Source: Gammaproteobacteria bacterium
Lineage (GTDB): Bacteria > Pseudomonadota > Gammaproteobacteria > Steroidobacterales > Foliamicaceae
Assembly: GCA_965115835.1 (NCBI GenBank)
Contig: OZ220471.1
Coordinates: 1,095,037 to 1,159,036, forward strand
Length of the DNA stretch: 64,000 nt
Direction of reading: 5' to 3'
Part shown: piece after piece, positions 1 through 64,000 of the stretch
How positions within the stretch are numbered: the stretch's first letter is position 1
Layout of the letters: each line of letters starts with the position of its first letter
The notes under the pieces: generated by a model
The model's database searches: none
What the model was told of the DNA's origin: nothing
What the model saw: only the letters and a program-made list of their open reading frames with translations
Made by a program: the position numbers and the translations under genes

Positions 1-476
1 GGAGCCCCGTAGATTTGGCAGTCCGTTACCCCATAAGCGACTTCGTACCCCGCCGAGTCGAGACCTCGGACGAACGACCGGAAGGTTCGGGTGTGCGCCA
101 GTGGTGGCACGTTCTCCATTGAGACGATGTTGGGGCGTGTCAGATTGATGAGTTTCGCGAAGCGCTCAATAAGTCCCCATCTATGAGAATGGCATTTAGG
201 CGATGTAGGGCCTCGAGCGTAGGTCGAAAATGGCTGACAAGGAGCACAGCCGACGAGAATATGGATTGTGGCATCGTCCCACGCCGACCATGCATCGTTC
301 GCATCGTAGTCCCAAACATCCTTGGAGACGAATCGCGCCTTCGTATTGGTCTCGTATGCATACCGACATTGATCGTCCACATCAACCCCTTCCACGACAT
401 TCAGGCCAGCTTGCTCAAGCCCGTACGTGAGTCCGCCAGCACCGCAGAACAAGTCGACTACTTTCGCTTGTTTCAT
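1..476 (-). CDS. DNA (cytosine-5)-methyltransferase, N-terminal 158 codons; the gene continues past the left window edge
   Basis: Not in the ORF track because there is no stop inside the window. Hand translation of the minus strand from the ATG at 476-474 gives MKQAKVVDLFCGAGGLTYG (motif I FxGxGG), ILVGCAPCQPFS (motif IV PCQ) and IVSMENVP (motif VI ENV). It is still open at position 1 (...DCQIYGAP). The region is visibly more AT-rich than its neighbours. Confidence 0.85.
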   Translation of the reverse strand, partial: MKQAKVVDLFCGAGGLTYGLEQAGLNVVEGVDVDDQCRYAYETNTKARFVSKDVWDYDANDAWSAWDDATIHILVGCAPCQPFSTYARGPTSPKCHSHRWGLIERFAKLINLTRPNIVSMENVPPLAHTRTFRSFVRGLDSAGYEVAYGVTDCQIYGA

Positions 477-818
477 GCTGTGGATTCTACCCGGGCAAGT
501 CCGTACAGAGAACGAGAGCACCCCTCTCTACCAACATAGTTGGAAAACCGGCTATTTGAAACTATATAGAGCACGATGGATATGGGACAACAATGAAGCA
601 GACGGAAATTTGTTATGACAAGTGATAAATGCTGACGCGCCGATCTTGAAAGGAGAGTGATGAGCATGGCACTAGGCCCAAGGTCGATGTCATGCAAGCG
701 GTGGGTACCTCCAGACTCTTTCCCTCGTGCCGACTTTGCCAGTCTCGTTCCCCTTTCTGCCAACATTGTTGAGACACCGGCTACCCTTGGAATTATTGAA
801 GGGCGGTAGAGAGGAGTA

Positions 819-1313
819 ATGATGAAAGCAGACGACAGGGATTCAATGATGGTGATGGGTGCGAACGCGCCGGCCCTGGGGGGTGAGGAGCGTAGCGACG
901 AGGCCCCCAGGGCCGGGGCTCCGCCGGCGCGGCCCGGCCCAGATCCGGAGGTCATCGCCAAGCCGACCCGTCGCCGGTTCACCGCCGAGTACCGGCTGCG
1001 GATCGTCGAGGAGGCGGATCGCTGCGCGGAACCGGGCGAGGTTGGACGGCTGTTACGCCGCGAGGGGCTATACAGTTCGCATCTGTCGGCGTGGCGCAAG
1101 GCTCGTCGCCGGGGTGCGCTGCAGAGCCTGACACCGCGCAAGCGCGGCGCCAAGCCGGCGCAGTCCAACCCCGCCAGCGCCCAAGTTCGCCGGCTCGAAG
1201 CAAAAGTGGCGCGCCTGGAGAAGGAACTCGCCACCGCGCGCACGATTCTCGAAGTCCAGGGAAAAGTTGCCGGGCTGCTGGGATTGAGCCTCAACGGCGC
1301 GAACTCCTGCTGA
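819..1313 (+). CDS. IS3-family transposase OrfA (HTH)
   Basis: 164-aa ORF with RRRFTAEYRLRIVEEA... and a leucine-zipper-like C-terminus (LEAKVARLEKELATARTILEVQ), typical of IS3 OrfA. Its stop overlaps the orfB ATG. Confidence 0.8.
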   Translation: MMKADDRDSMMVMGANAPALGGEERSDEAPRAGAPPARPGPDPEVIAKPTRRRFTAEYRLRIVEEADRCAEPGEVGRLLRREGLYSSHLSAWRKARRRGALQSLTPRKRGAKPAQSNPASAQVRRLEAKVARLEKELATARTILEVQGKVAGLLGLSLNGANSC

Positions 1314-2314
1314 TGGCCGCCACCTCGCTCGCGACGAAAGTCGGCATTGCGCCGGCCTGCCGGGCGTTGGGGGTGTCCAGAGCAACGTTCTACCGTCGTC
1401 AAAGGCCCGCTCCCGGGCGCCAGCAGCCCCGAAAGACGCCCGCCCGGGCGCTGAGTGATAGCGAGCGCGAGCAGGTTCTCGAGGTGCTCGCCTGCGAACG
1501 ATTCGTCGACCGCTCGCCCGCCGAGATCGTCGCGACCCTGCTGGATGAAGGGCAATACCTGTGCTCGGAACGCACGATGTACCGCCTCCTGGCTGCTGAA
1601 CAGCCGGTGCGAGAACGGCGCAATCAACTTACCCATCCGCGCTATTCCAAACCCGAACTCGTCGCCAGCGCGCCGAATCAGGTCTGGTCATGGGACATCA
1701 CGCGCCTGCTCGGACCCAAACCCTGGACCGGCTTCTACCTCTATGTGTTGCTCGATATCTTCAGCCGCTATGTGGTGGGATGGATGGTCGCCGAACGCGA
1801 GAGCGCCGCGTTGGCCAGCCGGCTCATTGAGCAATCGTGCCTCAAACAGGGCATCCAGCCCCAGGTGCTTACCTTGCACTCCGACCGCGGCGCACCCATG
1901 ACCAGCCAGTGCACCGCACAACTCCTCGCCAACCTCGGCGTCACCCGCTCGCTCAGCCGCCCCAGGGTCAGCGACGACAACCCCTTCTCCGAGGCGCAGT
2001 TCAAGACCCTGAAATACCATCCCGGCTTCCCCGCGCGCTTTGAGGATATCGCCGACGCAACCGCCTTCTGCCGTACCTTCTTCCCTTGGTACAACTGCGA
2101 GCATCGGCATTCCGGAATCGCGATGCTCACCCCCGAGGATGTCCATCACGGGCGCGCCCGACACAGGCTTGAGAAACGCGAACGCACCCTGCGCCAAGCC
2201 TGGAGCCGGAACCCGGAGCGATTCGTGCGAGGGAGTCCCAAGCCCCAAGCGCTTCCCGAACAGGTCTGGATCAACCCGCCAGACCCAACCACTACATCGA
2301 AGGCTGCGCAGTAA
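1313..2314 (+). CDS. IS3-family transposase OrfB (DDE integrase core)
   Basis: The ATG at 1313 overlaps the orfA TGA. DDE-type motifs present: WSWDITRL, LHSDRGAPMTS, VSDDNPFSEAQFKTLKY, WYNCEHRHSG. Confidence 0.85.
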   Translation: MAATSLATKVGIAPACRALGVSRATFYRRQRPAPGRQQPRKTPARALSDSEREQVLEVLACERFVDRSPAEIVATLLDEGQYLCSERTMYRLLAAEQPVRERRNQLTHPRYSKPELVASAPNQVWSWDITRLLGPKPWTGFYLYVLLDIFSRYVVGWMVAERESAALASRLIEQSCLKQGIQPQVLTLHSDRGAPMTSQCTAQLLANLGVTRSLSRPRVSDDNPFSEAQFKTLKYHPGFPARFEDIADATAFCRTFFPWYNCEHRHSGIAMLTPEDVHHGRARHRLEKRERTLRQAWSRNPERFVRGSPKPQALPEQVWINPPDPTTTSKAAQ

Positions 2315-2422
2315 ATGAAAACAACCGCTGTCTCAATGGCGTTGACAGGTTCCGTTCCGCGGTCGTCGCCGAGTCAGGTCACAACCGGAGCCTACCTACC
2401 CCCCCAAAGTCCAATTGCTTTC

Positions 2423-2770
2423 TTAGAGTCTATGGCCACCCTCCGCTCCGTCTGGCGGGGCATTCGGTAACGACAGCGATTTGGCAGCAGACTCGGGCAG
2501 CAATGCCGAGACGAATCGCAGGATTTCCTCGACTTCATCCTTGCGTCCGGCCTTGATCAGGTCGCGGCGGAGAACTTGGGCAACAAACAACGCCGCCTTC
2601 GCGACCTGGATATCGAGTTCGGAGCGCGGCCATCCCCGTTGTTCGAGGGCCTCCATGACGAGTTCGACTACGAGTCGGTTGGCGGAGACATCGCGTTGTT
2701 CGGCGATCTTTTCGATTCTCTCCCACTGTTCCGGGGTCACCCGGATGGTTCTTGTCACTGTTTGCGCCAT
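2423..2770 (-). CDS. ribbon-helix-helix (CopG/MobC-like) protein, probable relaxosome/oriT accessory or regulator
   Basis: MAQTVTRTIRVTPEQWERIEKIAEQRDVSANRLVVELVMEAL matches the beta-strand plus two-helix RHH pattern. GGGAGG lies 12 nt upstream of the ATG at 2770. The gene sits next to the oriT-like block, as does its paralogue at 24821-25207. Confidence 0.6.
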   Translation of the reverse strand: MAQTVTRTIRVTPEQWERIEKIAEQRDVSANRLVVELVMEALEQRGWPRSELDIQVAKAALFVAQVLRRDLIKAGRKDEVEEILRFVSALLPESAAKSLSLPNAPPDGAEGGHRL

Positions 2771-2943
2771 CGGTTTTCGCACCCTCCCGTATAAATTCGA
2801 TCACCTTACAGTACGCCAGTCTGGCTGAAACTCGCAGCGAGGAGGCACCAAGAGACCCGCTTTTGTGTGGTTGAGGTGGCTCGAAAATGACTTCAGCCAT
2901 GCAGTCAAATTGACGGCTTTCAACAGCGGGCGCAATCATGCGC

Positions 2944-2960
2944 GCAGTCAGATTGACTGC
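2944..2960. repeat. perfect 7-bp-arm palindrome GCAGTCA-GAT-TGACTGC
   Basis: Read directly. The same arms with a different loop (AATC) recur at 25491-25507, in the paralogous position relative to the RHH gene and the oriT-like block. Confidence 0.7.
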
Positions 2961-3107
2961 TTTTAAGGAGCGAGACAATTTGCAAGTCTTGGGAAATTCC
3001 CTGCCGGTCCAACACAAGTCCTTGATATCGCGCCCTGTAACCGGGTCGTACTACGTTTGTATGCTCAAAAAACACACTCGTCCCAACAACGCTATGGCGT
3101 TCCAAGT

Positions 3108-3178
3108 CGTTGAAACGGCAAGGAAAGCAGGACAGGCGCGCGCTTGGGTTACAAGGCAGCGTGCTGCGTGGGGTGTGG
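3108..3178 (+). promoter_or_regulatory. candidate oriT core (copy A): conserved block with a hairpin plus an F-like nic motif
   Basis: An approximately 70-bp block is conserved with 25607-25677: CGTTGAAACGGCA..ACAGGACAGGCGCGCGC..ACAAGGCAGCGTGCTGCGT. It holds the hairpin GCAGC-GT-GCTGC (3156-3167), followed by GCGTGGGGTGTGG (3166-3178). That 13-mer is identical to the core of the F-plasmid T-strand nic region as I recall it (TTTGCGTGGGGTGT|GGTGCTTT). Confidence 0.5.
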
Positions 3179-3364
3179 AGGTGAGCCGGCTCCGCCGTAG
3201 AGACAGAGCCGACTTGGGAGCATTCACGACGGGGGAAATCGCCAGCGGCGAACTTGGCAGGGCGGAGCCGCCGCGGCGCCTGAGCGGACGCCGGTGCGGA
3301 TGGAGCCGCAGGCTGAAGTGTCAGGCGCGTCGTCGAAGACGACGGCGGCGTTGTATGCACGCTT

Positions 3365-4105
3365 GCGGGCAGGGATGCATCGCGCTGTGCGAAACCGGAT
3401 GCGAGGCGAAGTGCGGCAGCGCTCCGCAGGAGCGCGTGCACGAGCCGTGGCATCGGCGCGCGGCGAAGCCGACGCGAGTGATGCCCGCAACCGGCGTAGC
3501 CGGTCAGGGCAAACGAAGCGAAGCCGAACCACGGGCAGAACCGGACGCGAAGCGAGATGCGGCAGCGCTCCGCAGGAGCGCGCGCATGAGCCGTGGCATC
3601 GGTGCGTGGCGAAGTCGTCACGAGCGATGCCCGCAACCGGCGTAGCCGGTCAGGGCAAGCGAAGCGAAGCCGAGCCGCGGGCAGAACCGGACGCGAAGCG
3701 AGGTGCGGTAGCGCTCCGCAGGAGCGCGCGCATGAGCCGTGGCATCGGTGCGCGGCGAAGCCGACGCGAGTGATGCCCGCAACCGGCGTAGCCGGTCAGG
3801 GCAAGCGAAGCCGAGCCAAGCGGAACCGGACGCGAAGCGAGATGCGGCAGCGCTCCGCAGGAGCGCGCGCACGAGCCGAGGCATCGGCGCGCGGCGAAGC
3901 CGACGCGAGTGATGCCCGCAACCGGCGTAGCCGGTCAGGGCAAGCGAAGCGAAGCCGAGCTGTGCGGAACCGGACGCGAAGCGAGATGCGGCAGCGCTCC
4001 GCAGGAGCGCATGCACGAGCCGTGGCGTCGGTGCGCGGCGAAGCCGCCGCGAGCGATGCCCGCACCGGCGTAGCCGGTCAGGGCAAGCGAAGCGAAGCCA
4101 GACGC
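3365..4105. repeat. tandem array, about 5 copies of a 139-146 bp unit
   Basis: The unit marker GATGCCCGCA(A)CCGGCGTAGCCGGTCAGGGCAAGCGAAGC starts at 3480, 3626, 3772, 3911 and 4055. Each unit has two short hairpins: ACCGGC-GTA-GCCGGT and GCGCTCC-GCA-GGAGCGC. There are no unique spacers. Confidence 0.85.
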
Positions 4106-4138
4106 GCCACGCAGGTTGGCGCTGCCGACTGCGTACAG

Positions 4139-4172
4139 AAAAAAGGGCCACGCCGCCGAAGCGACGCGGCCC
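4139..4172 (-). terminator. rho-independent terminator after the DUF2493-like gene
   Basis: The minus strand reads GGGCCGCGTCGC-TTCG-GCGGCGTGGCCC followed by TTTTTT, starting 14 nt after the stop at 4186. Confidence 0.7.
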
Positions 4173-4185
4173 TTGAGGATGGCGC

Positions 4186-5106
4186 TTACGCCGCGCAGCG
4201 TTGCACCGGGATGCCGAGCTGGGTGGCCTTGTCGACAAGGTTCTCTGTAACGCCGCTGCCAGGGAATGCGATCACGCCCTTCGGCAGCAGGTTCAGCAGT
4301 TCGTCGTTGCGTCGAAACGGTGCGGCCCGTCCGTGAGCGTTCCAGTCCGGCTTGCAGACCACCTGATGCACGCCATGCCGTTCAGCCCACTGTGCGGCGA
4401 TGCGCTCCACCCCGGGGCCGCCGCCGTGGACGAGCACCATGTCCTGATACTTCGCGCGCGCCTTGTCGAGTCGCCGGAAGATGGCGTCGATGTCGGTGAC
4501 TTGCTTGCCGCCCGCGATTGCGATCAGGGTGCCGTCGGGCAGATGCGCGTTGGTCTCGCGTTCCTTGCGGGCGCGGAGGAAGTCGCGGGCGTCGATCGCT
4601 GCCGAGGTAAGTTGACGGGTCTGGCTGGTGTGCGATCCGTGCCGCGGCCGCCAGGTTTCTCCGGTGGATTCGCGGTAGGCGTCAGCAGCGCAGTCGCGCA
4701 GTTGCTCGAAGGCGTCGCGTCGGTCGCCGAGGTTGCGCGCACGGTGGGTCTTCAGTTCGAGTTCGCGGGCGTTGATCTCGGTGCCGTCCTGGGCGCGCTG
4801 CAGGTCGCGGATTTCAGGCGTGAGGCGGTCGATGCTGCGGTCGAGTCGCCTGACCTGCGCGGCCCACATGTTCACGAAGCCCCAGAGCATGGACTCGCGT
4901 TCGTCGGCGATCTGCATGCCATCGGGGGCGACGCCACGTGCCAGGATGCGGAACGCTTCGCTGACGGCTTCGAGCGCTTCGTCGCGGTCCCAGACGCTTC
5001 GGGGGTCGAACTCGTCGCGTTCCGGGGTTGCGCCGTAGAGTGCGGCGTTTTCGCAGATGACTGCAGTGTGGGATTGTGCCTGATGGATGTTGTCGGTATC
5101 GAACAT
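4186..5106 (-). CDS. DUF2493/SLOG-like protein with N-terminal coiled-coil extension (copy A)
   Basis: The start MFDTDNIHQ at 5106 is preceded by AAGGAGA. The C-terminal ...MVLVHGGGPGVERIAAQWAERHGVHQVVCKPDWNAHGRAAPFRRNDELL... matches my memory of DUF2493. Paralogue at 26488-27414. The track ORF's 5' extension to 5820 has no support. Confidence 0.8.
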   Translation of the reverse strand: MFDTDNIHQAQSHTAVICENAALYGATPERDEFDPRSVWDRDEALEAVSEAFRILARGVAPDGMQIADERESMLWGFVNMWAAQVRRLDRSIDRLTPEIRDLQRAQDGTEINARELELKTHRARNLGDRRDAFEQLRDCAADAYRESTGETWRPRHGSHTSQTRQLTSAAIDARDFLRARKERETNAHLPDGTLIAIAGGKQVTDIDAIFRRLDKARAKYQDMVLVHGGGPGVERIAAQWAERHGVHQVVCKPDWNAHGRAAPFRRNDELLNLLPKGVIAFPGSGVTENLVDKATQLGIPVQRCAA

Positions 5107-5510
5107 GGTTGTGTCTCCTTGGTAGTTCGAGGTTTTGAGTTGAGCCTTGATGGCCCGGTGTCGTCGGAAGAGCGCCTCCCGACATAGGTTTGTTGGGACA
5201 CGCGCGCGCAACGAAGCCACCCGCGCAAGCGGGTCGGAACGCAGTGGAGAACCCCGGAGGGGTTGGCGAAGTGAGCACGTGTGGCACAATGGGCCTATGT
5301 CGGGAGGTGCTTTTTGGGTTTGCAAAGCGTTCTTCCCGCAAGCAGGTTGTGCAGCGAACGGGCGAGCGGATGCGCAAGGGATTGCACCGGAAACCGGAGC
5401 TTGCGGAGCCTGCAACGTAAAGCCCGGTCGCGAAGCAACGCACACAGCTGTCTGCGGTTGAAGGCCGCCCGCCGCGCCCGATCCGGAGCGCTTCCTGTTT
5501 TCCCCGCCGG

Positions 5511-5741
5511 TCATCCGTAGAACGGGTGGGAGTCCAGAAGCTGCTGCGCCACCTGGCGGATGCGGCGACGGTCGCGCACACGCTTCGGCCCCCGCCAATC
5601 CTCCTGGAGGTGGACGACGTAGTAGTGCGTTCCCGGGTTGAGGAGGTCGTCCTCGCGGTAGGCATCGCCGACATGGTGACCGTCGGCGTTGTAGATTCGG
5701 GATTCGTGTGGGCTGACGCGCCTGAAAGTGATGGTGCTCAT
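5511..5741 (-). CDS. small conserved hypothetical protein (76 aa, copy A)
   Basis: MSTITFRRVSPHESRIYNADGHHVGDAY... is conserved with 27686-27913 (MSNITFKRVSPDESRIHDANGAYVGDVH...). GGAGAA lies upstream of the ATG at 5741. Confidence 0.55.
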   Translation of the reverse strand: MSTITFRRVSPHESRIYNADGHHVGDAYREDDLLNPGTHYYVVHLQEDWRGPKRVRDRRRIRQVAQQLLDSHPFYG

Positions 5742-5816
5742 CGGGTTCTCCGGTTGACTTGATGGAGGCGCGAGGGAACTCCCTCTCCTCTCTGCGCCGT
5801 TCACCCTCCACCCGCC

Positions 5817-6842
5817 TCACTCTCCTCCGGGACTCTGCAGGCGGTCAGGGTTCCCCGCCCCCGGGGCTGCTGTACCCCCCTCGAAGCGGAACAGGGGACC
5901 GAGCCGCGCGGCGAGCGTGTCGGGACCGAGTGCGACGAGGTCGTCGTTGAAGTCGCCGCCTTCGGGAACGACGACGGTGGCCTGGACACCCGCGTGCGCA
6001 CAGCGCCGCGCGAGCCGTTCGGCGGCACGGTCGCCCTCAGGGTCGTTATCGCGGGCGATGATGAGCCGCGCGACGCCGGGCGGAGGCGCGAACGCGCCGA
6101 GGCTTCCGGCGGAGAGCGCTGCGGCGGCGGTGATCCCGGGCACAGCGGTGACCAGCGACAGCACGGTCTCGATGCCTTCGCCGACCAGCAGCATGGCGTC
6201 GGGCGTTCCGAACCGCACGGCGCGCCCGTGGATGCGTCCGAGCGCCTTGCGCGGAGCAGCGACGCCCGCCTTGGCGGGCGAGCGGGGATCGAGCCAGGTG
6301 CGCTGCACACCGCTGACGGCGCCGTCGTCGCCGGTCACGGCGGCGACCAGCGCCGGAAGGCGGATGACCGATCCGTTCTCGCGGTAGCGTAGTGCAGGAT
6401 GAAAGCGCAGCGCCGCGAAGCGGCAGCGCGCGAGCCCCCGGGCATGCAGGTAGCGTTCGGCGTGGGTGCCGTCGATGTCGCGGCAGCGGCGCCACAGGCG
6501 CCGGGCCGCCGCGGTGGCGTCGTAGGCGCCGTGCTCGCCCGATGCCGGCGAAGCCGGCAGGGCGAGGAAGGCGCGGGCCTCGGCGAGCGCCGCGCGCAGC
6601 GTCGGCGCGCCCGAACGGTAGCGGACGAGGTCGAGCAGGTCGCCGTGCTCGCCGGTTGCGGCGTCGGTCCACTTGCCGGGGATGCCGGGACCTTCGAGAC
6701 GAACGTGGAGCGAGCGCCCTCGGGCGCCGTCGAGGTCGCCCGCGACCCAGTAGCGGCCCTGGCGGCGGCCGTAGGGCAGATAGCGGCGACACACAGCCTC
6801 GGCGCGCCGGGCGAGTTCGGCGGCGATGGCGGCGGCGTTCAC
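5817..6842 (-). CDS. Toprim-domain (primase-like) protein
   Basis: GTG start at 6842 preceded by GGGAGG. Toprim-like acidic motifs: LLVGEGIETVLS and IIARDNDPEGDRAAE. The N-terminus has the ...GDLDGARGRSLHVRL...GKWTDAATGEHGDLLDLV pattern seen in plasmid/ICE primase-like proteins. This gene is absent from the paralogous module B. Confidence 0.7.
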   Translation of the reverse strand: MNAAAIAAELARRAEAVCRRYLPYGRRQGRYWVAGDLDGARGRSLHVRLEGPGIPGKWTDAATGEHGDLLDLVRYRSGAPTLRAALAEARAFLALPASPASGEHGAYDATAAARRLWRRCRDIDGTHAERYLHARGLARCRFAALRFHPALRYRENGSVIRLPALVAAVTGDDGAVSGVQRTWLDPRSPAKAGVAAPRKALGRIHGRAVRFGTPDAMLLVGEGIETVLSLVTAVPGITAAAALSAGSLGAFAPPPGVARLIIARDNDPEGDRAAERLARRCAHAGVQATVVVPEGGDFNDDLVALGPDTLAARLGPLFRFEGGTAAPGAGNPDRLQSPGGE

Positions 6843-7066
6843 AGCGCCGACCTCCCGGTGTGACGTGGCGGCATGATGAAGACTCCTCTCGTTGCGGGGA
6901 ACGCCCCGATACCGGCCCGACCTCCGACTCCCGGCGGCGTAAGCGGGCGAACGCCCTGCGCGGAGCGCAGGCGCGAGGCCCGACCCGTTCGGGACTCGAA
7001 GCGGGCAGCAAAAAGGGGGACCGACGCCGAAACGCCGGTCCCCGGGGGAAGGACGGACAGTTCGCC

Positions 7067-7483
7067 TCAGAACGGGATCTCGTCGTCCGTCCCGTCGCCG
7101 TCGGCCGGCTGGGCCGGGGCGGCAGCCGAGGGCTGGGCGTCGGGCATCGCCGCGCCGTTGCCGTTCGGCTTGTCGAGGAACTGGACCCGGCAGCCCGGCG
7201 CCAGCAGGATCTCGGTCGAGAACCGGTCGGAGTCCTCGCCGTCCTTGCGCCAGCGTCGCGTCTGCAGCTTGCCGTCGACATACACCAGACGTCCCTTTCG
7301 GGCGTACTTGCCGAGCATCTCGACCAGCCCGTCCTGGAAGGTGACGATGCGGTGCCACTCGGTGCGGTCCACCCGCTCGCCGGTCTGCTTGTTGATATAG
7401 GACTCGTCGGTCGCAAGCGACAGATTGGCGACACGCCCCCCGCTTGTGAGGTGGTTGACGGCCCTCCCGTTATTTATGCGCAC
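7067..7483 (-). pseudogene. ssb: single-stranded DNA-binding protein, 3' portion only (5' end replaced at an insertion junction)
   Basis: ...SGGRVANLSLATDESYINKQTGERVDRTEWHRIVTF...GKLQTRRW... ending DDEIPF is a classic SSB OB fold plus acidic tail. Homology to the intact paralogue (28095-28544) stops at 7461. The ORF then runs into AT-rich DNA, with only a GTG at 7483 and no RBS. Confidence 0.75.
7454..7461. repeat. left copy of the 8-bp direct repeat GTTGACGG at the ssb break (candidate att core or TSD)
   Basis: The same 8-mer ends the 5' ssb fragment at 40131-40138. The intact paralogue has GTTGACTG at this position, so the two broken ends share a variant-specific overlap. Confidence 0.6.
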
Positions 7484-7640
7484 AGATGCGCAGAAAGTGC
7501 CAATAAATATGAAATATCAATGATATAAGAGGCTTATTCCTTACCAGATACCGTCAGGAGATAGTGGCGATACGCCCTGTTTTTCTTCTTGGGGTTGATT
7601 TCAGGGTTGATATTTATGGCATCGGCGGTATGATCGCCCC

Positions 7641-8912
7641 ATGATGAAACAGAAATCCGCAAAACGCGTCGCCAAGGTCAAGCTCACGCTCACCAAGCGC
7701 ACCGTCGAGGCATTGGAGCCCACCGGCAAGCCCTGGATCGCATGGGACGACAAGCTCATCGGCTTCGGCTGCCGTGTCCAGCCTTCCGGCACCAAGTCCT
7801 TCGTGGTCAACTACCGCGTCGGCGAAGGCGGGCGCAAGGCGCCCAACAAGCGGGTTGTTGTCGGTCGCTACGGGCGCGCCACTCCCGACCAAGCTCGGCG
7901 CCGTGCCCAAGAACTGCTCGGACGTGCCGCTGGCGGCGGCGACCCCGCCGGGGAGCGTGCCGATGCCCGCGGTCTGCCAACGCTGGGAGAGATTTGCGAC
8001 GACTACATCGAGTCCGGCCACAACCGCGCCGATGTCACGCAGCGATCCTATCGTCGCTATGCCAACCTTTATCTTGGCGACTGGCGCTCCCGGCCTATCG
8101 ATGCCATCACTCGCCGCGATGTCGAGAACCGCTTCCATCTTCTCACTGAGGGTCGCGGCGCCGTCCCGGCCAACCAGTGCCTGTCGTTCCTGCGTTCGGT
8201 TTACCGCCGGCCCTGCGTCGATTACGACGGGTTGCGCAATCCGGTCGAGCAGTGGCTTGCGGGCGGCGGGCGTTACCATCCCCACAGGCGACGCAAGATA
8301 TCGTCGCCGGCCGAGGTGCTTCCCAGATGGCGTGAAGGCATTGACAAGGTGGTGCGCAACCCCGTGCATCGTGACTTGATGCTGTTCGGAATCTACACTG
8401 GCATGCGTCGGGGCGAGATCGTCTCGCTGCGCTGGGAGCGGGTGGACCTTGAAGCGGGGCTGTTTCGAGTCGAGGAGACCAAGACCGGGGCGCCGCTTGA
8501 ACTGCCGATCACGCGCCAGTTGGGCGCTATCCTTGCGCGACGCCGAGCCAACAGCGACGCCATGCCGGCGGACATGCAGGGCTGGGTTTTCCCGTCGCTG
8601 TCCAGCAAATCGGGCCATGTCGAGGAACTCTTTGGCCACTACACCCGGATCGGCAAGGTTGCCGGTGCTCGCTTCTGGTTCCATGGCTTGCGCAACGCCT
8701 TTATCACGGTGGCCGAGCGCGAACTGATGCTGCCGCGTTCGCTGACTAAGCGGCTGGTCAATCACGCCCGGCCGACTGACGTGACCGAAGGCTATGCCGC
8801 CGACTGGACCGTCGAACAGCTTCGCGAACCGGCACAACGTATCGCCGACAAGATTGATGAACTGATGCTGATGGATGCGACGGGAGACTTGGAAGCAGCC
8901 ACGGCCCCGTAA
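7641..8912 (+). CDS. tyrosine-type site-specific integrase (P4-like, DUF4102-type N-terminus)
   Basis: N-terminus LTKRTVEALEPTGKPWIAWDDKLIGFGCRVQPSGTKSFVVNYRV. Catalytic-region motifs TGMRRGEIVSLRW, WFHGLRNAFIT and ...VTEGYA. Confidence 0.9.
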   Translation: MMKQKSAKRVAKVKLTLTKRTVEALEPTGKPWIAWDDKLIGFGCRVQPSGTKSFVVNYRVGEGGRKAPNKRVVVGRYGRATPDQARRRAQELLGRAAGGGDPAGERADARGLPTLGEICDDYIESGHNRADVTQRSYRRYANLYLGDWRSRPIDAITRRDVENRFHLLTEGRGAVPANQCLSFLRSVYRRPCVDYDGLRNPVEQWLAGGGRYHPHRRRKISSPAEVLPRWREGIDKVVRNPVHRDLMLFGIYTGMRRGEIVSLRWERVDLEAGLFRVEETKTGAPLELPITRQLGAILARRRANSDAMPADMQGWVFPSLSSKSGHVEELFGHYTRIGKVAGARFWFHGLRNAFITVAERELMLPRSLTKRLVNHARPTDVTEGYAADWTVEQLREPAQRIADKIDELMLMDATGDLEAATAP

Positions 8913-8976
8913 GCGCTGGCGTGAAAGGGCAAATTGGATTCGCCCGAACAACAGTTCTCTTAAGAGAACCGTTGGC

Positions 8977-9048
8977 TATTGTTCCTCTTCTACCCCCTTC
9001 AATAATTCCAAGGGTAGCCAGTGTCTCAACAATGTTGGCAGAAAGGGT
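8977..9048 (-). mobile_element. solo left-end fragment (about 70 bp) of the IS3-family element seen at 758-2347, inverted
   Basis: The reverse complement of 8977-9048 matches 751-822 almost base for base (CCCTTTCTGCCAACATTGTTGAGACAC(C/T)GGCTACCCTTGGAATTATTGAAGGG...). It abuts a truncated IS3-type orfB. Confidence 0.6.
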
Positions 9049-9592
9049 GTCGATCACGTCGCGCGAAGAGAGCTTGCGCCGAACCCGGATCGCCAGACTC
9101 TCGCGGGTGAACTCGTCGAGCACATTAAGCGTCCAGAAGGCTCGCCCGTCATGAGTCCGGTGATGCATGAAGTCATAGGACCATAGATGATCCGCCCGCT
9201 CAGCTCGCAGCCGGAGGCAGGAGCCGTCGTTCAGCCAGAGCCTACCTCGTTTCGGTTGCTTGCCGGGAACCGTCAGCCCCTCGTGCCGCCACAGACGCTC
9301 GACCCTCTTGGCGTTGACCCGCCAGCCAGCATCGCGAAGCAGAACCGAGATCCTTCAGGTGGCGTAGCTGGCCGCCGTTCATACCGGTATACTCCTTGCA
9401 CCACCTGTAGAAGGTGACCTCGCTGATCCCGAGCCGCCGGGTCGCATCCGCCATCGACAGTCCCTGACCGTGCAATATCTCCGCCTGCCGCAGCAGACGA
9501 ACAATCTCTTCTGGCTTGTAGCGCTTTCTTGCCATCGCCGAGCTTCCTCTTTTCCATAACCTGAGGGTGGGGCCGTTTCAGGGGGAAGATCA
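9049..9592 (-). pseudogene. IS3-family (IS407-like) element, 3'-truncated: intact-looking orfA (9242-9535) plus an orfB fragment
   Basis: OrfA reads MARKRYKPEEIVRLLRQAEILHGQGLSMADATRRLGISEVTFYRWCKEYTGM. The orfB fragment ...FMHHRTHDGRAFWTLNVLDEFTRESLAIRVRRKLSSRDVIDTL breaks off at 9049. The probable IS end is TGATCTTCCCCCTGAAACGG (reverse complement ending at 9592). Confidence 0.7.
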
Positions 9593-10290
9593 ATGTATCT
9601 ATGCGATTTACAGCATTCCCATGGCCCGCAAGGGTGTGAGCGCCATGCAGTTGAGCAAGGAGCTTGGTTGCCAAGACCGCACCGCATGGCATATGCTCCG
9701 CCGTGTGCGCGAGGCTTGCGTCGAAGGAACGTTCACGCTTGATAGGGTCGTCAAAGCAGACGAAACCCATGTCGGCGGGCGGGAGCGCAACAAATACAAC
9801 GACAAGAAACTCAGGGCTGGTCGGGGAACTGTGAGTAAAACTATGGTGATGGAAGCGAGAGAATACGGCAGCAATGTGGTGATCAAGCCTGTCGAGGCCA
9901 CTGATGTGGCAACCCTTATCCCATTTGTCGAGTTGAGCGTGGACGAGGGCGCGACCGTCTACACGGAAGAATTGAGTGCGTATACGAAACTCGCCTATCT
10001 GATCAACCAATACAAGCGTGAAACCGCAACCCATAGTTCCGGGGAGTATGCGCGGTAACGCACACCCCAACTCCATGGGGAGTGTCTGGGTGGTTCTCGA
10101 GCGCTCCATTCACGGCGCATGGCACCATGTGTTGCCCAAGCATCTTGAGCACTACGTCATCGAGGTTACGTTCAGGCTCAATGAGAGCAACTGCGAGGTT
10201 GACACCATCGGCTGCATTGGGGGCAAGCGGCTGTCCTCCGCCGGTCTCATTGCCGACAGTGGCAAGTCCACTCGGGTGCTTCCCGCATGA
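9593..10290 (+). pseudogene. IS1595-family (ISXO2-like) transposase, 5'-truncated and frameshifted
   Basis: ...GVSAMQLSKELGCQDRTAWHMLRRVREA...KADETHVGGRERNK...GRGTVSKTMVM... is followed, in another frame, by ...HPNSMGSVWVVLERSIHGAWHHVLPKHLEHYVIEVTFRLNE. The frame change is near 10040. The remnant ends in an ATGA overlap with the methyltransferase start. Confidence 0.65.
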
Positions 10291-11189
10291 GCCTCAAGGC
10301 CGTTGACCTGTTCAGTGGCTGCGGTGGACTTAGTGCCGGGCTGATTGATGCGGGCATTGACGTGGTTGGTGCCTACGACAATTGGGAGCCAGCCCTTGCC
10401 ACCTATCGCCGAAATATCGACAGCCATGCCGACGCGCTGGACATTGCGGATGTGTTCAAGGCCGCTCGCGCCATCCTGTCGCGGGAGCCTGACTTAATAG
10501 CCGGCGGCCCGCCCTGTCAGGACTTCTCGACGGCTGGCAAGCGCATTGAGGCGGGACGCGCCAACCTGACGCTTGCCTTCGGGCTTGTCATTGAGGCTTG
10601 CGGCGCTCCCTATTTCCTCATGGAGAACGTTCCCCAAGTGCGGCTCAGCGAAACCTACAGCCGAATGCGGGACAGTCTGATTGCAGCTGGTTACCAGATT
10701 GCAGAAACTGTGCTGGACGCTAGTCGTTGCGGTGTTCCGCAGGTGCGAAAGCGGTTCTTCGCCTTTGGCACCAAGGCGGGTGCATCGGTATCCTTACAGT
10801 TCCTTGAGTCGATCAACAGCCGGTTGGCCGATGAGCAACTGACCGTGAAGGCGTACTTTGGGGATGAGATTGACGTGGAACACTACTACCGCCATCCCCG
10901 CAACTACTCCCGCCGTTCGGTGTTTTCCGTGCATGAGCCGTCGCCTACCGTGCGCGGCGTGAACCGCCCGGTGCCAAAGGGCTACAAGGGCAACCATTTG
11001 GATTCGGCGGATCCGCAAACCGTGCGCCCGTTAACCACCGTTGAGCGCAGCCGCGTACAGACTTTCCCCAAGGAATGGGACTGGAACTGCGGCGACCGGA
11101 ACGCAGACGCTGAAACACAGATCGGCAACGCGGTTCCGGTCGCGTTAGCTTCCTTCATCGGGCGCGGCATAGTCGATGCCGTCCAGTAG
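10287..11189 (+). CDS. DNA (cytosine-5)-methyltransferase
   Basis: Motif I DLFSGCGGLSAG, motif IV GGPPCQDFSTAGKR, motif VI FLMENVP, motif VIII GVPQVRKRFF, motif X QIGNAVPV. Confidence 0.9.
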   Translation: MSLKAVDLFSGCGGLSAGLIDAGIDVVGAYDNWEPALATYRRNIDSHADALDIADVFKAARAILSREPDLIAGGPPCQDFSTAGKRIEAGRANLTLAFGLVIEACGAPYFLMENVPQVRLSETYSRMRDSLIAAGYQIAETVLDASRCGVPQVRKRFFAFGTKAGASVSLQFLESINSRLADEQLTVKAYFGDEIDVEHYYRHPRNYSRRSVFSVHEPSPTVRGVNRPVPKGYKGNHLDSADPQTVRPLTTVERSRVQTFPKEWDWNCGDRNADAETQIGNAVPVALASFIGRGIVDAVQ

Positions 11190-12243
11190 CCCCGGCCCGT
11201 CGCTGTACGGAATCTCAGCGGAAAACTCCAGCCGAAGCGGTTCCGGGCTTTGGGGTAAGAATCAGTTCAATTCCACTTTTCCGCTATCGCTTTGCCTGTA
11301 CATGAGAGACACAGGAATCCGCCCGGTAGCGGTGGTGTATGACGGTGCCAAAGTGACAACCAGCGACAGGCGATGGAGCATGGAAAAGGTCATAGGCCAA
11401 TCGCCCTATAACCCCTACTACCACTTTGAGAGCGAGTTTGAGCCTTATCGCGCCCTCTCGCGCAACATCACTGACCACATAGACATCGTGGTTGAGATTG
11501 GCGGGTGTCACGCAAGAGCGCTGGAAGTGAAGCTGACTGTGGTGCCTGACAAGGGAACCGCCGAACTGCCGGAATCCGAATGGGCACCGGAAATGGTGAT
11601 GCGCCCAGTAAGCTCGGCTCACGCCATGATGGGCGTGGCAATGGCGCTGAAACAAGCTGGAGGCAACAAGCGTGAGAAGGCCGTTCAGCTTCTGCGCACG
11701 GCGTACAACGGCATATCGTCATGGGACAACACGCCCGAAGTTCTAAGCCACGCACAAGCGCTGTCACAGGCTCTGACGGGCGTTCTTGGCTTAGCCCGCG
11801 CCATTGAGTCGCCGTTTCTGTTGCAGCCCATATGGCGCACGAAAGGGCAATCCCTGAGCCTCAAGAAGCAGTGCTTTGATGTGTTCGTGTGGTCCGATGT
11901 CGCTGTCATGGCCATTCCCCTGATTGAGCATGGCAAAAATCCCGATGCTCCGATGAGCCGATGGCTGCGCGAGATCACCCGCCATGTGCGCAGTCTGTAC
12001 GACATACTGACTACCGGCGACTACGATTACGCGGGAATCTACAAGGGGATGCCTCACGGCGGGCAAACGGACAAGTCTTTTGCGTTGCCGGGACGGAAAG
12101 CCCTGAGCTATCTGGCCCACGGGCGCCTTCAAAGTCCGGCACTCGGCAAGTCGATTCTGTCGCACTTGGTGGGAAAGGCCGGAGCCAATGAGTTGAAACC
12201 TGAACGGCGGTTTGATGCCGCCGTGAAGGCTCACATGCTATGA
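11176..12243 (+). CDS. probable type II restriction endonuclease partner of the C5-methyltransferase
   Basis: Overlaps the methyltransferase stop by 14 nt. It has a PD-(D/E)xK-like arrangement, ...ITDHIDIVVEIGGCHARALEVKLTVVPD (D...E-V-K). No other family assignment is possible by eye. Confidence 0.55.
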   Translation: MPSSSPGPSLYGISAENSSRSGSGLWGKNQFNSTFPLSLCLYMRDTGIRPVAVVYDGAKVTTSDRRWSMEKVIGQSPYNPYYHFESEFEPYRALSRNITDHIDIVVEIGGCHARALEVKLTVVPDKGTAELPESEWAPEMVMRPVSSAHAMMGVAMALKQAGGNKREKAVQLLRTAYNGISSWDNTPEVLSHAQALSQALTGVLGLARAIESPFLLQPIWRTKGQSLSLKKQCFDVFVWSDVAVMAIPLIEHGKNPDAPMSRWLREITRHVRSLYDILTTGDYDYAGIYKGMPHGGQTDKSFALPGRKALSYLAHGRLQSPALGKSILSHLVGKAGANELKPERRFDAAVKAHML

Positions 12244-12377
12244 GGATTGCCCCCTGAAGAACCTGCACCTATATCAACTAAGGAGCCGAGGAATGAGCCG
12301 TTGAAGAATGACTTCCTTGACGCGTTGGCTCAGGACATGCCATTTCCCCCGCCCAAAGGGCACGAACCGTAACCCCA

Positions 12378-13939
12378 CTAGGAGCCTGTGCGCCGTAAGA
12401 TGACGTGAGGCTTGGCGAATCGTCCGGAACCTCAACAACTGCGTCTTTGCGCGGGTGCCGTTGGCCTGCGGGCCGTGGAATGACTGTCTGGCGGCTCAAG
12501 AAAGCCCGAATCGCCCCCCGATCCGCCCCAAGGCCGGGCGGAATCCCGGTCATGCGGCTGCCAAACACCCACGCATCCTCTTGATGTTCAACGCCAGGCA
12601 CACCAAGTCCCACTCGCCGCGTACCTTGTGAAGGCCGCGCACACTGAACCGTCGAAATCCCAGCGCCTGTTTGATCCACCCGATCGGCGCCTCCGAAAGC
12701 CACTTGCGCTCGGCGTATTGTGCACGACCCGCCTCCGTCGACAGCTTCGCCGCCATGCGCGCTTTCGCCGGATACTTGTGCGCGTCCACCGCCGCCTTGC
12801 GACGACCCTCCCGACCCAACGCCACATAGCCGTCTACTCCGAGCGCCTCCAGCTTCCCAAGGTCGGATTCGTTGCAATACCCCGCGTCCGCCAGCACCGT
12901 CGCCGGACGCTTCCCATAGATCGCCTTCAATTCATCCAGCGGCTTCACCAACTGCCCCTGGTCGCTGGCGTTCGACGACACCTGCGCCGAAACGATCATC
13001 CGGTTCGCTCCATCCACCGCCAACTGCGCGTTGTAGCACTGCTGATACCCTTGCGCAGAAGTCTTCATGATCCGACTCTCCGGATCCGTGAAATTGTCCT
13101 GCGCCTTCTCCTCGAGTTCCCCATACCCCCGCTTGTAGCACCACCCACCCTTCGGATTGCGCTGTTCACCGGGCCGCCGACCGCGCGCATCGTCCGCCTC
13201 ACGCGCACGCGCCTCAATACGAGCCTTCGCCGCACGAATCGCCGTCAACCGATCTTCCCGACGACGCAACTCCTTCGGCAACTCGTCGCCCCGATACTCT
13301 TCCCCAAAGCGCTCGTCCTCCGACTCATCCACCGTTCGCGCACGATCCAGCAACAAACCAATCTCCGACTCCAAACGACGCTCTTCCTCCCGCATCCGAC
13401 CGTAACTCATCGCCTTGCGCTTGGATGCGTTCGGACGAACCTTGGTTCCGTCTATCGACAGCTTGCCAAAGTTCGCCACGCCCAACTCGCACGCCAGACG
13501 AACCATCTCCACAAACAGCCTCTTGAAGTCCGACAAATGACGACGACGAAACTCGCAGATCGTCCGGTGGTTCGGAAAGTTCCCCGCCGCCAATACCCGA
13601 AACGCCACATCTTCCTCCAGCTTGCGCGCCAAACCGCGCGAGGAAAACACACCCGTCGCATACCCGTAGATCAGCACCTTCAGCATCATCCGCGGTTCAT
13701 ACGGCGACTTGCGACGACCGTCGCCTTCATACGGCGCGTAAAACACACCCAAGTCCAGATCGTCCACCAAGTCGCTGACATGGTGCGCCAAGTGACCCTC
13801 CGGCAGCCAATCCTTCATATCCGGCGGAAGCAACAAACCCTGATTCGGGCAATACGGGCGAAACGTCGTCGGCATCTCAAAACCTCCACTTCCCTATATG
13901 GGAATTATCGCATTGCGTTCCTACGGCGCAGGCTCCTAG
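12378..13939 (-). mobile_element. IS1182-family insertion sequence
   Basis: Terminal inverted repeats: CTAGGAGCCTGTGCGCCGTAAGA (12378-) versus the reverse complement of the right end, CTAGGAGCCTGCGCCGTAGGAA (ending 13939). They enclose a single 441-aa transposase. Confidence 0.75.
12550..13875 (-). CDS. IS1182-family transposase
   Basis: N-terminus LLPPDMKDWLPEGHLAHHVSDLVDDLDL...YEPRMMLKVLIYGYATGVFSSRGLARKLEEDVAFRVL (DUF772-like). The DDE region reads ...VLADAGYCNE.... Confidence 0.85.
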   Translation of the reverse strand: MPTTFRPYCPNQGLLLPPDMKDWLPEGHLAHHVSDLVDDLDLGVFYAPYEGDGRRKSPYEPRMMLKVLIYGYATGVFSSRGLARKLEEDVAFRVLAAGNFPNHRTICEFRRRHLSDFKRLFVEMVRLACELGVANFGKLSIDGTKVRPNASKRKAMSYGRMREEERRLESEIGLLLDRARTVDESEDERFGEEYRGDELPKELRRREDRLTAIRAAKARIEARAREADDARGRRPGEQRNPKGGWCYKRGYGELEEKAQDNFTDPESRIMKTSAQGYQQCYNAQLAVDGANRMIVSAQVSSNASDQGQLVKPLDELKAIYGKRPATVLADAGYCNESDLGKLEALGVDGYVALGREGRRKAAVDAHKYPAKARMAAKLSTEAGRAQYAERKWLSEAPIGWIKQALGFRRFSVRGLHKVRGEWDLVCLALNIKRMRGCLAAA

Positions 13940-14150
13940 CGCTGGGTTACGAGGACCGCAATGACCATGACGAGTTGCGCCACGACCCGTTGATGGCGTT
14001 GCTGTGGGCCGCCCGTACTGGACGGGTGCGCGCTGGTCACATCGTCGCAACTGTGACCGTGCGCTGGCCGGTTCAAGCATCTTGAACCGCTTGGGGTTGG
14101 GCACACAGGGACGAACACCTCCCGATTGTCGAAAAGTTTCGGGGTGCATC
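13940..14150 (+). pseudogene. internal fragment of an IS1380-family transposase gene
   Basis: The nucleotide sequence and translation (ALGYEDRNDHDELRHDPLMALL...SSILNRLGLG) parallel 31115-31300 of the intact IS1380 copy. It is cut on the left by the IS1182 end. Confidence 0.6.
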
Positions 14151-14441
14151 CTATATGTCTGGCTGTCCAGATTCAGATAGTATGATGTTCTGACCTCGCA
14201 AACTTATGCACGGAAGGCTTTATTCCGCAGTATCAGTGATCTTCTGGACATCTTCAATCCCCGCCTCACCGTGCGTCAATTCTATGAAATTGGCCAAATC
14301 AATGCATCCTTACTTCGGTTGGCTTGTGCTGCAGATGATCGAGACTGGCATCCACGACCTCAGTGACCCACTTGACGAGAAAGAAGTGAAGCCTTGGTCA
14401 ACCGGTAGCCATAGGTGCCGCTACATCGTAAAGGCAACTAC

Positions 14442-14708
14442 ATGAGTGCGGAAAGCAAGAAGCCGATCACGGAAAACGATGACAGCACTCTGGCGAGCAG
14501 GGAGAATGTCAGAGAGTCCGCCGCGTTGCAGGCCAACTTCGAGCAACTGATCGCGCATCTGCCCAAGGACAGCCTCGCTGCAAAACTCGTGACCGCCTAC
14601 GCGACACCAAGCGAAACTACGCCCGCCGATGCTGTCGCGAAGGTCGCCGCAACCCGTCTTGATGAACTGAAGCAAAGCCATGACGACACCGAAGATCAAA
14701 AAGATTGA
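14442..14708 (+). CDS. small acidic hypothetical protein (88 aa) overlapping the ATPase start
   Basis: MSAESKKPITENDDSTLASRENVRESAALQANFEQLIAHL...HDDTEDQKD. It overlaps the downstream ATPase gene by 29 nt and has a weak RBS. Coding status is not proven. Confidence 0.4.
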   Translation: MSAESKKPITENDDSTLASRENVRESAALQANFEQLIAHLPKDSLAAKLVTAYATPSETTPADAVAKVAATRLDELKQSHDDTEDQKD

Positions 14709-17205
14709 GGTTCAGGGCTTCCGTGCGTTTGGCCGAAAGGGACAGACGCTCTTGTTCGACTCGGTACTTGCCGCCATCTGGGCATCCAACAGCCAAGGCA
14801 AGACTAGTCTTGCCGAAGCGTTCGAGTTTTTGCTAACCGGACAGATTGTTCGACGCCAGCTTGTAGCTAGTACCCAAGACGAATTTGCTGACGCCCTGCG
14901 CAATGCCCATATGCCGGCCCACATGCCCGCCTATGTCGAGGCAGAGATCACCGACACAGACGGCAAGCTACACAGGATCAGGCGGACACTTATCTCGGAC
15001 TATGCCAAGCGGAAAGACTGCCAGTCAGCGCTGCAAATTGATGGCAGAGACGTGAAGGAAAGCAATTTCGCTGCCCTCGGCATTGAGTTCTCACAACCGC
15101 CGCTCGCCGCGCCGGTGCTGGCGCAACATACGCTCGGCTATCTCTTTTCGGCCCGCCCAACGGATCGCTCCGCATATTTCAAGAAACTCCTTGAGGTCAC
15201 GAACCTAGAAGAGTTGCGTGGCGCGGTGGCTGTACTCGACACCAAGTTCAAAGCCAATGAGAACGACCAGTGGTGGGTACAGCTTAAGGCTGCCGCAGCG
15301 ATCAAAGACGCGGCGCCATTCCTGACGCCCCTCAAGACAGCTGTTCCGACACGTGCCAATATTGCCACCGCTCTTGATGAGGCGATCACAGCTATCTTGT
15401 CCACGAACGGACAGCCATTGTCGGCGATGCCCGACGAGCGCTTGGCAGCGCTTGACGAACTGCTCCTCAAGTATCGTGCCCGGGCTTTCCCTGTTGACGG
15501 ATTTGCTAGGAAAAGGCTAATAAATTGGGAGGAACCCGCCCAAGGAGAATGGGACAAGCTCAATGCCTACTTAGCGGTGCGCGAAACGGTCGAGGAGGAA
15601 ACGCGCCGACTGACTGTGCTCTTCAAGGAGGCCTTGGCTATCCCCACCGTCGATACGGCGACGCAACCCATCGATTGCCTGCTGTGCGGCAAAGAAGGCA
15701 GCCTGACACCCGAGCGCATTGCGCTTATCCGCACACGGACGCAAGAGACCGAGGCCTTTCAGGCCGCCAATACAGCTGCGATGGACGCTCTGCACGGCTT
15801 GGCCGCGTCCGCCCACGCTCTTGGTACTGCCACTGCCGCCTGCCCCCACTTTCTCACTATGAATTCAAGGGAGCGTCGGCTCAAGGGGTTCCGAGTAGAG
15901 CGTATTCGGGTGTTGCTGGGAGCGGATGCGCCTGCTGTCGTTGATCCTTGGCTACAGGCTCTCCGCAACCTTGCCCGCGCGCGAGTGGACATTGCTGCCA
16001 CCGCCAGAGCTCTCAGGGCCGAAGTCAACGGCTATATGGAGAAACCAGAGACCCTGCCTCATTTGCAACCCTTAAGGAGCCGCTTCAATGACGCTACCAC
16101 CGCTTATAACAGTTTCTCGAAGCTTCTGAGGCTCTACATTGATGCTCAAAAAGCTCTCCTGGAACGGATCGCGGCCGTCATTGATCCTGCTAGTGACGCT
16201 GGCGGCTGGCAGGCACTCATCAATCTTGCCAAAGACCAAGATTTGCTTCGAGCAAGCCTGATTGAGCGCCAAGCCCGGGTGACTCTGCAAAGGGAACTGA
16301 AGGAAGCGATACGCCAAATCGACAGGGGTAACGAGAAGGTTCTCGACAACAAATTCGCGGATCTGAGCAACGATATTCAGCACTGGTGGGAGTTGCTCCG
16401 CCCGGACGAGGCAACCTTCTTTTCGGCCGTTAGACCCCGTGAAGGTGCGCGGCGTACCGTGGACATCAAGGCCGGCCTATCGCTTGACGCCGGCCGAATC
16501 GCCCCGAAGTTGCGAAATGTCATCGCTGTGTTCAGCCAGTCCCAGCTTCACTGTCTGGGCCTCGCGCTCTTCATCGCCCGCGCTCTGCGCGAGGGGGCCG
16601 GTTTCGTGGTGCTTGATGATCCGATCTTGGCAAGCGATGAGGATTATCGGGCTTATTTCAAGACAGCCTTCCTTGAGAAGTTGATCGATGCCAATGTCCA
16701 GATAATTGTCCTTACCCAAGACCAGAAGATGTGGAAGGACTTAGAGCAACGATATGCCTACAAGAACATTGACATGTTCCAGTTGGCTTTAATAAACCGG
16801 TCGGCTGGCACAAAGGTCACCAATAAAGGCGACAACCTCATAGCCATGCTTTCTCGTGCCAAAGTGCTCGTACAGGGCGGCCTCCCCGAGGAATGCAAGC
16901 AGGCGGGTGAACTTCTGCGTAATGCCGCAGAGCGGTTCTGCAAGGAGATGCTGGTCAGGGACCGGTGGGCCAAGGGATACCGTGAAGCCGCCCTAAGTGA
17001 TTATGACGGCAATAACCTCGGGCAACTAGAACCCAAGGTGAGGCGGTTGCTCACGGCTGATCCGTCGCACTCAGGCAAGCTGCGCTCAATGGGTAGCCAA
17101 CTCAACCCTGCCAAGCACGACGACGACACGCCCGATCAAGGCACCATCAATGTCGTCCTCGGCGATCTAAAATGTCTTACAAAGAAGTATCTTCCTTACG
17201 CATAA
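14680..17205 (+). CDS. SMC/RecN/ABC-like AAA ATPase (841 aa) with long central coiled coil and an uncharacterised C-terminal domain
   Basis: The N-terminus IKKIEVQGFRAFG...WASNSQGKTSLAEAFEFLLTG is an SMC-head Walker A. About 350 aa of helical heptad-like sequence follows. The C-terminal head reads FSQSQLHCLGLALFIARAL...GFVVLDDPILASDEDYR (signature-like motif plus Walker B). About 190 aa of unassigned tail remains. GC is lower than in the flanks. Confidence 0.85.
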   Translation: MTTPKIKKIEVQGFRAFGRKGQTLLFDSVLAAIWASNSQGKTSLAEAFEFLLTGQIVRRQLVASTQDEFADALRNAHMPAHMPAYVEAEITDTDGKLHRIRRTLISDYAKRKDCQSALQIDGRDVKESNFAALGIEFSQPPLAAPVLAQHTLGYLFSARPTDRSAYFKKLLEVTNLEELRGAVAVLDTKFKANENDQWWVQLKAAAAIKDAAPFLTPLKTAVPTRANIATALDEAITAILSTNGQPLSAMPDERLAALDELLLKYRARAFPVDGFARKRLINWEEPAQGEWDKLNAYLAVRETVEEETRRLTVLFKEALAIPTVDTATQPIDCLLCGKEGSLTPERIALIRTRTQETEAFQAANTAAMDALHGLAASAHALGTATAACPHFLTMNSRERRLKGFRVERIRVLLGADAPAVVDPWLQALRNLARARVDIAATARALRAEVNGYMEKPETLPHLQPLRSRFNDATTAYNSFSKLLRLYIDAQKALLERIAAVIDPASDAGGWQALINLAKDQDLLRASLIERQARVTLQRELKEAIRQIDRGNEKVLDNKFADLSNDIQHWWELLRPDEATFFSAVRPREGARRTVDIKAGLSLDAGRIAPKLRNVIAVFSQSQLHCLGLALFIARALREGAGFVVLDDPILASDEDYRAYFKTAFLEKLIDANVQIIVLTQDQKMWKDLEQRYAYKNIDMFQLALINRSAGTKVTNKGDNLIAMLSRAKVLVQGGLPEECKQAGELLRNAAERFCKEMLVRDRWAKGYREAALSDYDGNNLGQLEPKVRRLLTADPSHSGKLRSMGSQLNPAKHDDDTPDQGTINVVLGDLKCLTKKYLPYA

Positions 17206-17289
17206 AGGCTCTCGGTCAATTTTCTACTTGCAATACGGGTCAGCCATGTGCGCAATCGGTCCCCTCGGGAAAGCTCAGCCTTCCTCCTG

Positions 17290-17715
17290 CGGATCGGCAG
17301 CACCGCTACGGTCTCACAGTCACTTTGGAGGTGCGCCGGGCGCGGGAGAATATTCTGGCGATGGCTTGGGACGGGGCGAGGCTGTGGGCCTCCGGGTTGG
17401 TCGGTGCGTTGCTGTGCCTGACGCTGATCTGGGTGCGGAGGGACGGGCACCGAACCCGGCGCTTCGCCCATGAGCGCGCGTTTGCACAGGAGCGACTGCC
17501 CTTAGTCGAGGGAAAGACTGGCGTTCGCGCCACCATCGCCTGAACGGATTTGCATCGGCGGCTTCTTCGCCCGGGCCTGCTGTTCTGCGTCCTGAGAAAC
17601 CGGATACCAAAGGCGCGGGGATGCAACGAAACCGCCAGCAGCAAGAACGGCGACTCGGCGCCTGCCCGCCACCCGTGAGTCAGGCGCGACTACGGGCGCT
17701 GGCTCTGATGGTCGC
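17290..17715 (+). pseudogene. relic of a second copy of the 2-TM gene 3' half plus the first 5 relaxase codons
   Basis: 17290-17715 aligns with 19028-19474 (for example GGTCTCACAGTCACTTTGGAGG...GACTACGGGCGCTGGCTCTGATGGTCGCCTCGA). Homology ends abruptly after ATGGTCGCCTCGA at 17715, where low-GC DNA begins. Confidence 0.6.
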
Positions 17716-17899
17716 CTCGACCGGCAAAATTGCTTATTCAGCTCAGTGACCGAACCGAGGTGTAGCAGGGTCAGGGTGTTGTCTGGACAGGGCGACATGG
17801 CTCTTGAAAAGCTCAGGCCTGAACACCACATCGTGTTACTACGGCAGGAAATACTTCAGCGTAGTAGCACCAAGCAAACTCGAAAAGGAGGTGATAGCG

Positions 17900-18040
17900 A
17901 TGGCGCGAAAGAAGAATCTTGAAGTAACGGGCAAGAAAGCAGCGTCCGCTGCATCCAAAGTACTTCGCAACCCGAGAGCTAGCAAGGCTGCCAAATCAGC
18001 AGCGGGCTCTGCGCTCACCCAACGGCCAAACAAGAAGTAG
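17900..18040 (+). CDS. small basic protein (46 aa), Lys/Ala-rich
   Basis: Strong RBS AAGGAGGTGA 7 nt upstream of the ATG. Sequence MARKKNLEVTGKKAASAASKVLRNPRASKAAKSAAGSALTQRPNKK. A hairpin follows about 50 nt downstream. Confidence 0.5.
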   Translation: MARKKNLEVTGKKAASAASKVLRNPRASKAAKSAAGSALTQRPNKK

Positions 18041-18091
18041 GCTGGCCTTTCCACTATTGATTGAGCGGATTTTATATTCGCTTTTCTGTCT

Positions 18092-18121
18092 ATGTTCTTG
18101 GCGTGATTGCGCCAAGAACAT
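18092..18121 (+). terminator. perfect 12-bp stem hairpin, possible terminator
   Basis: ATGTTCTTGGCG-TGATTG-CGCCAAGAACAT, followed by AAGTGCTTATTT. The T-tract is weak. Confidence 0.4.
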
Positions 18122-18779
18122 AAGTGCTTATTTGGGCTCTGAAAGGATGGCCACCTTGATCGGTGTAGTGGCGAATCCGCCCTAAGGCGCAAGCTATCAC
18201 GAAAAGGAAGCTGCCGCGGAAAGTATCCGCCCAAGCACTGGCATGCCCATGTTTGGTCAGGCAATGGCAATAAATCGCCCGGTCTCGAAGACCCGGTCGT
18301 CCCCAACGACTCAAGGCGGCGCTGAAAAGTATAGTGCCGAATGGCTCGGGGAAGTGCCTTGGCCGCAGGGTGGCGAAGGCTGCCAAAGCCTTGGTGCAAA
18401 ATGACTTTCACGGTTCCAAAGTCCGTCTTCCTCACCAAGCTGGTCGAGGGTGATGAGCACATTGTCGAGGTCCACAGCCGGGTGGCAGGCACACCCTTCC
18501 GGCCCATCAATGCTGCAATGTTTGTCCGCAGGATCAGAGCAGACCAAAGCTTCAATCATAGCCCTGCTGATATCGGCGCATGTGTGTCGACAAATCATTG
18601 GTATTCCTAAACTAATGTGATCAGAAAGGACACGATTTCGCATCATTTTTCCGCTATGATGGCAACGGGAACATCCCGCAAAGACTCCCTGGAAACCGCC
18701 CCATGACCCGGCATTTTGACAGGATGCGGCGATATTCCGGCAACGACCGCAGCAAGGAGAGCTATCACTGGAAAACCGC

Positions 18780-19460
18780 GTGCATCACAGGCGCCGCAAC
18801 GGATGGAGGAGAGCCTTCGATCCCGGGTTGTGGCGGGCGGCTCGCGCCGTCGGGATGGTGGGCGCGGCGTCGATGGCGATCCTTGCCTGCGCGGTCGCAT
18901 TGGCGCGGGATACCACGGGGCATGACTGGTACGCGGCTGTCAGGATTACGACCGCCGACCTTTTGATCGCTGTCGGCTTCGACGAAGACGCGCCAGTCGA
19001 ATACCGCAGGGCGGACGGATCTGTCGAGACCGTCAGCCGCTTCGGTCTCACAGTCACTTTGGAGGCTCGCTGGGCGCGGGAGGATATTCTGGAGACGGCC
19101 TGGGACGGGGCGACGCTGGGGGCGTTGTCCGGGTTGGGCGGCGCGCTGCTTTGTCTGGCGCAGATCTGGGGGCGGAGGGACGAGCGCCGAACCGGGCGCC
19201 CCGCATACGAACAGGCGATTGCGCAGGAGCCCGAAGCGCAGGAGGGACTGTCCTTGTCGAGGGAAAGGCTGGCCTCCGCACCGCCATCGCCCGCACCGGG
19301 CTTTGCATCGGCGGCCCCCTCGCCCGAAGCCACCGTTCTGCGTCCCGGGAAACCGGATGCCGTGGGCGCGGGATGCAACGAAACCGCCAGCGGCAAGAAC
19401 GACGACTCGGTGCCTGCCCGTCATACAAAGCCAAAGCGCGACTACGGGCGCTGGCTCTGA
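18780..19460 (+). CDS. hypothetical two-transmembrane protein translationally coupled to the relaxase
   Basis: Two hydrophobic segments (AVGMVGAASMAILACAVALA and LGALSGLGGALLCLAQIW). The stop overlaps the relaxase ATG (TGATG). The C-terminal half is duplicated at 17290-17700. The start codon is uncertain. Confidence 0.5.
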   Translation: MHHRRRNGWRRAFDPGLWRAARAVGMVGAASMAILACAVALARDTTGHDWYAAVRITTADLLIAVGFDEDAPVEYRRADGSVETVSRFGLTVTLEARWAREDILETAWDGATLGALSGLGGALLCLAQIWGRRDERRTGRPAYEQAIAQEPEAQEGLSLSRERLASAPPSPAPGFASAAPSPEATVLRPGKPDAVGAGCNETASGKNDDSVPARHTKPKRDYGRWL

Positions 19461-22438
19461 TGGTCGCCTCGATCGGCGCAGTCGCAAGCCCGTCCCAGGG
19501 CGCCAGCTACTACGAGAGGGACGGCTACTACGCAAAGGACTCGCCCGAGCACCGGGAAGCGAGCATGTGGATGGGCCAGGGCGCGGAAGCGCTTGGCCTC
19601 GAAGGGACAGTCGATCCCGAGAGCTTCAAGACAGTGCTGGAGGGTGAAGTGCCGGACGGCTCCGGGAAACGCTTGGGCCGAAGGCTCGGCGAGGGCGAGA
19701 TCCGCTATCGTCCGGGCCGCGACCTGACTTTCTCGGCCCCGAAGTCCGTTTCTCTTGCCGCACTCGTCGGCGGCGACGAACGCATCGTCAAGGCCCACAG
19801 TCGGGCGGTCGAACACGCACTGGACTGGTTCGAGAAAAACGCTGCCGAGACCCGGGTGCAGGACGGGGCAACCGGACGCATGGGCCGGGCCGGAGACCAG
19901 AAGACGGTGATCGCCACCTTCCGCCACGAGACCTCCCGCAACCTCGACCCAGCGCTGCACACCCATTCGGTGATCGCCAACATGCTGCTCGGTCCCGACG
20001 GCAAGTGGCGGACGATGGCGAACGAGAGCCTGTATGCGTCGAAGATGCTGCTGGGCGCCATGTACAGGAGCGAACTTGCCGGGGAACTTGCGAAACTCGG
20101 CTATGGCATCGAGAAGACCCATGCGGACGGGCGGTTCGAGATCGCGGGCGTGCCGCGCGAGATCGTCGAGGCGTTCTCGACGCGCCGCGCCGAGATTGAG
20201 GCGGCGATGGAAGACCGGGGGCTGGGCAGCACGGCGGAGAACCCGCATTTGGCCCGTCGCGCGGCGCTGATGACGCGGGCGGCCAAGCGCGATATCGACC
20301 GGGAGGCGCTGGGCGAGACCTGGACGAAGCAGGCCGACAACCTCGGCTTCGACGCACGAGGGCTGGTGGCGGAAGCAAGGGAACACAGCCCCGGCGTGGA
20401 CGGTAAGGAACACAACGGCATCGACACCAGCACGAACGGGCCATCCGCGGCAGCGCTTCAGGCCGACCTGTTCGAGCAGGCAGCACTGGCCGGTCCGGCG
20501 CGAGAGGCGGTAGCCTGGGCGCTCGCGCATCTCTCGGAGCGCGACGCGGTGTTCGCGAAGAACGATTTGCTTGCCGCTGCCCTCGCCTACAGTCCGGGCG
20601 CCGCGTCCATCGGCGAGATTGAGCGGGTCGTTGACGGCCTCAAACGTGAAAGCCGCTTGTACGAGGCCCCGGCGCTCAAGGGTGGCGGCGGACTCACCAC
20701 CGACAGGGCGGTAGCCCAGGAGCGCGAGACGATCGCGCTGATGCAAGACGGCGCAGGCCGGGGCAAGGCCCCGATGCGCGGCTGGGTTGTTGATCGCCAC
20801 CTGCGCAAGGGGCCGCTCACAACCGGGCAGAGAGAAGCAGTGAAGCTCATCCTCTCGGAGAAAGACCGCACCGTCGGCGTACAGGGCTACGCCGGCACCG
20901 GCAAGACGCGGATGCTGAACCGCGCCCGTACGCTCGCTCAGAAAAAAGGTTGGCGCATGGTTGGGCTGGCGCCGTCGGCTTCGGCGGCGCAGACGCTGGC
21001 GGCGGAATCGGGCATCAAGAGCGAGACCTTGCAACGGTTCCTGGCAAGAAACGCAGGCGTCGCCGAGGGCCGACTCACGAAGAAGGGCGCGAGAGCGCTG
21101 CGTGCGGCTTTTGCGAAAACGGCCCTGGTGGTCGACGAAGGCTCTCTCGCTTCTACGGTCCAGGCCCGCGACCTGCTCCGGATCGCGCGCGAACTGCGCA
21201 TCCCGAAGCTGGTGCTGGTGGGGGATTCCAGGCAATTGGACGCCGTCGATGCCGGCAAGCCCTTTGCGCAGTTGCAGCAGGCGGGCATGAAAACCGCCGT
21301 CATGGACGAGATCATGCGCCAGCGCGATCCCGACCTGAAGGCCGCCGTCGAGGCCAGTCTTGCGGGTGAAATCGGCAAGGCGTTCGACAAGCTCGGCTCC
21401 AACGTGGCGGAAGTGAAGCCCGACAACATCGCGGGCGCGGTGGCCGCGCGCTGGCTGAAGCTATCTTCCGAGGAACGCGAGCGCACCGGGGTGATGGCCC
21501 CGAGTCATGAATTGCGCGAGGGGATCAACGCCCATATCCGGGAACGCCTCGCCCGCGAGGGTCGCATTACCGGTCCGGCCCTGCAAACCCAGCGACTGGT
21601 CTCGAAGGGTTACACCCGAGCGGAGAAAGCGCTGGCCGCCAACTACGCGCCCGGCGATGTGGTCGCCTTTCACCGTCCCTACAAGCGTCTCGGAGTCGAG
21701 AAGGGCGACGAGCGTCGTGTCGAGCGTGTCGATCACGAAAACCGGACCGTACATCTCAACGCCCCGAACGGTTCGACCGTTGCCTGGAAGCCGTCACAGA
21801 TCGGCGGACGGCAGGGCGGGAGCGAGGTCTTCCGGTCCGAGACCATCGAACTTCGCGCCGGCGATCGTATCCGCTGGACCCGCAACGACAAGGGACTCGG
21901 ACTGGTCAACAGCGGCACGGCCGAGGTGGTGGGCGTACGCAAAGGGCGGGTGACGTTCCTGTTGGAGGAAGGGCGCAAGCTCACGCTGACCCCGGGCGAC
22001 CCGCAACTGCGGCATCTCGACCGCGCCTGGGCCTCGACCGTGCATGCTTTCCAGGGGCGCACGGTCGATAACGTGATTGCCGCGATGGAGGCGAACCATC
22101 CTCGGTTGACCACCGCCAAGGCGTTCTATGTCGAGATCAGCCGCGCCCGCGACCGGGCGGAACTGGTCACCGATGATGCGCAGGCGCTCAGGGAACGGCT
22201 CGAAGCGGTGACCGGCGAGCGCATCTCCGCGCTTGAAGGGATCGGCGAAAGCACGCAGCCGGAGCACGAATACGACCATGGAAAAGACGGGAAAGACAAG
22301 TCCGGCGTCGAACAACCGATCCCGGAGGCATCCGCGCCGCCCCCGCCGGAGAGAAAAATCGAGCCGTCAATACCCCGTGACAGGGTGCCCGAGCCGCCTG
22401 CCCGCGAGAAGCACATTGAGATGGACATGGGGCTTTGA
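19460..22438 (+). CDS. MobF-family conjugative relaxase/helicase (TrwC/TraI-like)
   Basis: Relaxase domain: GASYYERDGYYAKD (catalytic Tyr region) and the His triad FRHETSRNLDPALHTHSVIAN. RecD-like helicase: GVQGYAGTGKTRML (Walker A), LVVDEGSL (Walker B), VLVGDSRQLDAVDAGKPF, TVHAFQGRTVD. Confidence 0.9.
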   Translation: MVASIGAVASPSQGASYYERDGYYAKDSPEHREASMWMGQGAEALGLEGTVDPESFKTVLEGEVPDGSGKRLGRRLGEGEIRYRPGRDLTFSAPKSVSLAALVGGDERIVKAHSRAVEHALDWFEKNAAETRVQDGATGRMGRAGDQKTVIATFRHETSRNLDPALHTHSVIANMLLGPDGKWRTMANESLYASKMLLGAMYRSELAGELAKLGYGIEKTHADGRFEIAGVPREIVEAFSTRRAEIEAAMEDRGLGSTAENPHLARRAALMTRAAKRDIDREALGETWTKQADNLGFDARGLVAEAREHSPGVDGKEHNGIDTSTNGPSAAALQADLFEQAALAGPAREAVAWALAHLSERDAVFAKNDLLAAALAYSPGAASIGEIERVVDGLKRESRLYEAPALKGGGGLTTDRAVAQERETIALMQDGAGRGKAPMRGWVVDRHLRKGPLTTGQREAVKLILSEKDRTVGVQGYAGTGKTRMLNRARTLAQKKGWRMVGLAPSASAAQTLAAESGIKSETLQRFLARNAGVAEGRLTKKGARALRAAFAKTALVVDEGSLASTVQARDLLRIARELRIPKLVLVGDSRQLDAVDAGKPFAQLQQAGMKTAVMDEIMRQRDPDLKAAVEASLAGEIGKAFDKLGSNVAEVKPDNIAGAVAARWLKLSSEERERTGVMAPSHELREGINAHIRERLAREGRITGPALQTQRLVSKGYTRAEKALAANYAPGDVVAFHRPYKRLGVEKGDERRVERVDHENRTVHLNAPNGSTVAWKPSQIGGRQGGSEVFRSETIELRAGDRIRWTRNDKGLGLVNSGTAEVVGVRKGRVTFLLEEGRKLTLTPGDPQLRHLDRAWASTVHAFQGRTVDNVIAAMEANHPRLTTAKAFYVEISRARDRAELVTDDAQALRERLEAVTGERISALEGIGESTQPEHEYDHGKDGKDKSGVEQPIPEASAPPPPERKIEPSIPRDRVPEPPAREKHIEMDMGL

Positions 22439-22650
22439 GCAAGGGTCCTATGCGATCCCGAACGGCTACCGGCATATGCTTTTGCTTGGCACGACCGGTA
22501 CCGGAAAACAACTCTCGTGCGTCAGCTCATCGGCACCGCCCCGGCGAAGGAACGGTTTCCTTACGACCTCGACTTCGAAGACTGACCTGCCCCAGCGTCG
22601 CTTTCCTATTCACTTCATGTTGCCTGCTGATAGCATCCCTGCCATGGGAC

Positions 22651-23838
22651 ATGCAAGCGAGCGCCATCATGTTGATTACCGAAAAAGAAATACGGCCCCG
22701 CTTTCTGAAGCATCTTTCCTGGGCAACCGAAATTGATATTGCCACCGCCTGGACCACAAGCAACAAGGCATTGTGCGCTTTGCAGCAACGGGCGCCGGCC
22801 CCTGAGGTCCGCGCCATCGTGGGCCTCTGGGGCAACCTGACCGATCCCTTTGCCCTGAGAATGCTCGCCAACATTGGCCAACTTCGCGGCGCCGACTCGA
22901 CTCGGCGTTTTCACCCGAAAGTGTTTCTGTTCCGCGATGGCGAAAGGCAGGTAGCCTGGGTCGGAAGCGCAAATTTCACATCTGGCGGCTTTGGCATGAA
23001 TGAAGAGGCCATGTTCGAAACTCATGACACTCAATCTGTACAGAGCTGGTTCGATCACCTTTGGGAATACTGCAATCCATTGGACGGCGATGCCATCGAT
23101 GTCTATGCCGAGTCCCGTGACAAGTCGAGAAAGAATAGTCCGCCACCGCTTCGCCCCGCCAAGCCGCCAAATCTATCTCCCATGCAACTACTCGAAAAAA
23201 CAAATGACTGGCCAAGCTACGTCGCGGCATTGGAGCAGTGCGACGTTTGGTGGAGCAGTCGTCATTCGTGGTCCGTCTTGGGCGACCATAGCAGCTGGCG
23301 AGAAACCGTCGAGGTGCTGCACGACATGATCCGCCAGCAGGACTGGAACAAGCTCGACAAGTACGACCGTAATCGTTTGCTCGGATCGACTCGCGACGAG
23401 GGTTGGGCCTTGCTCGGTCGCATGTGGCACACCGCCCGGAATACAGTGTTCGGAGACAGAAGGGAAGAAATTCAGAACATCGTGCACACCGTCCTTGACG
23501 CTGAAGATGCCGCCTTCCCTCAGTTGGCATTTGAATCCTATGCCGCCCTCTGGGAAATTTATGGCGTAGGCTCTGGAATTGCGACGAGACTGCTTACCCT
23601 TGCCCGGCCTGATCGATTTGTTTCGCTGAACAAGGCATCAAGAGCAGGCTTGGCAAAGTTCTCCCGTCTGAAGCCCACCACCCTTGACAAACCAAGCAAC
23701 TACGCCCTTCTTCTCACCGCCATCTACGATCAGGATTGGTATACGGCGCCAATTCCGGGAAACATGCGCGAACGCGCTATCTTCCAGATGCGAGTCGCGT
23801 TGTTGGACTCATTCGTCTACGACCACAAAAAAGGATGA
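22651..23838 (+). CDS. single-HKD phospholipase-D-family (Nuc-like) nuclease domain protein with a C-terminal HhH-like domain
   Basis: HKD motif FHPKVFLFRDGERQVAWVGSANFTSGG. The C-terminal part has a helix-hairpin-helix-like IYGVGSGIATRLLTLARPDRFVSLN. The start is uncertain (ATG at 22651 or 22669; the track ORF start at 22435 overlaps the relaxase stop). Confidence 0.75.
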   Translation: MQASAIMLITEKEIRPRFLKHLSWATEIDIATAWTTSNKALCALQQRAPAPEVRAIVGLWGNLTDPFALRMLANIGQLRGADSTRRFHPKVFLFRDGERQVAWVGSANFTSGGFGMNEEAMFETHDTQSVQSWFDHLWEYCNPLDGDAIDVYAESRDKSRKNSPPPLRPAKPPNLSPMQLLEKTNDWPSYVAALEQCDVWWSSRHSWSVLGDHSSWRETVEVLHDMIRQQDWNKLDKYDRNRLLGSTRDEGWALLGRMWHTARNTVFGDRREEIQNIVHTVLDAEDAAFPQLAFESYAALWEIYGVGSGIATRLLTLARPDRFVSLNKASRAGLAKFSRLKPTTLDKPSNYALLLTAIYDQDWYTAPIPGNMRERAIFQMRVALLDSFVYDHKKG

Positions 23839-23886
23839 CTGATAATCATTCCCGGCGATAGCTTCAGTATGCCTTCAAGGACCAGC

Positions 23887-24022
23887 CCGGCGTCGAACAA
23901 CCGATCCCGGAGGCATCCGCGCCGTCCCCGCCGGAGAGAAAAATCGGGCCGACAATGCCCCGCGACAAGGTGCCCGAGCCGCCTGCTCGCGAAAAACACA
24001 TCGAGATGGATCTCGGCCTCTG
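23887..24022 (+). pseudogene. relic copy of a relaxase 3' end
   Basis: 23887-24022 aligns with 22303-22438 at roughly 85-90% identity. Translation ...GVEQPIPEASAPSPPERKIGPTMPRDKVPEPPAREKHIEMDLGL* versus ...GVEQPIPEASAPPPPERKIEPSIPRDRVPEPPAREKHIEMDMGL*. Confidence 0.65.
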
Positions 24023-24237
24023 ACCTATGGCGCATCTTGTCTTCTGATATCTCCGCAACATCATCATCATTTGGCATTCGTGTTGACGGCTACCGCGAAA
24101 GTCAGGCGGCAATGCCTGGGTCGACGCAATCCCGATTCTCACACTCCCCAATTGGCAGCTTCAGGCATATATTGCTGTCGCGCCAAACAGCCATGAAGCT
24201 TGGGAACGCGTGATACCGGTTTTGCCATTGAGGGAAA

Positions 24238-24720
24238 CTACGGAAACATCCAGAATCCGATGACACCCCACGATACAACGGTCAACAAGACGGCTGCCCA
24301 GTTTGAGAGTAGATCTGCCCCCCTTCTAACAAGAGGTTCAGCATCGCTCCACTCAATCTTCAAATACTTCGTTCCGCTAATGAACTGTGCCTGATTCTGC
24401 TCGACCTTCCCATCGTCTCGCAGGTGGAAATATCTCACGACATACCAATACACATGGGCAAGAACTGCCGTTGCGCCGAGAACGCGTACGCCCCATTCAT
24501 TCGATGGTTGTACGCCGAAAATCTCGAGATCTTGCGGGTTCGCGCCCGCTGCTTCGGACACGACTACAACACTTGCAAGCGCCAGAATGTTCCGTCGGCA
24601 TGCTCTTGCGCCGTCTGGCTCAATCAGCCTCTCGGGGATACTTCTTGCATGTTTTCGGTCCCGCGGCGGGTACACGCGCTCCAGGCCGAGCAAAAGAAAC
24701 AGAATCCGGCGCACTTTCAT
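24238..24720 (-). CDS. hypothetical membrane protein (160 aa)
   Basis: ORF in a lower-GC patch. Hydrophobic segments: ILALASVVVVSEAAG, VLGATAVLAHVYWYVV, NWAAVLLTVVSWGVIGFWMF. No family recognised. Confidence 0.4.
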   Translation of the reverse strand: MKVRRILFLLLGLERVYPPRDRKHARSIPERLIEPDGARACRRNILALASVVVVSEAAGANPQDLEIFGVQPSNEWGVRVLGATAVLAHVYWYVVRYFHLRDDGKVEQNQAQFISGTKYLKIEWSDAEPLVRRGADLLSNWAAVLLTVVSWGVIGFWMFP

Positions 24721-24820
24721 TTGCCCCTATTGTGCTCTTCCACCTGCACAACTGACAGAGTCAAGGAATACCCGGGTTCGATAAAGGGCGCGACCCGGCA
24801 CGATACATGACGGAAATCGC

Positions 24821-25207
24821 TCACGCCGCGCTTTCATTCATTGTCTGGATCATCGTTGTTTGAGCGGCGGCGATGAGGTCTTCGAGTTCCTTTTCCCGCC
24901 GAGCGTCGAGCAATTCATCCTGGTCGAGCGTGGCCATCACATAGACGAAGCGGTAGATTGCCTCGATCAGCGCTGCGTGACCCTTCGACAAGGTAGCTGG
25001 GGGAGGCTCGCCAAGGCGGTTCTCGGCGGCAGCAACCGCGCCCGAACGTACAAGTTCGCCGACGGGAATGCCGCGCCGCGCAGCAGCTTGTTCGATCAGA
25101 TTCCACTCGGAATCGGAGAAGCGGATTGATCGCGAACGGCGCGCATCGCTCTGGTTATCGTCGCGTTTGCTTCCGCTTTCGTGATGGTTCCGGTCGTTTT
25201 CCACCAT
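24821..25207 (-). CDS. ribbon-helix-helix / MobC-like protein (copy B)
   Basis: ...SRSIRFSDSEWNLIEQAAARRGIPVGELVRSGAV... fits the RHH/MobC-type pattern. It is adjacent to the palindrome cluster and the oriT-like block. Confidence 0.6.
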   Translation of the reverse strand: MVENDRNHHESGSKRDDNQSDARRSRSIRFSDSEWNLIEQAAARRGIPVGELVRSGAVAAAENRLGEPPPATLSKGHAALIEAIYRFVYVMATLDQDELLDARREKELEDLIAAAQTTMIQTMNESAA

Positions 25208-25425
25208 TCTTGCAGCCCTCTTCAGGTCAATTCTTGAGCTATTTTCACGCAGTTTCCTGCCTGAAAACGTATGCCGACATGCTGCTTTCGGTCGAAACTG
25301 TCATGCTCGAACAGCCCATCAAGACCCTTCCCACGCAGTCTTTCAATTGAGATTCCGCCAAGGGTTACGAGACTCCCAACCCCGCCCGAGACCCGGATCC
25401 AAGCCTCAAAGGGGTGTGTTTTTCC

Positions 25426-25576
25426 GTATGCTCAGAGCATACATTCCGCTTACAGAGCGTACTACATCGTAGTACGCCCCGTAGTACGGCGCAGTCAATC
25501 TGACTGCTCGCCGCGGCATACGCCGACAGGGCCGCGCGGCGGCATGACGATCCGGTGTAGTACAAAACGACTACAC
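25426..25576. repeat. cluster of four perfect palindromes sharing GTAGTAC/GTACTAC half-sites
   Basis: GTATGCTC-A-GAGCATAC (25426-25442); GCGTACTAC-ATC-GTAGTACGC (25457-25477) plus an extra GTAGTAC at 25481; GCAGTCA-ATC-TGACTGC (25491-25507); GTGTAGT-ACAAAACG-ACTACAC (25555-25576). Confidence 0.7.
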
Positions 25577-25606
25577 TCGCCCCGCAACAGGCCTGAGCGC
25601 CTGTGG

Positions 25607-25677
25607 CGTTGAAACGGCAGGGGATACAGGACAGGCGCGCGCCCGGGGCACAAGGCAGCGTGCTGCGTCCGGTGTGA
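25607..25677 (+). promoter_or_regulatory. candidate oriT core (copy B): conserved block, hairpin and nic-like motif
   Basis: Same conserved block as 3108-3178. Hairpin GCAGC-GT-GCTGC (25655-25666), followed by GCGTCCGGTGTGAGG. This has the GCGTnnGGTGTG pattern of F/R100-type nic regions as I recall them. Confidence 0.5.
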
Positions 25678-26487
25678 GGGTAAAGCTCCGCATGGAGTCG
25701 AGATTGGGCGAAGTTGTCCTGCACACCACTACCGCCTGAAACGCCGGCGTCACAAGGGATGGGAGCCGTCGCGGCGCTTGAGCGAGACGACCGGTCCGCG
25801 ATCTTCGAGTGCGTTCCGCGTTGTCTGTTCGCGAGTCAAGGTAACAGAGCGGGTTGCGCAGCGGAACAGGCAACGCGATTCATCACACGGCGCGCACCGA
25901 TGTTCCCTCACCGCAGACGTTTCGTCTCACATGTTCCATACACTCAACGAGCGTATGACACATGTTCCCGTAGTGCATCGGTGAACGGAGACGGCGCCGG
26001 TATTGCTGGCGATGCGGTCTCCATTCACTTGTTACCGCGAACGCAGAGGTCATGAGACACACGTTACCGCAGCGTGAGTTGCGCGGGTACGGTGACGGTT
26101 GCATGGGCTGTTGTGTGAAGCACATGATCGGACACGGTGACGGCAGCGCCTGCAGAGGAGACCCGACACAGTTTGCGGCAACAGTGCGTATAGAGCGGTG
26201 CGGGATGCCGGTGAACGGCGAAGCCGTCACCGGCGACGCGCAGAAAGAACGAACAAGTGCGCCGAGGCAATGGCCGATGTTGGCGCAACCAACGAGGGCG
26301 AGCCTGGCGAACGCCGCGACAGCGAGCAAGGCGCGAAGCGCCGACGCGAGTGGTGGCCGATATGCAATGGGCAGTGTGGATGTTGTCAGCACGGCGCTGC
26401 CTGCACTGCCGTGCCGGGTTGTGGCGTACGCAATGAACGGACCCGCGTCGCCTTCGATAACGACGCGGGCCCGTGAAGGCGTTGCGG

Positions 26488-27414
26488 TCATGCGACGGGC
26501 ACAACCATGACGGGGATGCCCATCGACTTCGCCTTGTCGATCAGGTTGCCGGTGATGCCGTTGCCGGGGAACGCGATCACGCCCTTCGGCAGCAGGTTCA
26601 GCAGTTCGTCGTTGCGCCGGAACGGGGCGGCACGTCCGTGCGCGTTCCAGTCCGGCTTGCAGACCACCTGGTGAACGCCGTGCTGTTCGGCCCACTGCGC
26701 GGCGATCTTCTCGACGCCGGGGCCGCCGCCGTGCACGAGCACCATGTCGGGATACTTCGCGCGCGCCTTGTCGAGGCTGCCGAAGACGGCGGCGGGGTTC
26801 GCGTCCTTGCCGCCGGCGACGGCGACGAGCGTTCCCTCGGGCAGATGCGCGCGGGTCTCGCGTTCCTTCCTGGCGCGCAGGAAGTCGCGGGCGTCGATGG
26901 CAGCGGAGGTGAGCTTGCCGGTGTGGCTGGTATGGCTGCCGCGCCTCGGACGCCAGACTTCGCCGGTCTCGGCGCGGTAGGCATCGGCGGCCGTGTCGCG
27001 CAGTCTCTCGAACGCATCGCGTCGGTCGCCGAGGTTGCGCGCGCGGTCGGTGACGAGTTCCAGTTCGCGGGCGTTGATCTCGGTGCCGTCCTGTGCGGCT
27101 TGCAGGTCGCGGAGCTTCGGGGTGAGCCGGTCGACACTGCGGTCGAGTCGTCTCATCTGTGCGTCGAGGGCGTTGACGATGCCCCACAGCAGGCTTTCGC
27201 GTTCGTCGGCGATCTGCCAGCCGTCGGGCGCGATGCCTTCGGCAAGGATGCGGAAGGCATCGCTTACTGCTGTGACAGCCCGGTCGCGGTCCCAGATTTC
27301 GCGGGGGTCGAACTCTCCGCGTTCGGGGGTGGCGCCGTAGAGCGCGGCGTTTTCGCAAACGACGGCGGTCGGGGAGTGCGCCTGGTGTGTGGTGATGTTG
27401 TCGATGTTTTGCAT
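26488..27414 (-). CDS. DUF2493/SLOG-like protein (copy B)
   Basis: Start MQNIDNITTHQ at 27414 with GGAGA upstream. It is collinear with 4186-5106 over its whole length (...MVLVHGGGPGVEKIAAQWAEQHGVHQVVCKPDWNAHGRAAPFRRNDELL...). Confidence 0.8.
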   Translation of the reverse strand: MQNIDNITTHQAHSPTAVVCENAALYGATPERGEFDPREIWDRDRAVTAVSDAFRILAEGIAPDGWQIADERESLLWGIVNALDAQMRRLDRSVDRLTPKLRDLQAAQDGTEINARELELVTDRARNLGDRRDAFERLRDTAADAYRAETGEVWRPRRGSHTSHTGKLTSAAIDARDFLRARKERETRAHLPEGTLVAVAGGKDANPAAVFGSLDKARAKYPDMVLVHGGGPGVEKIAAQWAEQHGVHQVVCKPDWNAHGRAAPFRRNDELLNLLPKGVIAFPGNGITGNLIDKAKSMGIPVMVVPVA

Positions 27415-27685
27415 GATGATCTCCTTGCTTTTCGTGTAATAGGCCCTTGGCCCGGTAATGCCGTATGCGATGCTCGCTCCGGCGTATGTTTCATTGGGAC
27501 ACGCGCGCGCAACGAAGCCACCCGCGCAAGCGGGCCGGAACGCAGTGGAGGACCCCGAAGGGGTTGGCGAAGTGAGCACGTGTGGCACGATGGGACATAC
27601 AGAGGAGGGAGCTTTGTTCGGGGTGGGCAAAGCTTCTTGAGAACCTCCGGCCTCGTGCGCCAGCGCCGCAGCGGGACGGCTGTTT

Positions 27686-27913
27686 TCATCGATACGGATG
27701 GGTCATCAGCCGCTGCTCGGCGACTTCGCGGATGCGGGAACGGTCGCGCACCGTAACCCAGCCCCGGGGGTCGTCCTCAAGCAGGACGAGGTAGACCCGC
27801 CGTCCGGGTTCGCGGGCGTCGTCGTGGGCATGGACATCGCCGACGTATGCGCCGTTGGCGTCGTGGATGCGGGATTCGTCGGGACTGACCCGCTTGAAGG
27901 TGATGTTGCTCAT
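27686..27913 (-). CDS. small conserved hypothetical protein (75 aa, copy B)
   Basis: Paralogue of 5511-5741. ATG at 27913 preceded by GGAGAA. Confidence 0.55.
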   Translation of the reverse strand: MSNITFKRVSPDESRIHDANGAYVGDVHAHDDAREPGRRVYLVLLEDDPRGWVTVRDRSRIREVAEQRLMTHPYR

Positions 27914-28094
27914 TGGGTTCTCCGGGTAACGTGACAGGCGCGCGAGCGGACTCCCTCTCCTCTCCGCGCGGTTCACCCGCTTTTCAGCCTCGCTCCCGCG
28001 TATGTGCCGTGGCGAGACTCGAACCGGTCTGCATAAAGAAAGGGGACCGGCGCAGCGAAGCACCGGCCCCCTTGGGAGCGAGCGAAATGCGGTA

Positions 28095-28544
28095 TCAGAA
28101 CGGGATCTGGTCCGTGTCCGGGTTGGCGTCGCCGTCCGGAGCGGGCGAACCGTTGGCAGGCGCCTGGGCTTCCGCCGCCGCGCCGTTGCCGTTCGGCTTG
28201 TCCAGAAACTGGATGCGCGAACCGGGCGCCAGCAGTATCTCGGTCGAGAAGCGGTCCGAGTCCTCGCCTTCCTTGCGCCAGCGACGCGTCTGCATCTTGC
28301 CCGCGAGATAGACCAGACGGCCCTTCCTGGCGTGCTTGACCAGCATGTCGACCAGGCCCGGCTGGAACGTCATCGCCCGATGCCACTCGGTGCGGTCCAC
28401 CCGCTCACCGGAGTTACGGTCGATATAGCTCTCATCGGTCGCGATGCTCAGGTTGGCCACACGGCCCCCCGACACCAGGTTGTTGACTGTGACGTCGGCG
28501 CCGAGGCGACCGATGACTTCCGCGCGATTCAATCCAAAGCTCAT
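28095..28544 (-). CDS. ssb: single-stranded DNA-binding protein (intact copy)
   Basis: MSFGLNRAEVIGRLGADVTVNNLVSGGRVANLSIATDESY...TEWHRAMTF...GKMQTRRW...DQIPF shows the OB fold, a Gly/Ala/Pro linker and the acidic D-x-IPF tail. AAGGAGAA precedes the ATG. Confidence 0.9.
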   Translation of the reverse strand: MSFGLNRAEVIGRLGADVTVNNLVSGGRVANLSIATDESYIDRNSGERVDRTEWHRAMTFQPGLVDMLVKHARKGRLVYLAGKMQTRRWRKEGEDSDRFSTEILLAPGSRIQFLDKPNGNGAAAEAQAPANGSPAPDGDANPDTDQIPF

Positions 28545-28623
28545 GGGATTCTCCTTTTGCTGAATGATGACAATGGGTGAGTGAACGGCCAGGGAACCGG
28601 AGCCTCTCTCCGGCCCCTCCCGT

Positions 28624-28800
28624 TCATCCCTCCCCCGCTTCCCTCCAACTCCCGGTCTCCGCGACTTCGCGGTCGGGACAACGGCGGGTCCAATCGTCGG
28701 CGAGGGTCTCACGCACGGACGGAACGTCGATGCCCAGTTCCGCGAGCAAGGCGTCGCCGGTGGGGGTGATAAGGTCGTAGTCGGTGTCGGGTGCAAACAT
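28624..28800 (-). CDS. small hypothetical protein (58 aa)
   Basis: MFAPDTDYDLITPTGDALLAELGIDVPSVRETLADDW... with AAGGAGA upstream. The N-terminal 30 aa are conserved with 40178-40456. Confidence 0.5.
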   Translation of the reverse strand: MFAPDTDYDLITPTGDALLAELGIDVPSVRETLADDWTRRCPDREVAETGSWREAGEG

Positions 28801-29027
28801 GCGGGTCTCCTTCGGTGGTCGCGCCCGGGACGGGGGAGCCTTTCTCCCTCCACTCTCCCGGACGCTTGCCCGGCGCTTCGCGAAACTCCGACTCTTGAGA
28901 ACAGCAACAGGAATGCGACGGCGCGGTAATCGGCACAGACGGCAGGTCAATCCGGGACGGCGCCCCCCGCAGGCGTGCCGAGCAGACGCCAAGGCTGAAA
29001 GCCCCCTGCAACCGCTGTCCGCCGGCG

Positions 29028-30047
29028 TCACTCCCAGCCCGTCAGGGTGGCGAGCGGATGCACATCGCGGATCACCACGACCTGATCCCCGGACAGCTTC
29101 TCGAAGGCGATGAAGGCAGCCGCCTCCATCTCGTCGTCGAAGGTTCCCAGACACTCCTCCGTTGCGACCAGGATTACCGCGAAGCTCGGCGGATACACCG
29201 GCATGCCGCGGACATGACCGGAGCGTTCATACGACCGGCGGGCGCAAGTCTCGCAACGAGCTGCCCCGTGGGAAGGAGCGCCGCAATGCGTGCATCGGCG
29301 GGCCGCCCTGCGGCTCCAGTACCGGCGTCGCGAGGCGGCGTTTTTCCGTTCGGGCGAACCGCGCTCGGCCTCCAGGGCGGAACAGGGCGCACAGCGGGAG
29401 CCGCCGTCGCTCGCAGGCCCTCCGCACACTGTGCATAACCGGGCGGCGCGCCGGGCCGCATACAGTTCGCGCTCGGCGGCTTGGCGAACCTCCCGGCACG
29501 GTTCGCATGTTGTGCCGCCGGCGGCGGGCGGACGGCAGCCGCACCGTACGCACACCCCGGCATCAAGCCGTGCTTGCCGGCGTTTCCGGCTCGCGGCGCG
29601 GGCGCTTCTGCGCTTGGCCCGCACATTCTTGCCGCCGTACTTCAGCCCCGCCGACCGCGCTCTGGCGTACCGGATGCGTTCGGCCTCGCGCCTCTTTTTG
29701 GCGCACCATTCGCACAGGCGGCGGGCGGGCTCGGCAGGCTGCTGCCCGCACTTGAGGCACAACCCCGCCTCACGGCGCCGATCGGCCTGCCGGCGCGCCC
29801 GCTCGCGCTCGCAGGCTTTCGCCCGCACGGGATCGCGTCGGGGCTTCCCGGCAGCGCGCAGCCGGGCGTCTCGCGCACGGTCGGCGGCGCGAGATCGCTC
29901 ATTGCACGGCTCACAAATACTTCGATCGGGCGCAGGCCGGCGCTTTCCGCACTTCGGGCACAAGCCGGCGGTGCGCCGTTCGGCAGTACGCCGGGCCACC
30001 CGCTCGCGGTCGCGCACCCGACGCATCTCGGGGTTCTTCCAAGGCAT
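29028..30047 (-). CDS. Arg-rich protein with five tandem CxxC...CxxC zinc-ribbon repeats (339 aa, copy B)
   Basis: Repeats read GLCPKCGKRRPAPDRSICEPC, GLCLKCGQQPAEPARRLCEWC, GVCVRCGCRPPAAGGTTCEPC, CTVCGGPASDGGSRCAPC, CTHCGAPSHGAARCETC. Each is followed by an Arg/Ala helix. An acidic approximately 60-aa C-terminal domain follows. Start MPWKNPEM at 30047. Confidence 0.7.
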   Translation of the reverse strand: MPWKNPEMRRVRDRERVARRTAERRTAGLCPKCGKRRPAPDRSICEPCNERSRAADRARDARLRAAGKPRRDPVRAKACERERARRQADRRREAGLCLKCGQQPAEPARRLCEWCAKKRREAERIRYARARSAGLKYGGKNVRAKRRSARAASRKRRQARLDAGVCVRCGCRPPAAGGTTCEPCREVRQAAERELYAARRAARLCTVCGGPASDGGSRCAPCSALEAERGSPERKNAASRRRYWSRRAARRCTHCGAPSHGAARCETCARRSYERSGHVRGMPVYPPSFAVILVATEECLGTFDDEMEAAAFIAFEKLSGDQVVVIRDVHPLATLTGWE

Positions 30048-30134
30048 GAGGGCATCTCCAGTCTCGGTGGAAGTCGGGACGGCAGGACACCCTGCCGGCA
30101 AAGGACCGGCGGGGCGTTCCAGGGAGCTTGCCCT

Positions 30135-30461
30135 TCAGCCCTTCTGGCGACGCTCCACAAAGATGCCCATGGCCCGCCAGCCCCACAGCTGCACCCCGCA
30201 ATTGCGCTGCTTGATCCCCGTTGCGATGATGATCTCGTCGCGGGCCGGGCGCATCTTCTCGACCTCTTTCAGCGAGACAATGACCAAGCGCGGCTTGCGC
30301 CGTCCTTTCGGTCTGGCGCCGTCGGTCTCGACGGGAACGATGTCGCCGTCCGCTCGGGACAGGTAGCGCTGAATGACGTAGCGGTCGTCGTCGAGTCCGC
30401 TGCCTGTGAAGTGGGTGAGAAAGGTGCGCGCGTCGCCGCGCGGTGCAAGTGCCGCCTGCAT
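30135..30461 (-). CDS. conserved hypothetical protein (108 aa), first gene of module B
   Basis: MQAALAPRGDARTFLTHFTGSGLDDDRYVIQRYLSRADGDIVPVE... with GAGGAG upstream. 95% identical paralogue at 41791-42117. Confidence 0.6.
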   Translation of the reverse strand: MQAALAPRGDARTFLTHFTGSGLDDDRYVIQRYLSRADGDIVPVETDGARPKGRRKPRLVIVSLKEVEKMRPARDEIIIATGIKQRNCGVQLWGWRAMGIFVERRQKG

Positions 30462-30785
30462 CGTGCCGTGCTCCTCAAGGTCAGGTGAAAGGGAACGGCG
30501 GCAGCGACTTCCTCGGGAGCGCGACCGCCGTCCCCCTTCCGGCCAGACTCCGCCTCTCGATGGCGCAAGGCGACGCAGCGGCGCAGGCAAATGACAGCCC
30601 CTGCGACGGCTATGCCTATACCGACTGGCGTGGCGGATGCCCGGCACCAACCATGTTTGTTGGAATGGCTGCTGCCACTACCGTCTTGTGCCCCTCGGGA
30701 AAGCGCCCAAAGCGCTTCTGTGTGATTACTGGCGAGGCCAGCAATTCCCGCTAACGATGCAGAGTCGTTCGTTCAGGGCCGGATG

Positions 30786-32527
30786 CCTAGCCCGCATATT
30801 TCACCGAATGGGAGAGATGGGGCCTTGAACTGTATAATAATCAGTGTCTTAAATGACCTATACAGGAGGCCCCAATGGTGACACAGTGTACCCCAAAATC
30901 CCTTTCTTTTTCCCCCTCCGGTCGACGTCAGGTAATCGGTCGATTCGATGGCGGTCCGATGACCTCGGACGCGGGGGGTCTGCTGCTGCGCGAGACGGAT
31001 TTTCGCATCGGGCTGTCGAGGCGTTTGAAGTCGTGCTTTGCGGACTACCGCAACCCCAACAGTGTGGAGCACAGGCTGCGGCCATTGCTGGCGCAGCGGG
31101 TGATCGGTCTGGCGCTGGGTTACGAGGATCTCAACGACCATGACGAGTTGCGCCGCGATCCGTTGATGGCGTTGCTGGTGGGGCGCTCGGACGGGACGGG
31201 TGCGCGCCGGGCACGCCGTGCGCGTCGGGCACGCCGTCGCAACGGTGACCGTGCGCTGGCCGGTTCAAGCACCTTGAATCGCCTGGAGTTGGGCGACGAA
31301 GGAGCGGCTTGGGATCGCTACAAGCGCATTGTTGGGAACCCGAAGGCGATGGACCGGTTGCTGGTGGATGTGTTCATGGAGTCTTATGCCAAGCCGCCGG
31401 AGGCGATCTGGCTGGATTTGGATGCGACCGACGACCCGCTGCACGGCAATCAGCAGGGGCGATTTTTCCATGGCTACTATGGGCAGTATTGCTATCTGCC
31501 TTTGTATATCTTTTGCGGCGAGCACCTGCTGTGTGCCCGCCTTCGCGAGGCGGATGTGGATCCCGCCGCCGGCAGCGTGGAAGAGTTGGAGCGGATCGTT
31601 GGGCAGATTCGCACAAGGTGGCCGAGCGTTCCCATCGTCGTGCGGGGCGACTCGGGGTTTTGCCGGGAGGCCATCATGGCCTGGTGCGAGCAACACGGCG
31701 TGGAGTATGTCTTGGGGCTGGGAGGCAATGCCCGATTGGTGAAACGGATCGACAAGGCGCTGCGCAAGTCCCGCGCCCGTCACGTGGCCACCGGGCAGCC
31801 GTCGCGGCGATTCCGGTCGTTTCGATACCGCACGCGCAAAACCTGGGGTCGAGCGCGGCGTGTGGTGGGCAAGGCGGAATGGTTGGCCAAGGGAGCCAAC
31901 CCACGGTTTGTGGTCACCAGCCTGCCCTGCCAGGTCGCCGGCGCCCAGCATTTGTATGAGGATCTTTATTGCGCCCGCGGCGAGATGGAGAACCGGATCA
32001 AGGAACAGCAACTGGGCCTGTTCGCCGACCGCACCAGCAGCGCCAGCATGCGGGCCAACCAACTGCGGCTGTACTTTGCCTCGTTCGCCTATGTGCTGAT
32101 GCAGGGTCTGCGGCGGCTGGGACTGGCCGGTACCGCCTGGGCCAAGGCGCAATGCACCACGATCCGGTTGCAATGGCTGAAGCTGGCTGCGCGTGTGCGG
32201 ATCACCGCGCGCAAGGTCTGGCTGTCGTTCTCCGAGTCCTACCCCCGCGCGGAGGCCTTCGGGCAGATCCTGGAGCGCCTGCGCACCCATCCGCCCTGGC
32301 AAGCAACCGGGTAAAGCCCCTTTGCATGCCCTTTTGCCCGGCGAGCACCCTCGCCGATGGCTTCCTTCGCACGGCATCCGCACCATCCTCCGAAACAGCG
32401 CGAAAACTACCGTTTCAACGCTTGCCACCATCCACTCGAAGCCTCGATCAAGGCTGGCTCATCCCAAAAACCGCCCCCAACGCCAAATTGGGCCTATCCA
32501 TGCAATTGGTGAAATATGCGGGCTAGG
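30786..32527 (+). mobile_element. IS1380-family insertion sequence, complete
   Basis: Perfect 20-bp terminal inverted repeats: CCTAGCCCGCATATTTCACC (30786-30805) and its reverse complement ending at 32527. Single 479-aa transposase. TSD not resolved. Confidence 0.85.
30875..32314 (+). CDS. IS1380-family transposase
   Basis: Typical N-terminus ...GRFDGGPMTSDAGGLLLRETD...LAQRVIGLALGYEDLNDHDELRRDPL... and DDE region ...WLDLDATDDPLHGNQQGRFFHGYY...VVRGDSGFC.... Confidence 0.9.
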   Translation: MVTQCTPKSLSFSPSGRRQVIGRFDGGPMTSDAGGLLLRETDFRIGLSRRLKSCFADYRNPNSVEHRLRPLLAQRVIGLALGYEDLNDHDELRRDPLMALLVGRSDGTGARRARRARRARRRNGDRALAGSSTLNRLELGDEGAAWDRYKRIVGNPKAMDRLLVDVFMESYAKPPEAIWLDLDATDDPLHGNQQGRFFHGYYGQYCYLPLYIFCGEHLLCARLREADVDPAAGSVEELERIVGQIRTRWPSVPIVVRGDSGFCREAIMAWCEQHGVEYVLGLGGNARLVKRIDKALRKSRARHVATGQPSRRFRSFRYRTRKTWGRARRVVGKAEWLAKGANPRFVVTSLPCQVAGAQHLYEDLYCARGEMENRIKEQQLGLFADRTSSASMRANQLRLYFASFAYVLMQGLRRLGLAGTAWAKAQCTTIRLQWLKLAARVRITARKVWLSFSESYPRAEAFGQILERLRTHPPWQATG

Positions 32528-32602
32528 GTTGTGACCATTCAGGCGTTGGACCGGAACTGATTTTCGAGCATTGTCACGCTTGGCAGGAATTGCTGTGGCG
32601 AG

Positions 32603-34502
32603 CAGGACCATTCCAAAGTCGTGGCGAGTCCAGCTCTATGCGCCGAGGTGCAGCGAGATGGTCCGTGCGTGGTCCGCTGGCGCGTCGGATGCCGTGGTTT
32701 CAGCGGCCGAAGCCGCGTCGGGTGATCTGCCGCATTGCGTCGCCCTGTCGGGCGGCGAAGTGGCGGTGGACTTGCGGCATGTAGTCGAATCGTTCGTCGA
32801 GTCGCACGATCAAGATGGCCGCGTTTACGAGGCAAGCGAGGTTGCGGCGGAGACGCTTTGCCTTGACGCGGTTGCGGTCCTCGTCGTAACTGACGTCTCG
32901 CACATAGTGCAGCCGGTTCTCGATCTCCCAATGGCCCCGGTTGAGGCGAAGCAATTCACTCGCCGATGCCTGTTCCGGCCCCAGCGAGGTGACGCCGTAC
33001 ACGGTTTCGGTCGAGGTGCGCCGGGTGCGCAGGACATGCCGTTCGCGCTCAATGCGGATGGCTTGGCGGCGGTGAGGCATCGCAACGCAATCGGGCGAGA
33101 CGAGATCGAGAGGGATCACCCGACAGCGGCGGGTCTCGATGCGTTCATGCCCCTTCTCGACCGTCTTGTGCCCGGTGGCCGCGACTTGCGCGGCCTCCCA
33201 GTCGAGGCCCGAGGTCAGGCCGTCAAGCAGTTCCTGCTGGTTGCCCTTGACCGTCATCAGGTAGAACCCGCCGCGCTCGGCGATCAATTGCGCCGTCTTG
33301 CGCTGCGTGTGCAGGGCGTCGAGCGTCACCACCCGATCCTGGATGTCGAGACGCTGCAGCAGCGCGCGCGCACCCAGAATCTCGCCGCCAGCCCCGTCGC
33401 AGGCCTCCTGACCGCAGACCAGACCGCTGCCGTGCTCGACCACCGCCACCAGCACGCGCTCGCTGTCCTTGCCCTGGATCCACTCTGCCGCAGTCACCTT
33501 GCCGTCAACCGCAACCGCGCCGTGCGGAGACCGGTTCTGCTCAATGAAGCGGCTCAGCGCTTCGTCGAGCACTTCCGGAGCAACCTGCGACAGCACCCGG
33601 TGAAACGAGGTTCGCGACGGCGCGACATAGCGCTTGCGGCTCGGACTCCAGAACGCCCGTACCGCCGCCAGTTGCGCCTGGGTCAGACGAGCAGCGAACT
33701 CCCCGATCGTCACCACCCCGCGCACCCCTGCCAGCTTCGCCGCCAGAGCAATCGAAAAGATCGTCGCCAACGAGTGGCGGATGCCCCGCGCCTTGCGATA
33801 CTCCGGCACTTGGCGGAAAAACTCATACAGGCTCCTGAGACGCTCGACCTCCGGCAGTCGCGGCGGCGCCGCGACCAGCCCCCACTCCTCGTCGTCCTCC
33901 GGCTGGCGCAAGGCCGTGCATGCCGACGAGCGCAACTCCCGTATCAGCACCCTCTTCGGCTCGCCGTGCTCGCGCCAGCCACCCCCCGGAACCCGCGCAT
34001 AGCCGCGCGTCCTGCCAATCTCCCGCCAGTTGGCGGCACGGTAGCAGGTTCCGCTGAACCGGGCCGGATCGACGAAGGTCTCCGCCAGCAACACCGGATG
34101 GCCGGTCTGCGCCTTCATGTCCTGCGACAGCCGACGCAGCGACAAGCCGAGAACCCGCGAGGCGAGATTGGGCGCGCGAGCGCCCGGCAGCACCAGAAAC
34201 CGCGTGTTGTCCGCGACCAGCCGCAGCCGACGAAACTGCTGCTCGCGAGTCCAGCCGATCAGACGATCACGCACTCCGACCTTGAACGAACCCGCATGCC
34301 AGCCCAGCAGCGCCAGCCAGGTCCCGTCCGGCAACTCCGCGACCTGACGGACACCGCCACCAACCAGACCACGAAACCCAAGATAGTGGTGACGGGACAT
34401 CAGCACATCCCAGCGAGCGGACTCGGCTCGATCCGTCACCGGCCGCACCGACACCTCCGCCAGATCGAACCTGGACCAAGCAACTGACATCTCCATCGCC
34501 GA
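32603..34502 (-). mobile_element. ISAs1-like element copy 1 (lacks its 5' terminal repeat)
   Basis: The right-end sequence CAGGACCATTCCAAAGTCGTGGCGAG lies at 32603. Only 7 bp remain upstream of the transposase ATG before another IS end begins. It lacks a roughly 110-bp 3'-UTR segment present in the other copies. Confidence 0.8.
32700..34496 (-). CDS. transposase: DUF4338-like N-terminal domain fused to an ISAs1-family DDE domain (598 aa)
   Basis: N-terminus ...MSRHHYLGFRGLVGGG...LGWHAGSFKVGVRDRLIGWT...NNTRFLVLPG...NLASRVLG...LAETFVDPARFSGTCYRAANW (DUF4338-like, from memory). C-terminus ...VAVDGKV...VTLDALHTQRKTAQ...HWEIENRLHYVRDVSYDEDRNRV (ISAs1/H-repeat type). Confidence 0.85.
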   Translation of the reverse strand: MEMSVAWSRFDLAEVSVRPVTDRAESARWDVLMSRHHYLGFRGLVGGGVRQVAELPDGTWLALLGWHAGSFKVGVRDRLIGWTREQQFRRLRLVADNTRFLVLPGARAPNLASRVLGLSLRRLSQDMKAQTGHPVLLAETFVDPARFSGTCYRAANWREIGRTRGYARVPGGGWREHGEPKRVLIRELRSSACTALRQPEDDEEWGLVAAPPRLPEVERLRSLYEFFRQVPEYRKARGIRHSLATIFSIALAAKLAGVRGVVTIGEFAARLTQAQLAAVRAFWSPSRKRYVAPSRTSFHRVLSQVAPEVLDEALSRFIEQNRSPHGAVAVDGKVTAAEWIQGKDSERVLVAVVEHGSGLVCGQEACDGAGGEILGARALLQRLDIQDRVVTLDALHTQRKTAQLIAERGGFYLMTVKGNQQELLDGLTSGLDWEAAQVAATGHKTVEKGHERIETRRCRVIPLDLVSPDCVAMPHRRQAIRIERERHVLRTRRTSTETVYGVTSLGPEQASASELLRLNRGHWEIENRLHYVRDVSYDEDRNRVKAKRLRRNLACLVNAAILIVRLDERFDYMPQVHRHFAARQGDAMRQITRRGFGR

Positions 34503-34708
34503 CAGGACCATTCCAAAGTCGTGGCGAGTCCAAGTTCGTGCGCCGAGGTGCAGCGAGATGGTCCGTGCGTGGTCCGCTGGCGCGTCGGGTAGTCGGGGAT
34601 TTTGGCAGGCCGGCGCTTTCCGGGCCGTCGGTTCCAGGCTTTTTGGCGGCCCGCGTCGTCGAGTGACGCAGTTCGGGCAGAGTGGGTGCGTCGTATGCCG
34701 TCGTTTCA
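34503..34708 (-). mobile_element. inverted ISAs1-like 3'-end fragment (stop codon plus 3' UTR plus terminal repeat)
   Basis: The reverse complement of 34503-34708 matches 37988-38193 of copy 3. It is joined head-on at 34708 to the middle of another transposase copy. Confidence 0.65.
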
Positions 34709-36087
34709 GTCGCGGCGCCGCCGCGACTGCCGGAGGTCGAGCGTCTCAGGAGCCTGTATGAGTTTCTCCGCCAAGTGCCGGAATATCGCAAGGCGCGGGG
34801 TATCCGCCACTCGTTGGCGACGATCTTTTCGATTGCTCTGGCGGCGAAGCTGGCGGGGGTGCGCGGGGTGGTGACGATCGGGGAGTTCGCTGCACATCTG
34901 ACCCAGGCGCAACTGGCGGCGGTGCGGGCGTTTTGGAGTCCCAGCCGCAAGCGCTATGTCGCGCCGTCGCGAACCTCGTTTTACCGGGTGCTGTCGCAGG
35001 TTGCTCCGGAAGTGCTCGACGAAGCGCTGAGCCGCTTCATCGAGCAGAACCGGTCTCCGCACGGCGCGGTTGCGGTTGACGGCAAGGTGACTGCGGCGGA
35101 GTGGATCCAGGGCAAGGACAGCGAGCGCGTGCTGGTGGCGGCGGTCGAGCACGGCAGCGGTCTGGTCTGCGGTCAGGAGGCCTGCGACGGGGCCGGCGGC
35201 GAGATTCTGGGTGCGCGCGCGCTGCTGCAGCGTCTCGACATCCAGGATCGGGTGGTAACGCTCGACGCCCTGCACACGCAGCGCAAGACCGCGCAATTGA
35301 TCGCCGAGCGCGGCGGGTTCTACCTGATGACGGTCAAGGGCAACCAGCAGGAACTGCTCGACGGCCTGGCCTCGGGCCTCGACTGGGAGGCCGCGCAAGT
35401 CGCGGCCACCGAGCACGAGACGGTCGAGAAGGGGCATGGACGCATCGAGACCCGCCGCTGTCGGGTGATCCCTCTCGATCTCGTCTCGCCCGATTGCGTT
35501 GCGATGCCCCACCGCCGCCAAGCCATCCGCATTGAGCGCGAACGGCATGTCCTGCGCACCCGGCGCACCTCGACCGAAACCGTGTACGGCGTCACCTCGC
35601 TGGGGCCGGAACAGGCCTCGGCGAGTGAATTGCTTCGCCTCAACCGAGGCCATTGGGAGATCGAGAACCGGCTGCACTATGTGCGTGATGTCAGCTACGA
35701 CGAAGACCGCAACCGCGTCAAGGCAAAGCGTCTGCGCCGCAACCTCGCCTGTCTCGCAAACGCGGCCATCTCGATCGTGCGACTCGACGAACGATTCGAC
35801 TACATGTCCCAGGCTCACCGCCACTTCGCCGCCCGACAGGGCGACGCCATGCGACAAGTCACCCGACGCGGCTTCGGCCGCTGAAACGACGGCATCCGAC
35901 GCCTCCACTCCGCCCGAACTGCGTCACCCGACGACGCGGGCCGCCAAAAAGCCCAGAACCGACGGCCCGGAAAGCGCCGGCCTGCCGAAATCCCCGACTA
36001 CCCGACGCGCCAGCGGACCACATACGGACCATCTCGCTGCGCCTCAGCGCACGAACTTGGACTCACCGCGACTTTGGAATGGTCCTG
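34708..36087 (+). pseudogene. ISAs1-like element copy 2, 5'-truncated (transposase codons about 205-598 plus 3' end)
   Basis: Begins at ...VAAPPRLPEVERLRSLYEF. It is collinear with copy 3 from 36812 onward and ends with ...GACTTTGGAATGGTCCTG at 36087. Confidence 0.75.
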
Positions 36088-36098
36088 GTGGAACCGGT

Positions 36099-38193
36099 CA
36101 GGGCTGTTTCAAAGTCGTGGTCAGATTATTGGCCTGACAGTTTGTTTGCGGTGTACTGGACATTGAGCGGGTATTCGGTCATGATGGTCGGCGATGGAGA
36201 TGTCAGTTGCCATGTCCGGGTTCGATCTGGCGGAGGTGTCGGTGCGGCCGGTGACGGATCGAGCCGAGTCCGCTCGCTGGGATGTACTGATGTCCCGTCA
36301 CCACTATCTCGGCTTCCGCGGTCTGGTCGGTGGCGGTGTCCGTCAGGTGGCGGAGTTGCCGGACGGGACTTGGCTGGCGCTGCTGGGCTGGCATGCGGGT
36401 TCATTCAAGGTCGGAGTGCGTGATCGTCTGATCGGCTGGACTCGCGAGCAGCAGTTTCGTCGTCTGCGTCTGGTTGCGAACAACACGCGGTTTCTGGTGC
36501 TGCCGGGCGCTCGGATGCCGAATCTCGCCTCGCGGGTTCTCGGCTTGTCGCTGCGTCGGCTGTCGCAGGACATGAAGGCGCAGACCGGCCACCCGGTATT
36601 GCTGGCGGAGACCTTTGTCGATCCGGCCCGGTTCAGCGGGACCTGCTACCGTGCCGCCAACTGGCGGGAGATTGGCAGGACGCGCGGCTATGCGCGGGTT
36701 CCGGGGGGCGGCTGGCGCGAGCACGGCGAGCCGAAGAGGGTGTTGATACGGGAGTTGCGTTCGTCGGCATGTGCGGCCTTGCGTCAGCCGCAGGACGATC
36801 AGGAATGGGGGCTGGTCGCGGCGCCGCCGCGACTGCCGGAGGTCGAGCGTCTCAGGAGCCTGTATGAGTTTCTCCGCCAAGTGCCGGAGTATCGCAAGGC
36901 GCGGGGCATCCGCCACTCGTTGGCGACGATCTTTTCGATTGCTCTGGCGGCGAAGCTGGCGGGGGTGCGCGGGGTGGTGACGATCGGGGAGTTCGCTGCT
37001 CGTCTGACCCAGGCGCAACTGGCGGCGGTGCGGGCGTTCTGGAGTCCGAGCCGCAAGCGCTATGTCGCGCCGTCGCGAACCTCGTTTCACCGAGTGCTGT
37101 CGCAGGTTGCTCCGGAAGTGCTCGACGAAGCGCTGAGCCGCTTCATTGAGCAGAACCGGTCTCCGCACGGCGCGGTTGCGGTTGACGGCAAGGTGACTGT
37201 GGCCGAGTGGATACAGGGCAAGGACAGCGAGCGCGTGCTGGTGGCGGCGGTCGAGCACGGCAGCGGTCTGGTCTGCGGTCAAGAGGCCTGCGACGGGGCC
37301 GGCGGCGAGATTCTGGGTGCGCGCGCGCTGCTGCAGCGTCTCGACATCCGGGATCGGGTGGTGACGCTCGACGCCCTGCACACGCAGCGCAAGACGGCGC
37401 AGTTGATCGCCGAGCGCGGCGGGTTCTACCTGATGACGGTCAAGGGCAACCAGCAGGAACTGCTTGACGGTCTGGCCTCCGGCCTCGACTGGGAGGCCGC
37501 GCAAGTCGCGGCCACCGAGCACGAGACGGTCGAGAAGGGGCATGGACGCATCGAAACCCGCCGCTGTCGGGTGATCCCTCTCGATCTCGTCTCGCCCGAT
37601 TGCGTTGCGATGCCTCACCGCCGCCAAGCCATCCGCATTGAGCGCGAGCGGCATGTCCTGCGCACCCGGCGCACCTCGACCGAAACCGTGTACGGCGTCA
37701 CCTCGCTGGGGCCGGAACAGGCATCGGCGAGTGAATTGCTTCGCCTCAACCGAGGCCATTGGGAGATCGAGAACCGGCTGCACTATGTGCGTGATGTCAG
37801 CTACGACGAAGACCGCAACCGCGTCAAGGCAAAGCGTCTGCGCCGCAACCTCGCCTGCCTCGCAAACGCCGCCATCTCGATCGTGCGACTTGACGAACGA
37901 TTCGACTACATGCCCCAGGCTCACCGCCACTTCGCCGCCCGACAGGGCGACGCCATGCGACAAGTCACACGACGCGGCTTCCGCCGCTGAAACCACGGCA
38001 TCCGACGCACCCACTCTGCCCGAACGGCGTCACGCGACGACGCGGGCCGCCAAAAAGCCCGGAACCGACGGCCCGGAAAGCGCCGGCCTGCCGAAATCCC
38101 CGACTACCCGACGCGCCAGCGGATCACGCACGGACCATCTCGCTGCACCTCGGCGCACGAACTTGGACTCACCACGACTTTGGAATGGTCCTG
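36099..38193 (+). mobile_element. ISAs1-like element copy 3, complete, with a 10-bp target-site duplication
   Basis: The left inverted repeat (IRL) is CAGGGCTGTTTCAAAGTCGTGGTCAG (36099-). The reverse complement of the right inverted repeat (IRR) is CAGGACCATTCCAAAGTCGTGGTGAG (ending 38193). It is flanked by TGGAACCGGT at 36089-36098 and 38194-38203. Confidence 0.85.
36194..37990 (+). CDS. DUF4338-like/ISAs1-family transposase (598 aa)
   Basis: Full-length paralogue of 32700-34496, with the same motifs. Confidence 0.9.
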   Translation: MEMSVAMSGFDLAEVSVRPVTDRAESARWDVLMSRHHYLGFRGLVGGGVRQVAELPDGTWLALLGWHAGSFKVGVRDRLIGWTREQQFRRLRLVANNTRFLVLPGARMPNLASRVLGLSLRRLSQDMKAQTGHPVLLAETFVDPARFSGTCYRAANWREIGRTRGYARVPGGGWREHGEPKRVLIRELRSSACAALRQPQDDQEWGLVAAPPRLPEVERLRSLYEFLRQVPEYRKARGIRHSLATIFSIALAAKLAGVRGVVTIGEFAARLTQAQLAAVRAFWSPSRKRYVAPSRTSFHRVLSQVAPEVLDEALSRFIEQNRSPHGAVAVDGKVTVAEWIQGKDSERVLVAAVEHGSGLVCGQEACDGAGGEILGARALLQRLDIRDRVVTLDALHTQRKTAQLIAERGGFYLMTVKGNQQELLDGLASGLDWEAAQVAATEHETVEKGHGRIETRRCRVIPLDLVSPDCVAMPHRRQAIRIERERHVLRTRRTSTETVYGVTSLGPEQASASELLRLNRGHWEIENRLHYVRDVSYDEDRNRVKAKRLRRNLACLANAAISIVRLDERFDYMPQAHRHFAARQGDAMRQVTRRGFRR

Positions 38194-38211
38194 TGGAACC
38201 GGTACAACCGG

Positions 38212-38240
38212 TTGACAAGTGTCCAAGAATTTGCTATGGG
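38212..38240 (+). promoter_or_regulatory. sigma70-like promoter candidate for the small-protein cassette
   Basis: TTGACA (38212-38217), a 17-nt spacer, then TATGGG (38235-38240). It lies about 39 nt upstream of the ATG at 38279. Confidence 0.4.
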
Positions 38241-38278
38241 TAGAAAATAACACCTTAGATTGGGAGAAGGGGGAGAAG

Positions 38279-38701
38279 ATGAAAAAGTCAAACAAGTGGC
38301 TCCGAGGGGGAGCTGTGGGGCTGCTTTCTGTGGTCTTTCTTTCGGCATCTCCAAAAGCTTTTGCCGATATATGGCGATATCCAGATAGCTATGGTCATTG
38401 TCCAGCAGGGTACTCCCATATTCCTCAAACCGAATTATTCCTTGCGGGGCGTTGGGATGCACCTTCTGTGGGTATGTGCCTTGATAGACAGTATGTTCTT
38501 ACCCGGAACGGTGGGGTGCAGTTGGCGAGTACGCACGGTTGCCATATGATTGCAGATGGCATGGGAGGCATATCCGCAATGTGGGGGCTCGGTGCCGGCA
38601 TAACGGCAATTATTCCTGGTGCGCAAGTGCATGCTGCGGCTTTCGCCTTGATTGGTGCAGGTTTCAGCTTGGCATCGTATTTTGTGCGCCAAAGCTGCTG
38701 A
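38279..38701 (+). CDS. secreted or membrane-anchored Cys-containing protein with a Gly-zipper-like hydrophobic C-terminus (140 aa)
   Basis: RBS GGGGGAG. Signal peptide MKKSNKWLRGGAVGLLSVVFLSASPKAFA|D. C-terminus GMGGISAMWGLGAGITAIIPGAQVHAAAFALIGAGFSLASYF. Low-GC cassette. Confidence 0.55.
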   Translation: MKKSNKWLRGGAVGLLSVVFLSASPKAFADIWRYPDSYGHCPAGYSHIPQTELFLAGRWDAPSVGMCLDRQYVLTRNGGVQLASTHGCHMIADGMGGISAMWGLGAGITAIIPGAQVHAAAFALIGAGFSLASYFVRQSC

Positions 38702-38717
38702 TGAAAAGGAGCACAAG

Positions 38718-38993
38718 ATGAGCTTGAACATTATCCGCAATAACAAGAACAAACTGCTGGGCGGCGTGGCTATTGTGCTTTCGCTTTTTTCCGTGGGCAT
38801 GGCTGCGTACGTCCATATTCTTGGTAAAGGCGATGAATACATGCTCGGGATAATAATATTTTATGCACTGCTGTATATAACGGCATTGTGTATCGGCTTG
38901 GCTATTCGATCCGTTATTTTGAAGCTGAAAAGGGATTTGAAGCAGGATTTGAAGCAGGATTTGATGCGGGATTTACAACAGGAAGCTTCATGA
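38718..38993 (+). CDS. small two-TM protein with a charged repeat tail (91 aa)
   Basis: RBS AAAGGAG. Two hydrophobic helices, then KLKRDLKQDLKQDLMRDLQQEAS. Confidence 0.5.
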   Translation: MSLNIIRNNKNKLLGGVAIVLSLFSVGMAAYVHILGKGDEYMLGIIIFYALLYITALCIGLAIRSVILKLKRDLKQDLKQDLMRDLQQEAS

Positions 38994-39229
38994 ATTTCAC
39001 TTGGCTGGGCCGGGGTTTGGCGATCATTTGGTGGGGTGCAATAGGATACTTGGTCGGTGTCTTCATTCTTGGGATTCTTGGCTACTTTTTCTTGCAGGGG
39101 GAGGTGCATCAGGAGGCCCTGATTAAGTGGGGGAGGCTTATAACTGCTATCCCTTACCTTGTTGCCCTTTCTTTTGCATGGTTCTTTGCTGGCCGTCGAT
39201 ACTGGAAGCAGTCAAAAAGACAACCGTGA
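38990..39229 (+). CDS. small two-TM protein with a basic C-terminus (79 aa)
   Basis: The ATG overlaps the previous stop (ATGA). Sequence GLAIIWWGAIGYLVGVFILGILGYFFL ... LITAIPYLVALSFAWFFAGRRYWKQSKRQP. Confidence 0.5.
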   Translation: MNFTWLGRGLAIIWWGAIGYLVGVFILGILGYFFLQGEVHQEALIKWGRLITAIPYLVALSFAWFFAGRRYWKQSKRQP

Positions 39230-39655
39230 ATCGCCATAACCTTAGGATGACGGAAAACGTCAAGAGACCAGTCGGGACGCCTGCCCGCACAATGCGTCTG
39301 GGATCGTAGATGTCCTTTCCGTTCATCAATAACCGGAAGATGATGGCGACAGGCGGCAACCGCAATTGTGGCAGCTTCGCCATCGCCTAGTGAGGGGCTT
39401 CCCGACACGAGGGTTTCGTAAACCACATGCTCGCGTTCATTCAGGGTAGTGAGTTGAACTTTGCCCGACGCGGCCAAATCTTGGATAAACTGATACTCAC
39501 CGTTGTTCCTACCCGTCTCATGCTCAAGCTCCACTGCTACAATTTCCGTCACCAGCATGAAGGTTTATCAGGACACTCGTGTCGATGATCAGCGGGCTCG
39601 AGTCATCAGCTAGGAAGCTTGAGTAAGTATCCGTCTCGCTATCCTTGAGCACGGT
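39154..39655 (-). pseudogene. PIN-domain (VapC-like) gene, frameshifted
   Basis: One frame upstream of 39558 reads ...PLIIDTSVLINLHAG (PIN N-terminal Asp). After a frame change the ORF continues ...GDGEAATIAVAACRHHLPVIDERKG. The C-terminal third looks degenerate. Confidence 0.45.
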
Positions 39656-40130
39656 TAGAGTTGATCTTCTCGGCTACAGATTATGGACGATCCGAATCCG
39701 TTTCAAGAGATTGGCACCTATCGACTGCTTCTGACGAGCTGGTTGAGCAAACGAGGCTGAGAATCGCTCATTGCTTTGTTGATGCTGGTTATGCATAAGC
39801 GCGTTTGACCTGCCCCCGACGATGGATCCAGTTTCAATGTTGGTGCATTGACGATTTCTCTGCCATGCTGGGCGAGATGAGTCAGTGCCGCGAGCAGCGA
39901 GTCATCACCGTGTTGATCGTTATCGGGACGATTGCGACAGACACGGCCCAACGGCGACAAAAGTCGCCATGAGGCGCCGCACAGCGCGGCAATTGGCGTC
40001 GAACGCGGTGTTGCAATGGTGTTGACTGTCGGGACAGACGCGGGCAGCAGCATTTGCTTCATCTCCGCAAATAATTGATATAAAGGTTCTTTTCCCGCCT
40101 GAAAAAGTTGCGTATTCCCTGCACGGAAGC

Positions 40131-40138
40131 GTTGACGG
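40131..40138. repeat. right copy of the 8-bp direct repeat GTTGACGG
   Basis: See 7454-7461. Confidence 0.6.
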
Positions 40139-40193
40139 TCACGTCGGCGCCGAGGCGGCCGATGAGTTCCACGCGATTCAATCCAAATGCCAT
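40131..40193 (-). pseudogene. ssb: ssb 5' fragment (first 21 codons) at the right insertion junction
   Basis: ATG at 40193 with GGAGAA upstream. It encodes MAFGLNRVELIGRLGADVTVN. Homology to ssb ends exactly at GTTGACGG (40131-40138). Confidence 0.7.
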
Positions 40194-40456
40194 GACTGTT
40201 CTCCTGGTTGGTTGTTGTGACGATGGGTTGCGAGCGACCGGAGACCGAGGCGATCTCTCTCCCCGGCCCCCTGCCGCTCACCCTTCCTTCTCCTTCCCTC
40301 CAACTCCTTGTCCCGCGTCGGTTTGCGATCCGGGCAGCGACATGCCCGATCGTCGGTCAGGGCGTCGCGCACGGACGGAACATCGATGCCCAGTTCCGCG
40401 AGCAAGGCGTCGCCGGTGGGAGTGATGAGGTCGTAATCGGTGTCGGGTGCGAACAT
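40178..40456 (-). CDS. small hypothetical protein (paralogue of 28624-28800, divergent and longer C-terminus)
   Basis: MFAPDTDYDLITPTGDALLAELGIDVPSVRDALTDD... with AAGGAGA upstream. The 3' end runs into the ssb fragment, so the true stop may be altered. Confidence 0.45.
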   Translation of the reverse strand: MFAPDTDYDLITPTGDALLAELGIDVPSVRDALTDDRACRCPDRKPTRDKELEGRRRKGERQGAGERDRLGLRSLATHRHNNQPGEQSWHLD

Positions 40457-40682
40457 GCGGGTCTCCTTCGGTGGTCGCGCCCGGGACGGGGGAGCCTTTC
40501 TCCCTCCACTCTCCCGGATGCTTGCCCGGCACCCCGCGAAACTCCGACTCTTGAGAACAGCGACAGGAACGCGACGGCGCAGCAATTCGCGGGGCGGCGG
40601 ATCAATCCGGGACGGCTCCCCCCGCAGGCGTACCGAGCAGACGGCGGGGCCGAAAGCCCTCTGCAACCGCTGTCCGTCGGCG

Positions 40683-41702
40683 TCACTCCCAGCCTGTCAG
40701 GGTTGCGAGAGGATGCACATCGCGGATCACCACGACCTGATCCCCGGACAGCTTCTCGAAGGCGATGAAGGCGGCCGCTTCCATCTCGTCGTCGAAGGTT
40801 CCCAGACACTCCTCGGTCGCAACCAGGATTACCGCGAAGCTCGGCGGATACACCGGCATGCCGCGGACATGGCCGGAGCGCTCGTACGACCGGCGGGCGC
40901 AAGTCTCGCAACGAGCCGCCCCGTGGGCAGGAGCGCCGCAATGCGTGCATCGGCGGGCCGCCCTGCGGCTCCAGTACCGGCGTCGCGAGGCGGCGTTCTT
41001 TCGTTCGGGCGAACCGCGCTCGGCCTCCAGAGCGGAACAGGGCGCACAGCGGGAGCCGCCGTCACTCGAAGGCCCTCCGCACACTGTGCATAACCGGGCG
41101 GCGCGCCGGGACGCATACAGTTCGCGCTCGGCGGCCTGGCGAACCTCCCGGCACGGTTCGCATGTTGTGCCGCCGGCGGCGGGCGGACGGCAGCCGCACC
41201 GTACGCACATCCCGGTATCGAGCCGGGTTTGCCGGCGTTTCCGGCTCGCGGCGCGGGCGTTTCTGCGTTTGGCCTGCACGTTCTTGCCGCCGTACTTCAG
41301 CCCCGCAGCCCGGGCCCTGGCGTACCGGATGCGCTCGGCCTCGCGTCTCTTTTGGGCGCATCCTTCGCACAGACGGCGGGCCCGCTCCGCAGGCTGCTGT
41401 CCGCACTTGAGGCACAACCCCGCCTCGCGGCGCTGGTCGACCTGTCGGCGCGCCCGCTCGCGCTCACAGGCTTTCGCCCGCACGGGATCGCGTCGCGGCT
41501 TGCCGGCAGCGCGCAGCCGGGCGTCCCGCGCACGGTCGACGGCGCGAGATTGCACAGCGCACGGCTCGCAAAGGCTTCGATCGGGCGCAGGCCGCCGCTT
41601 TCCGCACTTCGGGCACAGGCCGGCGGCGCGCCGTTCGGCAGTGCGCCGGGCCACCCGCTCGCGGTCGCGCGCCCGACGCATCTCGGGGTTCTTCCAGGGC
41701 AT
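40683..41702 (-). CDS. five-zinc-ribbon Arg-rich protein (339 aa, copy C)
   Basis: About 90% identical to 29028-30047, with the same CxxC spacing and the same C-terminal domain. Confidence 0.7.
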   Translation of the reverse strand: MPWKNPEMRRARDRERVARRTAERRAAGLCPKCGKRRPAPDRSLCEPCAVQSRAVDRARDARLRAAGKPRRDPVRAKACERERARRQVDQRREAGLCLKCGQQPAERARRLCEGCAQKRREAERIRYARARAAGLKYGGKNVQAKRRNARAASRKRRQTRLDTGMCVRCGCRPPAAGGTTCEPCREVRQAAERELYASRRAARLCTVCGGPSSDGGSRCAPCSALEAERGSPERKNAASRRRYWSRRAARRCTHCGAPAHGAARCETCARRSYERSGHVRGMPVYPPSFAVILVATEECLGTFDDEMEAAAFIAFEKLSGDQVVVIRDVHPLATLTGWE

Positions 41703-41790
41703 GAGGGCATCTCCAGTCTCGGTGGATGTCGGGACGGCAGGACGCCCCATCGGCAAAGGACCGGCAGGGCGTTCCAGAGAGACTTGCGCC

Positions 41791-42117
41791 TCAGCCCTTC
41801 TGGCGGCGCTCCACAAAGATCCCCATGGCCCGCCAGCCCCACAGCTGCACCCCGCAATTGCGCAGCCTGATCCCCGTCGCGATGATGATCTCGTCGCGGG
41901 CCGGGCGCATCTTCTCGACCTCTTTCAGCGAGACAATGACCAAGCGCGGCTTGCGCCGCCCTTTCGGTCGGGCGCCGCCAGTCTCGACGGGAACGATGTC
42001 GCCGTCCGCCCGGGACAGGTAGCGCTGAATGACGTAGCGGTCGTCGTCGAGTCCGCCGCCGACGAAGTGGGTGAGAAAGGTGCGCGCGTCGCCGCGCGGT
42101 GCGAGTGCCGCCTGCAT
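41791..42117 (-). CDS. conserved hypothetical protein (108 aa, copy C)
   Basis: Paralogue of 30135-30461. Confidence 0.6.
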   Translation of the reverse strand: MQAALAPRGDARTFLTHFVGGGLDDDRYVIQRYLSRADGDIVPVETGGARPKGRRKPRLVIVSLKEVEKMRPARDEIIIATGIRLRNCGVQLWGWRAMGIFVERRQKG

Positions 42118-42294
42118 CGTGCCGTGCTCCTCATGGTCGGATGAAAGGGAACGGCGGCTGCGACTTCCTCCGGAGCGCAACCGCCGTCCTCCTTCCGGCC
42201 AGACTCCGCCTCTTGATGGCGCAACACGATGGTGGCGGCTTCAGAAGCACAGCCTCGCCAGCGCCACTGGTTGCCAAAGCTGACTCAGCGGCGA

Positions 42295-42452
42295 GAGCAC
42301 ACGGATCAGGTTGGACCAAGCAAGCCAGATCGGTTCGAGACTGAAACACATACTTGAGGATGCGAACCGCCTTGCTGGACTCATTCGTCCACGACCACGG
42401 AACAAGGATGACTGACAATCATTCCCGACGATGGCTTCAGTGTGCCTCAAGG
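42295..42452 (+). pseudogene. 3' remnant of a second PLD-family cargo gene plus its 42-bp downstream sequence
   Basis: 42358-42452 aligns with 23789-23880 (ATGCGA..C..TGGACTCATTCGTC.ACGACCAC...GGATGACTGA.AATCATTCCCG.CGAT.GCTTCAGT.TGCCT.CAAGG). There is an indel near the stop, and weaker similarity extends back to about 42295. Confidence 0.6.
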
Positions 42453-43022
42453 TTTTGACGGCCCGACTCCGGTCGGGGCCGAGGACGCTACAACCGCAAC
42501 AAGCTCCACAAAGGTAGCTGGCTCCGCCCCCTCCGAAGCGATTGGCAGCGCACACTCAATCGGTAAAATCACCGGCGCCGTCGGACTGTGCGATCAATCA
42601 GGCGGCGACTTCCACGGCCCGATGGAACCATTGCTCTTGGGTAAACGGTTACAGCGAGCATTTGGGCGACACACCTCTGCTTGAGTGCGCCTCGTTTGGA
42701 ATGAATCTGCTTGCGGGTTGCTTACGATAGCAAGAATCAATTTGTTAAAGCGCTGTTATTCAAGGTATATTTTATGCTATCTCTTACTCCGGGCTGGGAG
42801 GCCCTGTATCGGGCCATCGCCTTCGGCCACCACCCAACCGAACTGGCGCCCTTCGACACCTCCTGAACCCATCGCCGTGGTCGGGTGTGCGACGAGCGGG
42901 TTCTTCGGGGAAACAGCGTAGCCAAACCACTTATCCGGCGCCGGCCGGAGGGGTAGCCTTCCCCAAGCGATCCGCCAACCGGCCATCCGCGCCAGAATGC
43001 CGCCCCATCAGCACCGCAAAAT

Positions 43023-43040
43023 GGCTTGGCGGGAATTGCT
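43023..43040. mobile_element. solo right terminus of the MITE-like element
   Basis: GCTTGGCGGGAATTGCTG is identical to 60303-60320. The receptor-like coding homology begins immediately after it. Confidence 0.45.
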
Positions 43041-44788
43041 GTTATCCACTGAGGGAGGTGCAGGAAGGGCGCATACCCTGGGCCTACACGGAAAGCGAAA
43101 ACAAGCAGCGCAACTATGCGGCGGGTTTCTACTGGCAGCTTGCGGACAAGCACCAGTTGCAACTGGACCTCTCGCTCTCGGAGTCCAGGAAACGCGGTTG
43201 GCAGATAAGAACCTCCTGGCGGAGGAATCGCGGGGACCCGAGCGCCGAGACTTTCTACCGGGCGCTTGACAGTTCGGACCCCGATGTTGCACTGAACCTG
43301 TTTGGCGACGGCACGGTGCAGGATTCGGCGTTCGAGGAATTGTTCACCAATACCTTGGGGCCCACTCTGGGCTTTACGGACATCACGACTATCAAGCCCT
43401 ATGTACGCGGCGAAATCTTCGAAATATGGGCCGGCCCGGCCCGTTACGTCATCGGCGGGGAGTCCATGACACGCAAGGTATACAGCTATTCCGAATTCTG
43501 GGGCCAGGAAGGGCAGGAGCGCGCAGACAATTTTGAAAGTATTGAAGGCGTCAGGGAGCCCACTCAGAAAAATACCGCCTGGTACGTCGAGTTGGCGTTG
43601 CCGCTCGCAAGCCCGGACAACTCCTGGCCCGGACTGCACTCCTTGCAGCTCAGCCTGCAGCTCCGGCGGGACAGCCACGACTATGAAGGCGCTGCCGGAG
43701 GCACTGACGGGAGAAGCGTTCCGGCGCCGCGCTGGGCGTGGATTGATGGCGGCTGGGTCCAAGTTCCGTATTCTCGGTGGGAAAATCAAGGCGACCCCAA
43801 CATCGTCGGGCTGACCAAGAGCGACAACACTTGGCGGGCCGGTCTTTTTTATCAACCGGTGGAAGAGCTTACGGTGCGGGCTTCGCAGACGAGGACATTC
43901 AAGCCGCCCAAGTACAACTCGCTCTTCGATATAAGCAACCCCTTGACAAGACCGGGATACTTCGTCGACCCGTACAACCCGGATGGACCGACGGAAATTG
44001 TCCGTCCACCCACTACCCGCTCGTCTTTCAATTCGGACATCAAGTCCGAAACCGGACGCACCATACGGATTGCAGCGGACTGGACGCCGCCAGCAGTGCC
44101 CGGCCTGACGCTCTCGGCAGACTGGTCGAAGGCCGTGCAAAAGGACAAGATCCATTACTCGACCAGCATTCTGTATGACCATCCGGAAATTGGCTTCCGC
44201 CTGCCGGTGATCGTAAAACGGGATGCCGATGGACGGATCACGCAGATAAACTCCTTCGACATCAATCTGGCAGAAAAAGTAAACGAGCTGCTGATCCTTT
44301 ATGGGGAGTATTCCTTTCAAACGAGGCTGGGAGATTTCAATCCAAGGCTGACCTATACGCGAGTGCTGGACGAGTACTTCACCGTGGTACCGGGTAGCCC
44401 TGAAGTTGACCGCGTCGGTACAATCAAGGGAAGCGACAAGTACAAGTTGCAAGGGTCGCTCACGTGGCTCTGGAACCGATTTGCTGCCGATCTGTTCGTC
44501 GATTACAGGCCCAGCTACGAGAACAACCGCACGGGGATCTGCTTTGAAGTGGTTGGACGCTGCTCGCGACTCTACGAAAACAGGCCTACTATTGAGGTGG
44601 ACTCCCTGACGACGGTCGATCTTACGCTGACATACCAGTTCGACAACGGCCTGCGGTTGCGCGGCGGCGGACGCAATATCCTTTACGAAAAGTCCTACAC
44701 TGTCTTCGAGGGCAGACTCAACTACGACCCAACCCGCTGGAATGCCCGGGGCCGGGTGTTCTTCCTCGAATTACAGTACGAGATGTAA
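43041..44788 (+). pseudogene. TonB-dependent-receptor-like outer-membrane beta-barrel, 5'-truncated (no signal peptide, TonB box or plug)
   Basis: Alternating beta-strand pattern with a TBDR-like C-terminus ...GLRLRGGGRNILYEKSY...GRVFFLELQYEM. The ORF's first approximately 50 codons (42887-43040) are not receptor-like. Confidence 0.55.
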
Positions 44789-44853
44789 TAATGAGAAGCC
44801 TTTAACCCCCAGGCTCCTGCCCACACGGCGCCGGACGCGCGGGATTTTCTGAC

Positions 44854-44895
44854 AAGCCCTCCAAGCCGCAAAATGGCTTGGAGGGCTTGCTTTTT
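44854..44895 (+). terminator. rho-independent terminator
   Basis: AAGCCCTCCAAGCC-GCAAAAT-GGCTTGGAGGGCTT (14-bp perfect stem), followed by GCTTTTT. Confidence 0.8.
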
Positions 44896-44955
44896 CCGGC
44901 ACGATCCTCGCTTCATGCATGAAGCGCCCCCCTGCCGGGCCGCCGTTCCGCAGCC

Positions 44956-45327
44956 GTGCGCCCCGCTTCGACGGACATTGACCTGCGACACAACCCGATG
45001 ATCCTGGGCGACAACCGCAAGATGGAAGGCGTCCTTGATAACCACTACAGCGTCGTGGTTTACGATCCGCCGCATGTCGAGCCAAAGGGCCGCGACAAGA
45101 GCAGCAAGAGCGGTTTGACATTGACTTCGGCGCCACCATGCCGCCCTGCGGCGCGAAACAGGGCTGGACGCTGTCCCCTCCCCCTCCTGAAGCAAGCCTG
45201 GCGCGTGCTGAAGCCGGATGGACTATCCTGCGGTTGCGCTTCCCCCGGCGAGCAGTTTGCGGGCGGAGGCAAGAAATCCATGACCCCGCGGAGGGAACGC
45301 GGGCGGTCGACGCGTCGGGCTGCGTGA
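44956..45327 (+). pseudogene. degenerate N6/N4 DNA methyltransferase fragment
   Basis: ILGDNRKMEGVLDNHYSVVVYDPPH resembles the ..GD...l..l.d.svdlvvtDPPY motif, and ...AWRVLKPDG resembles the RvLKpgG motif. The spacing is too short and the remainder is Arg/Pro-rich noise. Confidence 0.3.
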
Positions 45328-45402
45328 ATAACGCTGCCGGGCACTGCCCCAACCCCGCAGGACTACTTCATGCTCCCTGTGCTGGCGCCCGCAAGCAGCG
45401 CG

Positions 45403-45744
45403 TCAAATGTCGGTAGGCATGGGTATGGGGTTGTCGGCGGAAAGTGGTTCGGAGGGGGTAAATTCCTCCAGGACTTCCTCGCTCTGCAGGGCTTCTTCGA
45501 TACGGGCCAGATCCTCATCAATCGAAACGGCTTCGGCGGAGAGTTCGGGGATGGCGGGAGGCGAAGCGTCCTGATTCCCGGAAGCTTCTGTCTCTGCTCC
45601 CGCCTCCACCCCCTCTCCGATTTGCTCCTCCTCTCCGGCAGGGTCCGGCTGCCGGAAGCCCAGCCATCCGGCCACCTCTGCGGCAGCCCATGTCAGGCTC
45701 AGCCCCAAGCCGATGACGGCGGCGACGCCGATCACTTTCTTCAT
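45403..45744 (-). CDS. small secreted/anchored acidic protein (113 aa), last gene of the operon
   Basis: The ATG overlaps the upstream stop (ATGA). Hydrophobic N-terminus MKKVIGVAAVIGLGLSLTWAAA, then a Glu/Asp-rich tail. Confidence 0.6.
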   Translation of the reverse strand: MKKVIGVAAVIGLGLSLTWAAAEVAGWLGFRQPDPAGEEEQIGEGVEAGAETEASGNQDASPPAIPELSAEAVSIDEDLARIEEALQSEEVLEEFTPSEPLSADNPIPMPTDI

Positions 45745-48173
45745 GGCTGTTTCCTTCCTTCCGGATCCGATTGTTCCGCATAGCGCGCCAAGCGAAATCC
45801 TACATCGATGCGTTCTTTGTCGCCAGCTTCGCGAAACGCCCAGCGCAACTCCCGCAGCGTGCCGTGCAGCCAGCTCGATCCGCGAATGACGTACAGCCGT
45901 CCCTCCGCCGCGCCGCGCGGGTCCACCTCGGTGTCGGGATAGAGCGTGTCGGCGCCGTAAAAGTCGCCCGTCCATTCGGCAACGTTGCCGCCCAGATCGA
46001 AAAGTCCGGCCGGATTGGCCGGGAACGACCCCACCGGGGCGGTAAACGGAAAATTGTCGTTATAGGCGGTGACCACGGGGATTCCCAGGCCGCTGGCCGA
46101 CTGGTCGGCGTAATTCCCGGAACGCGGCGCCGGCGGCATCCGCTCGCCCCACGGATAGCGCGAATCGCCCGCCCCGCCGCCATGACGCGCCGCCCACACC
46201 CATTCCGCTTCCGTGGGCAGACGATAGCCGATGCCCGACTCATCGACCGGCTGCAGGCGACCTGCCCGACTGACGTACTGGAGCGGCAGGTTCTCCTGCG
46301 AGCTCAGCCAGTTGCAGAAGGCGGCCGCGGCCTGCCAATCGAGGTTCACCGCAGGACTGCTGTCCGCCGCCAGAGACCGGAAGCGTTCCGCGCCCGAGGT
46401 ATGTGTGGGCCGGAATGCGCGAAACTCGCGGTTGGTCACCTCGGTGACGCCCAGGTAGTAGCGCCTGTCCAGCCGCACCCTGCGCCGAACCTCGTTATTG
46501 CGCCATCCCTGACTGCCGCGTTGCGATCCCATCTCGAACTCGCCGGGAAACAGCATGACCAGTTTCCCGCCCAGCGAGTTCTCGATCTCTCTCGGCTGCG
46601 CAGCCAACCACGCCTGAACGGGAGTCAGCATTTCCACAACGACTTCCTGGGGATACGCGGGCTGCGGAACAATTTCACGCGACACATCCACATAACCTTC
46701 CTGCTTCAGTTCGAGAAGGTGCCCGATGGACGGCAGCGCCAGTTCGAGCGGTGTTCGCCCGCTCTCCCGGCCGTTGACAAATACCGCGACTCCGGCAGGA
46801 AGACTCACCACACGAACCTTGCCGAGGCGCGGCTCCAGGCGAACATCCAGCGTGTACTTCTCGCCCCGTCCCAGCGTCACGGATCGTTCCTGCGATTCAT
46901 GCCCGGCAAGAGACAGCAACACGCGATGCGCGCGGTCCGGGCTGACCTCCACCGTTGCCGGCGCGGCCCCCCGAAAGTCGCCGTCCACGGTAATGCTGGC
47001 GCCCGGCGGCTCGGTGGTAACGCGCAGCACTCCGGCAGCCGGCTGCAAACGAATGTCGGCCAGAGTTCGGTCCGCGCCTGCAACAACGGTCAACTCCTCG
47101 CGGTGGGTCGCAAATCCGGGCTTGGAAAAGGTCAGGATCTGCTTGCCGGAAAGCAGGTCCAATGTTGCCGGAGTAAGGCCCAACACCTCGCCCCCCGCAC
47201 CGACCTCGGCCCCGGAAGGCGTGCTGCTCACGGAAATGGCCGCCCAGTCCGGTTCGAGCTCGGCGGAAAAGGACTCCCGCTCGCCGCCTCCCCGAACGGC
47301 CAACACGGTTCTCAGCGCCTTGTAGCGGGGCGCGGACACATCCATCGCATAGGTTCCCGGCGCCAGCCGGAATTCCTCTCCCGGCCCGAAGACGCCTTCG
47401 ACGCCTTCCAGGGAAATCCGGGCGTCTTCCACGGCGTCCACCACTACGCGTGCGGGCAAAAGTTGCATGGCGAAGCGAAATTCCTCGCCGCCCGTGCCCA
47501 GCACCTCGATGGATTCGTCCAGCGGGTAGTAACGCGGCAACTCCGCCCGGACCCGATATTTTCCAGGCCACAACAGATAACGGCTTCCTGCATGAGGCGT
47601 GGGAAGAAAGGCCTCGACCCGGACTTTCGCGTCTTCAGGCTCCACCTCCACCAGCACGCCCCCGGCGGTAAACACGAACAGTGCGCACACCCCCAGGACG
47701 ACCAGAGCCGCTCCCAGGACCGCGCGCAGCCACAACCGGCGCACATTCCGGCGCGCGCCTGCGGCGGTTCCCCGGGCGCGCCGCAGGGGAATGGACGCCG
47801 CGGACTCCTCCTCCGCGACAAGCTCCGGGGGGCGCGTATCCCAGGCCCGGGCCGAATAGCGCACGACGAGCTTGAGCCCCTCGGGATCCAGCGACTCCAC
47901 AGCCACTTCCACGCCGGCGATCGACAAGCGGTCGTCCGCCTTGAGCCAACGGGCGCCGGCGACTGCCTCGCCGTTCAATTGCAGCCCGGAGACGCCCGCG
48001 TAGCACTGCACCAGCGCCCGCCCTTCGAGGAGATTGATGCTGGCGGCCGGCGCCGCCGCAGTTGGGCCGGGAAGGCGGATATGGGCGCTGGCGCCGCTGC
48101 CCAGCAGCACCGGCAGTTCGTTCGCCTCCAGTTCGCGCTCGCCCTCGGGCAGCGCAATCACTACCCGCGTCAT
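45741..48173 (-). CDS. FHA domain - TM - PEGA repeats - FGE-sulfatase (SUMF1-like) domain protein (810 aa)
   Basis: FHA-like N-terminus (LPVLLGSGASAHIRL...LQLNGEAV...LSIAGVEV). TM segment LRAVLGAALVVLGVCALFVF. Several PEGA-like units (for example VSSTPSGAEVGAGGEVLGLTPATL, TTEPPGASITVDGDFRGAAP, VSLPAGVAVFVNGRESGRTPLEL). C-terminal FGE/SUMF1 motifs: YYLGVTEVTNREFRAF, YRLPTEAEWVWAAR, GLFDLGGNVAEWT, RGSSW, GFRLAR. Confidence 0.9.
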   Translation of the reverse strand: MTRVVIALPEGERELEANELPVLLGSGASAHIRLPGPTAAAPAASINLLEGRALVQCYAGVSGLQLNGEAVAGARWLKADDRLSIAGVEVAVESLDPEGLKLVVRYSARAWDTRPPELVAEEESAASIPLRRARGTAAGARRNVRRLWLRAVLGAALVVLGVCALFVFTAGGVLVEVEPEDAKVRVEAFLPTPHAGSRYLLWPGKYRVRAELPRYYPLDESIEVLGTGGEEFRFAMQLLPARVVVDAVEDARISLEGVEGVFGPGEEFRLAPGTYAMDVSAPRYKALRTVLAVRGGGERESFSAELEPDWAAISVSSTPSGAEVGAGGEVLGLTPATLDLLSGKQILTFSKPGFATHREELTVVAGADRTLADIRLQPAAGVLRVTTEPPGASITVDGDFRGAAPATVEVSPDRAHRVLLSLAGHESQERSVTLGRGEKYTLDVRLEPRLGKVRVVSLPAGVAVFVNGRESGRTPLELALPSIGHLLELKQEGYVDVSREIVPQPAYPQEVVVEMLTPVQAWLAAQPREIENSLGGKLVMLFPGEFEMGSQRGSQGWRNNEVRRRVRLDRRYYLGVTEVTNREFRAFRPTHTSGAERFRSLAADSSPAVNLDWQAAAAFCNWLSSQENLPLQYVSRAGRLQPVDESGIGYRLPTEAEWVWAARHGGGAGDSRYPWGERMPPAPRSGNYADQSASGLGIPVVTAYNDNFPFTAPVGSFPANPAGLFDLGGNVAEWTGDFYGADTLYPDTEVDPRGAAEGRLYVIRGSSWLHGTLRELRWAFREAGDKERIDVGFRLARYAEQSDPEGRKQP

Positions 48174-50473
48174 CAGATAGGTTGTGTGCAGATCAGAACC
48201 ACGGGAGCGGACAAGCCTTGCGGAGGCACGACAAATTCCCGGCGCACATCCCGGAACCCGTCGCGTTGGCCAACCGCCGTGTAGGCGCCGGGCCTTAACT
48301 CGAGGACCCGATCACTGAAGCTTCCCAACCGGCCCACGTGAAAAATCGTGACCTTGGTGAAACCATCGGACTGCAAACGCACCGGCGCGGGCGTGGCGGC
48401 CACCGTCAGGACCCGGTCCAGGCGCTCGATCTGACCGTTCAGTCGGGGGCCGGGCTCGGCAATGCTGCCGGCTTGTTCCAACAGCCCCCGGCCCTGCTCC
48501 CAGGCGTCGTTGCGATTCAGCCCCTGCGCATTGGCAATGGTCTGTTCCAGGGCATCGTCCAGGCGCGCCCGGCTCTCCGCCTCGGCCAAACCCTGCCGGG
48601 CGGAAACGATGCTGGCCTCGATCTTGAGCATTTCACGGTAGTGGTTCGCCACGGAACGCCACTCTTCGCGAAAACGGGCGGCTACCGCCGCTGCCTGCAA
48701 TTCCGCCAGCCGCTGGCCTCTTTCCTCCAGTTGCAGGGCAGCCAGAGCCTCCACCGGCGCCGGATCGTCGGGACGTTGTCTGTTGGCCGCCTCGAAGGCC
48801 TCGCGGGCGGCGGCGAGATCGCCCTCCCCCATGGCTGTGTGCCCGCGTGACATCCGGGAACCGAACAGGCGGGCCTCGAGGTCCGCGTTGACCGCCGCCA
48901 GGGCCTGACGGGCGGACTGCCGCATGGGATCCAGTTTCAGCACTTGCCGCCAGGCGTCGCGCTGCGCCTCGAGACGGCCTTCGCGGGCAAGCGCGCGCGC
49001 TTCGTCCACCGCCTGCATGATTTCCGGCAGTTTTGCAGCTCTTCGCCGGGCTGTCTCAACATCCGGGTCGGCTTCTCCCAGGAGAATGCCTGCCTTCTCC
49101 AGTTCGGCCAGGGCAACAGCCTGATCGCCGCTTTCCAAGGCCTCCTGCGCCGCTTCCAGAGCCTTTTGGCCAATGTCCGGCGCTTGCTCGCGCAACGGAC
49201 GCAGCAAATCCGCAACCTTGCGGTAGCGGGCCTGCGCATCGGGATATTCACGCTTTCGATAGTGTTCGTCGGCCGCCTGCTCCTGCGCAAGGGCCTGTTC
49301 CCACACCCCGCCCGACCACAGCGACGGCTGCAGGGACGCCAGATAGTTCCGGTCCCTGAGCATGTCGCCCATGGTCACATCCGCGGCATTGCGCTGCGCC
49401 TTCAGCAATTCCAGGTCTACCTTTGGCGGCTCGGCCTGCGGAACTGTTGCCCGGGGGAGCGGCCGGGCAGCGGCCCTGTCCTGCGCAAGACGGGGAAGAA
49501 AGGCAAACAATGCCACGGCCACCGCCAGCATCAAGCCTCCCAGGGCGTACGCCAGACCCGCCGGTACGCCGCGCCGCTGTTGCAGAGTGGCAGGTTGCCC
49601 GCCGTTCGCGGCCCGAGTCCGGGCGACAATCGCCGCACTCGGCGCCGGCTCCGCCGGGGAGTCCTTGAGTATCTCCTCCAATGTGCTGCGCACGGCCTGA
49701 AGCGTCACCGGACGCCGGGAAGCGTCCGACGCGAGCATCGACAAGGTCAATTCGCCCAGGGCTTCGGGCAGGCGCGGCATTCCGGGGGGCGCCGCGAGCG
49801 GTTCGATCTTCCCCACCCAAACACATTCTTGGTCGAGGTGCGTGGCGTCCGGCGGGCGGCCGCAAAACTGCTGGTGAAAAATACCGCCCAAGGCATAGAT
49901 GTCATCGCCGGGTTCGGCAGGCTGGCCGTCGAGAAGCTGCGGGCTCATATAGGTAAACGAACCCCCGGGTCGCCGGATGCGGTCGTCCCCGGCGGCATCG
50001 CGGACCCGCGCGGCGCCGAAATCGGTCAAGCGCGCCGCTCCGTGTTCATCCAGCAGGATATTCTCCGGCTTGAGGTCGCCATGCGCCACGCCCTTGCGGT
50101 GCGCGTACGCCAATGCATCGCAGATGGGCAAGAGCCGCCTTGCGCTCTCGCCCCAAGGCCGGCTTGCGCTTTCCCCCAGATGGCCTCCGGGCATCACCGG
50201 CATCGTGAAGAAAGCCCCGCCCTCGTCCGGGAAGAATTCCTCGGGACGCAAGATGTCCGGGTGAACCAGCGACTGCGCGATGGAAAACTCGCGCCGGAAC
50301 AGTTCCTGGCGCGCGGGATCGCGCGCGAACTCGCCCGCCAGCCTCTTCAGGGCCACCTCACGCGCCTGGGAAATATCCTCGGCCAGCCACACTTCGCCCA
50401 ACCCGCCCTTGCCGAGCAGGCGCAAACACCGAAATCGGGACGCCAGCAGTTGGCCCTCGCGAGGCGGGTTCAT
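48173..50473 (-). CDS. Hanks-type Ser/Thr protein kinase - TM - TPR-like helical repeats - C-terminal beta domain (766 aa)
   Basis: LGKGGLGEVWLAED (Gly loop), VALKRL, HRKGVAHGDLKPENILL, LTDFGAARV. TM segment GLAYALGGLMLAVAVALFAFL. A long Ala/Glu/Arg helical region follows. The stop shares one nucleotide with the downstream ATG (TGATG). Confidence 0.9.
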   Translation of the reverse strand: MNPPREGQLLASRFRCLRLLGKGGLGEVWLAEDISQAREVALKRLAGEFARDPARQELFRREFSIAQSLVHPDILRPEEFFPDEGGAFFTMPVMPGGHLGESASRPWGESARRLLPICDALAYAHRKGVAHGDLKPENILLDEHGAARLTDFGAARVRDAAGDDRIRRPGGSFTYMSPQLLDGQPAEPGDDIYALGGIFHQQFCGRPPDATHLDQECVWVGKIEPLAAPPGMPRLPEALGELTLSMLASDASRRPVTLQAVRSTLEEILKDSPAEPAPSAAIVARTRAANGGQPATLQQRRGVPAGLAYALGGLMLAVAVALFAFLPRLAQDRAAARPLPRATVPQAEPPKVDLELLKAQRNAADVTMGDMLRDRNYLASLQPSLWSGGVWEQALAQEQAADEHYRKREYPDAQARYRKVADLLRPLREQAPDIGQKALEAAQEALESGDQAVALAELEKAGILLGEADPDVETARRRAAKLPEIMQAVDEARALAREGRLEAQRDAWRQVLKLDPMRQSARQALAAVNADLEARLFGSRMSRGHTAMGEGDLAAAREAFEAANRQRPDDPAPVEALAALQLEERGQRLAELQAAAVAARFREEWRSVANHYREMLKIEASIVSARQGLAEAESRARLDDALEQTIANAQGLNRNDAWEQGRGLLEQAGSIAEPGPRLNGQIERLDRVLTVAATPAPVRLQSDGFTKVTIFHVGRLGSFSDRVLELRPGAYTAVGQRDGFRDVRREFVVPPQGLSAPVVLICTQPI

Positions 50474-50541
50474 GGTTTTGTTGCGAAGCTGGGGTTTCCT
50501 GCCTTCAGGAACGCGGCAGGGAAGTTCCCTTCGGGATTCCC

Positions 50542-51795
50542 TTACGAGCCTTCCTCGACCGGCGGCTCGATTTCGCCCGTCTCGCGAGCGTAGATTTCAC
50601 GCAGCAGGCGGCGCCATTCCCGAAACCGTTCCTCTGCGGATCCGGTCAGCCGCCGGGTCTGGCCCTCCAGTTCCACCACCATGGGCTCGGCCTCGGCATC
50701 GAAGGATTCACCTGCCTCCCGCAGGGTCTCCGCATGCAGCTTGGCTTCCTCGCGGTCACTCAGCCCGGACTGTATGCCCATGATGCCAGCCTGCACCATC
50801 GTGCCGGTAACCGCCGCCTTGTCGCCGCCGGCGGATTCGTAGGCAATCGCACCGAGAATTCCCAGCACGCCCAGCAGCATGCGGGTGTTCGCCGCCCCGC
50901 GCATCTCCTCGTAACTCATGCGCCCTTCGCGCGCCGTGCCCCGCCAGTCGGTATAGGGCGCGCGCAAGCCGTTGTACAAGTTCGCGTAGTGCTCGTTTAT
51001 GGCGTCGATCAGCGCGTATTCGCGCTCGCGCACCGCGCGCATCCGGCTTACCATCGGCTCGTCCGCCGCCGGAAGCCGCCGGAGTTGATACTGGCCGTCC
51101 TTGTCCCACGCCAGATAGCCATCGAACGCCTGCGGCGCCAGGCTCTTTCCGTAACGCAGATCGCCGACATCCCGAATCCGCTGCAACTCCGCAGCGCCAA
51201 GCTGGGCGCGAAACTGCAGCAGGTCGTTGGCGATCTGGTTATAAACGTTTTCGTAGGGGTCCCGAGGGAGATTGCTACTTTGATGGGGGGCGACATAAGC
51301 CATTTCGCTCACCATCATTTCGTAGCTCTTGTTGAACCACTCGCGGGCGGAAGAGTCCCAGGCGGCCACCCGCAACTTCACGCTGTAGCCGTCCGACGCT
51401 TCGATCCGCCCCGATACCACGAGATCCACAATCGGGCTGAACTCGGGCAATACGCTCACCGCACCCCAGTAGCCCGACGCTTCCAGTCTGGTCTTGAGGT
51501 GATAGGGCATCAAGCGCGCCTCGGCGCGGCGGATTTCCGGAAAGATCCATTTTTCGTGGAGCTGCTGGTCGCTGGCGTCTTCCGGAAGACCTGCGTCGAA
51601 CACCAATATGCCCACATTGAGCAATGCTTCCCGGGCAATGTCCGTTTCCGCACGCTCCAGCTTGACCTCGGTGTACTGGACTTCGCGAGTCGATGTGCAG
51701 GCCGCCAGCAACACCGTGCAAGCGACCAGCCCCAACAATCGGTTGATCCTGTTCACTTCGCCTTGATTCCCATGTGCTTGCGATACTCGTCCCAA
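50542..51795 (-). CDS. putative lipoprotein (about 400 aa)
   Basis: Lipobox ...LLGLVACTVLLAAC|TS. An alternative GTG start at 51756 overlaps the upstream TGA (GTGA) and gives a canonical 20-aa signal. There is a Gly-rich hydrophobic segment near the C-terminus (LLGVLGILGAIAYESAGG...AGIMGIQSGL). Confidence 0.7.
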   Translation of the reverse strand: MGRVSQAHGNQGEVNRINRLLGLVACTVLLAACTSTREVQYTEVKLERAETDIAREALLNVGILVFDAGLPEDASDQQLHEKWIFPEIRRAEARLMPYHLKTRLEASGYWGAVSVLPEFSPIVDLVVSGRIEASDGYSVKLRVAAWDSSAREWFNKSYEMMVSEMAYVAPHQSSNLPRDPYENVYNQIANDLLQFRAQLGAAELQRIRDVGDLRYGKSLAPQAFDGYLAWDKDGQYQLRRLPAADEPMVSRMRAVREREYALIDAINEHYANLYNGLRAPYTDWRGTAREGRMSYEEMRGAANTRMLLGVLGILGAIAYESAGGDKAAVTGTMVQAGIMGIQSGLSDREEAKLHAETLREAGESFDAEAEPMVVELEGQTRRLTGSAEERFREWRRLLREIYARETGEIEPPVEEGS

Positions 51796-53192
51796 AGCGC
51801 CTTGCGAAGGCGCGGATCCTCTTCCTGTTCCGCCGCTTCGCGAATCTGCCGCGCCACCTGATCTTCCCTGCCCGACGCCTTGGCGATATCTTCAGGAATC
51901 TCGACCTTGGAAGCGGGCTGATCTCCATTTCCAGGGCTCCCCCCGCCCTCACCGGAGGACATGCCGCCGCCGTTGTTTCCTCCGCCGCCCTGGCCGCTGC
52001 CGGAGTTCCTTCCGCCATCCTGACCGGCGTCGTTGCCCGCTCCCATGCCTCCGTCTCCCCCGCCGCCCGACATGCTGGGAATGATCACCATGGGGCCGTC
52101 GGAGCCTCCGGGGCCGCCGGAAGTTCCAGCCATGCCGCCCGCACTGCCTGCGCCGGCGGCCGTTCCCTGACCGGAGGAAGCCATCGCGCCGCGCTCGCGA
52201 GCGATTTCGCGATCGTATCCCTCCATGGATTCACGCAGAACGCCCTCGAGGTCGCCGCCACTGCCGGAAGCGCCAGCGCCGCTCGCCCCGCCTGCTTGCC
52301 CGCCGCCAATGCCGCCGCCGGTTCCCACGGAACCCTGCGTACCGCCGCGAGAACCCGACGCGCCGCCGACCGAACCCGGAAGACCGCCGCCGCGGGAACC
52401 CGACGCGCCGCCGACCGAACCCGGAAGACCGCTGCCGCGAGAACCCGACGCACCGCCGACCGAACCCGGAAGACCGCCGCTGCGAGAACCCGACGCGCCG
52501 CCGACCGAACCCGGAAGACCGCTGCCGCGAGAACCCGACGCGCCGCCGCCAGAACCCGGAAGACCGCTGCCGCGAGAACCCGACGCACCGCCGACCGAAC
52601 CCGGAAGACCGCCGCCGCGGGAACCCGACGCGCCGCCGACCGAACCCGGAAGACCGCTGCCGCGAGAACCCGACGCGCCGCCGCCAGAACCCGGAAGACC
52701 GCTGCCGCGAGAACCCGACGCGCCGCCGCCCGAACCCGGAAGACCGCCGCCGCGGGAACCCGACGCGCCGCCGACCGAACCCGGAAGACCGCCGCTGCGA
52801 GAACCCGACGCGCCGCCGACCGAACCCGGAAGACCGCCGCTGCGAGAACCCGACGCGCCGCCGACCGAACCCGGAAGACCGCCGCTGCGAGAACCCGACG
52901 CGCCGCCGACCGAACCCGGAAGACCGCCGCTGCGAGAACCCGACGCGCCGCCGACCGAACCCGGAAGACCGCTGCCGCGAGAACCCGACGCGCCGCCGCC
53001 AGAACCCGGAAGACCGCCGCTGCGAGAACCCGACGCGCCGCCGGAGGCGCCGGAACTCCCTCCGGGCGACGGCATGGACACCGGGGGGCCGCCCGACGGG
53101 GAGGACACGCCGCCGGTAGTCTGACAACCTGCGGAAAACAGCGCAAGCGTGAACGCCAGGAAAACACTCGAAACGCCAATGACCGGTTTCAT
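51753..53192 (-). CDS. Gly/Ser-rich repeat lipoprotein (479 aa), first gene of the operon
   Basis: Signal plus lipobox MKPVIGVSSVFLAFTLALFSAGC|QT. About 16 tandem 15-aa units GGASGSR(S/G)(G/S)GLPGS(V/G). Non-repetitive charged C-terminus ...DQVARQIREAAEQEEDPRLRKALWDEYRKHMGIKAK. Coupled to the next gene. Confidence 0.7.
   Translation of the reverse strand: MKPVIGVSSVFLAFTLALFSAGCQTTGGVSSPSGGPPVSMPSPGGSSGASGGASGSRSGGLPGSGGGASGSRGSGLPGSVGGASGSRSGGLPGSVGGASGSRSGGLPGSVGGASGSRSGGLPGSVGGASGSRSGGLPGSVGGASGSRGGGLPGSGGGASGSRGSGLPGSGGGASGSRGSGLPGSVGGASGSRGGGLPGSVGGASGSRGSGLPGSGGGASGSRGSGLPGSVGGASGSRSGGLPGSVGGASGSRGSGLPGSVGGASGSRGGGLPGSVGGASGSRGGTQGSVGTGGGIGGGQAGGASGAGASGSGGDLEGVLRESMEGYDREIARERGAMASSGQGTAAGAGSAGGMAGTSGGPGGSDGPMVIIPSMSGGGGDGGMGAGNDAGQDGGRNSGSGQGGGGNNGGGMSSGEGGGSPGNGDQPASKVEIPEDIAKASGREDQVARQIREAAEQEEDPRLRKALWDEYRKHMGIKAK
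52343..53045. repeat. 45-bp tandem repeat, about 15.6 copies (coding)
   Basis: The unit GAACCCGACGCGCCGCCGACCGAACCCGGAAGACCGCC(G/T)C(C/T)GCG(G/A) repeats head to tail, with a few point variants per unit. Confidence 0.9.
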
Positions 53193-53583
53193 TTCGATGA
53201 ACCTAATCGAACTCTATGGAACCAAGCATACCACCGTCCCCGAAAGGCGAGGCCTTGCCTGTGTGGATGCGCGAATCAGCTCTCGCGTCGCTTCTTGTAC
53301 TCCTCGTAATTCAGGCGGCCGGAGCGAACCGCAGGAGGATAGTGACCGTATCTCTCCTGTTCGCGCTCCTTCAGGTGCCGTTTGGCGAGCCAGGTAAACA
53401 GGTTGAACAGCCCGGCAATAACCAATGCGACAAGCAGGCCGATGTTGTCGAGAAGGAAGCTGTACATTGTCGCAAACCCAAGCGCTTCGCAAAACCCGAA
53501 GGGCGTTTCCAACGCCTTTATTTTACGCAGAATGCGGTAGTACTATCAAAGCCATGATTCCGTCGGTCCTGCATCGGAAATAA

Positions 53584-54102
53584 ATGCGCACACGCTACCG
53601 GAACCTGCTGGTCGCCGCTTTTCTGGCAGGCGTTCTCGTTCTCGTGTGGCGCCTCCAGGGCAGCGAAGCCACCACCACGATCCTGCTGCTGACATCCGCC
53701 GAACGCCAAAAAGGCGATTCGGCGTCCCTGAGCGCCGCCGGACTGGCCCGCTCCGAATCCCTGAGCCGTCTGGCGGGAAACCTTGCCGCCCCGGACCAAC
53801 TCGCCGCGATCCTGAGTGCCGGCGGCGAGCCCGAGCGTGAGACCGTCCGCATGCTGGCCAAACGGCTTGAAAGACCGATTTCCGATGTGTTGATCGAGGA
53901 TCCTGCCGCCTTCGCCCGGGGGCTCGCAAGGCGATATCGCGGCAAGGTCGTGGTGATTGTGGCCAGCACCAGTCTGGCAGCAGCCCTGCTGGCGGAACTG
54001 GACGGCGCTGCGCTGGAACGGGCCCAGTTCGGACCGGGCCGCCTTCACCTTGTCAACCTGCCTTCCTTCGGCCAGCCGCGCACTCTGGCGCTCAACTACT
54101 GA
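53584..54102 (+). CDS. hypothetical membrane-anchored protein (172 aa)
   Basis: N-terminal TM segment NLLVAAFLAGVLVLVW. No catalytic motif recognised. Confidence 0.45.
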   Translation: MRTRYRNLLVAAFLAGVLVLVWRLQGSEATTTILLLTSAERQKGDSASLSAAGLARSESLSRLAGNLAAPDQLAAILSAGGEPERETVRMLAKRLERPISDVLIEDPAAFARGLARRYRGKVVVIVASTSLAAALLAELDGAALERAQFGPGRLHLVNLPSFGQPRTLALNY

Positions 54103-54346
54103 ACGCCGGATCACACGCCACGGCAGTCCGAACGCGCCTGAACGACAACCATGGCGGCCCTGCCGCCGTCTTTCCGGGGATTTCGCACCCCCGGGCGCGG
54201 GCTTCATTCCACCTCGTTGCCAGCCGCGAGCAAGGCGCCGCGAGAGAGGCGGCCAGCGCTCGTGCAGCGAGGTCGCCGCAGCGCTTCGGCCGACAAGGCA
54301 GCGCCCTGCTCGCCAGCAGGACCCAACATGGCTTTCGCTGTACTGC

Positions 54347-56458
54347 TCAAAAGTGCGAGCGGAATCCGAGGACCAGATTGCGACCCGGCAGCGGCACTGT
54401 GTCCTTGACCAGCGAGCTGTGCCGGCGCGCGTCTTCGTCGCCCAGATTGCGCCCGTGCACGAACAGATCGAAGGTGATTCCGCCCGAAGTTTCGATGGTC
54501 CAGGTGAAGTCCGCGTTGATCATCGTGTAGCCTTCCGTCGATGTTTCGATGGCGGCGACCCGATCCTGATCGTCGTAGACCGTCACCTCCAGCCCGGCGA
54601 GGAACCGTTCGTTGTGGAACTGGATACGCGAACCGTAACGCAACGGCGGAATCCTCGGGAGATAGGCGCCGTTGGCGAGTTTGCCCCTGACGTAATCGGC
54701 AAACAAGCGGATGTCCAGTTCCGCGTCGCCGACCATGAAGAGAGGTGTGAAGAATTCCGCCTCGACCCCTGTAAAGTCCGCGTCCCGCTGCACGTAATTG
54801 AAGATCGGGAACTCTCCGTGGTCATCGAACTCGCCTGAATCCTCGGGATAGATGAAGTCGGCGAAATCGGTAAGAAACGCTGTAATGCTCCAGCTCATGT
54901 CACCTTGCGACCTGCGCAGGCCGATGTCCATGTGTCGCGAGGTTTCCACGCCGAGACCGGGATTGCCAATCTCGACCGTACGAGTCGCCACATGCAGCCC
55001 GTTCGCATAGAGCTCCTCGGCTGCCGGCAAGCGCTCCGCGAGCGCCGCGTTGATCGCAAGTGAATAGCCGTTGCCGAAATCGCGGATTCCCTCCAGCGAA
55101 AGGCTGGCGGCGCTGCCGCTGACCTCCGGCGAGTTGCCCGACGACTTCTGCTTCTGGTATTCCAGTCGGCCGCCCACCGATACGCGCCAATCCGCGAAGG
55201 CGCGCTGTTCGACGACGAATGCGCCGTAACTCGATGTCTCGAACGGCGGAAGAAAGGCTTCGTCGCCGGTGACCGTCAACTCCCGGCGACCGAGTTGCAC
55301 TCCGAACGCTCCGTCCCAGTTGCCGAGAGGGGCATGCATGAATTCGAGCCGCCCGTCCCAGATATCACTCTCGAATTGGGCGCCCACCTCGTCGCCTTCG
55401 AATTCCAGATGCTCGTAGTCGCTGACTCCGAGCCTTGCGTTGATCGCATCGACAACGCCGGAAAGACCAACCCAGCCTCCCTTGAGATCGAAGCGGGTCT
55501 GCTTCATGTCGATGCGGACGGCCTCGTCGCCCTCATGCTCATGCTCGTCATCGTGATCCTCCTCTTCCTCGTGGTGGTGATGACCCGGAAGGCCGTATTT
55601 GGTGTTGAAACCACTCACGGACACGCCGAAGAAGCCGTTATCGTGCAGCCAGCTTCCGCCAAGCGAAAACGTGTTGCCGTCCAGATCGCTGTTTTCCACA
55701 ATACCGAATATCGGCTCCTCGTGATCCTCGTCATCGTGATCCTCCCCCTCGTGCTCATCGTGGTGTTCGAGAGCCGCGTCCCGATCTGCAAAACCGGGAA
55801 TCTCGTAGTCTTTCGACTGTCTGCCGATCACATCGAGATGCCAGGCAAAGCGATCGTTGCCGCCGTTCAGGGCAACCAGACCGCTGCGGGACTCCGCAAC
55901 CGAATCACCGCTAACCTGGAATACGCCCTCGAATCCATCGGCAGGACTGTATACGGGGATGCGGTTCGTGATGGTATTGACCACGCCGCCAACCGCGCCG
56001 TTGCCGTAGAGCAGGGTCGTCGGCCCGCGAAATATCTCGATCTGCTCGGCGATGAGCGGGTCGATGCTCACCGCATGGTCCACGCTCACGACCGAGGCGT
56101 CCATGGATTCGACGCCGTCCTCCATTGTCCTTACCCGCGTGCCGGCCAGGCCGCGGATGATCGGCCGCGACGCGCCGGCGCCGAAAAACGATGCGCTCAC
56201 GCCGAGCTGATCGCCCAGCGTTTCGCCCAGGGTCGCACGAGTGATCCGCTCCAGCGTCTGTTCGCGAATAACGGTGATCGACTGGGCCAGTTCATCGGCG
56301 GACCGCTCGCGGAGCACGCCTGTGACGTGCAACTCCTCCAGCGGGCGGACGGCATTGTCCTGTTCGGCCTGCGCCGCGGCGGCACAGGGAAAAAGAACAA
56401 AGGGAAAAACCAGCGAAATTGCTTTCGCCGATGTGCGGAAAGTATCAGGGAATTGCAT
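54347..56458 (-). CDS. TonB-dependent receptor with two His/Asp/Glu-rich loops (703 aa)
   Basis: Start MQFPDTF... with signal ...VLFPCAAAAQA. Plug motifs LHVTGV..., IEIFRGPTTLLYGNGAVGGVVN. His-rich inserts HHDEHEGEDHDDEDHEE and GHHHHEEEEDHDDEHEHEGDE. C-terminal ...GRNLVLGFRSHF. Confidence 0.85.
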   Translation of the reverse strand: MQFPDTFRTSAKAISLVFPFVLFPCAAAAQAEQDNAVRPLEELHVTGVLRERSADELAQSITVIREQTLERITRATLGETLGDQLGVSASFFGAGASRPIIRGLAGTRVRTMEDGVESMDASVVSVDHAVSIDPLIAEQIEIFRGPTTLLYGNGAVGGVVNTITNRIPVYSPADGFEGVFQVSGDSVAESRSGLVALNGGNDRFAWHLDVIGRQSKDYEIPGFADRDAALEHHDEHEGEDHDDEDHEEPIFGIVENSDLDGNTFSLGGSWLHDNGFFGVSVSGFNTKYGLPGHHHHEEEEDHDDEHEHEGDEAVRIDMKQTRFDLKGGWVGLSGVVDAINARLGVSDYEHLEFEGDEVGAQFESDIWDGRLEFMHAPLGNWDGAFGVQLGRRELTVTGDEAFLPPFETSSYGAFVVEQRAFADWRVSVGGRLEYQKQKSSGNSPEVSGSAASLSLEGIRDFGNGYSLAINAALAERLPAAEELYANGLHVATRTVEIGNPGLGVETSRHMDIGLRRSQGDMSWSITAFLTDFADFIYPEDSGEFDDHGEFPIFNYVQRDADFTGVEAEFFTPLFMVGDAELDIRLFADYVRGKLANGAYLPRIPPLRYGSRIQFHNERFLAGLEVTVYDDQDRVAAIETSTEGYTMINADFTWTIETSGGITFDLFVHGRNLGDEDARRHSSLVKDTVPLPGRNLVLGFRSHF

Positions 56459-56537
56459 GGACTGCTCCGGAATCTCGAATGTGAAGTACGCCCCGCGCTC
56501 CGAATCCGATCCGGAACGGCGAGGACTTGAGCGAGGT

Positions 56538-56867
56538 TCAGGAAGCAGGCGGTGGAGCGCGCGCGAACCGTGTCTTGCGGAAGGAGTCCGACGCTGGCCG
56601 ACGACTGGCCGGAGCAGGCAGGGAAACAGAAACCGCCAGTGGCGAGACAGCCTTGACAGCATGGACATTTGCGTCAGCCAAGCTGGCGCCGACGACACAG
56701 TATTCGCAGATGCTGCCGGGGGCGTGATGGTCGTCGGCGGGAGCGTGATTATCGCCGGCGAAGACATGGCTCACAGCGATCGACTGCACCGCGACGAGGG
56801 CTGACGCCATCACCGCCGCAAAGAGCGTACGTCTGTCCGTCAAGTTTTTGAGCCAGCCTGCATTCAC
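56538..56867 (-). CDS. small exported His/Cys protein, DUF2946-like
   Basis: GTG start. Signal ...TLFAAVMASALVAVQSIAVSHVFA|GD, then NHAPADDHHAPGSICEYCVV. It lies upstream of the TonB receptor, as DUF2946 genes often do. TATAAT sits 7 nt upstream of the GTG. Confidence 0.45.
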   Translation of the reverse strand: MNAGWLKNLTDRRTLFAAVMASALVAVQSIAVSHVFAGDNHAPADDHHAPGSICEYCVVGASLADANVHAVKAVSPLAVSVSLPAPASRRPASDSFRKTRFARAPPPAS

Positions 56868-56882
56868 GCGACGATTATAAGC

Positions 56883-56913
56883 AAAAAAGCCCGCGCCTCA
56901 CAAACTGCCCGGG
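56883..56913 (-). terminator. possible terminator after the dehydratase gene
   Basis: The minus strand reads CCCGGGC-AGTTTGTGAG-GCGCGGG (one mismatch), followed by CTTTTTTG. Confidence 0.4.
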
Positions 56914-57096
56914 TTCGCCGCCGATAAGGTAACGGGCGCTTGAAGGCGCCCCTGTGAATAGATGCGAGGACCGTTTCCTGACTGCCTCCCGACAGTCCCT
57001 GCGACAAGCTGTGCTATCGCAAACCAGATCAAGATCCCTGGACAGTCGCCGCCAGCAAATCCATGGCTTGCGCCCACATCCTGCCGGAACTTCGGG

Positions 57097-58068
57097 CTAC
57101 AGGAGGCCCCGGAAGGTGGCGAGGTCGATATTGGAGCCGCAAAACAGCACTCCGGCGTGTTTGCCCTCCAGGCGTTCCCGGAGCGGTCCCAGCGCGGCCG
57201 CCGTGGCAGTGGCGCAGGCGGGCTCCACCATCATCTTCAGTTCCCCGAGTATCAGGCGCATGGCGTCCCTGATTTCGGCGTCGGATACCTGCCCCAGCGA
57301 ATCCATGTAGCGATGGGCCAACTCGAAGCTGTATTCCCGCGCATTGGGGGCTCGCAGGCTGTCGGCGATCGAATCCATGCGGTGCGCGGAAACCGGCGCT
57401 TTCCGGGCCAGACTCTGGAACATCGAATCGGCGCCCACGGGTTCGGCGCCGTACACGGCGATCTCCGGACGGATCTGTTTTGCGGCCGCCGCCATGCCGG
57501 CAATGAGCCCGCCGCCGCCAACCGGGATGACCAGAGCATCCAGGTCCGGAACCTGTTCCAGCCACTCCATCGCCAGCGCGCCCGTGCCGATGGCGATCGG
57601 GCGTCCCTCGAAGGGATGCACCAGCGTGCGCCCCGCCTCGCTTTCGATGTTCAGGACGCGCTGAAAACCGGCGGCGGCGCTGTCCGCCATTTCCACCTGC
57701 GCGCCCCAGGCCCTGGCCTGCTGAACCCGCGCCGGATTGGCCGGAGAGATGATCACCACATGCGCGGAAGCGCCCACCACATGCGCGGCCCAGGCCACCG
57801 CGATAGCGTGATTTCCGGCGCTTATCGCGGTCACGCCTCTATCGATTTGCTCCCTGGAAAGCGAGAGCATCCAGGCCAGGGCGCCCCTGGCCTTGAATGT
57901 GCCGGTCATCTGCAGCAATTCAAGCTTCACGCAGACCCGCAGGCCGGGCGCCTGCTCACGAATTGCCGGGCCGCGCCATTCATGCACCGGGGTGCGCGCC
58001 ACACGGTCGCGAACCGCCTCGCGGTAGGCGCGTATCTCCGCAAGCGAAGGAGGCTGATGATCTTTCAT
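57097..58068 (-). CDS. PLP-dependent threonine/serine dehydratase family protein
   Basis: PLP-lysine motif LQMTGTFKARGA. Also SAGNHAIAVAWAA and the Gly-rich loop IPVGGGGLIAGMA. Confidence 0.9.
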   Translation of the reverse strand: MKDHQPPSLAEIRAYREAVRDRVARTPVHEWRGPAIREQAPGLRVCVKLELLQMTGTFKARGALAWMLSLSREQIDRGVTAISAGNHAIAVAWAAHVVGASAHVVIISPANPARVQQARAWGAQVEMADSAAAGFQRVLNIESEAGRTLVHPFEGRPIAIGTGALAMEWLEQVPDLDALVIPVGGGGLIAGMAAAAKQIRPEIAVYGAEPVGADSMFQSLARKAPVSAHRMDSIADSLRAPNAREYSFELAHRYMDSLGQVSDAEIRDAMRLILGELKMMVEPACATATAAALGPLRERLEGKHAGVLFCGSNIDLATFRGLL

Positions 58069-58117
58069 GCCATGACTCCCCCGGTAGCGCCGCGGCGTCG
58101 CGCCCCGCGCACGAACT

Positions 58118-59386
58118 TCATTCGAACCTCGCCAGAGCGTAATCCGCCAGCGGAATATCCGGCGTCTGGCCAGTCAGATGCTGCGCCAGCGCCTTGCCGG
58201 TACCGGTCGCCATGGACCAGCCGAGATGACCATGTCCGGTAGCCAGATGCAATCCCTCAACGGGAGTGGGGCCGATGATGGGCACGCCGTCGGGGGATGC
58301 GGGCCGCAGACCGCACCACGGACGCATGTCGTCGGGCGCAATCCGCTCCGCATGCCGGGGAAGAACCGCAGCCAGAAGATTGCGCAGGTTGGCGACGCGC
58401 TCGGGCGAAAGGTTGCTGTTGAAGCCCGTGAACTCCACGGTCCCTCCTACCCGGATCCGCTGGCCTCCGAGCGGTACCACGCCGGCCTTGTAGCGGTCAT
58501 CCAGAACCGCGTGCTCCAGCGGCTGCAAACCCTCCGGCATGGGCGTCGTCAGCGAATAGCCCTTGGCCGGATACACCGGAACTGCGACTCCCAGCGGGCG
58601 CACCAGACCTGGGGTATAGCTGCCGGCGGCCACCACCACGCCATCGGCGCGAAGCTCCTCCCCGCCACGCAAGCGAACGCCGCATACTCGCCCCTGCGTC
58701 GCCACCAGACCCTCGGCCGTTTCGCCGAAGCGGAACACGGCGCCGCGTTCCGAAGCCAGCCGGGCAAGACCGCAACTGAACTTGTGTGCGTCGCCCACCC
58801 GGTCCGCACGGAAATGGAAGCCGCCCGCCAGCTCGCCGGCGACCGGCTCCAGCGCCGGCTCGCGCTCCACCACTCCCCGGGGATTCAGTTCCTCCACGGG
58901 CACCGCGTCGGCGCCGAGCAAACGACAATGCTCGCGCCCTCGTTTCATCGCAGCCTCATCACGACACACTTCGATAATTCCGGACTGGTCCGCATCGAAA
59001 TCCATGGGAAAACCGGAATTGATTTCATCCATTACTTCAATGGAATAATTGCATAGCCTCAGGTTTTTTCTGATATTCGATTCATGCCGTGCGGGACTGC
59101 TGTTGCGCAGGAAGCGGTAGCCCCAGGCAAGCAGTCCGGGGAAGGCGGCGGGCCTGACCAGAAGTGCGGCCTCCTTGCGGCCGAAGTACTTCAGCAGGGT
59201 CAGCCAAACGCCCGGGGAATTCCACGGCGCCGACAGGCTGGGCGTAAGCATGCTCCCGTTGGCAAAACTGGTTTCCAGCGCCGGGCCGTCGCAGCGCTCG
59301 ACTACGGTCACGGCAGCGCCGGCCCGAATCAGGAACCAGGCCGCAGTGACGCCGATGACGCCACAGCCTATGACGATGACATGCAT
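58118..59386 (-). CDS. dadA: FAD-dependent D-amino-acid dehydrogenase-like oxidoreductase
   Basis: MHVIVIGCGVIGVTAAWFL (GxGxxG), ALETSFANGSMLTP, VYPAKGYSLT, GLRPASPDGVPIIG and TGHGHLGWSMA are collinear with E. coli DadA as I recall it. Confidence 0.85.
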   Translation of the reverse strand: MHVIVIGCGVIGVTAAWFLIRAGAAVTVVERCDGPALETSFANGSMLTPSLSAPWNSPGVWLTLLKYFGRKEAALLVRPAAFPGLLAWGYRFLRNSSPARHESNIRKNLRLCNYSIEVMDEINSGFPMDFDADQSGIIEVCRDEAAMKRGREHCRLLGADAVPVEELNPRGVVEREPALEPVAGELAGGFHFRADRVGDAHKFSCGLARLASERGAVFRFGETAEGLVATQGRVCGVRLRGGEELRADGVVVAAGSYTPGLVRPLGVAVPVYPAKGYSLTTPMPEGLQPLEHAVLDDRYKAGVVPLGGQRIRVGGTVEFTGFNSNLSPERVANLRNLLAAVLPRHAERIAPDDMRPWCGLRPASPDGVPIIGPTPVEGLHLATGHGHLGWSMATGTGKALAQHLTGQTPDIPLADYALARFE

Positions 59387-59410
59387 GAAGCGCGTGTCGC
59401 GGCGCCGACC

Positions 59411-60124
59411 TCAATCGGCGATCAGGCGGGCAAATCGCGTGAATACGCGCCGGCCGAGCTCCATGGAGCGGGTCATGCAGGAGCGGGTATCCGCCAGTAT
59501 CCTCCTGGCGCTGATGCGTCCTTCCTCCGCCAACCAACCCCTGGCTGCATCCCGCCGCACCCACTCCTCGATCATGGGCTGCAGGATTTCCAGGTGAAAC
59601 TGGATTGCGTAGCCAGCCTCGCCGTAGCGGAAGGCCTGATTGACGCAATCGGGCGAAGACGCCAGGAGAGCGGCGCCTTTCGGCAAATCGAATGTATCGC
59701 CATGCCATTGCAACACGACCTCGCGCTCTTCCAATGCGGCAAACAGGGGATCCCGGCCGGCATCGTCGGTTACGTTCAGGTCGTACCACCCCACCTCGCG
59801 GACCGGATTGGGATAGACCTCGCTGCCCAGCGTCCTGGCCATGATCTGGGCGCCGAGACAGACACCCAGGGAGGGAAGCGACCTTTCCATGAACCGGGCC
59901 AGGAGTCGCTCCACATGAAGCAGGTGCGGGTAACGGGCGGTGTCATTGGCGCCCATCGGCCCACCCATCACGACCAGCCCGGCATGTCCGTCGAGACCCG
60001 GGCGCGCCGAGGCGTCGCGCTGAAAGTCGACGATATCAAGCGCGAGCCCCTCGTTTGCGAGGAGCGGCTCCAGCAAACCTTCCGTCTCGTAGCTTACGTT
60101 GCGAATTACCAGTACTTTCTTCAT
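59411..60124 (-). CDS. class I glutamine amidotransferase-like protein
   Basis: MKKVLVIRNVSYETEG...LVVMGGPMGANDT...PSLGVCLGAQIMA (nucleophile Cys)...LQWHGDTF. Start chosen at 60124 (MKKVLV). Confidence 0.8.
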   Translation of the reverse strand: MKKVLVIRNVSYETEGLLEPLLANEGLALDIVDFQRDASARPGLDGHAGLVVMGGPMGANDTARYPHLLHVERLLARFMERSLPSLGVCLGAQIMARTLGSEVYPNPVREVGWYDLNVTDDAGRDPLFAALEEREVVLQWHGDTFDLPKGAALLASSPDCVNQAFRYGEAGYAIQFHLEILQPMIEEWVRRDAARGWLAEEGRISARRILADTRSCMTRSMELGRRVFTRFARLIAD

Positions 60125-60199
60125 CGCTTTACATTTGCACAGCATGCGCGATAAGGACAGGGGATTGTAACCGCCGGAAAACGAAAAGCGGCCGGGTTA

Positions 60200-60320
60200 C
60201 AGCCATTCTCGCTAATGATGCAGAGTCGTTCGTTCAGGGCCGGATACCCGGGCTTGTGACTATTCAGGCGTTGGACCGGAGCTGATTTTCGAGCATTGTC
60301 ACGCTTGGCGGGAATTGCTG
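60200..60320. mobile_element. MITE-like element, uninterrupted copy (121 bp)
   Basis: Aligns with 30739-30785 plus 32528-32595. Termini are CAGCCATTCTCGC and GCGGGAATTGCTG. It contains an internal AACGA-TGCAGAG-TCGTT hairpin. Confidence 0.6.
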
Positions 60321-60567
60321 GGCGGATCATGAAGGCCAGCCTCGGGCTTCCGTTCCGGCTTGCAGACAAGCGTTCGTTCGAGCCCTGGAATCGAATAGCC
60401 TGCGGGAGGGGTGGATAGACATAGCTACCCGATTTGCCGAGTCAGCGGCCAATTTCCGTCCCCGCGGCCTCGGAGTTCCGAGGCTCGTCCCAACAGTTAC
60501 GCTGGCAGCCCCAGCAGACGAGGGCGCCCTGCCCTCGCCGAACCTGTCCCTTGCGGCTCTTTTCTCC

Positions 60568-62661
60568 CTACTGCACCAGCACGCGCGCTGCAACGGTCTC
60601 CGTTTTCGGCAGCAGGCACAGGTCGTCCTTGCAGGTCTGGTAGGTGACCTCGGCGCTGACCTCGTAAAGCCCCGGCAGGACGCTGGCCTGCGCCTGTAGC
60701 GACTGCGTCCAGATAACACCCCGGCCCCTGTGAACATCGTACGAACCCTTGAATCCGAAGGGCGGCGACTTCACCTCGCTGGCGGCCTCCAATCCGTCCG
60801 GCACGCTGAAGGTCACGCGGGTTTCCTTCATGCCCTGGGCATCGTTCCGTCCCGTGGAGGCGTAGACGTACCAACCATCCTGCATGTCGAGCCGAACGCT
60901 GACCTCCACGCTGCCCCCCTGATCCAGCACGGCCAGCGGCGGGTCCATGCTGACCGTTACCGGCGAAGCGTCCGGGGCGTTCGGCAAAACATCCGAAGCG
61001 TCCGGGGCCTTCGACAAGCGCCCGTCGTCCATGCCTGCGCTCGCCTCGGGCGCGGCATTTCCAGCCATCGCCGGCCCGTCGCCGGCTGCATTCCTGCTGC
61101 CCAGCATCACGTACACGCGCCCCTGATGCCGCATCGTCAGCCAGTGGCCCTTCCCTTCCCTGTAGAGCCTGCCGACCGAATCCTCCCAATAGGGCAATTG
61201 CTCCCTGGCCATTTTCTCCAACTCTTCGTCGCCGGGCATTTCGACCGTCACGCCCTCGGCTGCCCGCATGGCAATGATTTCCTCATACATCGCCCGCTGC
61301 GTTTCCAGTGTGGGACGAGGACGCGGTGGATACCGCCCCGGGTCCTTGCCGGCGCTCTCGACCTTGTTCACATCTTCCCACTCCCAAGACAGTTCGTCGC
61401 TGAACTCGCCGTCGTTGACGGTCGCCACGCTCGCGCCGATGATCAGGTCGTTCACGCCGTCCGAGTTCCAGTCGTCCACGTAAACCCGCTGGCCGCTGCC
61501 CGGAAGGGCCTTGGCCCCGCCTTGCGCGGGCAACAGATCAATGCCCGGCTCGAAACGATGGCCTGCCGGAGTCTTGACGCCACGAAAGAACGAAACGGCG
61601 CGGCTGATGGGCTTTCGGTACGAATCGGTCACCAGCAAGTCCAGTACGCCATCCTGGTCCCAGTCCACAGCAAGCGGATTGGGCTTGCCGTCGCCGGAGG
61701 GCGCCAGCCGCTCGCCCGCTCGCATGGACTGCGCCAGTGGGGTGCGCGCGAGCGGTCCGGAGTACGGGTCCAGCCGCTCGCCCGCCCGCATGTACTGCAC
61801 TTCCTTGTCCGTGTATCGGCGGGTTTGCAGCGGCTTGCCGTGGACATCCAGCAGCAACTCGCGAACTCCGAAGCGAGGATTCGCAGGGCCGCCAATGTTC
61901 TCGCTGACTCGCAAACCGCCGCTGCCGCCAACGATCAGGTCGTAGTCGCCGTCATCGTCCAGATCGCCGAACGTGGCCGATGTGTATACCCAATAATCGA
62001 AGCTGCCGATATCACCCGGTTCGCCATCGTAGCCGAAGGCCGGGTTGCCGTCCGAAGCCGGGTCGCCCTCCTGGGGCAACGTCTGGCCTGGCAGGAAGCC
62101 ATCGGGACTGCCCCGGAACCAGGTGACCTCGCCCGGATGGTACTGGCCGGTGATCATGTCCTTGTGCCCGTCGGCGTCCAGGTCGTAGAACATGGGCGTG
62201 AAACCGATGCAGCACCACTGGGGAACTTCCATGATGGCGCCTTCCGTATCCCGCGCCCACTCGAATTCCTCCGCAAACCGCGGTTCGGGATCCGTCCCGA
62301 CATTCCGATAAACCCGGATCGTCGACCCATCCGCTCCCATGGGAAAGTCCGAGGAATTTGTCTCGAACTCGCCCACCAGCAGGTCTCGCCTGCCGTCGCC
62401 GTCCCAGTCCCACAGCGCCGGCGCCGCCAGACCATGCTTTTCGGTAAGCACCGGCCCGTCGCCGGCCATCACCAGAAACGGCTCGCCAAGGATTGGCGCC
62501 CCCGGAACCGCCGCGGGCATCAGCGTGGGAAAACCCATCTCGCCAAGACTCGGCGCTCCCGGAACCGCCTGGGGCGCCGACTTGGGAAAACTCATCTCGC
62601 CGGGACTCCCGCATCCCGCCAAGACCACGGTAACGATCAATAGTGTGTAGAACTTGCGCAT
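60568..62661 (-). CDS. FG-GAP/VCBS-repeat lipoprotein with a C-terminal DsbD-N-like domain (697 aa)
   Basis: RBS GGGAGG. Lipobox LIVTVVLAGC|GS. Repeats DWDGDGRRDLLVGE, DLDADGHKDMITGQ, GDLDDDGDYDLIVGG, VDWDQDGVLDLLVTD, DDWNSDGVNDLIIGA. C-terminus ...EVTYQTCKDDLCLLP. Confidence 0.85.
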   Translation of the reverse strand: MRKFYTLLIVTVVLAGCGSPGEMSFPKSAPQAVPGAPSLGEMGFPTLMPAAVPGAPILGEPFLVMAGDGPVLTEKHGLAAPALWDWDGDGRRDLLVGEFETNSSDFPMGADGSTIRVYRNVGTDPEPRFAEEFEWARDTEGAIMEVPQWCCIGFTPMFYDLDADGHKDMITGQYHPGEVTWFRGSPDGFLPGQTLPQEGDPASDGNPAFGYDGEPGDIGSFDYWVYTSATFGDLDDDGDYDLIVGGSGGLRVSENIGGPANPRFGVRELLLDVHGKPLQTRRYTDKEVQYMRAGERLDPYSGPLARTPLAQSMRAGERLAPSGDGKPNPLAVDWDQDGVLDLLVTDSYRKPISRAVSFFRGVKTPAGHRFEPGIDLLPAQGGAKALPGSGQRVYVDDWNSDGVNDLIIGASVATVNDGEFSDELSWEWEDVNKVESAGKDPGRYPPRPRPTLETQRAMYEEIIAMRAAEGVTVEMPGDEELEKMAREQLPYWEDSVGRLYREGKGHWLTMRHQGRVYVMLGSRNAAGDGPAMAGNAAPEASAGMDDGRLSKAPDASDVLPNAPDASPVTVSMDPPLAVLDQGGSVEVSVRLDMQDGWYVYASTGRNDAQGMKETRVTFSVPDGLEAASEVKSPPFGFKGSYDVHRGRGVIWTQSLQAQASVLPGLYEVSAEVTYQTCKDDLCLLPKTETVAARVLVQ

Positions 62662-62920
62662 CCGAAACCTCCCCTGCTGTTTCCTCATCAAGTCACGATT
62701 CCTGCGTTCGCATCATTTCCGCATCTACGCCTACCCTATCACAAAAATCAGCGCTGCATCGCCACATCGCGCACGCCCGCCAACGCGGCGAGACAGCGGC
62801 CAAAATAGTGGTGCGTGAAGTTCGCATCTGCACAGTTCGCGCGCACAATGCCCACTTGGCCAGTTGCGCGCTGACCTCCGGCTGTTGCCTGCACCGCACG
62901 CGCTACGCGGCGCGCACTGA

Positions 62921-64000
62921 TCAGATGCGCGCGAGCTCGCGGCGGAAGCAGCGCAGCGTCACCGGCGCAAGCGCAAGGACCAGGGCGCCGTAAATCAACG
63001 GCACGGCGGCAAATGCAAGAGCCAGACTCCTGGCGCCGGTAACGCCCGGCATCACGGATTCCAGAAACGCGTCGAAAGCGGCAATCCCGGTGCCGCCTTT
63101 GAACCAGTCGGACAGCCAGCCGACGGTGGACGGCCCCAGCGTCAGGCCGGCAATACTGATAGCCATGTAGTAGACGGCGGCAATCTGGCCGCGAAACTGC
63201 GCCGGCGTAATCATCAACAGCGCCGTCAGGCCGGTTGAGGTGGTCGTGGCAATGCCCACGAGACTGATGCCCAGCACAACGAATGCCGATGTCGTGCTCG
63301 GCATCAAGGCAATCAGGAAGCCAGTCGGCACGAAAAGGAATGCACCCGCAACGGCAATCAGCAAGGGAGCGTTGTCACGCCCTCTTCGCACCAGGAAATC
63401 GGACAGGGCGCCCGCCGCGAAAACGGCGCCCGGCGCACAAACCAGTGTGACAACGGCCTTGATCTTGGCGAATTCGGGAGTCTCCATTCCCCAAGTGCGC
63501 TCAAACATCGCAGGCATCCAGAAATGCGAGTACGCCACCGTGGTCATCAGGCAAAACGGCAGCAGGAAGGTCACGTAGGTTTTCCAGCGCGAGAAAAAAT
63601 GCCGGAGCATGCGCCACGGCGCCGTGGAGACGCCCTGTTTCAGATCCCGGCGCACAGGCTCCCTCACGGTCAGCATGGCGACAGACAGCAGCAGGCCGGG
63701 CAGCCCCACAATGATGAAAACCGCCTGCCAGGGCTTGACGGGACCGACCAGCGGCCAGTTCAGCACCTCCACGCCGCGCAGCGCGGCCAGCAACGTTCCG
63801 ATCGCGTAATAGGCTGTGGCGGTGCCGAGGGAGAGGGCCATGGAGTACACCGCAATCGCCTTGCCGCGCTTCTCTTTGGGGAAGCTGTCGGCGATCATCG
63901 ACATGGTGCATGGGCTCAAGGCCGCCTCGCCCACCCCGACGCTCATGCGCAAGAGGAACAACTGCAAGTAGTTGCGCGCCAGCCCGCAAAAGGCGGTCGC
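62921..64000 (-). CDS. MFS transporter, C-terminal about 360 codons; the gene starts beyond the right window edge
   Basis: The frame stays open to 64000 (...ATAFCGLARNYLQLFLLRMSVGVGEAALSP...). There are multiple hydrophobic helices. Confidence 0.85.
   Translation of the reverse strand, partial: ATAFCGLARNYLQLFLLRMSVGVGEAALSPCTMSMIADSFPKEKRGKAIAVYSMALSLGTATAYYAIGTLLAALRGVEVLNWPLVGPVKPWQAVFIIVGLPGLLLSVAMLTVREPVRRDLKQGVSTAPWRMLRHFFSRWKTYVTFLLPFCLMTTVAYSHFWMPAMFERTWGMETPEFAKIKAVVTLVCAPGAVFAAGALSDFLVRRGRDNAPLLIAVAGAFLFVPTGFLIALMPSTTSAFVVLGISLVGIATTTSTGLTALLMITPAQFRGQIAAVYYMAISIAGLTLGPSTVGWLSDWFKGGTGIAAFDAFLESVMPGVTGARSLALAFAAVPLIYGALVLALAPVTLRCFRRELARI

Follow-up and report, generated by a model that had tools for sequence, protein, structure and literature searches.

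The whole 64-kb stretch of DNA analysed here (the window) encodes an intact MOBF relaxase-helicase of the TrwC type (992 amino acids, 19460-22438, plus strand; Pfam TrwC, 1.2e-84) that carries the Tyr pairs 17-18 and 23-24 and the His triad (RHETSR...HTH). Its best PDB matches are TrwC (2.4e-60), pCU1 TraI (1e-54) and F TraI (8e-51), and on these matches the resident enzyme is nearer TrwC than F TraI. Looking up the relaxase as an exact protein sequence gave no recorded entry. The relaxase is borne on an element (element 2) whose left end is a tyrosine integrase gene (7641-8912, plus strand), and this integrase end abuts the SSB-A gene of a neighbouring element (element 1). No repeat of 13 nt or longer links the SSB-A/integrase junction to the rest of the window, and no tRNA gene was found in the att-site search. 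The integrase matches the integrases of two related loci, L013 and L006, at 77%; at L013 the integrase end abuts chromosomal genes some 8.5 kb away. Pfam searches detected no T4SS or T4CP domain in the window ORFs examined or in seven relatives, and we therefore regard these as mobilizable elements. PLSDB contained no relatives by megablast of 1-25000 or by blastn of 3000-3300, indicating that the element is not a known plasmid.

Two sets of minus-strand genes resemble plasmid leading regions. Leading region B (26488-28500) consists of a YAcAr/DUF2493 gene (26488-27630), a small ORF (27686-28063) and an SSB gene from 28095 onward, and is broken by an insertion sequence from about 28482. Leading region A (4186-7483) contains a YAcAr gene (4186 to about 5300), a small ORF (5511-5804), a Toprim/DUF7146 domain within 5817-7358 and SSB-A (7067-7483); between it and the block described below lies a 146-bp tandem repeat of 4.9 units (3393-4099) that is confined to copy A. 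To the left of each block, at 394 or 468 nt, is a minus-strand gene for a ribbon-helix-helix (RHH) protein, RHH-A (2423-2782) or RHH-B (24821-25207). RHH-B is conserved (18 homologs, 47-70% identity) and is a candidate relaxosome accessory factor; RHH-A is a divergent homolog in the equivalent position, recovered by hhalign against the RHH-B family with a probability of 94% (E 1.5e-7). A reading in which module A is cut at the left edge of the block and RHH-A is unrelated, suggested by the silence of blastn, was overturned by this profile comparison and by shared palindromes. The RHH-B family matches Pfam NikA-like in 14/18 and DUF6290 in 18/18 members, all under the gathering cut-off, and the best NikA-like score of a window protein is 18.5 bits against a cut-off of 27; thus membership of that family is not indicated for RHH-A or RHH-B, and an RHH fold is likely from their sequences. 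An IS3-family transposase gene lies at 1091-2314, and the window holds no relaxase gene to the left of RHH-A.

The blocks themselves, 3108-3177 (copy A) and 25607-25676 (copy B), align without gaps over 70 bp at 85.7% identity (blastn E 6e-16), while both flanks are at random similarity and the likeness stops at the predicted nick. They form the left edges of two larger paralogous modules (3108-7441 and 25607-28469). In copy A, a putative recognition (5') half (3108-3176, plus strand) ends with a hairpin formed by a distal arm GCAGC (3156-3160), a loop GT and a proximal arm GCTGC (3163-3167), followed directly by the predicted single-stranded stretch GTGGGGTGT (3168-3176) and a G at +1 (3177). 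Copy B has the same arrangement on the same strand: a 5' half at 25607-25675, arms GCAGC (25655-25659) and GCTGC (25662-25666) around a GT loop, GTCCGGTGT at 25667-25675 and a G at +1 (25676). The energy of folding of hairpin or block is ordinary (z -1 to +1.2), and support for the hairpin therefore comes from covariation and not from energy. A scan of the whole window against Rfam gave no match, that is, no known RNA family is represented. The 13-mer GCGTGGGGTGTGG occurs exactly once in the window, in copy A, where agreement with the printed F oriT extends to 14/14 nt, TGCGTGGGGTGTGG (PMC5422253, PMC3074121). The expected number of exact 14-mer matches in the window is about 0.0005. With up to two mismatches the 13-mer was found four times against 3.2 expected, which is no rarer than chance, and copy B differs from this F core at three positions; the 13-mer statistic thus backs copy A only. 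An earlier note made from the letters of this DNA had reported a block of about 70 bp present twice with differing flanks, the hairpin with the core directly after it, a 13/13 match of copy A to the F nic sequence, a MobF relaxase in the window and an RHH gene beside each block. All of these held: the F sequence given there agrees with the published one, the match extends by a nucleotide, and the neighbour of block A proved to be a distant homolog of the RHH-B family.

Further features accompany both sites. A second stem-loop begins 10 nt 3' of each nick position (CGGC tcc GCCG at 3187-3197 and CTCC gcat GGAG at 25686-25697, both on the plus strand), and an equivalent with a stem of 4-7 bp starting 7-12 nt past the nick, of varying sequence, is present in 43 of 45 distinct copies. 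Some 50-120 nt 3' of nick A there is a conserved structured element (3228-3295, plus strand) with GGAGCC at 3264-3269 and a loop GGCGCCTGA; its counterpart 3' of nick B (25725-25795, plus strand; GGAGCC at 25762-25767) is somewhat degenerate. RNAalifold retained only three invariant pairs in this element, and stems drawn by eye received moderate support in explicit pair counting. Upstream of copy A are two CAGTCA-N3-TGAC(TG) palindromes (2902-2914 and 2945-2959, within 2902-2959), which are candidate sites for an accessory protein, and a TATGCTC half-site (3060-3066) at about -117 from the nick, the position of a palindrome conserved in the family. Upstream of copy B are the palindrome CAGTCAATCTGACTG (25492-25506) and a perfect palindrome GTATGCTC-A-GAGCATAC (25426-25442). 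The CAGTCA-N3-TGAC(TG) motif is common to copies A and B and is absent from 46 other loci.

The site recurs widely. A relaxase-based scan yielded 80 loci (66-84% amino acid identity), and the site was found in at least 50 of them: an iterated profile located it in 46, and a regular expression added L012, L070, L053 and L041; as a search pattern it can be written GCAGCNNGCTGCGTNNGGTGTG. All 46 sites found by profile share the sense strand of the relaxase gene and follow its stop codon by 0.75-9.7 kb, and the profile matched nowhere else in the 1.65 Mb scanned. Copy B conforms to this: it shares the strand of the resident relaxase gene and lies 3.2 kb beyond that gene's stop codon. In twelve of the site-negative loci the DNA available downstream is shorter than 2 kb; in about 18 others, mostly of divergent relaxase clades, no site was detectable in a downstream flank of 8-10 kb. 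Gene order is fixed as relaxase (plus), cargo, RHH gene, site, YAcAr (minus), small ORF (minus), in some cases Toprim (minus), and SSB (minus). In most loci the minus strand carries the RHH gene, some 450 nt to the left of the site, and a member of the RHH-B family occupies this place in about 30 site-bearing loci; in the clade whose sites carry GG at nic nucleotides 19-20, the RHH gene closely follows the relaxase gene and lies on the plus strand. The related relaxases and sites come from metagenome-assembled genomes labelled Alphaproteobacteria, Gammaproteobacteria, Binatia, Thermodesulfobacteriota and Nitrospinota, often in several copies per genome, and a literature search returned no description of this element family. 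The earlier note had accepted in advance that homologous elements in which the block is not conserved would count against its proposal; what emerged was conservation with fixed orientation and synteny. One explanation for the original observations could have been chance resemblance to F in G+C-rich DNA, with the duplication reflecting paralogous intergenic DNA, and the frequency of near matches and the three differences of copy B would fit this. The rarity of the exact 14-mer and the presence in at least 50 loci from several phyla of an invariant core, on a fixed strand and in fixed synteny, with no off-target profile matches, leave that explanation a negligible probability.

Conservation within the site peaks at the hairpin arms and at GCGT..GGTGTG. 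The hairpin is paired at five of five positions in 47 of 48 copies, with compensatory changes: stem pair 4 is G:C in 33 copies, C:G in five, T:A in nine and T:G in one, and stem pair 5 is C:G in 45 and G:C in two, to which L053 adds GCACT/AGTGC. Pairs were counted from anchored positions, as MAFFT misplaces the distal arm where loop length differs, and the loop varies freely between 2 and 5 nt. The base at +1 is G in 48/48 copies. The spacing GT-NN-GGTGT, with 9 nt from arm to nick, is shared by copies A and B and 34 of the 48 family copies; 13 of the 48 are of a TCC type with 10 nt. Another possibility for such a region is a transcriptional control element of the RHH gene or of the YAcAr-SSB operon, in which case a dimeric regulator would bind the duplex and nicking would never occur. 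The RHH fold is typical of repressors, and oriT regions and promoters often overlap; the block is intergenic, adjoins the RHH gene and is accompanied by palindromes. However, the stem covaries without keeping specific bases and its loop changes length, which agrees with base pairing rather than with a dimer operator. Conservation is highest in an asymmetric sequence, GCGT..GGTGTG, identical to the nic core of F, no sigma-70-like promoter was found in 24700-26600, the start codon of the RHH gene is about 400-470 nt away, and the sharp mosaic junctions described below, placed on the scale of a phosphodiester, are unexpected of an operator. We consider a control region very improbable.

Comparison of pairs of related loci revealed mosaic junctions at the site. 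To the left of the nick, identity is 93-100% in L065/L077, L001/L050 and L027/L033, and to the right it falls to that of random sequence (about 25-28%); L028/L049 and L015/L068 have the reverse pattern, being alike to the right and not to the left. Divergence begins at +1 to +5 in 11 of 19 left-alike pairs, and convergence in right-alike pairs comes as close as -5, which brackets the breakpoints between -5 and +1, inside GGTGT/G (slash, nick position). The pairs are not all independent and are estimated to represent about 8-10 distinct events. The nick positions predicted in the earlier note, between 3176 and 3177 and between 25675 and 25676, gain support both from these breakpoints and from the homology to F, though as placements read from sequence they stay predictions. 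It might be argued that the site is a hot spot of recombination that has no connection with conjugation, either a target of an integrase or other recombinase or an island of identity serving homologous recombination: breakpoints cluster here, the elements encode a tyrosine integrase, and between divergent elements near-identity is limited to the conserved core of 25-30 nt. Against this, element genes are in fixed synteny on both flanks, and the site is therefore not an element-chromosome junction. Left-alike pairs diverge 1-5 nt past the nick where the parents have no homology, which would demand a RecA-type exchange without a second homologous flank, and informative right-alike pairs put the crossover to the right of -6 and not across a 30-nt island. 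The core moreover coincides with a site known to be cleaved by a relaxase, and recombination of this kind between two oriTs is catalysed by TrwC (PMC4176350). Such a hot spot is only marginally more credible than a control region.

We therefore favour, with considerable confidence, the proposal that blocks A and B are the recognition halves of a MOBF-type oriT, and the 70-bp blocks would very probably be the nick sites for a TrwC/TraI-type relaxase of small, integrated mobilizable elements. The sequence contains what is expected of a MOBF nic site: a cognate Y2 HUH relaxase of the TrwC/TraI family encoded by the element and, in both copies, an inverted repeat with a free loop, 9 nt to the nick, G22, T23 and T25, GT at nt 17-18 and a purine at +1. 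The leading regions also conform: in copies A and B and in the family, the YAcAr, small ORF, Toprim and SSB genes lie rightwards of the nick and are on the minus strand, the predicted nick being on the plus strand; leading regions of plasmids have this type of gene content and a single orientation (PMC11541004). As a kind of feature such an oriT is ordinary, yet the comparative support appears unusually good and would place the nick within a few bases.

The two copies are not equivalent, differing in position with respect to the resident relaxase and in the dinucleotide at nt 19-20, which is CC in copy B and GG in copy A. From its location, copy B is the predicted cognate oriT of the resident relaxase, and copy A is, as gene order suggests, the oriT of an adjacent, tandem partial element that lacks a relaxase within the window. 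Site type follows the relaxase tree; L001 and L050, the nearest relaxase relatives of the resident enzyme, also have CC. At the column aligned with F TraI Q193, Q is found in 10 of 11 relaxases adjoining GTGGGGTGT, as in F, and K in 35/35 adjoining other cores, including L064, which is sister to the GG clade; the association is largely, not wholly, confounded with phylogeny. The exception, L049, has a K-type relaxase beside GG. Q193 and R201 of F TraI are documented residues for the F/R100 specificity (PMC3245843). The resident relaxase, with K195 in this column, is K-type, and GG in copy A is thus unlike the type paired with resident-like relaxases, so copy A may be inactive here. Copy B could be the working oriT and copy A a decaying relic of a second element, unused by the resident enzyme, with its F-identical core incidental. 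The missing relaxase and the IS3-family transposase to the left of RHH-A, the usual pairing of GG with Q-type relaxases and the insertion of a 700-bp tandem repeat in leading region A all speak for this. On the other side, the hairpin, core, +1 G, second hairpin, downstream element, RHH gene and leading-region ORFs of copy A are intact, and its 5' half, 85% identical to that of B and sharing a palindrome exclusive to the two, suggests recent homogenisation or common use. K-type relaxases adjoin five different dinucleotides and also, in L049, GG, and may therefore tolerate variation at these positions. We regard a relic as a serious possibility, if the less probable outcome.

We propose that the TrwC-type relaxase would bind the proximal arm GCTGC of the inverted repeat, probably assisted by the RHH protein bound to palindromes 100-280 nt upstream, and that the next 9 nt, GT(CC/GG)GGTGT, would be threaded as single-stranded DNA through the U-turn. 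The plus strand would be cut after GGTGT at the two predicted positions, leaving the relaxase covalently joined to the 5' G, and would be transferred 5' to 3', rightwards, through a T4SS supplied in trans, as the absence of a detected T4SS or coupling protein implies dependence on a helper. With this polarity the YAcAr, small-ORF, (Toprim) and SSB genes would enter first, the incoming strand being their template, and transfer would end when the relaxase meets the hairpin and core again and rejoins the strand. The resident enzyme could act on copy A in trans and mobilise it, provided that it accepts GG at nt 19-20; otherwise copy A would need a Q-type relaxase from elsewhere.

These elements may also record relaxase biochemistry, in chimeric oriTs that cross phyla, in a code linking Q or K to the dinucleotide, and in the pair of sites of differing specificity in this window; for this wider reading as a whole we see the chances as evenly poised. 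The chimeric sites look as if transfer had started at the nick of one element and ended at that of another, the halves being joined at GGTGT/G. Q versus K may pair with GG versus C-containing dinucleotides; if true, such a code would define orthogonal or tolerant transfer groups within one genome, and the two oriTs of the window would be a cognate site and a tandem site of another specificity class. More generally, the data would give a family of small mobilizable islands, undescribed until now, an exactly located oriT and a nick prediction; these islands seem to circulate among distant, largely uncultured and possibly sponge-associated bacteria with a cargo of restriction-modification and other defence genes. 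Natural nic-site variants paired with relaxase variants form a dataset for relaxase specificity, and the apparent oriT-oriT chimeras would be instances in the wild of an activity known mainly from laboratory work with TrwC. It also demonstrates that comparative data by themselves can suffice to find an oriT and to bracket its nick.

The architecture proposed in the earlier note, a hairpin followed by about 9 nt, corresponds position for position to the published maps of R388 and F, at the level of sequence. The nic region of R388 has a 5-nt distal arm, a free loop, a 5-nt proximal arm and 9 nt of single-stranded DNA before the nick, with an obligatory purine at +1 and with G22, T23 and T25 in the U-turn (PMC4176350). 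Both copies here, and the family, share G22/T23/T25 and the +1 purine, and likewise 5-nt arms, a free loop and a proximal arm ending in GC and followed by GT, 9 nt from the nick; some relatives even have the R388 proximal arm, GGTGC. TrwC is the closest solved relaxase (2e-60), and the adjacent RHH accessory gene recalls TrwA. In contrast to R388, the core is GTCCGGTGT or GTGGGGTGT and not GTATTGTCT, the relaxase and RHH genes are separated by cargo and lie on different strands, where R388 has a trwABC operon, and there is no coupling protein gene. The F oriT reads GCAAAAAC-tt-GTTTTTGC GTGGGGTGT/GGT, and TraI stays linked to GGT (PMC5422253, PMC3074121). Copy A shares with it the identical 14-nt core, the 9-nt spacing from inverted repeat to nick and the +1 G, and there is further likeness in an inverted repeat ending in ...TGC directly 5' of the core, in a leading region with ssb 3' of the nick transcribed toward oriT, and in the Q of GG-type relatives at the position of Q193. 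In F, too, a second inverted repeat follows within a few nucleotides 3' of nic, and part of it is contained in published oligonucleotides. Differences are a stem of 5 bp, where that of F has 8 bp, and CC or TCC in place of GG in copy B and in most relatives. The genes traM, traY and traJ and those of a T4SS are absent, and the element is chromosomal and integrase-borne; this is not an F-like (MOBF12) oriT, as only the nic core is F-like. Like NikA of R64, an N-terminal RHH protein is encoded beside the oriT, with weak NikA-like profile matches in 14/18 homologs; unlike it, these score below Pfam gathering, DUF6290 fits at least as well, and NikA partners a MOBP relaxase. In overall layout the window and seven relatives resemble integrative mobilizable elements, with a terminal tyrosine integrase (7641-8912 in the window), a relaxase, an oriT (here oriT-B), variable cargo and, in the Pfam searches, no sign of a mating apparatus or coupling protein.

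The two blocks that the earlier note had proposed as a paired candidate oriT, copy A (3108-3177) and copy B (25607-25676), were present as it described them, aligning without gaps at 85.7% identity (E 6e-16), with similarity dropping to random level in the flanks on either side and the A/B homology stopping at GGTGT|G. In each, a distal arm GCAGC (A 3156-3160, B 25655-25659), a GT loop and a proximal arm GCTGC (A 3163-3167, B 25662-25666) are followed by a single-stranded stretch, GTGGGGTGT in copy A (3168-3176) and GTCCGGTGT in copy B (25667-25675), and then by a G at +1 (3177 and 25676). The folding energy of the hairpin was not unusual, and an Rfam scan of the window gave no matches. The 13/13 match to the F core claimed for copy A holds and in fact extends to 14/14. 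In the window the exact 13-mer is found a single time; when two mismatches are permitted there are four against 3.2 expected, no rarer than chance, and the rarity statistic therefore supports copy A only.

Each block forms the left margin of a larger module that is itself paralogous, ordered as a ribbon-helix-helix (RHH) gene (-), a spacer of ~400-470 nt, the block, YAcAr/DUF2493 (-), a small ORF (-), Toprim/DUF7146 (-; copy A module only) and SSB (-), and a tyrosine integrase (7641-8912) lies after SSB-A. Between nick A and YAcAr-A is a 146-bp tandem repeat (3393-4099; 4.9 copies, 90% identity), with three local hairpins per unit and a slight folding advantage for the plus strand (z -1.8, -2.1 versus -0.9, -1.4); related units occur in L064, a locus with a related relaxase, and at 26261-26341. 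Directly past the YAcAr-A stop codon, a G+C-rich hairpin followed by a T-run (4140-4175, minus strand; conserved in L006, L011, L016 and L066) is likely the terminator of the leading-region operon, ahead of the repeats and oriT.

The presence of a MobF relaxase was borne out. The ORF at 19460-22438 (+) encodes an intact MOBF relaxase-helicase (Pfam TrwC, 1e-84) that also carries AAA_30 and UvrD_C_2 domains and has both tyrosine pairs as well as the histidine triad, and its closest solved relatives are TrwC (2e-60), pCU1 TraI (1e-54) and F TraI (8e-51). The last 147 nt of this gene (22292-22438) are repeated (88%) at 23877-24023, directly past a PLD-nuclease gene (22435-23838) that is bracketed by these direct repeats; it looks like a cargo insertion directly downstream of the relaxase, which fits the 0.75-9.7 kb spread of relaxase-to-oriT distance among loci. 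Another direct repeat (17303-17725 versus 19037-19477, 79.5%) spans the end of a conserved ORF upstream of the relaxase (18780-19460) and the relaxase gene start, and its upstream copy overlaps a 123-aa ORF (17172-17543). The cargo between integrase and relaxase (10287-12243 and 14680-17205) consists in both cases of defence-type genes: a C5 cytosine methyltransferase together with a HindVP-like restriction enzyme, and an ATPase of the SMC/AAA_23 type (841 aa). Ordinary chromosomal DNA makes up the right third of the window. A 479-aa ORF without a Pfam match (51753-53192, -) contains a tandem repeat of ~45-bp period (52342-53043; copies 94-96% identical).

A scan of a genome collection with the resident relaxase gave 339 relatives, and the best 80 loci (66-84% amino acid identity) were analysed. 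Their host MAGs carry the labels Alphaproteobacteria, Gammaproteobacteria, Binatia, Thermodesulfobacteriota, Nitrospinota and others, a single genome often holding several copies, and names such as Spongia_Bin9 and Poriferihabitaceae suggest that some hosts are sponge symbionts. Copies A and B served as the seed for a site profile, which after iteration recovered the block from 46 of the 80 loci, every time on the relaxase-sense strand and 0.75-9.7 kb past the relaxase stop, with no further matches in 1.65 Mb; a regex search added four loci. Among the site-negative loci, 12 have <2 kb of downstream DNA and most others belong to divergent relaxase clades. The earlier note had named lack of conservation in homologous elements as grounds for abandoning the oriT reading; the block is instead conserved, with fixed strand and synteny: relaxase (+), variable cargo, RHH gene, site, YAcAr (-), small ORF (-), Toprim (-; not in all) and SSB (-). 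The RHH gene in most loci is a homolog of RHH-B, the gene beside copy B, on the minus strand ~450 nt left of the site. Loci of the clade with GG-type sites have a weaker RHH match instead, on the plus strand directly after the relaxase.

Conservation across the family is highest on the hairpin arms and GCGT..GGTGTG. The five pairs of the first hairpin form in 47 of 48 copies and the stem covaries (pair 4: G:C 33, C:G 5, T:A 9, T:G 1; pair 5: C:G 45, G:C 2; GCACT/AGTGC in L053), while loops are of 2-5 nt and any sequence. An invariant GCGT is followed by a variable patch of 2-3 nt (CC in 16 copies, TCC in 13, GG in 12, CG in three; CA, TA and others in single cases), the likewise invariant GGTGT and, in every copy, a G at +1. 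In 43 of 45 distinct copies a second stem-loop, of 4-7 bp and variable sequence, starts 7-12 nt past the nick (stems average 4.5, versus 3.3 in shuffles). Upstream, at about -120 to -105, many loci carry the palindrome TATGCTC-n-GAGCATA and others TCTCCAG/CTGGAGA; copy B has the full palindrome (25426-25442) and copy A a half-site only (3060-3066). A further element, 60-115 nt past the nick on its 3' side, is conserved as well (3228-3295, 25725-25795 and equivalent positions in ~45 loci), comprising a stem GCCGG...CCGGC, GGAGCC, and a stem CCGCC[G/A]C / G[C/T]GGCGG with an invariant loop GGCGnTTGA. Explicit pair counting gave 73.5% of cells paired versus 30-57% in slid controls, with one pair occurring as GC 18, AU seven and GU two times; on the transferred strand it could act as a signal for helicase loading or for priming.

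Site type follows the relaxase. In the relaxase-domain tree the GG type forms a separate deep clade and CC and TCC form homogeneous subclades of the other; the resident relaxase is sister to those of L001 and L050, both of CC type, as is copy B. E153, Q193 and R201 are reported as the substitutions that convert F to R100 specificity (PMC3245843). The family was aligned with residues 145-214 of F TraI, a sequence verified against PDB entries. The Q193 column holds Q in 10 of 11 cases beside GTGGGGTGT and K in 35 of 35 beside any other core, the K group including L064, sister of the GG clade; the other two columns hold R (R201) and D (E153) beside GTGGGGTGT and other cores alike. The exception is L049, in which a GG-type 5' half is joined to the 3' half of L013/L028 from the same genome. 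As K-type relaxases adjoin five different dinucleotides, they may be tolerant at nt 19-20; the resident relaxase, which is K-type, may or may not be able to use copy A, which is GG. Single genomes can hold several elements of differing nic/relaxase types (K/TCC and Q/GG), as with L005 versus L065/L077/L079 (CBDDOM010000002.1) and L013/L028 versus L049 (OZ220710.1), and the 3' half of the chimeric L049 site is 97% identical to that of the co-resident elements.

When all copies were compared pairwise, anchored at the predicted nick, mosaicism was seen both ways. Some pairs are alike on the left (L065/L077, 100% left and 28% right; L001/L050, 97% and 28%; L027/L033, 93% and 25%), others on the right (L028/L049, 33% and 97%; L015/L068, 30% and 95%). 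Breakpoints were mapped in 41 informative pairs, which are partly non-independent and represent an estimated 8-10 separate events. Identity is lost at +1 to +5 in 11 of 19 left-alike pairs and begins at -5 at closest in right-alike pairs, the remaining right-alike ones being masked by the conserved core; together these place the exchange point within the invariant GGTGT|G. Homologous recombination inside the ~30-nt island is the weaker explanation, because the parents share no homology directly 3' of the junction. The mosaics are what would be expected of a relaxase initiating at one oriT and terminating at another, as documented for TrwC (PMC4176350). Three aspects are more novel and, on correlated comparative data, plausible: oriT chimeras arising in nature, the correlation of Q/K with specificity, and the spread across phyla.

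Copy B occupies the canonical position relative to the resident relaxase and is its predicted cognate oriT. The copy A unit keeps its RHH gene (RHH-A), site and leading genes, with no relaxase of its own in the window and an IS3-family transposase to its left; RHH-A and the RHH-B family are distantly homologous (hhalign probability 94%, E 1.5e-7). The relaxase-bearing element has SSB-A directly against its integrase-proximal end, and the DNA immediately upstream of the integrase is similar to the corresponding part of L013, which there borders chromosomal genes (the left end of L013 runs from chromosomal acyl-CoA genes to the integrase). The simplest reading is that two related elements lie in tandem. 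At 85%, the recognition halves of A and B are closer to each other than either is to any other locus, and they share a CAGTCA-N3-TGACTG palindrome absent elsewhere in 46 loci, which suggests exchange or common use within this genome. The IS3-family transposase, module A and the integrase lie between the arms of a 66-bp inverted repeat (751-815 versus 8983-9047, 95%), which may represent an IS end and a solo end, and may be linked to loss of the left part of the copy A element. On the other side, an IS-dense stretch of several families (28482-42224), with nested or duplicated copies (28482-30568 and 40131-42224 at 91%; 32679-34503 and 38011-36187 at 96%), truncates SSB-B and lies between the element and the chromosomal genes.

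In seven relatives the stretch past SSB holds a Strawberry-notch-like helicase, a Fic protein, an MmeI-type restriction-modification system, a reverse transcriptase, an IS110 transposase and chromosomal genes. No T4SS or coupling protein was found in any of these seven, nor such domains in Pfam scans of the window ORFs examined. They would be small integrative mobilizable elements, dependent for transfer on a mating apparatus borrowed from elsewhere.

A plus-strand nick would send the DNA to its right into the recipient first, and as YAcAr, Toprim and SSB lie right of the nick on the minus strand, the incoming strand would be their template. The leading genes of F are oriented toward oriT. In what they encode and in their shared orientation, the YAcAr, Toprim and SSB genes here agree with published plasmid leading regions (PMC11541004). 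Two papers give the F oriT strand as GCAAAAACTTGTTTTTGCGTGGGGTGTGGTGCTTTTGGTGGTGAGAACC, with F TraI remaining attached to GGT... after cleavage (PMC5422253, PMC3074121); the nic sequence and nick position stated for F in the earlier note are therefore right. In F, an inverted repeat ending ...TGC lies directly 5' of GTGGGGTGT, with layout and spacing as in the copies here. A stricter yardstick is the saturation map of the R388 site (PMC4176350), which defines a distal arm (nt 3-7), a free loop (nt 8-11), a proximal arm (nt 12-16), a single-stranded stretch (nt 17-25), the nick and an obligatory purine (nt 26), with a U-turn shaped by G22, T23 and T25; copies A and B both match it at every item. 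Cleavage, its strand, the direction of transfer and an accessory role for the RHH protein are inferences. The oriT reading is supported about as far as sequence analysis reaches, and the feature is a putative MOBF nic site in which the core is F-like, the geometry R388-like and the enzyme TrwC-like.

Follow-up and report, generated by a model that had tools for sequence, protein, structure and literature searches.

Probable site-specific insertion of a 32.7-kb mobilizable element, carrying a P4-type tyrosine integrase, into the ssb gene of a closely related element

Introduction

In the window, by which we mean the whole 64,000-nucleotide stretch of DNA that was analysed, an ssb gene lies in two pieces 32.7 kb apart, with a tyrosine integrase close to one of the junctions. 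This leads to the question of how the gene was split, and whether ssb is a genuine target of the integrase or was struck by accident. A sequence-only reading had proposed that a mobilizable integrative element entered the ssb of a related element while bringing its own copy of the gene. The analysis described here indicates that the segment 7462-40130 is very probably an integrative mobilizable element (IME), inserted site-specifically by its own P4-type tyrosine integrase at a matching copy of its attP overlap, GTTGACGG, within the ssb that a closely related element carries. The features of the locus are collected in Table 1.

Table 1. Features of the inserted element and of the host element on either side
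Feature	Position	Strand	Basis
Host genes downstream of split ssb: YAcAr 4186-5820, DUF7146/Toprim primase-like 5817-6863	4186-6863	-	98% identical to intact-ssb neighbours in L082
Host-element ssb, displaced 3' part (codons 22-149 and shared core)	7067-7461	-	ORF P0241; colinear with intact ssb in L082, L083
attL core copy GTTGACGG	7454-7461	+	Same junction also in L001, L081, L084, L085
P' arm (integrase-proximal): C'-like CCCTCCCGT 7462-7470, AT-rich stretch, GGGTTGA-N5-GGGTTGA 7592-7610	7462-7640	+	GC, motif search
Tyrosine integrase, 423 aa; Arm-DNA-bind_3 (DUF4102) and Phage_integrase domains	7641-8912	+	Pfam domains, catalytic residues
IS remnants: HTH_Tnp_1 ORF 9242-9535 (-), IS1595-type fragment 9567-10058 (+)	9242-10058		Domain search
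Type II R-M cargo: C5 cytosine methylase 10287-11189, HindVP-type endonuclease 11176-12243	10287-12243	+	Domain search
IS transposase, DDE_Tnp_1 with DUF772	12550-13875	-	Domain search
SMC/AAA ATPase, LmuB-like, candidate defence cargo	14680-17205	+	LmuB E=2.4e-16
Diverged second copy of relaxase upstream region and first ~109 codons	17303-17725	+	Repeat families D4, D5, D7, D10, D16
MobF (TrwC-type) relaxase-helicase	19151-22438	+	NCBIfam NF041492
PLD-family nuclease-like protein	22435-23838	+	Domain search
Small RHH protein, weakly NikA-like, candidate relaxase accessory factor	24821-25207	-	E=0.0023, below Pfam cut-off
Element's own YAcAr/SLOG protein	26488-27630	-	Domain search
Element's own intact ssb; core variant GTTGACTG at 28482-28489	28095-28544	-	Window sequence
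Element's Zn-ribbon-rich protein 29028-30101 and 171-aa protein 30135-30650	29028-30650	-	94-95% identical to host-side copies
IS cluster: IS1380-type copy with 25-bp inverted repeats 30786-32527 and three related ISAs1-type copies	30786-38193		Domain and repeat search
Truncated PIN/DUF3368-type gene, lower-GC right-end region	39154-39558	-	Full-length relatives about 215 aa
P arm (distal): GTGTTGC-N4-GTGTTGA 40008-40025; C-like ACGGAAGC 40123-40130	40008-40130	+	Window sequence, motif search
attR core copy GTTGACGG	40131-40138	+	Window sequence
Host-element ssb, 5' 21 codons with RBS	40131-40193	-	Window sequence
Host genes upstream of split ssb: Zn-ribbon-rich 40683-41816, 129-aa protein 41791-42180	40683-42239	-	Domain search, comparison

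Results

The split ssb gene and its uninterrupted counterparts

The minus-strand ORF 7067-7483 translates through AVNHLTSGGRVANLSLATDESY to a terminal IPF and stop codon and represents the 3' part of ssb; gene callers report it as a 138-residue ORF from an in-frame GTG at 7483. The 5' part translates to MAFGLNRVELIGRLGADVTVN, is preceded by an AGGAGA-type RBS and now runs on into a 44-residue dead-end peptide. Both pieces terminate in GTTGACGG, and the repeat is exactly 8 bp, since the bases next to the 8-mer differ between the two copies on both sides. The insert is 32,669 bp long. The split and the shared 8-mer, as described in the sequence-only reading, hold to the base, except that the 3' piece, given there as 126 codons, has 128 codons and a stop codon after the 21 shared ones. 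Taken by itself, the 8-mer is no proof, since the window contains 12 copies of it where 2.6 would be expected.

Joined, the two pieces encode an SSB of 149 residues; three intact SSBs of that length from public assemblies, P0121, P0242 and P0243, match it with 99% identity. The truncated ORF of the window falls in the same protein cluster as these three, a cluster that holds both 138-residue truncated members and intact SSBs. The earlier reading had also suggested looking for an uninterrupted ssb in other genomes, and two were found. The window flanks (3001-7461 joined to 40139-43000) gave a single colinear match of 6,179 bp with L082, 94.4% identical and spanning the join, and L083 aligned over the same join at 97.3%. 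In both, the join reads GACGTGACCGTCAACCACCTC, exactly as reconstructed, which bears out the claim that the pieces derive from one gene.

The integrase and the ends of the element

The integrase matches PF13356 with 58.2 bits (cut-off 27) and PF00589 with 53 bits (cut-off 27.1), and its R-K-H-R-H-Y catalytic set is intact (R256, K281, H348, R351, H375, Y385). It thus shows the N-terminal arm-binding domain and the C-terminal catalytic domain with tetrad and tyrosine that characterize P4-type integrases. Its identity to any integrase of the plasmid collection is at most 33%, an NCBIfam search returned no model at E <= 0.001, and a sequence search against solved structures gave no match at E <= 0.01. 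No excisionase was recognised next to the integrase gene in the window, where IS debris is found. The related locus L085 has an HTH_17 gene next to its integrase gene.

The AT-rich segment of about 180 bp previously seen inside the left junction measures 179 bp and has a GC content of 44.7%, versus about 62-65% elsewhere. It contains a direct pair of GGGTTGA motifs shortly before the integrase start codon. Paired GKGTTGM motifs with a spacing of 4-5 bases occur only twice in the 64 kb, at 7592/7604 and 40008/40019, one pair inside each end, and such a pair lies upstream of the integrase gene in 75 of 83 related loci. The repeat proposed in the sequence-only reading as a possible arm-type site is present inside each junction (TGATATAAGAG at 7521 and TGATATAAAGG at 40076); judged by motif conservation, the GKGTTGM pair is nevertheless a better candidate than TGATATAA. 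The right arm also holds a match to the IHF consensus, TATCAATTATTTG, at 40068-40080 on the minus strand, one of only three in the window. Repeat analysis of the window found no terminal inverted repeats pairing 7462 with 40130.

Integration sites of related integrases

The genomic integrase loci number about 436, and in the closest clade (89-98% identity, window included) five junctions were readable. All five share GGTTGACGG directly followed by CCCTCC. Codons 19-21 of ssb are the site in four of them, and these four represent at least three distinct ssb genes. The extended junction, GGTTGACGG followed by CCCTCC(C/T)GT, is found in L081, which has a 98% identical integrase and the same host flank with different cargo, in L001 (integrase 89%), where the ssb is just 69% identical, and in L084 (integrase 90%), where the ssb is decayed. 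The fifth locus, L085 (integrase 89%), has the identical junction within an EamA transporter gene, and the integrase therefore recognises the sequence rather than ssb itself. The conservation of the right end is judged from the arm motif and the empty sites, as no independent attR was retrieved for this clade.

Members of sister clades are inserted in ssb at codons 2-3, about 9, about 31 and about 71, and related integrases are also found at the 3' halves of tRNA genes or at REP-like palindromes. An unrelated cassette of about 4 kb with a large serine recombinase likewise splits ssb in metagenome contigs. Every one of the 54 matches that the core with the ssb 5' codons gave in metagenomes shows the site to be widely conserved in this ssb family. 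The integration into ssb noted earlier is thus real and repeated in relatives.

Gene content of the inserted element and of its host

The relaxase matches the NCBIfam MobF equivalog NF041492 with 284.5 bits (cut-off 100), and in the family members L006, L033 and L040 a relaxase gene lies 3-4 kb downstream of the integrase gene. Scanning of the ORFs within 7462-40130 for VirB4, VirD4 and TraG-type domains revealed no T4SS or coupling protein, small unannotated ORFs remaining. The element thus combines its own recombinase, an att core common with the empty site and a relaxase, with no complete mating-pair system found, as in IMEs. The earlier classification as a mobilizable integrative element stands in its integrase, MobF relaxase and lack of T4SS and T4CP; the RHH protein is only weakly NikA-like, and the oriT listed in that reading was not located in the element.

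The second copy of the relaxase 5' region, about 80-98% identical in blocks, looks like the remnant of another element's relaxase, judging from its sequence. About five IS copies lie in the element, and two of the three ISAs1-type copies have a DruA-like N-terminal domain. With these IS copies and the duplicated relaxase fragment, the element is a decaying mosaic, and it may therefore no longer move.

The target ssb is part of an element that itself bears a relaxase (MobF) and has YAcAr, Toprim, Zn-ribbon and RHH genes, and the similarity between window and L082 ends at about 42239. No T4SS of this host element was seen, and it may therefore itself be only mobilizable. The Zn-ribbon and 129-residue protein genes are 94-95% identical between host side and element, and the YAcAr genes 78.5%. 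In the empty-site host L082, the relaxase is 96% identical to that of the inserted element, and the RHH protein adjoining it 86% identical to the element's own. The earlier view of an insertion into a related element is in line with these values. The invader's own intact ssb, also pointed out before, shares 73% protein and 77% DNA identity with the split gene, and its core variant differs from GTTGACGG by a single synonymous G-to-T change. A replacement ssb is carried by the window element and also by the serine-recombinase cassette in L091, the two invaders that were seen in full.

Alternative explanations

The 32.7-kb block could have been moved by IS elements as a composite transposon, with GTTGACGG as the 8-bp target-site duplication of a DDE transposase. 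The repeat is short and the 8-mer common in the window, and at least five IS copies lie inside, from families that make 8-bp or similar duplications. However, these copies are all internal, none being at an element end, and the ends carry integrase-family motifs and lack pairing inverted repeats. At five readable loci, one of them in an unrelated gene, the conserved end of the element adjoins the same 9 bp, which counts against a duplication because its sequence would vary from site to site. The transposon explanation is thus largely refuted and very improbable. An assembly artefact, or homologous recombination between the two ssb paralogues, is more improbable still. The source is a metagenome-assembled genome with two ssb copies of 77% DNA identity 12-21 kb apart, but the element-side junction sequence is not ssb, and L001, L081 and L084, assembled independently from other samples, have the identical breakpoint. 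Moreover, the flanks rejoin colinearly with the empty sites, and the truncated and intact forms are separate called proteins on the same contigs.

A different possibility is that the integrase did act but that ssb is an accidental secondary site, the true target of the clade being elsewhere, such as a tRNA gene or REP-like repeat. The use of such sites by related integrases, the same core in the transporter gene of L085 and the small number of readable clade junctions (five) speak for it. It is unlikely nonetheless: four of these five junctions, that of the window included, are in ssb, the site is conserved in all the metagenome matches, sister clades strike the gene at other codons, and an unrelated serine recombinase also targets it.

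Discussion

In the integrase-mediated insertion that we favour, an attP with the 8-bp overlap GTTGACGG would have recombined with the identical sequence at ssb codons 19-21 (T-V-N). In the predicted arrangement, the paired GKGTTGM motifs are candidate arm-type sites of the integrase, its core-type sites would be formed by ACGGAAGC and CCCTCCCGT, an imperfect inverted repeat, and strand exchange would occur across the overlap. For transfer, the element would rely on a mating pore supplied by a conjugative element in the same cell, or move in cis within its host element. Three properties could favour ssb. Its 5' coding region appears highly conserved among conjugative elements across phyla, so that a target would exist wherever these elements go; the gene is probably dispensable to the cell; and the invader supplies its own. 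The G-to-T change in the core GTTGACTG of that copy, one synonymous base, might block strand exchange and thereby protect from self-insertion.

Because relatives in sponge-type microbial genomes land there repeatedly, ssb seems to work as a landing pad, much like tRNA genes. A reasonable possibility, put forward tentatively, is that the ssb of conjugative and mobilizable elements in the sponge-type symbiont mobilome is a convergently evolved landing pad. Several subclades within a single family of tyrosine integrases would have moved their cores, in position and orientation, within the first ~70 codons (2-3, about 9, 19-21, about 31 and about 71), and the unrelated large-serine-recombinase cassette would have settled at codon ~42. 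Invaders would bring a replacement ssb, selection would act on the target gene and not on a particular sequence, and core variants of a single base in the invader's ssb would confer immunity to self-insertion. If this is true, nested, Russian-doll elements are built across bacterial phyla.

Comparison with known systems

The targeting of conserved genes in conjugative elements by other mobile elements is known already, and the window case is probably of this kind. IMEs of Firmicutes integrate site-specifically into conserved ICE genes or the ICE oriT; in the Tn5252 superfamily, for example, Maff2-like, SNF2 and traG genes are targeted, and in ICEs of the ICESt3/Tn916 type the oriT is; a given target gene can be entered at more than one position by different IMEs, and hitch-hiking in cis has been proposed (PMC5704250, PMC5357655, PMC7563843). 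The general idea of IMEs inserting into conserved ICE genes therefore has a precedent (PMC5704250), and ssb as an integration target was not found in the literature searched. As in those systems, a small mobilizable element with recombinase and relaxase interrupts what is probably a conserved gene of a second transferable element, resulting in nesting. The Firmicutes IMEs, however, have serine recombinases or other relaxase types, those in Maff2, SNF2 and traG using serine recombinases, whereas the window element combines a P4-type tyrosine integrase, for which there are candidate arm-type repeats, with a MobF relaxase and does not belong with them in this respect. Their hosts are Gram-positive, in contrast to the uncultured, mostly sponge-type Proteobacteria and other phyla that host elements of the window type, and a replacement copy of the target gene is a feature of the window element unlike theirs.

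P4-type (DUF4102 / Arm-DNA-bind_3) integrases of islands and ICEs, such as P4 Int, ICEclc IntB13 and those of pathogenicity islands, target tRNA genes. The window integrase resembles them in domain architecture and catalytic residues, in the integrase gene abutting one att site, in the short identical core and in AT-rich arms with repeated motifs, and distant members of its family sit at tRNA 3' halves. It differs in that its target lies inside a protein-coding gene that is not restored.

Related integrative elements also accrete in tandem or nested at a shared att site, as in the CIME/ICE accretion of streptococci, and Tn1806 nested in ICESa2603 is reportedly a further case. Here, too, a site defined by a recombinase accumulates related elements, and the composites share modules at >90% identity. 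Unlike in accretion, the att site of the window lies inside a gene of the resident element and not at its end, which leads to nesting instead of a tandem array.

Interruption of ssb at an 8-bp core

The minus-strand ORF 7067-7483 translates as VRINNGRAVNHLTSGGRVANLSLATDESY...DDEIPF*, the 5' piece of ssb at 40193-40131 as MAFGLNRVELIGRLGADVTVN, and the intact paralogue at 28095-28544 as MSFGLNRAEVIGRLGADVTVNNLVSGGRVANL.... The sequence-only reading had described two ssb pieces ending in a common 8-mer, and GTTGACGG is present at 7454-7461 and 40131-40138; because the bases beside it differ on both sides, the repeat is exactly 8 bp long. The variant core described in the paralogue, GTTGACTG, was likewise found at 28482-28489. 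The earlier figure of 126 codons for that 3' part needs a small correction, to 128 codons and a stop beyond the 21 shared ones. GTTGACGG carries little weight by itself, since the window has 12 copies of it versus 2.6 expected.

A search with the rejoined 149-aa protein recovered an uninterrupted ssb product in a public assembly, P0121, at 99% identity over the full length. The 90% cluster of P0121 has six members, three of which are intact proteins of 149 aa (P0121, P0242, and P0243), and three of which are 138 aa long and start with MRIN(N/D)GRAVNH (P0241, P0244, and P0245). P0241 is exactly the shortened ORF of the window. The records of P0121, P0241, and P0245 each list one contig, of 2,756,080 bp, from which we infer that one genome carries one intact and two disrupted ssb copies. 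In public gene calls the insertion scars are listed as 138-aa 'SSB' proteins starting with MRINNGRAVNH or MRINDGRAVNH, the first residues coming from the element end and not from SSB; annotators should read such proteins with the MRINNGRAVNH start as scars of insertion.

Two fetched loci, L082 (from P0243) and L083 (from P0242), hold an intact ssb, and the genes around it are ordered as in the window flanks: small ORF, Zn-ribbon protein, ssb, DUF7146/Toprim, 76-aa ORF, YAcAr. When joined at the core, the window flanks match L082 in a single 6,179-bp stretch (94.4%) across the join and L083 at 97.3% across the join, and both loci have exactly GACGTGACCGTCAACCACCTC there. Since the flanks are colinear with these empty sites, the two pieces are one gene and the insert is 32,669 bp (7462-40130) plus one core copy. 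The element boundaries proposed earlier are exact, and the interpretation of an element inserted into ssb is supported. A distant DNA search of the plasmid collection with the rejoined site gave no empty site, only ssb matches of 69-82% (Roseomonas and Pseudomonas).

Element and host element

The features of the element and of the host element are collected in the table. Protein identities between the host and element copies are 78.5% for YAcAr, 93.6% for the Zn-ribbon protein, and 94.8% for the small protein, and the stretch 28492-30568 is 90.8% identical in DNA to 40141-42224. In L082, the host backbone runs on to an RHH gene and a relaxase that are 86% and 96% identical to those of the element. 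These likenesses in sequence place the element and its host in a single family of relaxase-bearing elements. The reported lack of conjugation genes was confirmed, no T4SS or coupling-protein domain being detected in any ORF scanned in the element and the rest of the window. No T4SS was seen among the scanned ORFs of the host element either; the host may be an ICE or may itself be only mobilizable.

A 146-bp tandem repeat (4.9 copies, 90% matches) lies between the host YAcAr and RHH genes at 3393-4099 and is also present in L082; it could be iteron-like or oriT-related. The 235-aa ORF 2938-3645 overlaps this array and is probably spurious. Between the RHH gene and the relaxase, L082 carries a group II intron-type reverse transcriptase (1,249 aa, RVT_1; L082:8185-11934).

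Features of the element and of the host element in the window
Feature	Position	Remark
Host element
YAcAr	4186-5820	flank of split ssb
DUF7146/Toprim	5817-6863	same flank as YAcAr
Zn-ribbon protein	40683-41816	other flank of split ssb
129-aa protein	41791-42180	Zn-ribbon side
Element
Tyrosine integrase	7641-8912	Arm-DNA-bind_3 + Phage_integrase
IS debris	9242-10058	
Type II restriction-modification pair	10287-12243	
IS transposase	12550-13875	
LmuB-like SMC ATPase	14680-17205	
TrwC/MobF relaxase-helicase	19151-22438	above NCBIfam MobF cut-off
PLD nuclease-like protein	22435-23838	
NikA-like RHH protein	24821-25207	weak
YAcAr/SLOG protein	26488-27630	
125-aa ORF	27686-28063	
ssb	28095-28544	intact
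Zn-ribbon-rich protein	29028-30101	
171-aa protein	30135-30650	
IS1380-type copy	30786-32527	25-bp inverted repeats
Three ISAs1-type copies	32603-38193	
Lower-GC tail	about 38200-40130	small membrane ORFs + truncated PIN/DUF3368 gene

The integrase keeps all its catalytic residues (TGMRRGE, ETKTG, FHGLRN, VNHARP, and TEGYAADW); no excisionase was recognised next to its gene. The upstream region and first ~109 codons of the relaxase gene have a diverged duplicate (17303-17725 versus 19037-19477, about 80-98% in blocks), and the 3' end of the gene is repeated after the PLD gene (22292-22445 versus 23877-24030, 86%). These repeats point either to a mosaic built from two or more related elements or to insertion of the PLD gene. 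Because of the roughly five IS copies, the diverged relaxase 5' duplicate, and the lack of a recognised excisionase, the element may be inactive.

A DruA-like (Druantia) N-terminal domain (Pfam PF14236, E about 1e-17) was found in two of the three ISAs1-type transposases, and DruA-domain ORFs adjoin transposases in L081 and other loci too. The IS1380-type copy splits a ~125-bp sequence (30739-30787 and 32526-32600), an unsplit copy of which, at 60200-60324, may be a small dispersed repeat. A 45-bp tandem repeat (15.6 copies, 94% matches; 52342-53043) inside the 298-aa ORF 52231-53127, 75% GC, is either a repetitive protein or a non-coding array. The right-end ORF was rejected as an element marker, being a common truncated PIN/DUF3368 gene. 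The element's own ssb was considered as a recombinant at the core, prompted by the 91% identity of the stretch shared with the host while the 3' side has 75%; a recombination scar was ruled out by a sliding identity of 70-80% throughout ssb, 58-67% upstream, and more than 90% only from about 28700.

Targets of related integrases

More than 1,200 integrase homologues were found, the top 120 clusters being 67-98% identical and almost all from ENA assemblies. A scan of species-representative genomes gave 436 integrase loci, 80 of which were fetched. Nearly all come from MAGs, often with many copies per genome, of Alphaproteobacteria, Binatia, Thermodesulfobacteriota, Gammaproteobacteria, Vicinamibacteria, and Poriferihabitaceae. 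Target classes were read from the 330 bp upstream of each integrase together with mapped ssb and module proteins.

Within the clade of 89-98% integrase identity, the window, L081, L001, L084, and L085 have the junction GGTTGACGG joined to CCCTCC[CT]GT. L081 has the same host flank as the window (98.3%) and different cargo (a 1,003-aa SMC_N protein and a DUF4135 protein). L001 and L084 have a near-identical element end in different ssb genes, one of them decayed and frameshifted. The insertion in L085 lies in an EamA transporter gene at CAGGTTGACGG with the same junction, which shows that recognition is of the 9-bp sequence, with ssb as its usual carrier. In L143 (integrase 87%), the upstream region is rearranged and has no readable junction.

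The 78-83% clade has the junction (G/A)TCGCCA(A/G)CCTCC joined to C, which falls in ssb codons 29-31 (R-V-A-N-L) in L002, L004, L009, L035, and L077, with the 5' ssb piece on the strand of the integrase; outside ssb, integration at the same kind of sequence hit a YAcAr gene in L003 and an alcohol-dehydrogenase gene in L144. Elsewhere ssb is split at codons 2-3 (L057 and L116), approximately at codon 9 (L044), and at about codon 71 (L072). Relaxase genes are apparently targeted in L005 and L040, and tRNA 3' halves are the targets of integrases of 63-67% identity. In both Binatia and Thermodesulfobacteriota the target is a REP-like palindrome, GGGCGGGTTTCAAACCCGCC; one genome has at least nine copies. 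Integrases of 74-79% identity in L010-L034, L054, and L055 adjoin GGGCGGGTTTCAAACCCGCC followed by TGTC (upstream of the integrase, about 5750-5850). The Binatia genome CBDBFB01 holds at least nine near-identical copies, a pattern that suggests an integrase element spreading in a burst through a dispersed repeat.

A metagenome scan for GTTGACGG with degenerate ssb 5' codons gave 54 sites in 52 contigs, all in continuous ssb frames at codons 19-21, which shows wide conservation of the target. ssb is a precise, integrase-associated, and repeatedly used insertion site.

Alternative explanations for the insertion

A transposon that duplicates its target site could also leave a short direct repeat, but the flanking core is constant and a repeat search of the window found no inverted repeat pairing 7462 with 40130, so this explanation is excluded. 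The same holds for an assembly artefact or recombination between ssb paralogues, against which stand the identical junctions in independent assemblies and the colinear empty sites. That ssb is merely an accidental secondary site is unlikely, since four of the five junctions of the 89-98% clade lie in ssb and other clades strike ssb too. No tRNA target was found in the window. Site-specific integration into ssb is the reading followed below.

Element ends and attachment sites

Counting both strands of the window, there are exactly two direct pairs of the form GKGTTGM-N4-5-GKGTTGM: one at 7592/7604, immediately upstream of the integrase gene, and one in the same orientation at 40008/40019, some 100 bp in from the right end. 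The pair also lies within 140 bp upstream of the integrase in 75 of 83 related loci. These pairs are the best candidates for arm-type sites and are better supported than the TGATATAA repeat suggested by the sequence-only reading, the copies of which lie in AT-rich stretches, the right-hand one overlapping an IHF-consensus match on the other strand. There are three such matches in the window, one at 40068-40080.

Reconstruction of attP places ACGGAAGC and CCCTCCCGT on either side of the core. CCCTCCCGT reads ACGGGAGGG in reverse complement and so forms an imperfect inverted repeat with ACGGAAGC, an arrangement that would be expected for core-type sites. Among the 54 metagenome sites, anchored on the ssb 5' side, there was no independent attR of this clade, and two scans of viral contigs for attL/attP and attR patterns turned up nothing beyond chance matches.

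A serine-recombinase invader of ssb

Eleven of the 52 metagenome contigs (L091 (1-4502), L092, L096, L099, L100, L112, L116, L125, L127, L129, and L135) have a plasmid/ICE-type ssb that is cut after codon ~42-44, with the conserved end TC[TG][CT]GTGTT[TC]CATGATGCACCTTGTT, also written ..GTGTTTCATGATGCACCTTGTT. L091 contains the full insert of ~4.15 kb, which comprises a DUF5372 ORF, an ORF of 318 aa, a large serine recombinase of 695 aa, and a complete replacement ssb that follows the junction at a distance of 250-330 bp and keeps the same orientation. In L116 (122-1667), an ssb fragment (codons 3-44) has the serine-recombinase cassette end on one side and, at codon 2-3 on the other, a tyrosine integrase 56% identical to that of the window. 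The same ssb was thus struck twice by unrelated recombinases.

Discussion

Integration would proceed by strand exchange across the 8-bp overlap, with the GKGTTGM pairs serving as arm sites, and the element may be mobilised through the pore of a helper or in cis. Selection may have favoured ssb as a target because it is conserved and dispensable and because the invader can complement it. Tyrosine recombinases need identity in the overlap, and the variant in the element's own ssb, a single synonymous base, might for that reason protect this copy.

The nested insertion is unsurprising in kind, but the repeated use of ssb at multiple positions by multiple recombinases across phyla is unexpected. 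It names ssb as a new target that resembles the tRNA genes used by integrases in being conserved, widespread, and safe to strike, and it explains how large defence-gene-rich mosaics in sponge microbiomes can be assembled and can travel between phyla. The defined 8-bp core with its natural one-base variant makes the specificity directly testable by a recombination assay.

None of the papers found names ssb as an integration target, and none reports this element family from sponge symbionts. In the plasmid collection the integrase has no match above 33% identity, and it matched no NCBIfam model at E <= 0.001 and no solved-structure sequence at E <= 0.01. The nearest known systems are IMEs of Firmicutes, which insert via serine recombinases into conserved ICE genes (Maff2-like, SNF2 helicase, and two sites in traG) or into the oriT of ICEs, for which hitch-hiking has been proposed (PMC5704250, PMC5357655, PMC7563843). 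The logic is common to both, and the parasitising of mobile elements via their conserved genes is hereby extended from Gram-positive pathogens to uncultured marine symbionts and from serine to tyrosine recombinases. New relative to the Firmicutes IMEs, however, are the class of recombinase, the gene targeted, and the lineages of the hosts, and here the invader brings a replacement copy of the gene that it strikes.

Follow-up and report, generated by a model that had tools for sequence, protein, structure and literature searches.

The window, i.e., the whole stretch of 64,000 nucleotides that was analysed, contains two ORFs on the forward strand, 14442-14708 (88 aa) and 14680-17205 (841 aa, intact), and, as reported in the preliminary description, the last 29 nt of the former overlap the start of the latter. 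The smaller ORF starts with an ATG at 14442 and would encode 97 aa if read from the GTG at 14415. Blastn matches to the relatives L015, L010, L011, L024, and L012 begin at ~14250-14270, with unrelated sequence further to the left, and downstream of the stop codon there is a single match of 71 nt (17227-17297), to one relative, L015. In this comparison the module extends over 14250-17300, with flanks that differ from locus to locus and show no relation to each other. The features of the module and of its left flank are as follows:

10287-12243, forward strand: type II restriction-modification (RM) pair, C5 methylase (10287-11189) and HindVP-type endonuclease (11176-12243).
12550-13875: intact IS (Pfam DDE_Tnp_1).
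13918-14082: IS1380-type transposase fragment (DDE_Tnp_1_4, E 4.6e-5, under the curated cut-off).
14250-14441, forward strand: conserved 5' leader, presumed promoter/RBS region, starting at the left homology limit with close relatives.
14442-14708, forward strand: small partner gene (88 aa); acidic N-terminal tail variable, helical core of ~50 aa conserved.
14680-15198, forward strand: N-terminal head lobe of the ATPase, residues 1-173 (Pfam AAA_23 and SMC_N; invariant columns).
15199-16398, forward strand: coiled-coil insert, residues ~174-573 (long helices in the AlphaFold model).
15676-15687, forward strand: CxxC motif C333-L-L-C336, putative zinc hook at the coiled-coil apex (invariant Cys pair).
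16399-16827, forward strand: C-terminal head lobe of the ATPase, residues 574-716 (FSQSQ, Walker B/D-loop, H-loop position; invariant columns).
16828-17205, forward strand: HEPN-like C-terminal domain, residues 717-841, predicted RNase effector (five helices; domain model, Foldseek, hhalign).
16918-16944, forward strand: R747-x3-E751-x3-K755 on one face of a long helix, predicted catalytic Arg and Glu (match to HEPN Ex3[KR]).
17104-17121, forward strand: loop N809-P-A-K-H813-D814 preceding the last helix, H813 being the predicted catalytic His.
17206-17300, forward strand: short 3' tail of the module, up to the right homology limit with relatives.

The GC content of the cassette, 0.564, is lower than that of the window (0.631) and of traA (0.668), as had been remarked earlier. 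A promoter scan found no sigma-70 consensus, a negative outcome that is uninformative for this kind of host; the promoter and terminator scans gave counts at or under the shuffle expectation, and an Rfam search (E ≤ 1) over 13800-18800 yielded one sub-threshold chance match. The IS debris seen before on the left is the IS1380-type transposase fragment listed above, an intact copy of which lies at 30875-32311. The broken copy of a backbone gene on the right was located at 17303-17725; it duplicates, in direct orientation and with some divergence (78-98% identity), the segment 19037-19477, which precedes the TrwC-type relaxase gene and reaches into it. That the carrier element is integrative and conjugative is shown by this TrwC relaxase along with a tyrosine integrase and a Toprim/DUF7146 protein. 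The neighbouring type II RM pair, likewise noticed at the outset, was recognised by both Pfam (DNA_methylase, E 1.8e-53; RE_HindVP, E 6.4e-72) and PADLOC (MTase_II and REase_II); an IS lies between this pair and the module, with which the pair may cooperate functionally.

The 841-aa protein is matched by Pfam SMC_N (residues 6-692) and AAA_23 (residues 8-108). The motifs of its SMC-type head had been read correctly: Walker A (A35-SNSQGKTS-43), the signature (F618-SQSQ-622), and Walker B VVLDDP (D646, D647, P648) are invariant in 51 homologs, while the Q-loop corresponds to Q149. A loop at residues 58-77 is strongly conserved yet poorly modelled (pLDDT <50 at residues 60-69), with R58, R59, E68, F69, R74, N75, and H77 invariant. 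A coiled coil does split the head; in the AlphaFold model (pLDDT 83) it comprises ~400 aa (~174-573). C333 and C336, both invariant in the 51 homologs, are located in its non-helical apex, where the helices end at 325 and resume at 344 in the model; the sequence and the model together suggest a zinc hook, one of the features by which RloC is defined. The best matches of the whole-protein model among solved structures are Rad50 (7zr1) and SMC heads with coiled coils, and the large protein is a Rad50/SbcC/LmuB-type ABC ATPase, two heads of which are expected to dimerise on ATP.

From the RloC ATPase motif set, Walker A, FSQSQ, and the LDDP/D-loop are invariant in the family, the Walker B/D-loop reading LDDPILxSD at 645-653. 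At the H-loop position (T679-Q680) at least 90% of members have Gln680 where the switch His is usual, and Walker B has Asp in place of Glu; when aligned to Rad50, LTQD falls opposite ITHD, and LDDP opposite LDEP. RloC activation requires ATP hydrolysis, and with both of these replacements ATP turnover may differ from that of RloC.

The C-terminal domain, previously delimited as ~190 aa, is of ~125 aa only (717-841), since residues 650-716 form the part of the ABC head that contains the H-loop region. The model of this domain (pLDDT 82, pTM 0.77) is all-helical and forms the all-alpha up-down helical bundle typical of the HEPN superfamily (PMC3710099). Among its best 30 Foldseek matches in the PDB ~26 are HEPN proteins, including HepT toxins, ST0689, TM0613, the sacsin HEPN, and Csm6'; their probabilities reach 0.99 and their TM values are ~0.5-0.6, but E is only 0.2-1. 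According to the model, then, the last ~125 residues have a HEPN-like fold. A PDB sequence-profile search with the domain gave chance matches only. The best 150 matches of an HMM search among 1.84 billion representatives were confined to proteins of the ~830-860 aa architecture and their fragments, so HMMER does not detect the domain in any other architecture.

In the domain, R747, E751, C754, K755, N809, H813, and D814 are invariant in the 51 homologs. Of the two motifs of the HEPN superfamily, Ex3[KR] and Rx4-6H (PMC3710099), the former is present as the invariant E751-x3-K755. The canonical Arg of the latter is absent, N809-x3-H813 being found instead: none of the positions 4-6 residues ahead of the His is an Arg, and R802 lacks conservation. 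The position of H813, in the loop preceding the last helix, fits HEPN. The invariant R747-x3-E751...H813 also recalls the RloC triad, defined as R-X3-E-X36-52-H (PMC2610378), but its spacing of X61 is outside the RloC range.

For comparison, the reference alignment A6 was built from the plasmid protein L060, which scores above the Pfam AAA_13 threshold and corresponds to PADLOC PDC-S06 (E 5e-259). The invariant residues of A6 are those of the published RloC signature, CxxC (C386/C389) and R-x3-E-x48-H, and it retains the H-loop T688-H689. When the present family was compared with A6 by hhalign, an alignment of 249 columns, starting at the ABC signature and running to the C-terminus, had a probability of 98.5% and an E of 1.9e-15, pairing R747 with R774, E751 with E778, and H813-D814 with H827-D. 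When the C-terminal domains alone were compared, the register was kept, but the match was marginal (E 0.0046, probability 7.6%), and single-sequence comparisons of the domain with RloC-type domains were not significant. The distance from E751 to H813 is 61 versus 48 in A6, the extra 14 residues holding a family-specific DPSHxGKL with invariant G799 and K800. Pfam AAA_13 (PF13166, the PrrC/RloC family; gathering threshold 36 bits) has no match in the 841-aa protein at E ≤ 0.1; in 25 of the 51 members it matches under the cut-off, at best with 33.2 bits and in the Walker B region only, while the distant member L061, likewise of two genes and from a Nitrosospira plasmid, exceeds it (42.2 vs 36 bits). 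On this profile evidence the ATPase family is distantly homologous to RloC-type proteins. Sequence and model predict the C-terminal domain to be an RNase effector with R747, E751, and H813 as catalytic residues, and by analogy it is probably an anticodon nuclease; the earlier statement that no nuclease is evident no longer holds.

Nor does the statement that a partner is lacking. The co-occurrence of the pair was checked across genomes, and a small ORF precedes the ATPase gene, usually overlapping it, in 44 of 45 related loci from many phyla; it is a conserved, obligate partner of the ATPase. A lookup starting from the small protein found the ATPase next door and no other genomic context. The core of the protein carries the motif N-[FL]-[ED]-R-L-x-x-H-L-x-x-[DG]-S-L-A-x-x-L-V, in which N32 is invariant and L36, L40, L45, and L49 nearly so. 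Its dN/dS of 0.22-0.44 in 14 of 15 pairs indicates purifying selection on the core; the N-terminal tail evolves fast. None of the 36 database homologs, 54-93 aa long, has a Pfam match. The small protein matched no PADLOC model at E ≤ 0.1, LmuC models included, a PDB profile search with it returned chance matches only, and neither Pfam nor this search revealed a DNA-binding antitoxin domain; no likeness to a known antitoxin or a solved structure emerged from the PADLOC and PDB comparisons. It had been described as acidic, which is true of the present copy (pI 4.7) and not of the family (pI 4.05-10.4, median 5.6). As acidity is not conserved, the idea of a DNA mimic found no support. Nor did another idea, that the small ORF is the split-off ~95-aa N-terminal extension of single-chain relatives, as hhalign gave the small protein a probability <1% when it was compared with L059, with L060, and with the N-terminal profile of A6. 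By analogy, the small protein is probably a regulatory subunit or silencer similar to LmuC or the SbcD CTD.

The family is rare and has a sporadic distribution: the 1.84 billion representatives include 235 clusters of it at 50% identity. Blastn of relatives shows that the module moves as a discrete unit of ~3 kb, and family members are found on ICEs and plasmids. Their neighbourhoods are dominated by RM genes (types II, IIG, and III), integrases, and ArdC; DNA methylases, BsuBI/PstI enzymes, and resolvases are also present, and Hachiman, SIR2, NERD, and MmeI occur further among the neighbours. The linkage to RM genes is often operonic, frequent though not obligatory. These surroundings, the sporadic distribution, and the best defence-database match, LmuB of Lamassu, support the initial proposal of a candidate defence module on a mobile element. 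A megablast search of the cassette against plasmids gave no match, and the window's own ATPase protein is not recorded in the contig index. No relatives were found by tblastn against phage genomes or by a pattern scan of viral contigs, so the module is not phage-borne in those collections. In the PADLOC check the module was not called by the models tested; thus, current censuses of defence systems probably overlook it, above all in Alphaproteobacteria and environmental phyla.

Considered together, these data make it fairly probable that the locus is a self-contained, restriction-linked, horizontally mobile two-gene abortive-infection module, composed of a Rad50-like switch with a fused HEPN RNase and of a small subunit. 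From analogy with RloC and Lamassu we infer its RNase activity, its tRNA target, the DNA that triggers it, and what the small subunit does, in the following scheme. The two genes would be translationally coupled and the small protein (55-90 aa) would be a stoichiometric subunit, which most likely binds the head or the coiled coil and there serves as a silencer or confers specificity. At rest, the folded coiled coil or the zinc hook, together with the small subunit, would hold two HEPN domains apart or occluded. Binding of abnormal DNA would change the conformation of the head and the coiled coil; this DNA might be DNA ends, intermediates of phage replication, or DNA that escapes cutting because the adjacent restriction system has been blocked. 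The HEPN domains could then pair into an active RNase, which would cut tRNA anticodon loops (or other RNA) and shut down translation in the infected cell.

An alternative is a compact Lamassu, in which the ATPase would be LmuB and the small ORF a miniature LmuC, with the effector in cis. Such a system would sense DNA ends and be directed mainly against phage or plasmid DNA replication, and its C-terminal domain would be activated by oligomerisation without necessarily being a tRNase. LmuB HMMs are the best PADLOC match in all 51 members (E down to 1.4e-21); for the present protein, LmuB PDLC03859 is matched with E 2.4e-16 over residues 5-692 and model positions 4-596 of 611, and the solved Lamassu complex 9hqu is among the structural matches of the whole-protein model. 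LmuB has a zinc hook and partners many different effectors, and the gene of the small LmuC, which binds the coiled coil, the head, and DNA, lies just before that of LmuB, as the SbcD CTD lies before SbcC. However, neither LmuA nor an LmuA-type C-terminal domain is present, no LmuC model matches the small protein, hhalign aligns the C-terminal domain with the RloC-type ACNase domain, and the Walker B/D-loop LDDPILSSD is closer to DDPVSSLD of AAA_13 than to LDEP of SMC/Rad50. This reading, which we regard as rather unlikely, overlaps with the favoured one of an abortive-infection module rather than opposing it.

Distinctly less probable is a toxin-antitoxin or addiction module that would stabilise the element without sensing phage DNA, the HEPN ATPase being the toxin and the small protein a rapidly turned-over antitoxin. 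A toxin would hardly require a Rad50-like sensor of 840 aa whose zinc hook is conserved, the RM enzymes so often encoded in the same operon point to defence, and neither Pfam nor the PDB profile search detected a DNA-binding antitoxin domain in the small protein. The antitoxin-first, overlapping gene order would fit this alternative, as would the carriage on ICEs and plasmids, the fast-evolving N-terminal tail, and the common pairing of HEPN toxins with a small cognate protein that neutralises them, as in RnlA/RnlB and HEPN-MNT (PMC3710099). An ATPase of DNA repair or segregation, whether housekeeping or encoded by the element (SbcC, RecN, RecF, or SMC-like), with a non-catalytic C-terminal domain, a RecN/RecF assignment having been considered earlier as an objection to a defence role, is very hard to credit despite the Pfam SMC_N match and the GO term 'double-strand break repair' in the database annotation of one distant member, given NCBIfam equivalog scores far under the cut-offs (RecF 23.9 vs 172, Rad50 14 vs 454, SMC 11 vs 729), no SbcD/Mre11-type nuclease or kleisin gene seen among the neighbours examined, the sporadic and rare distribution, the variable flanks rich in RM and mobile-element genes, and the invariant polar residues within the HEPN-like fold.

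If the favoured reading of a two-gene abortive-infection module is confirmed, it would add a two-component branch to the translation-disabling defences of the RloC/PrrC type, hitherto described as single proteins, and Lamassu-like sensors would be seen to be able to carry an RNase in cis. It would also offer a tractable two-gene system of 3 kb in which the relay of a DNA signal from a zinc-hook ATPase to a nuclease domain, and the contribution of a minimal accessory subunit, could be studied. More tentatively, the family may be an evolutionary and mechanistic bridge from Lamassu to RloC/PrrC, with an LmuB-like sensor, an RNase in cis, and a portable minimal LmuC/SbcD-CTD-like silencer or trigger receptor; the portable subunit would then let the module guard RM systems of any type (II, IIG, and III) against anti-restriction, while PrrC guards type Ic only.

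Among the defence systems named in the preliminary description only Lamassu proved close. Gabija, Septu, PARIS, and OLD/AbiL were not supported as close relatives, their PADLOC matches being confined to the Walker A region. For Wadjet there is no JetC model among the 25 PADLOC families listed, and JetABC (9qxx) is only at rank 42 of the structural matches of the ATPase. Lamassu (LmuA-LmuC-LmuB; DdmABC), an abortive-infection system sensing DNA ends, has in common with the present module an LmuB-type ATPase, a zinc hook, and a small gene immediately upstream of the ATPase gene. It differs in having a separate LmuA effector, the C-terminal domain of which is sequestered by LmuB/LmuC; no gene for such an effector lies in 14250-17300, and here the predicted RNase-like effector is fused to the C-terminus of the ATPase; moreover, the small protein is far smaller than LmuC and shares with it the gene position but not the sequence models.

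The nearest family with a buildable profile is PDC-S06, a candidate system only, of AAA_13 proteins of ~860 aa, e.g., from the S. epidermidis plasmid SAP105B. The order of CxxC, Walker B, and R-x3-E...H-D is common to both families, but the PDC-S06 models match the present protein weakly and at residues 613-714 only (E 1.8e-5), and the one member examined, L060, has no upstream small ORF. PrrC, like the present family as predicted here, combines an ABC ATPase with a C-terminal HEPN ACNase-type domain with R-x3-E...H (PMC2610378, PMC3710099). Encoded in the EcoprrI type Ic RM locus, with the RM system as its external silencer, it is activated when restriction is blocked; however, PrrC is of ~400 aa, lacks the coiled coil and zinc hook, and is tied to type I RM, in contrast to types II, IIG, and III here.

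RloC is by definition an anticodon nuclease removing the wobble nucleotide (PMC2610378). The likeness to RloC (PMC3458546) extends over a size of ~800-860 aa, the ABC head interrupted by a coiled coil that has a CxxC zinc hook at its centre, the C-terminal all-helical HEPN-class domain with Arg-x3-Glu...His, a Walker B of the DD type that continues as P-[IV/L]-x-S-[SL]-D, and carriage on mobile elements, sometimes adjoining ArdC. RloC was described as a stand-alone single gene with an internal silencer, whereas the present family has a small partner, presumably translationally coupled, in the 44 loci mentioned above. The family is often linked to RM genes and RloC rarely; its Glu-to-His spacing is 61, with the DPSHxGKL insert, as against 36-52; it has Gln and not His in the H-loop and the signature FSQSQ, not LSEGEQ; and the present protein is devoid of the ~95-aa N-terminal extension of the RloC-type family A6. 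RloC/PrrC are the best-fitting known systems, and the module is a previously undescribed branch of (predicted) abortive-infection systems of the RloC/PrrC and Lamassu type.

The ATPase gene (14680-17205, plus strand) is an intact ORF of 841 codons, in the product of which Pfam recognizes SMC_N (residues 6-692) and AAA_23 (residues 8-108). The motifs named in the preliminary description as marks of an SMC-type head are all present, and each is invariant in an alignment of 51 homologs:

Residues 35-43: Walker A, ASNSQGKTS
Residues 618-622: signature-like motif, FSQSQ
Residues 643-648: Walker B, VVLDDP

The AlphaFold model, for which this alignment served as input, is confident (mean pLDDT 83); in it the ABC head is split by a helical insert of ~400 residues (about 174-573), and the C-terminal domain (about 720-837) is all-helical. 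The zinc-hook motif C333-x2-C336, invariant in the 51 homologs, is placed by the model at the apex of the coiled coil. Rad50 and SMC heads rank first among the structural matches of the ATPase, and the solved Lamassu complex is also found among them. In this family, Gln680 replaces the usual H-loop His (T679-Q680-D681, window 16714-16722), and Asp647 replaces the catalytic Glu of Walker B (D646-D647; residues 646-648, window 16615-16623); these two substitutions suggest slow or altered ATP hydrolysis, befitting a switch rather than a motor. The loop of residues 58-77 (window 14851-14910) carries seven invariant residues, R58, R59, E68, F69, R74, N75 and H77, at a pLDDT below 50. Since strong conservation here coincides with low model confidence, the loop may become ordered only once a partner or DNA is bound, and could be a surface on which the small protein or DNA docks.

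The C-terminal domain, previously put at ~190 aa, is in fact ~125 aa long, as the ATPase head takes in residues 650-716 as well. Invariant in it among the 51 homologs are R747, E751, C754, K755, G799, K800, N809, H813, D814 and Y837. When residues 700-841 were modelled separately (pLDDT 82, pTM 0.77) and compared with the PDB by Foldseek, about 26 of the best 30 neighbours were HEPN proteins, including HepT toxins, ST0689, TM0613, the sacsin HEPN domain and Csm6', with probabilities up to 0.99, TM values of 0.5-0.6 and E-values of only 0.2-1. HEPN RNases typically carry an Rx4-6H and an Ex3[KR] motif (PMC3710099). E751-x3-K755 fits the latter, and the His has the position expected of HEPN, in the loop that leads into the last helix, but is preceded by N-x3 and not by R-x4-6. 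For PrrC and RloC the catalytic triad is given as Arg-X3-Glu-X36-52-His (PMC2610378), and here too an Arg stands four residues before the Glu, with a His downstream; a 14-residue insert with an invariant DPSHxGKL precedes the predicted catalytic His, and the Glu-His spacing is stretched to 61. Judged by fold prediction and conserved residues, the domain is a candidate for the nuclease that had been overlooked.

A profile search with the C-terminal domain (HMMER, 1.84 billion representatives) returned, among the matches listed, only proteins of the same ATPase architecture. Matches to Pfam AAA_13, the family that includes PrrC and RloC, occurred in 25 of the 51 members, all below the cut-off and confined to the Walker B region. 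Single-chain relatives were found on plasmids by tblastn. One of them, the 858-aa L060 protein of Staphylococcus epidermidis plasmid SAP105B, passes AAA_13 and corresponds to the PADLOC candidate PDC-S06 (E 5e-259). In A6, the alignment of 45 of its homologs, the invariant columns are Walker A, C386-x2-C389, DDPxxS, the T-H of the H-loop, whose His this family keeps, unlike the ATPase family of the window, and R774-x3-E778-x48-H827; read from the alignment, this set equals the signature published for RloC. When the ATPase family is aligned with A6 profile to profile (98.5% probability, E 1.9e-15, 249 columns), the alignment runs from the ABC signature to the extreme C-terminus and pairs R747 with R774, E751 with E778, and H813-D814 with H827-D. 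With the ATPase part removed, the C-terminal domains of the two families still align end to end and in the same register, but only marginally (E 0.0046); single-sequence comparisons with RloC-type domains were not significant. The ATPase family is thus likely a distant homolog of the RloC-type ABC-HEPN proteins, forming a separate branch. A Rahnella sikkimica plasmid encodes a further single-chain relative (L059, 2132-4780; 882 aa) with CPAC in mid-protein and a C-terminal R-x3-E...H-like region. As in the window family, its LmuB score is better than its PDC-S06 score; it has an N-terminal extension of ~85 aa and no upstream small ORF, and may represent a further intermediate family.

The small ORF encodes 88 aa from the ATG at 14442 (97 aa from the GTG at 14415) and ends at 14708, 29 nt inside the ATPase ORF, just as first described. 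Directly upstream of the ATPase an ORF of 47-90 aa is present in 44 of the 45 loci with an intact 5' end, usually overlapping its start by 7-31 nt. A helical core is common to these proteins, its motif being N-[FL]-[ED]-R-L-x-x-H-L-x-x-[DG]-S-L-A-x-x-L-V, with one invariant Asn and four almost invariant Leu. Among six close relatives, dN/dS of the core is 0.22-0.44 in 14 of 15 pairs, and the N-terminal tail evolves near-neutrally. A profile search with the small protein yielded only 36 homologs, all of 54-93 aa and all unannotated; reverse look-up from one distant match led to an adjoining, overlapping 826-aa SMC_N ATPase, and a very distant pair on a Nitrosospira plasmid (28% identity) has the same 29-nt overlap. 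In the small ORF the ATPase has a genuine and obligate partner. The acidity of the small protein, correctly reported for the window copy, is a feature of this lineage's tail and not of the family, in which pI ranges from 4.05 to 10.4. Derivation of the ORF by splitting off the ~95-aa N-terminal extension of L059, L060 and A6 was not supported, the two being not detectably related.

The ATPase family is uniform (~830-860 aa, 362 database matches) and rare (235 clusters at 50% identity). Members come from Alphaproteobacteria and, with 30-45% identity, from Gammaproteobacteria, Acidobacteriota, Planctomycetota, Bacteroidota, Nitrospinota, Halobacteriovorax and further groups; no member was found in phage genomes and viral contigs. 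Homology of the window to its closest relatives extends from near 14250 to within ~100 nt past the stop codon, and the flanks are unrelated, which indicates that a unit of ~3 kb moves on its own. The two genes closest to the pair on either side, taken in 30 loci, encode 111 proteins in all, and the families met most often among these were N6_Mtase (8), Eco57I (6), N6_N4_Mtase, ResIII and phage integrase (4 each), followed by resolvase and rve (3 each), and ArdC and BsuBI/PstI endonuclease (2 each). In several loci the small ORF is closely preceded, on the same strand, by the gene for a type IIG enzyme (L013, L014, L023 and L026) or for a type III Res subunit (L018 and L028), which ends in some of them at the start of the small ORF or no more than ~15 nt away, and in others up to ~540 nt before it. 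Hachiman, SIR2, NERD, MmeI or a large methylase is found nearby in other loci. This is the 'restriction-linked ORF' pattern. In some Bradyrhizobium-like loci a DUF3223 gene directly follows the ATPase (10525-10833 in both L004 and L005), and it recurs in L057 (8748-9467), where the ATPase seems split up into a number of short ORFs; the DUF3223 gene may supply a third, optional component. In the Halobacteriovorax-like loci L047 (1005-5803) and L058 (1-5969) the pair directly follows a UvrD-family helicase, with a ResIII protein farther upstream on the same strand in L058, and this may point to a larger operon in these bacteria.

The surroundings of the cassette in the window are as the preliminary description had them, with low GC (0.564; whole window 0.631, relaxase gene 0.668), IS debris on the left, a broken copy of a backbone gene on the right and a type II RM pair nearby:

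10287-12243: C5-methylase/HindVP-type type II RM pair
12550-13875, minus strand: second IS transposase, intact
13918-14082: IS1380-type (DDE_Tnp_1_4) transposase fragment, directly left of the module
17303-17725: diverged direct copy (~420 bp) of 19037-19477, which starts before the TrwC relaxase gene and reaches into it
30875-32311: intact copy of the IS1380-type transposase, 17 kb away

The IS1380-type fragment appears to have been cut by the second IS. Identity between the duplicates climbs from ~78% on the left side to 98% on the right, a gradient suggesting that two related conjugative elements recombined at the end of the accessory cassette. That the element around the module is integrative and conjugative is evident from an integrase, a Toprim/DUF7146 protein and the TrwC relaxase. 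Right at the relaxase-gene stop codon begins a gene (22435-23838) with a PLD-like (NgoFVII-type) nuclease domain. At 4189-7358, on the minus strand, genes for a YAcAr/SLOG-domain protein and the DUF7146-Toprim protein adjoin the integrase gene; they are typical ICE cargo or primase genes, unrelated to the module.

The module thus combines a Rad50/LmuB-like ABC head, bearing a zinc-hooked coiled coil and a fused HEPN-like domain with RloC-type residues, with a co-translated small subunit, in an RM and mobile-element context. The early proposal of a defence candidate stands, whereas its remark that no nuclease or partner was evident does not, given the conserved small ORF and the predicted RNase domain. 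RloC is an anticodon nuclease gated by its zinc hook and a DNA-dependent ATPase, in Lamassu the sensing of DNA ends frees or activates the effector, and HEPN active sites form at dimer interfaces (PMC3710099). By extension from these systems, the small subunit and the coiled coil in its folded state would at rest hold the HEPN domains inactive; foreign or aberrant DNA, which may have escaped the adjacent restriction enzyme, would alter the state of the head and coiled coil, whereupon the HEPN domains would pair and cut tRNA or another RNA, halting translation and aborting the infection. Defence by such an ABC-HEPN protein is fairly probable. As the target of the predicted RNase, tRNA, suggested by analogy, has somewhat less than an even chance; the small protein could act as a silencer or, to the same degree, as an adaptor, each role being less likely than not. 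The likely chemistry and logic of the module are already known; it is compact, experimentally approachable and bridges two defence families.

The ATPase part is as close to LmuB of Lamassu as to RloC-type proteins: in the PADLOC check proposed at the outset, LmuB models were the best matches of all 51 members, with full head-to-head coverage. Among the features that define RloC (PMC2610378) is a CxxC zinc hook in the middle of a Rad50-like coiled coil, which C333/C336 reproduce, and recent structures show a zinc hook in LmuB as well. The small LmuC subunit of Lamassu touches the coiled coil and head of LmuB and DNA, and its gene sits directly before lmuB, as the SbcC-binding C-terminal domain of SbcD precedes sbcC; the small ORF occupies exactly this position but matches none of the LmuC models of PADLOC. 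The family is not Lamassu, because it lacks LmuA, nor is it RloC in the strict sense, because it consists of two genes instead of one, falls below the AAA_13 threshold and deviates in triad spacing (61 versus 36-52). PrrC is always RM-embedded and RloC rarely RM-linked (PMC3458546), and in its RM linkage the family is closer to the PrrC pattern than to RloC. The best classification is as a variant of the RloC/PrrC-Lamassu type.
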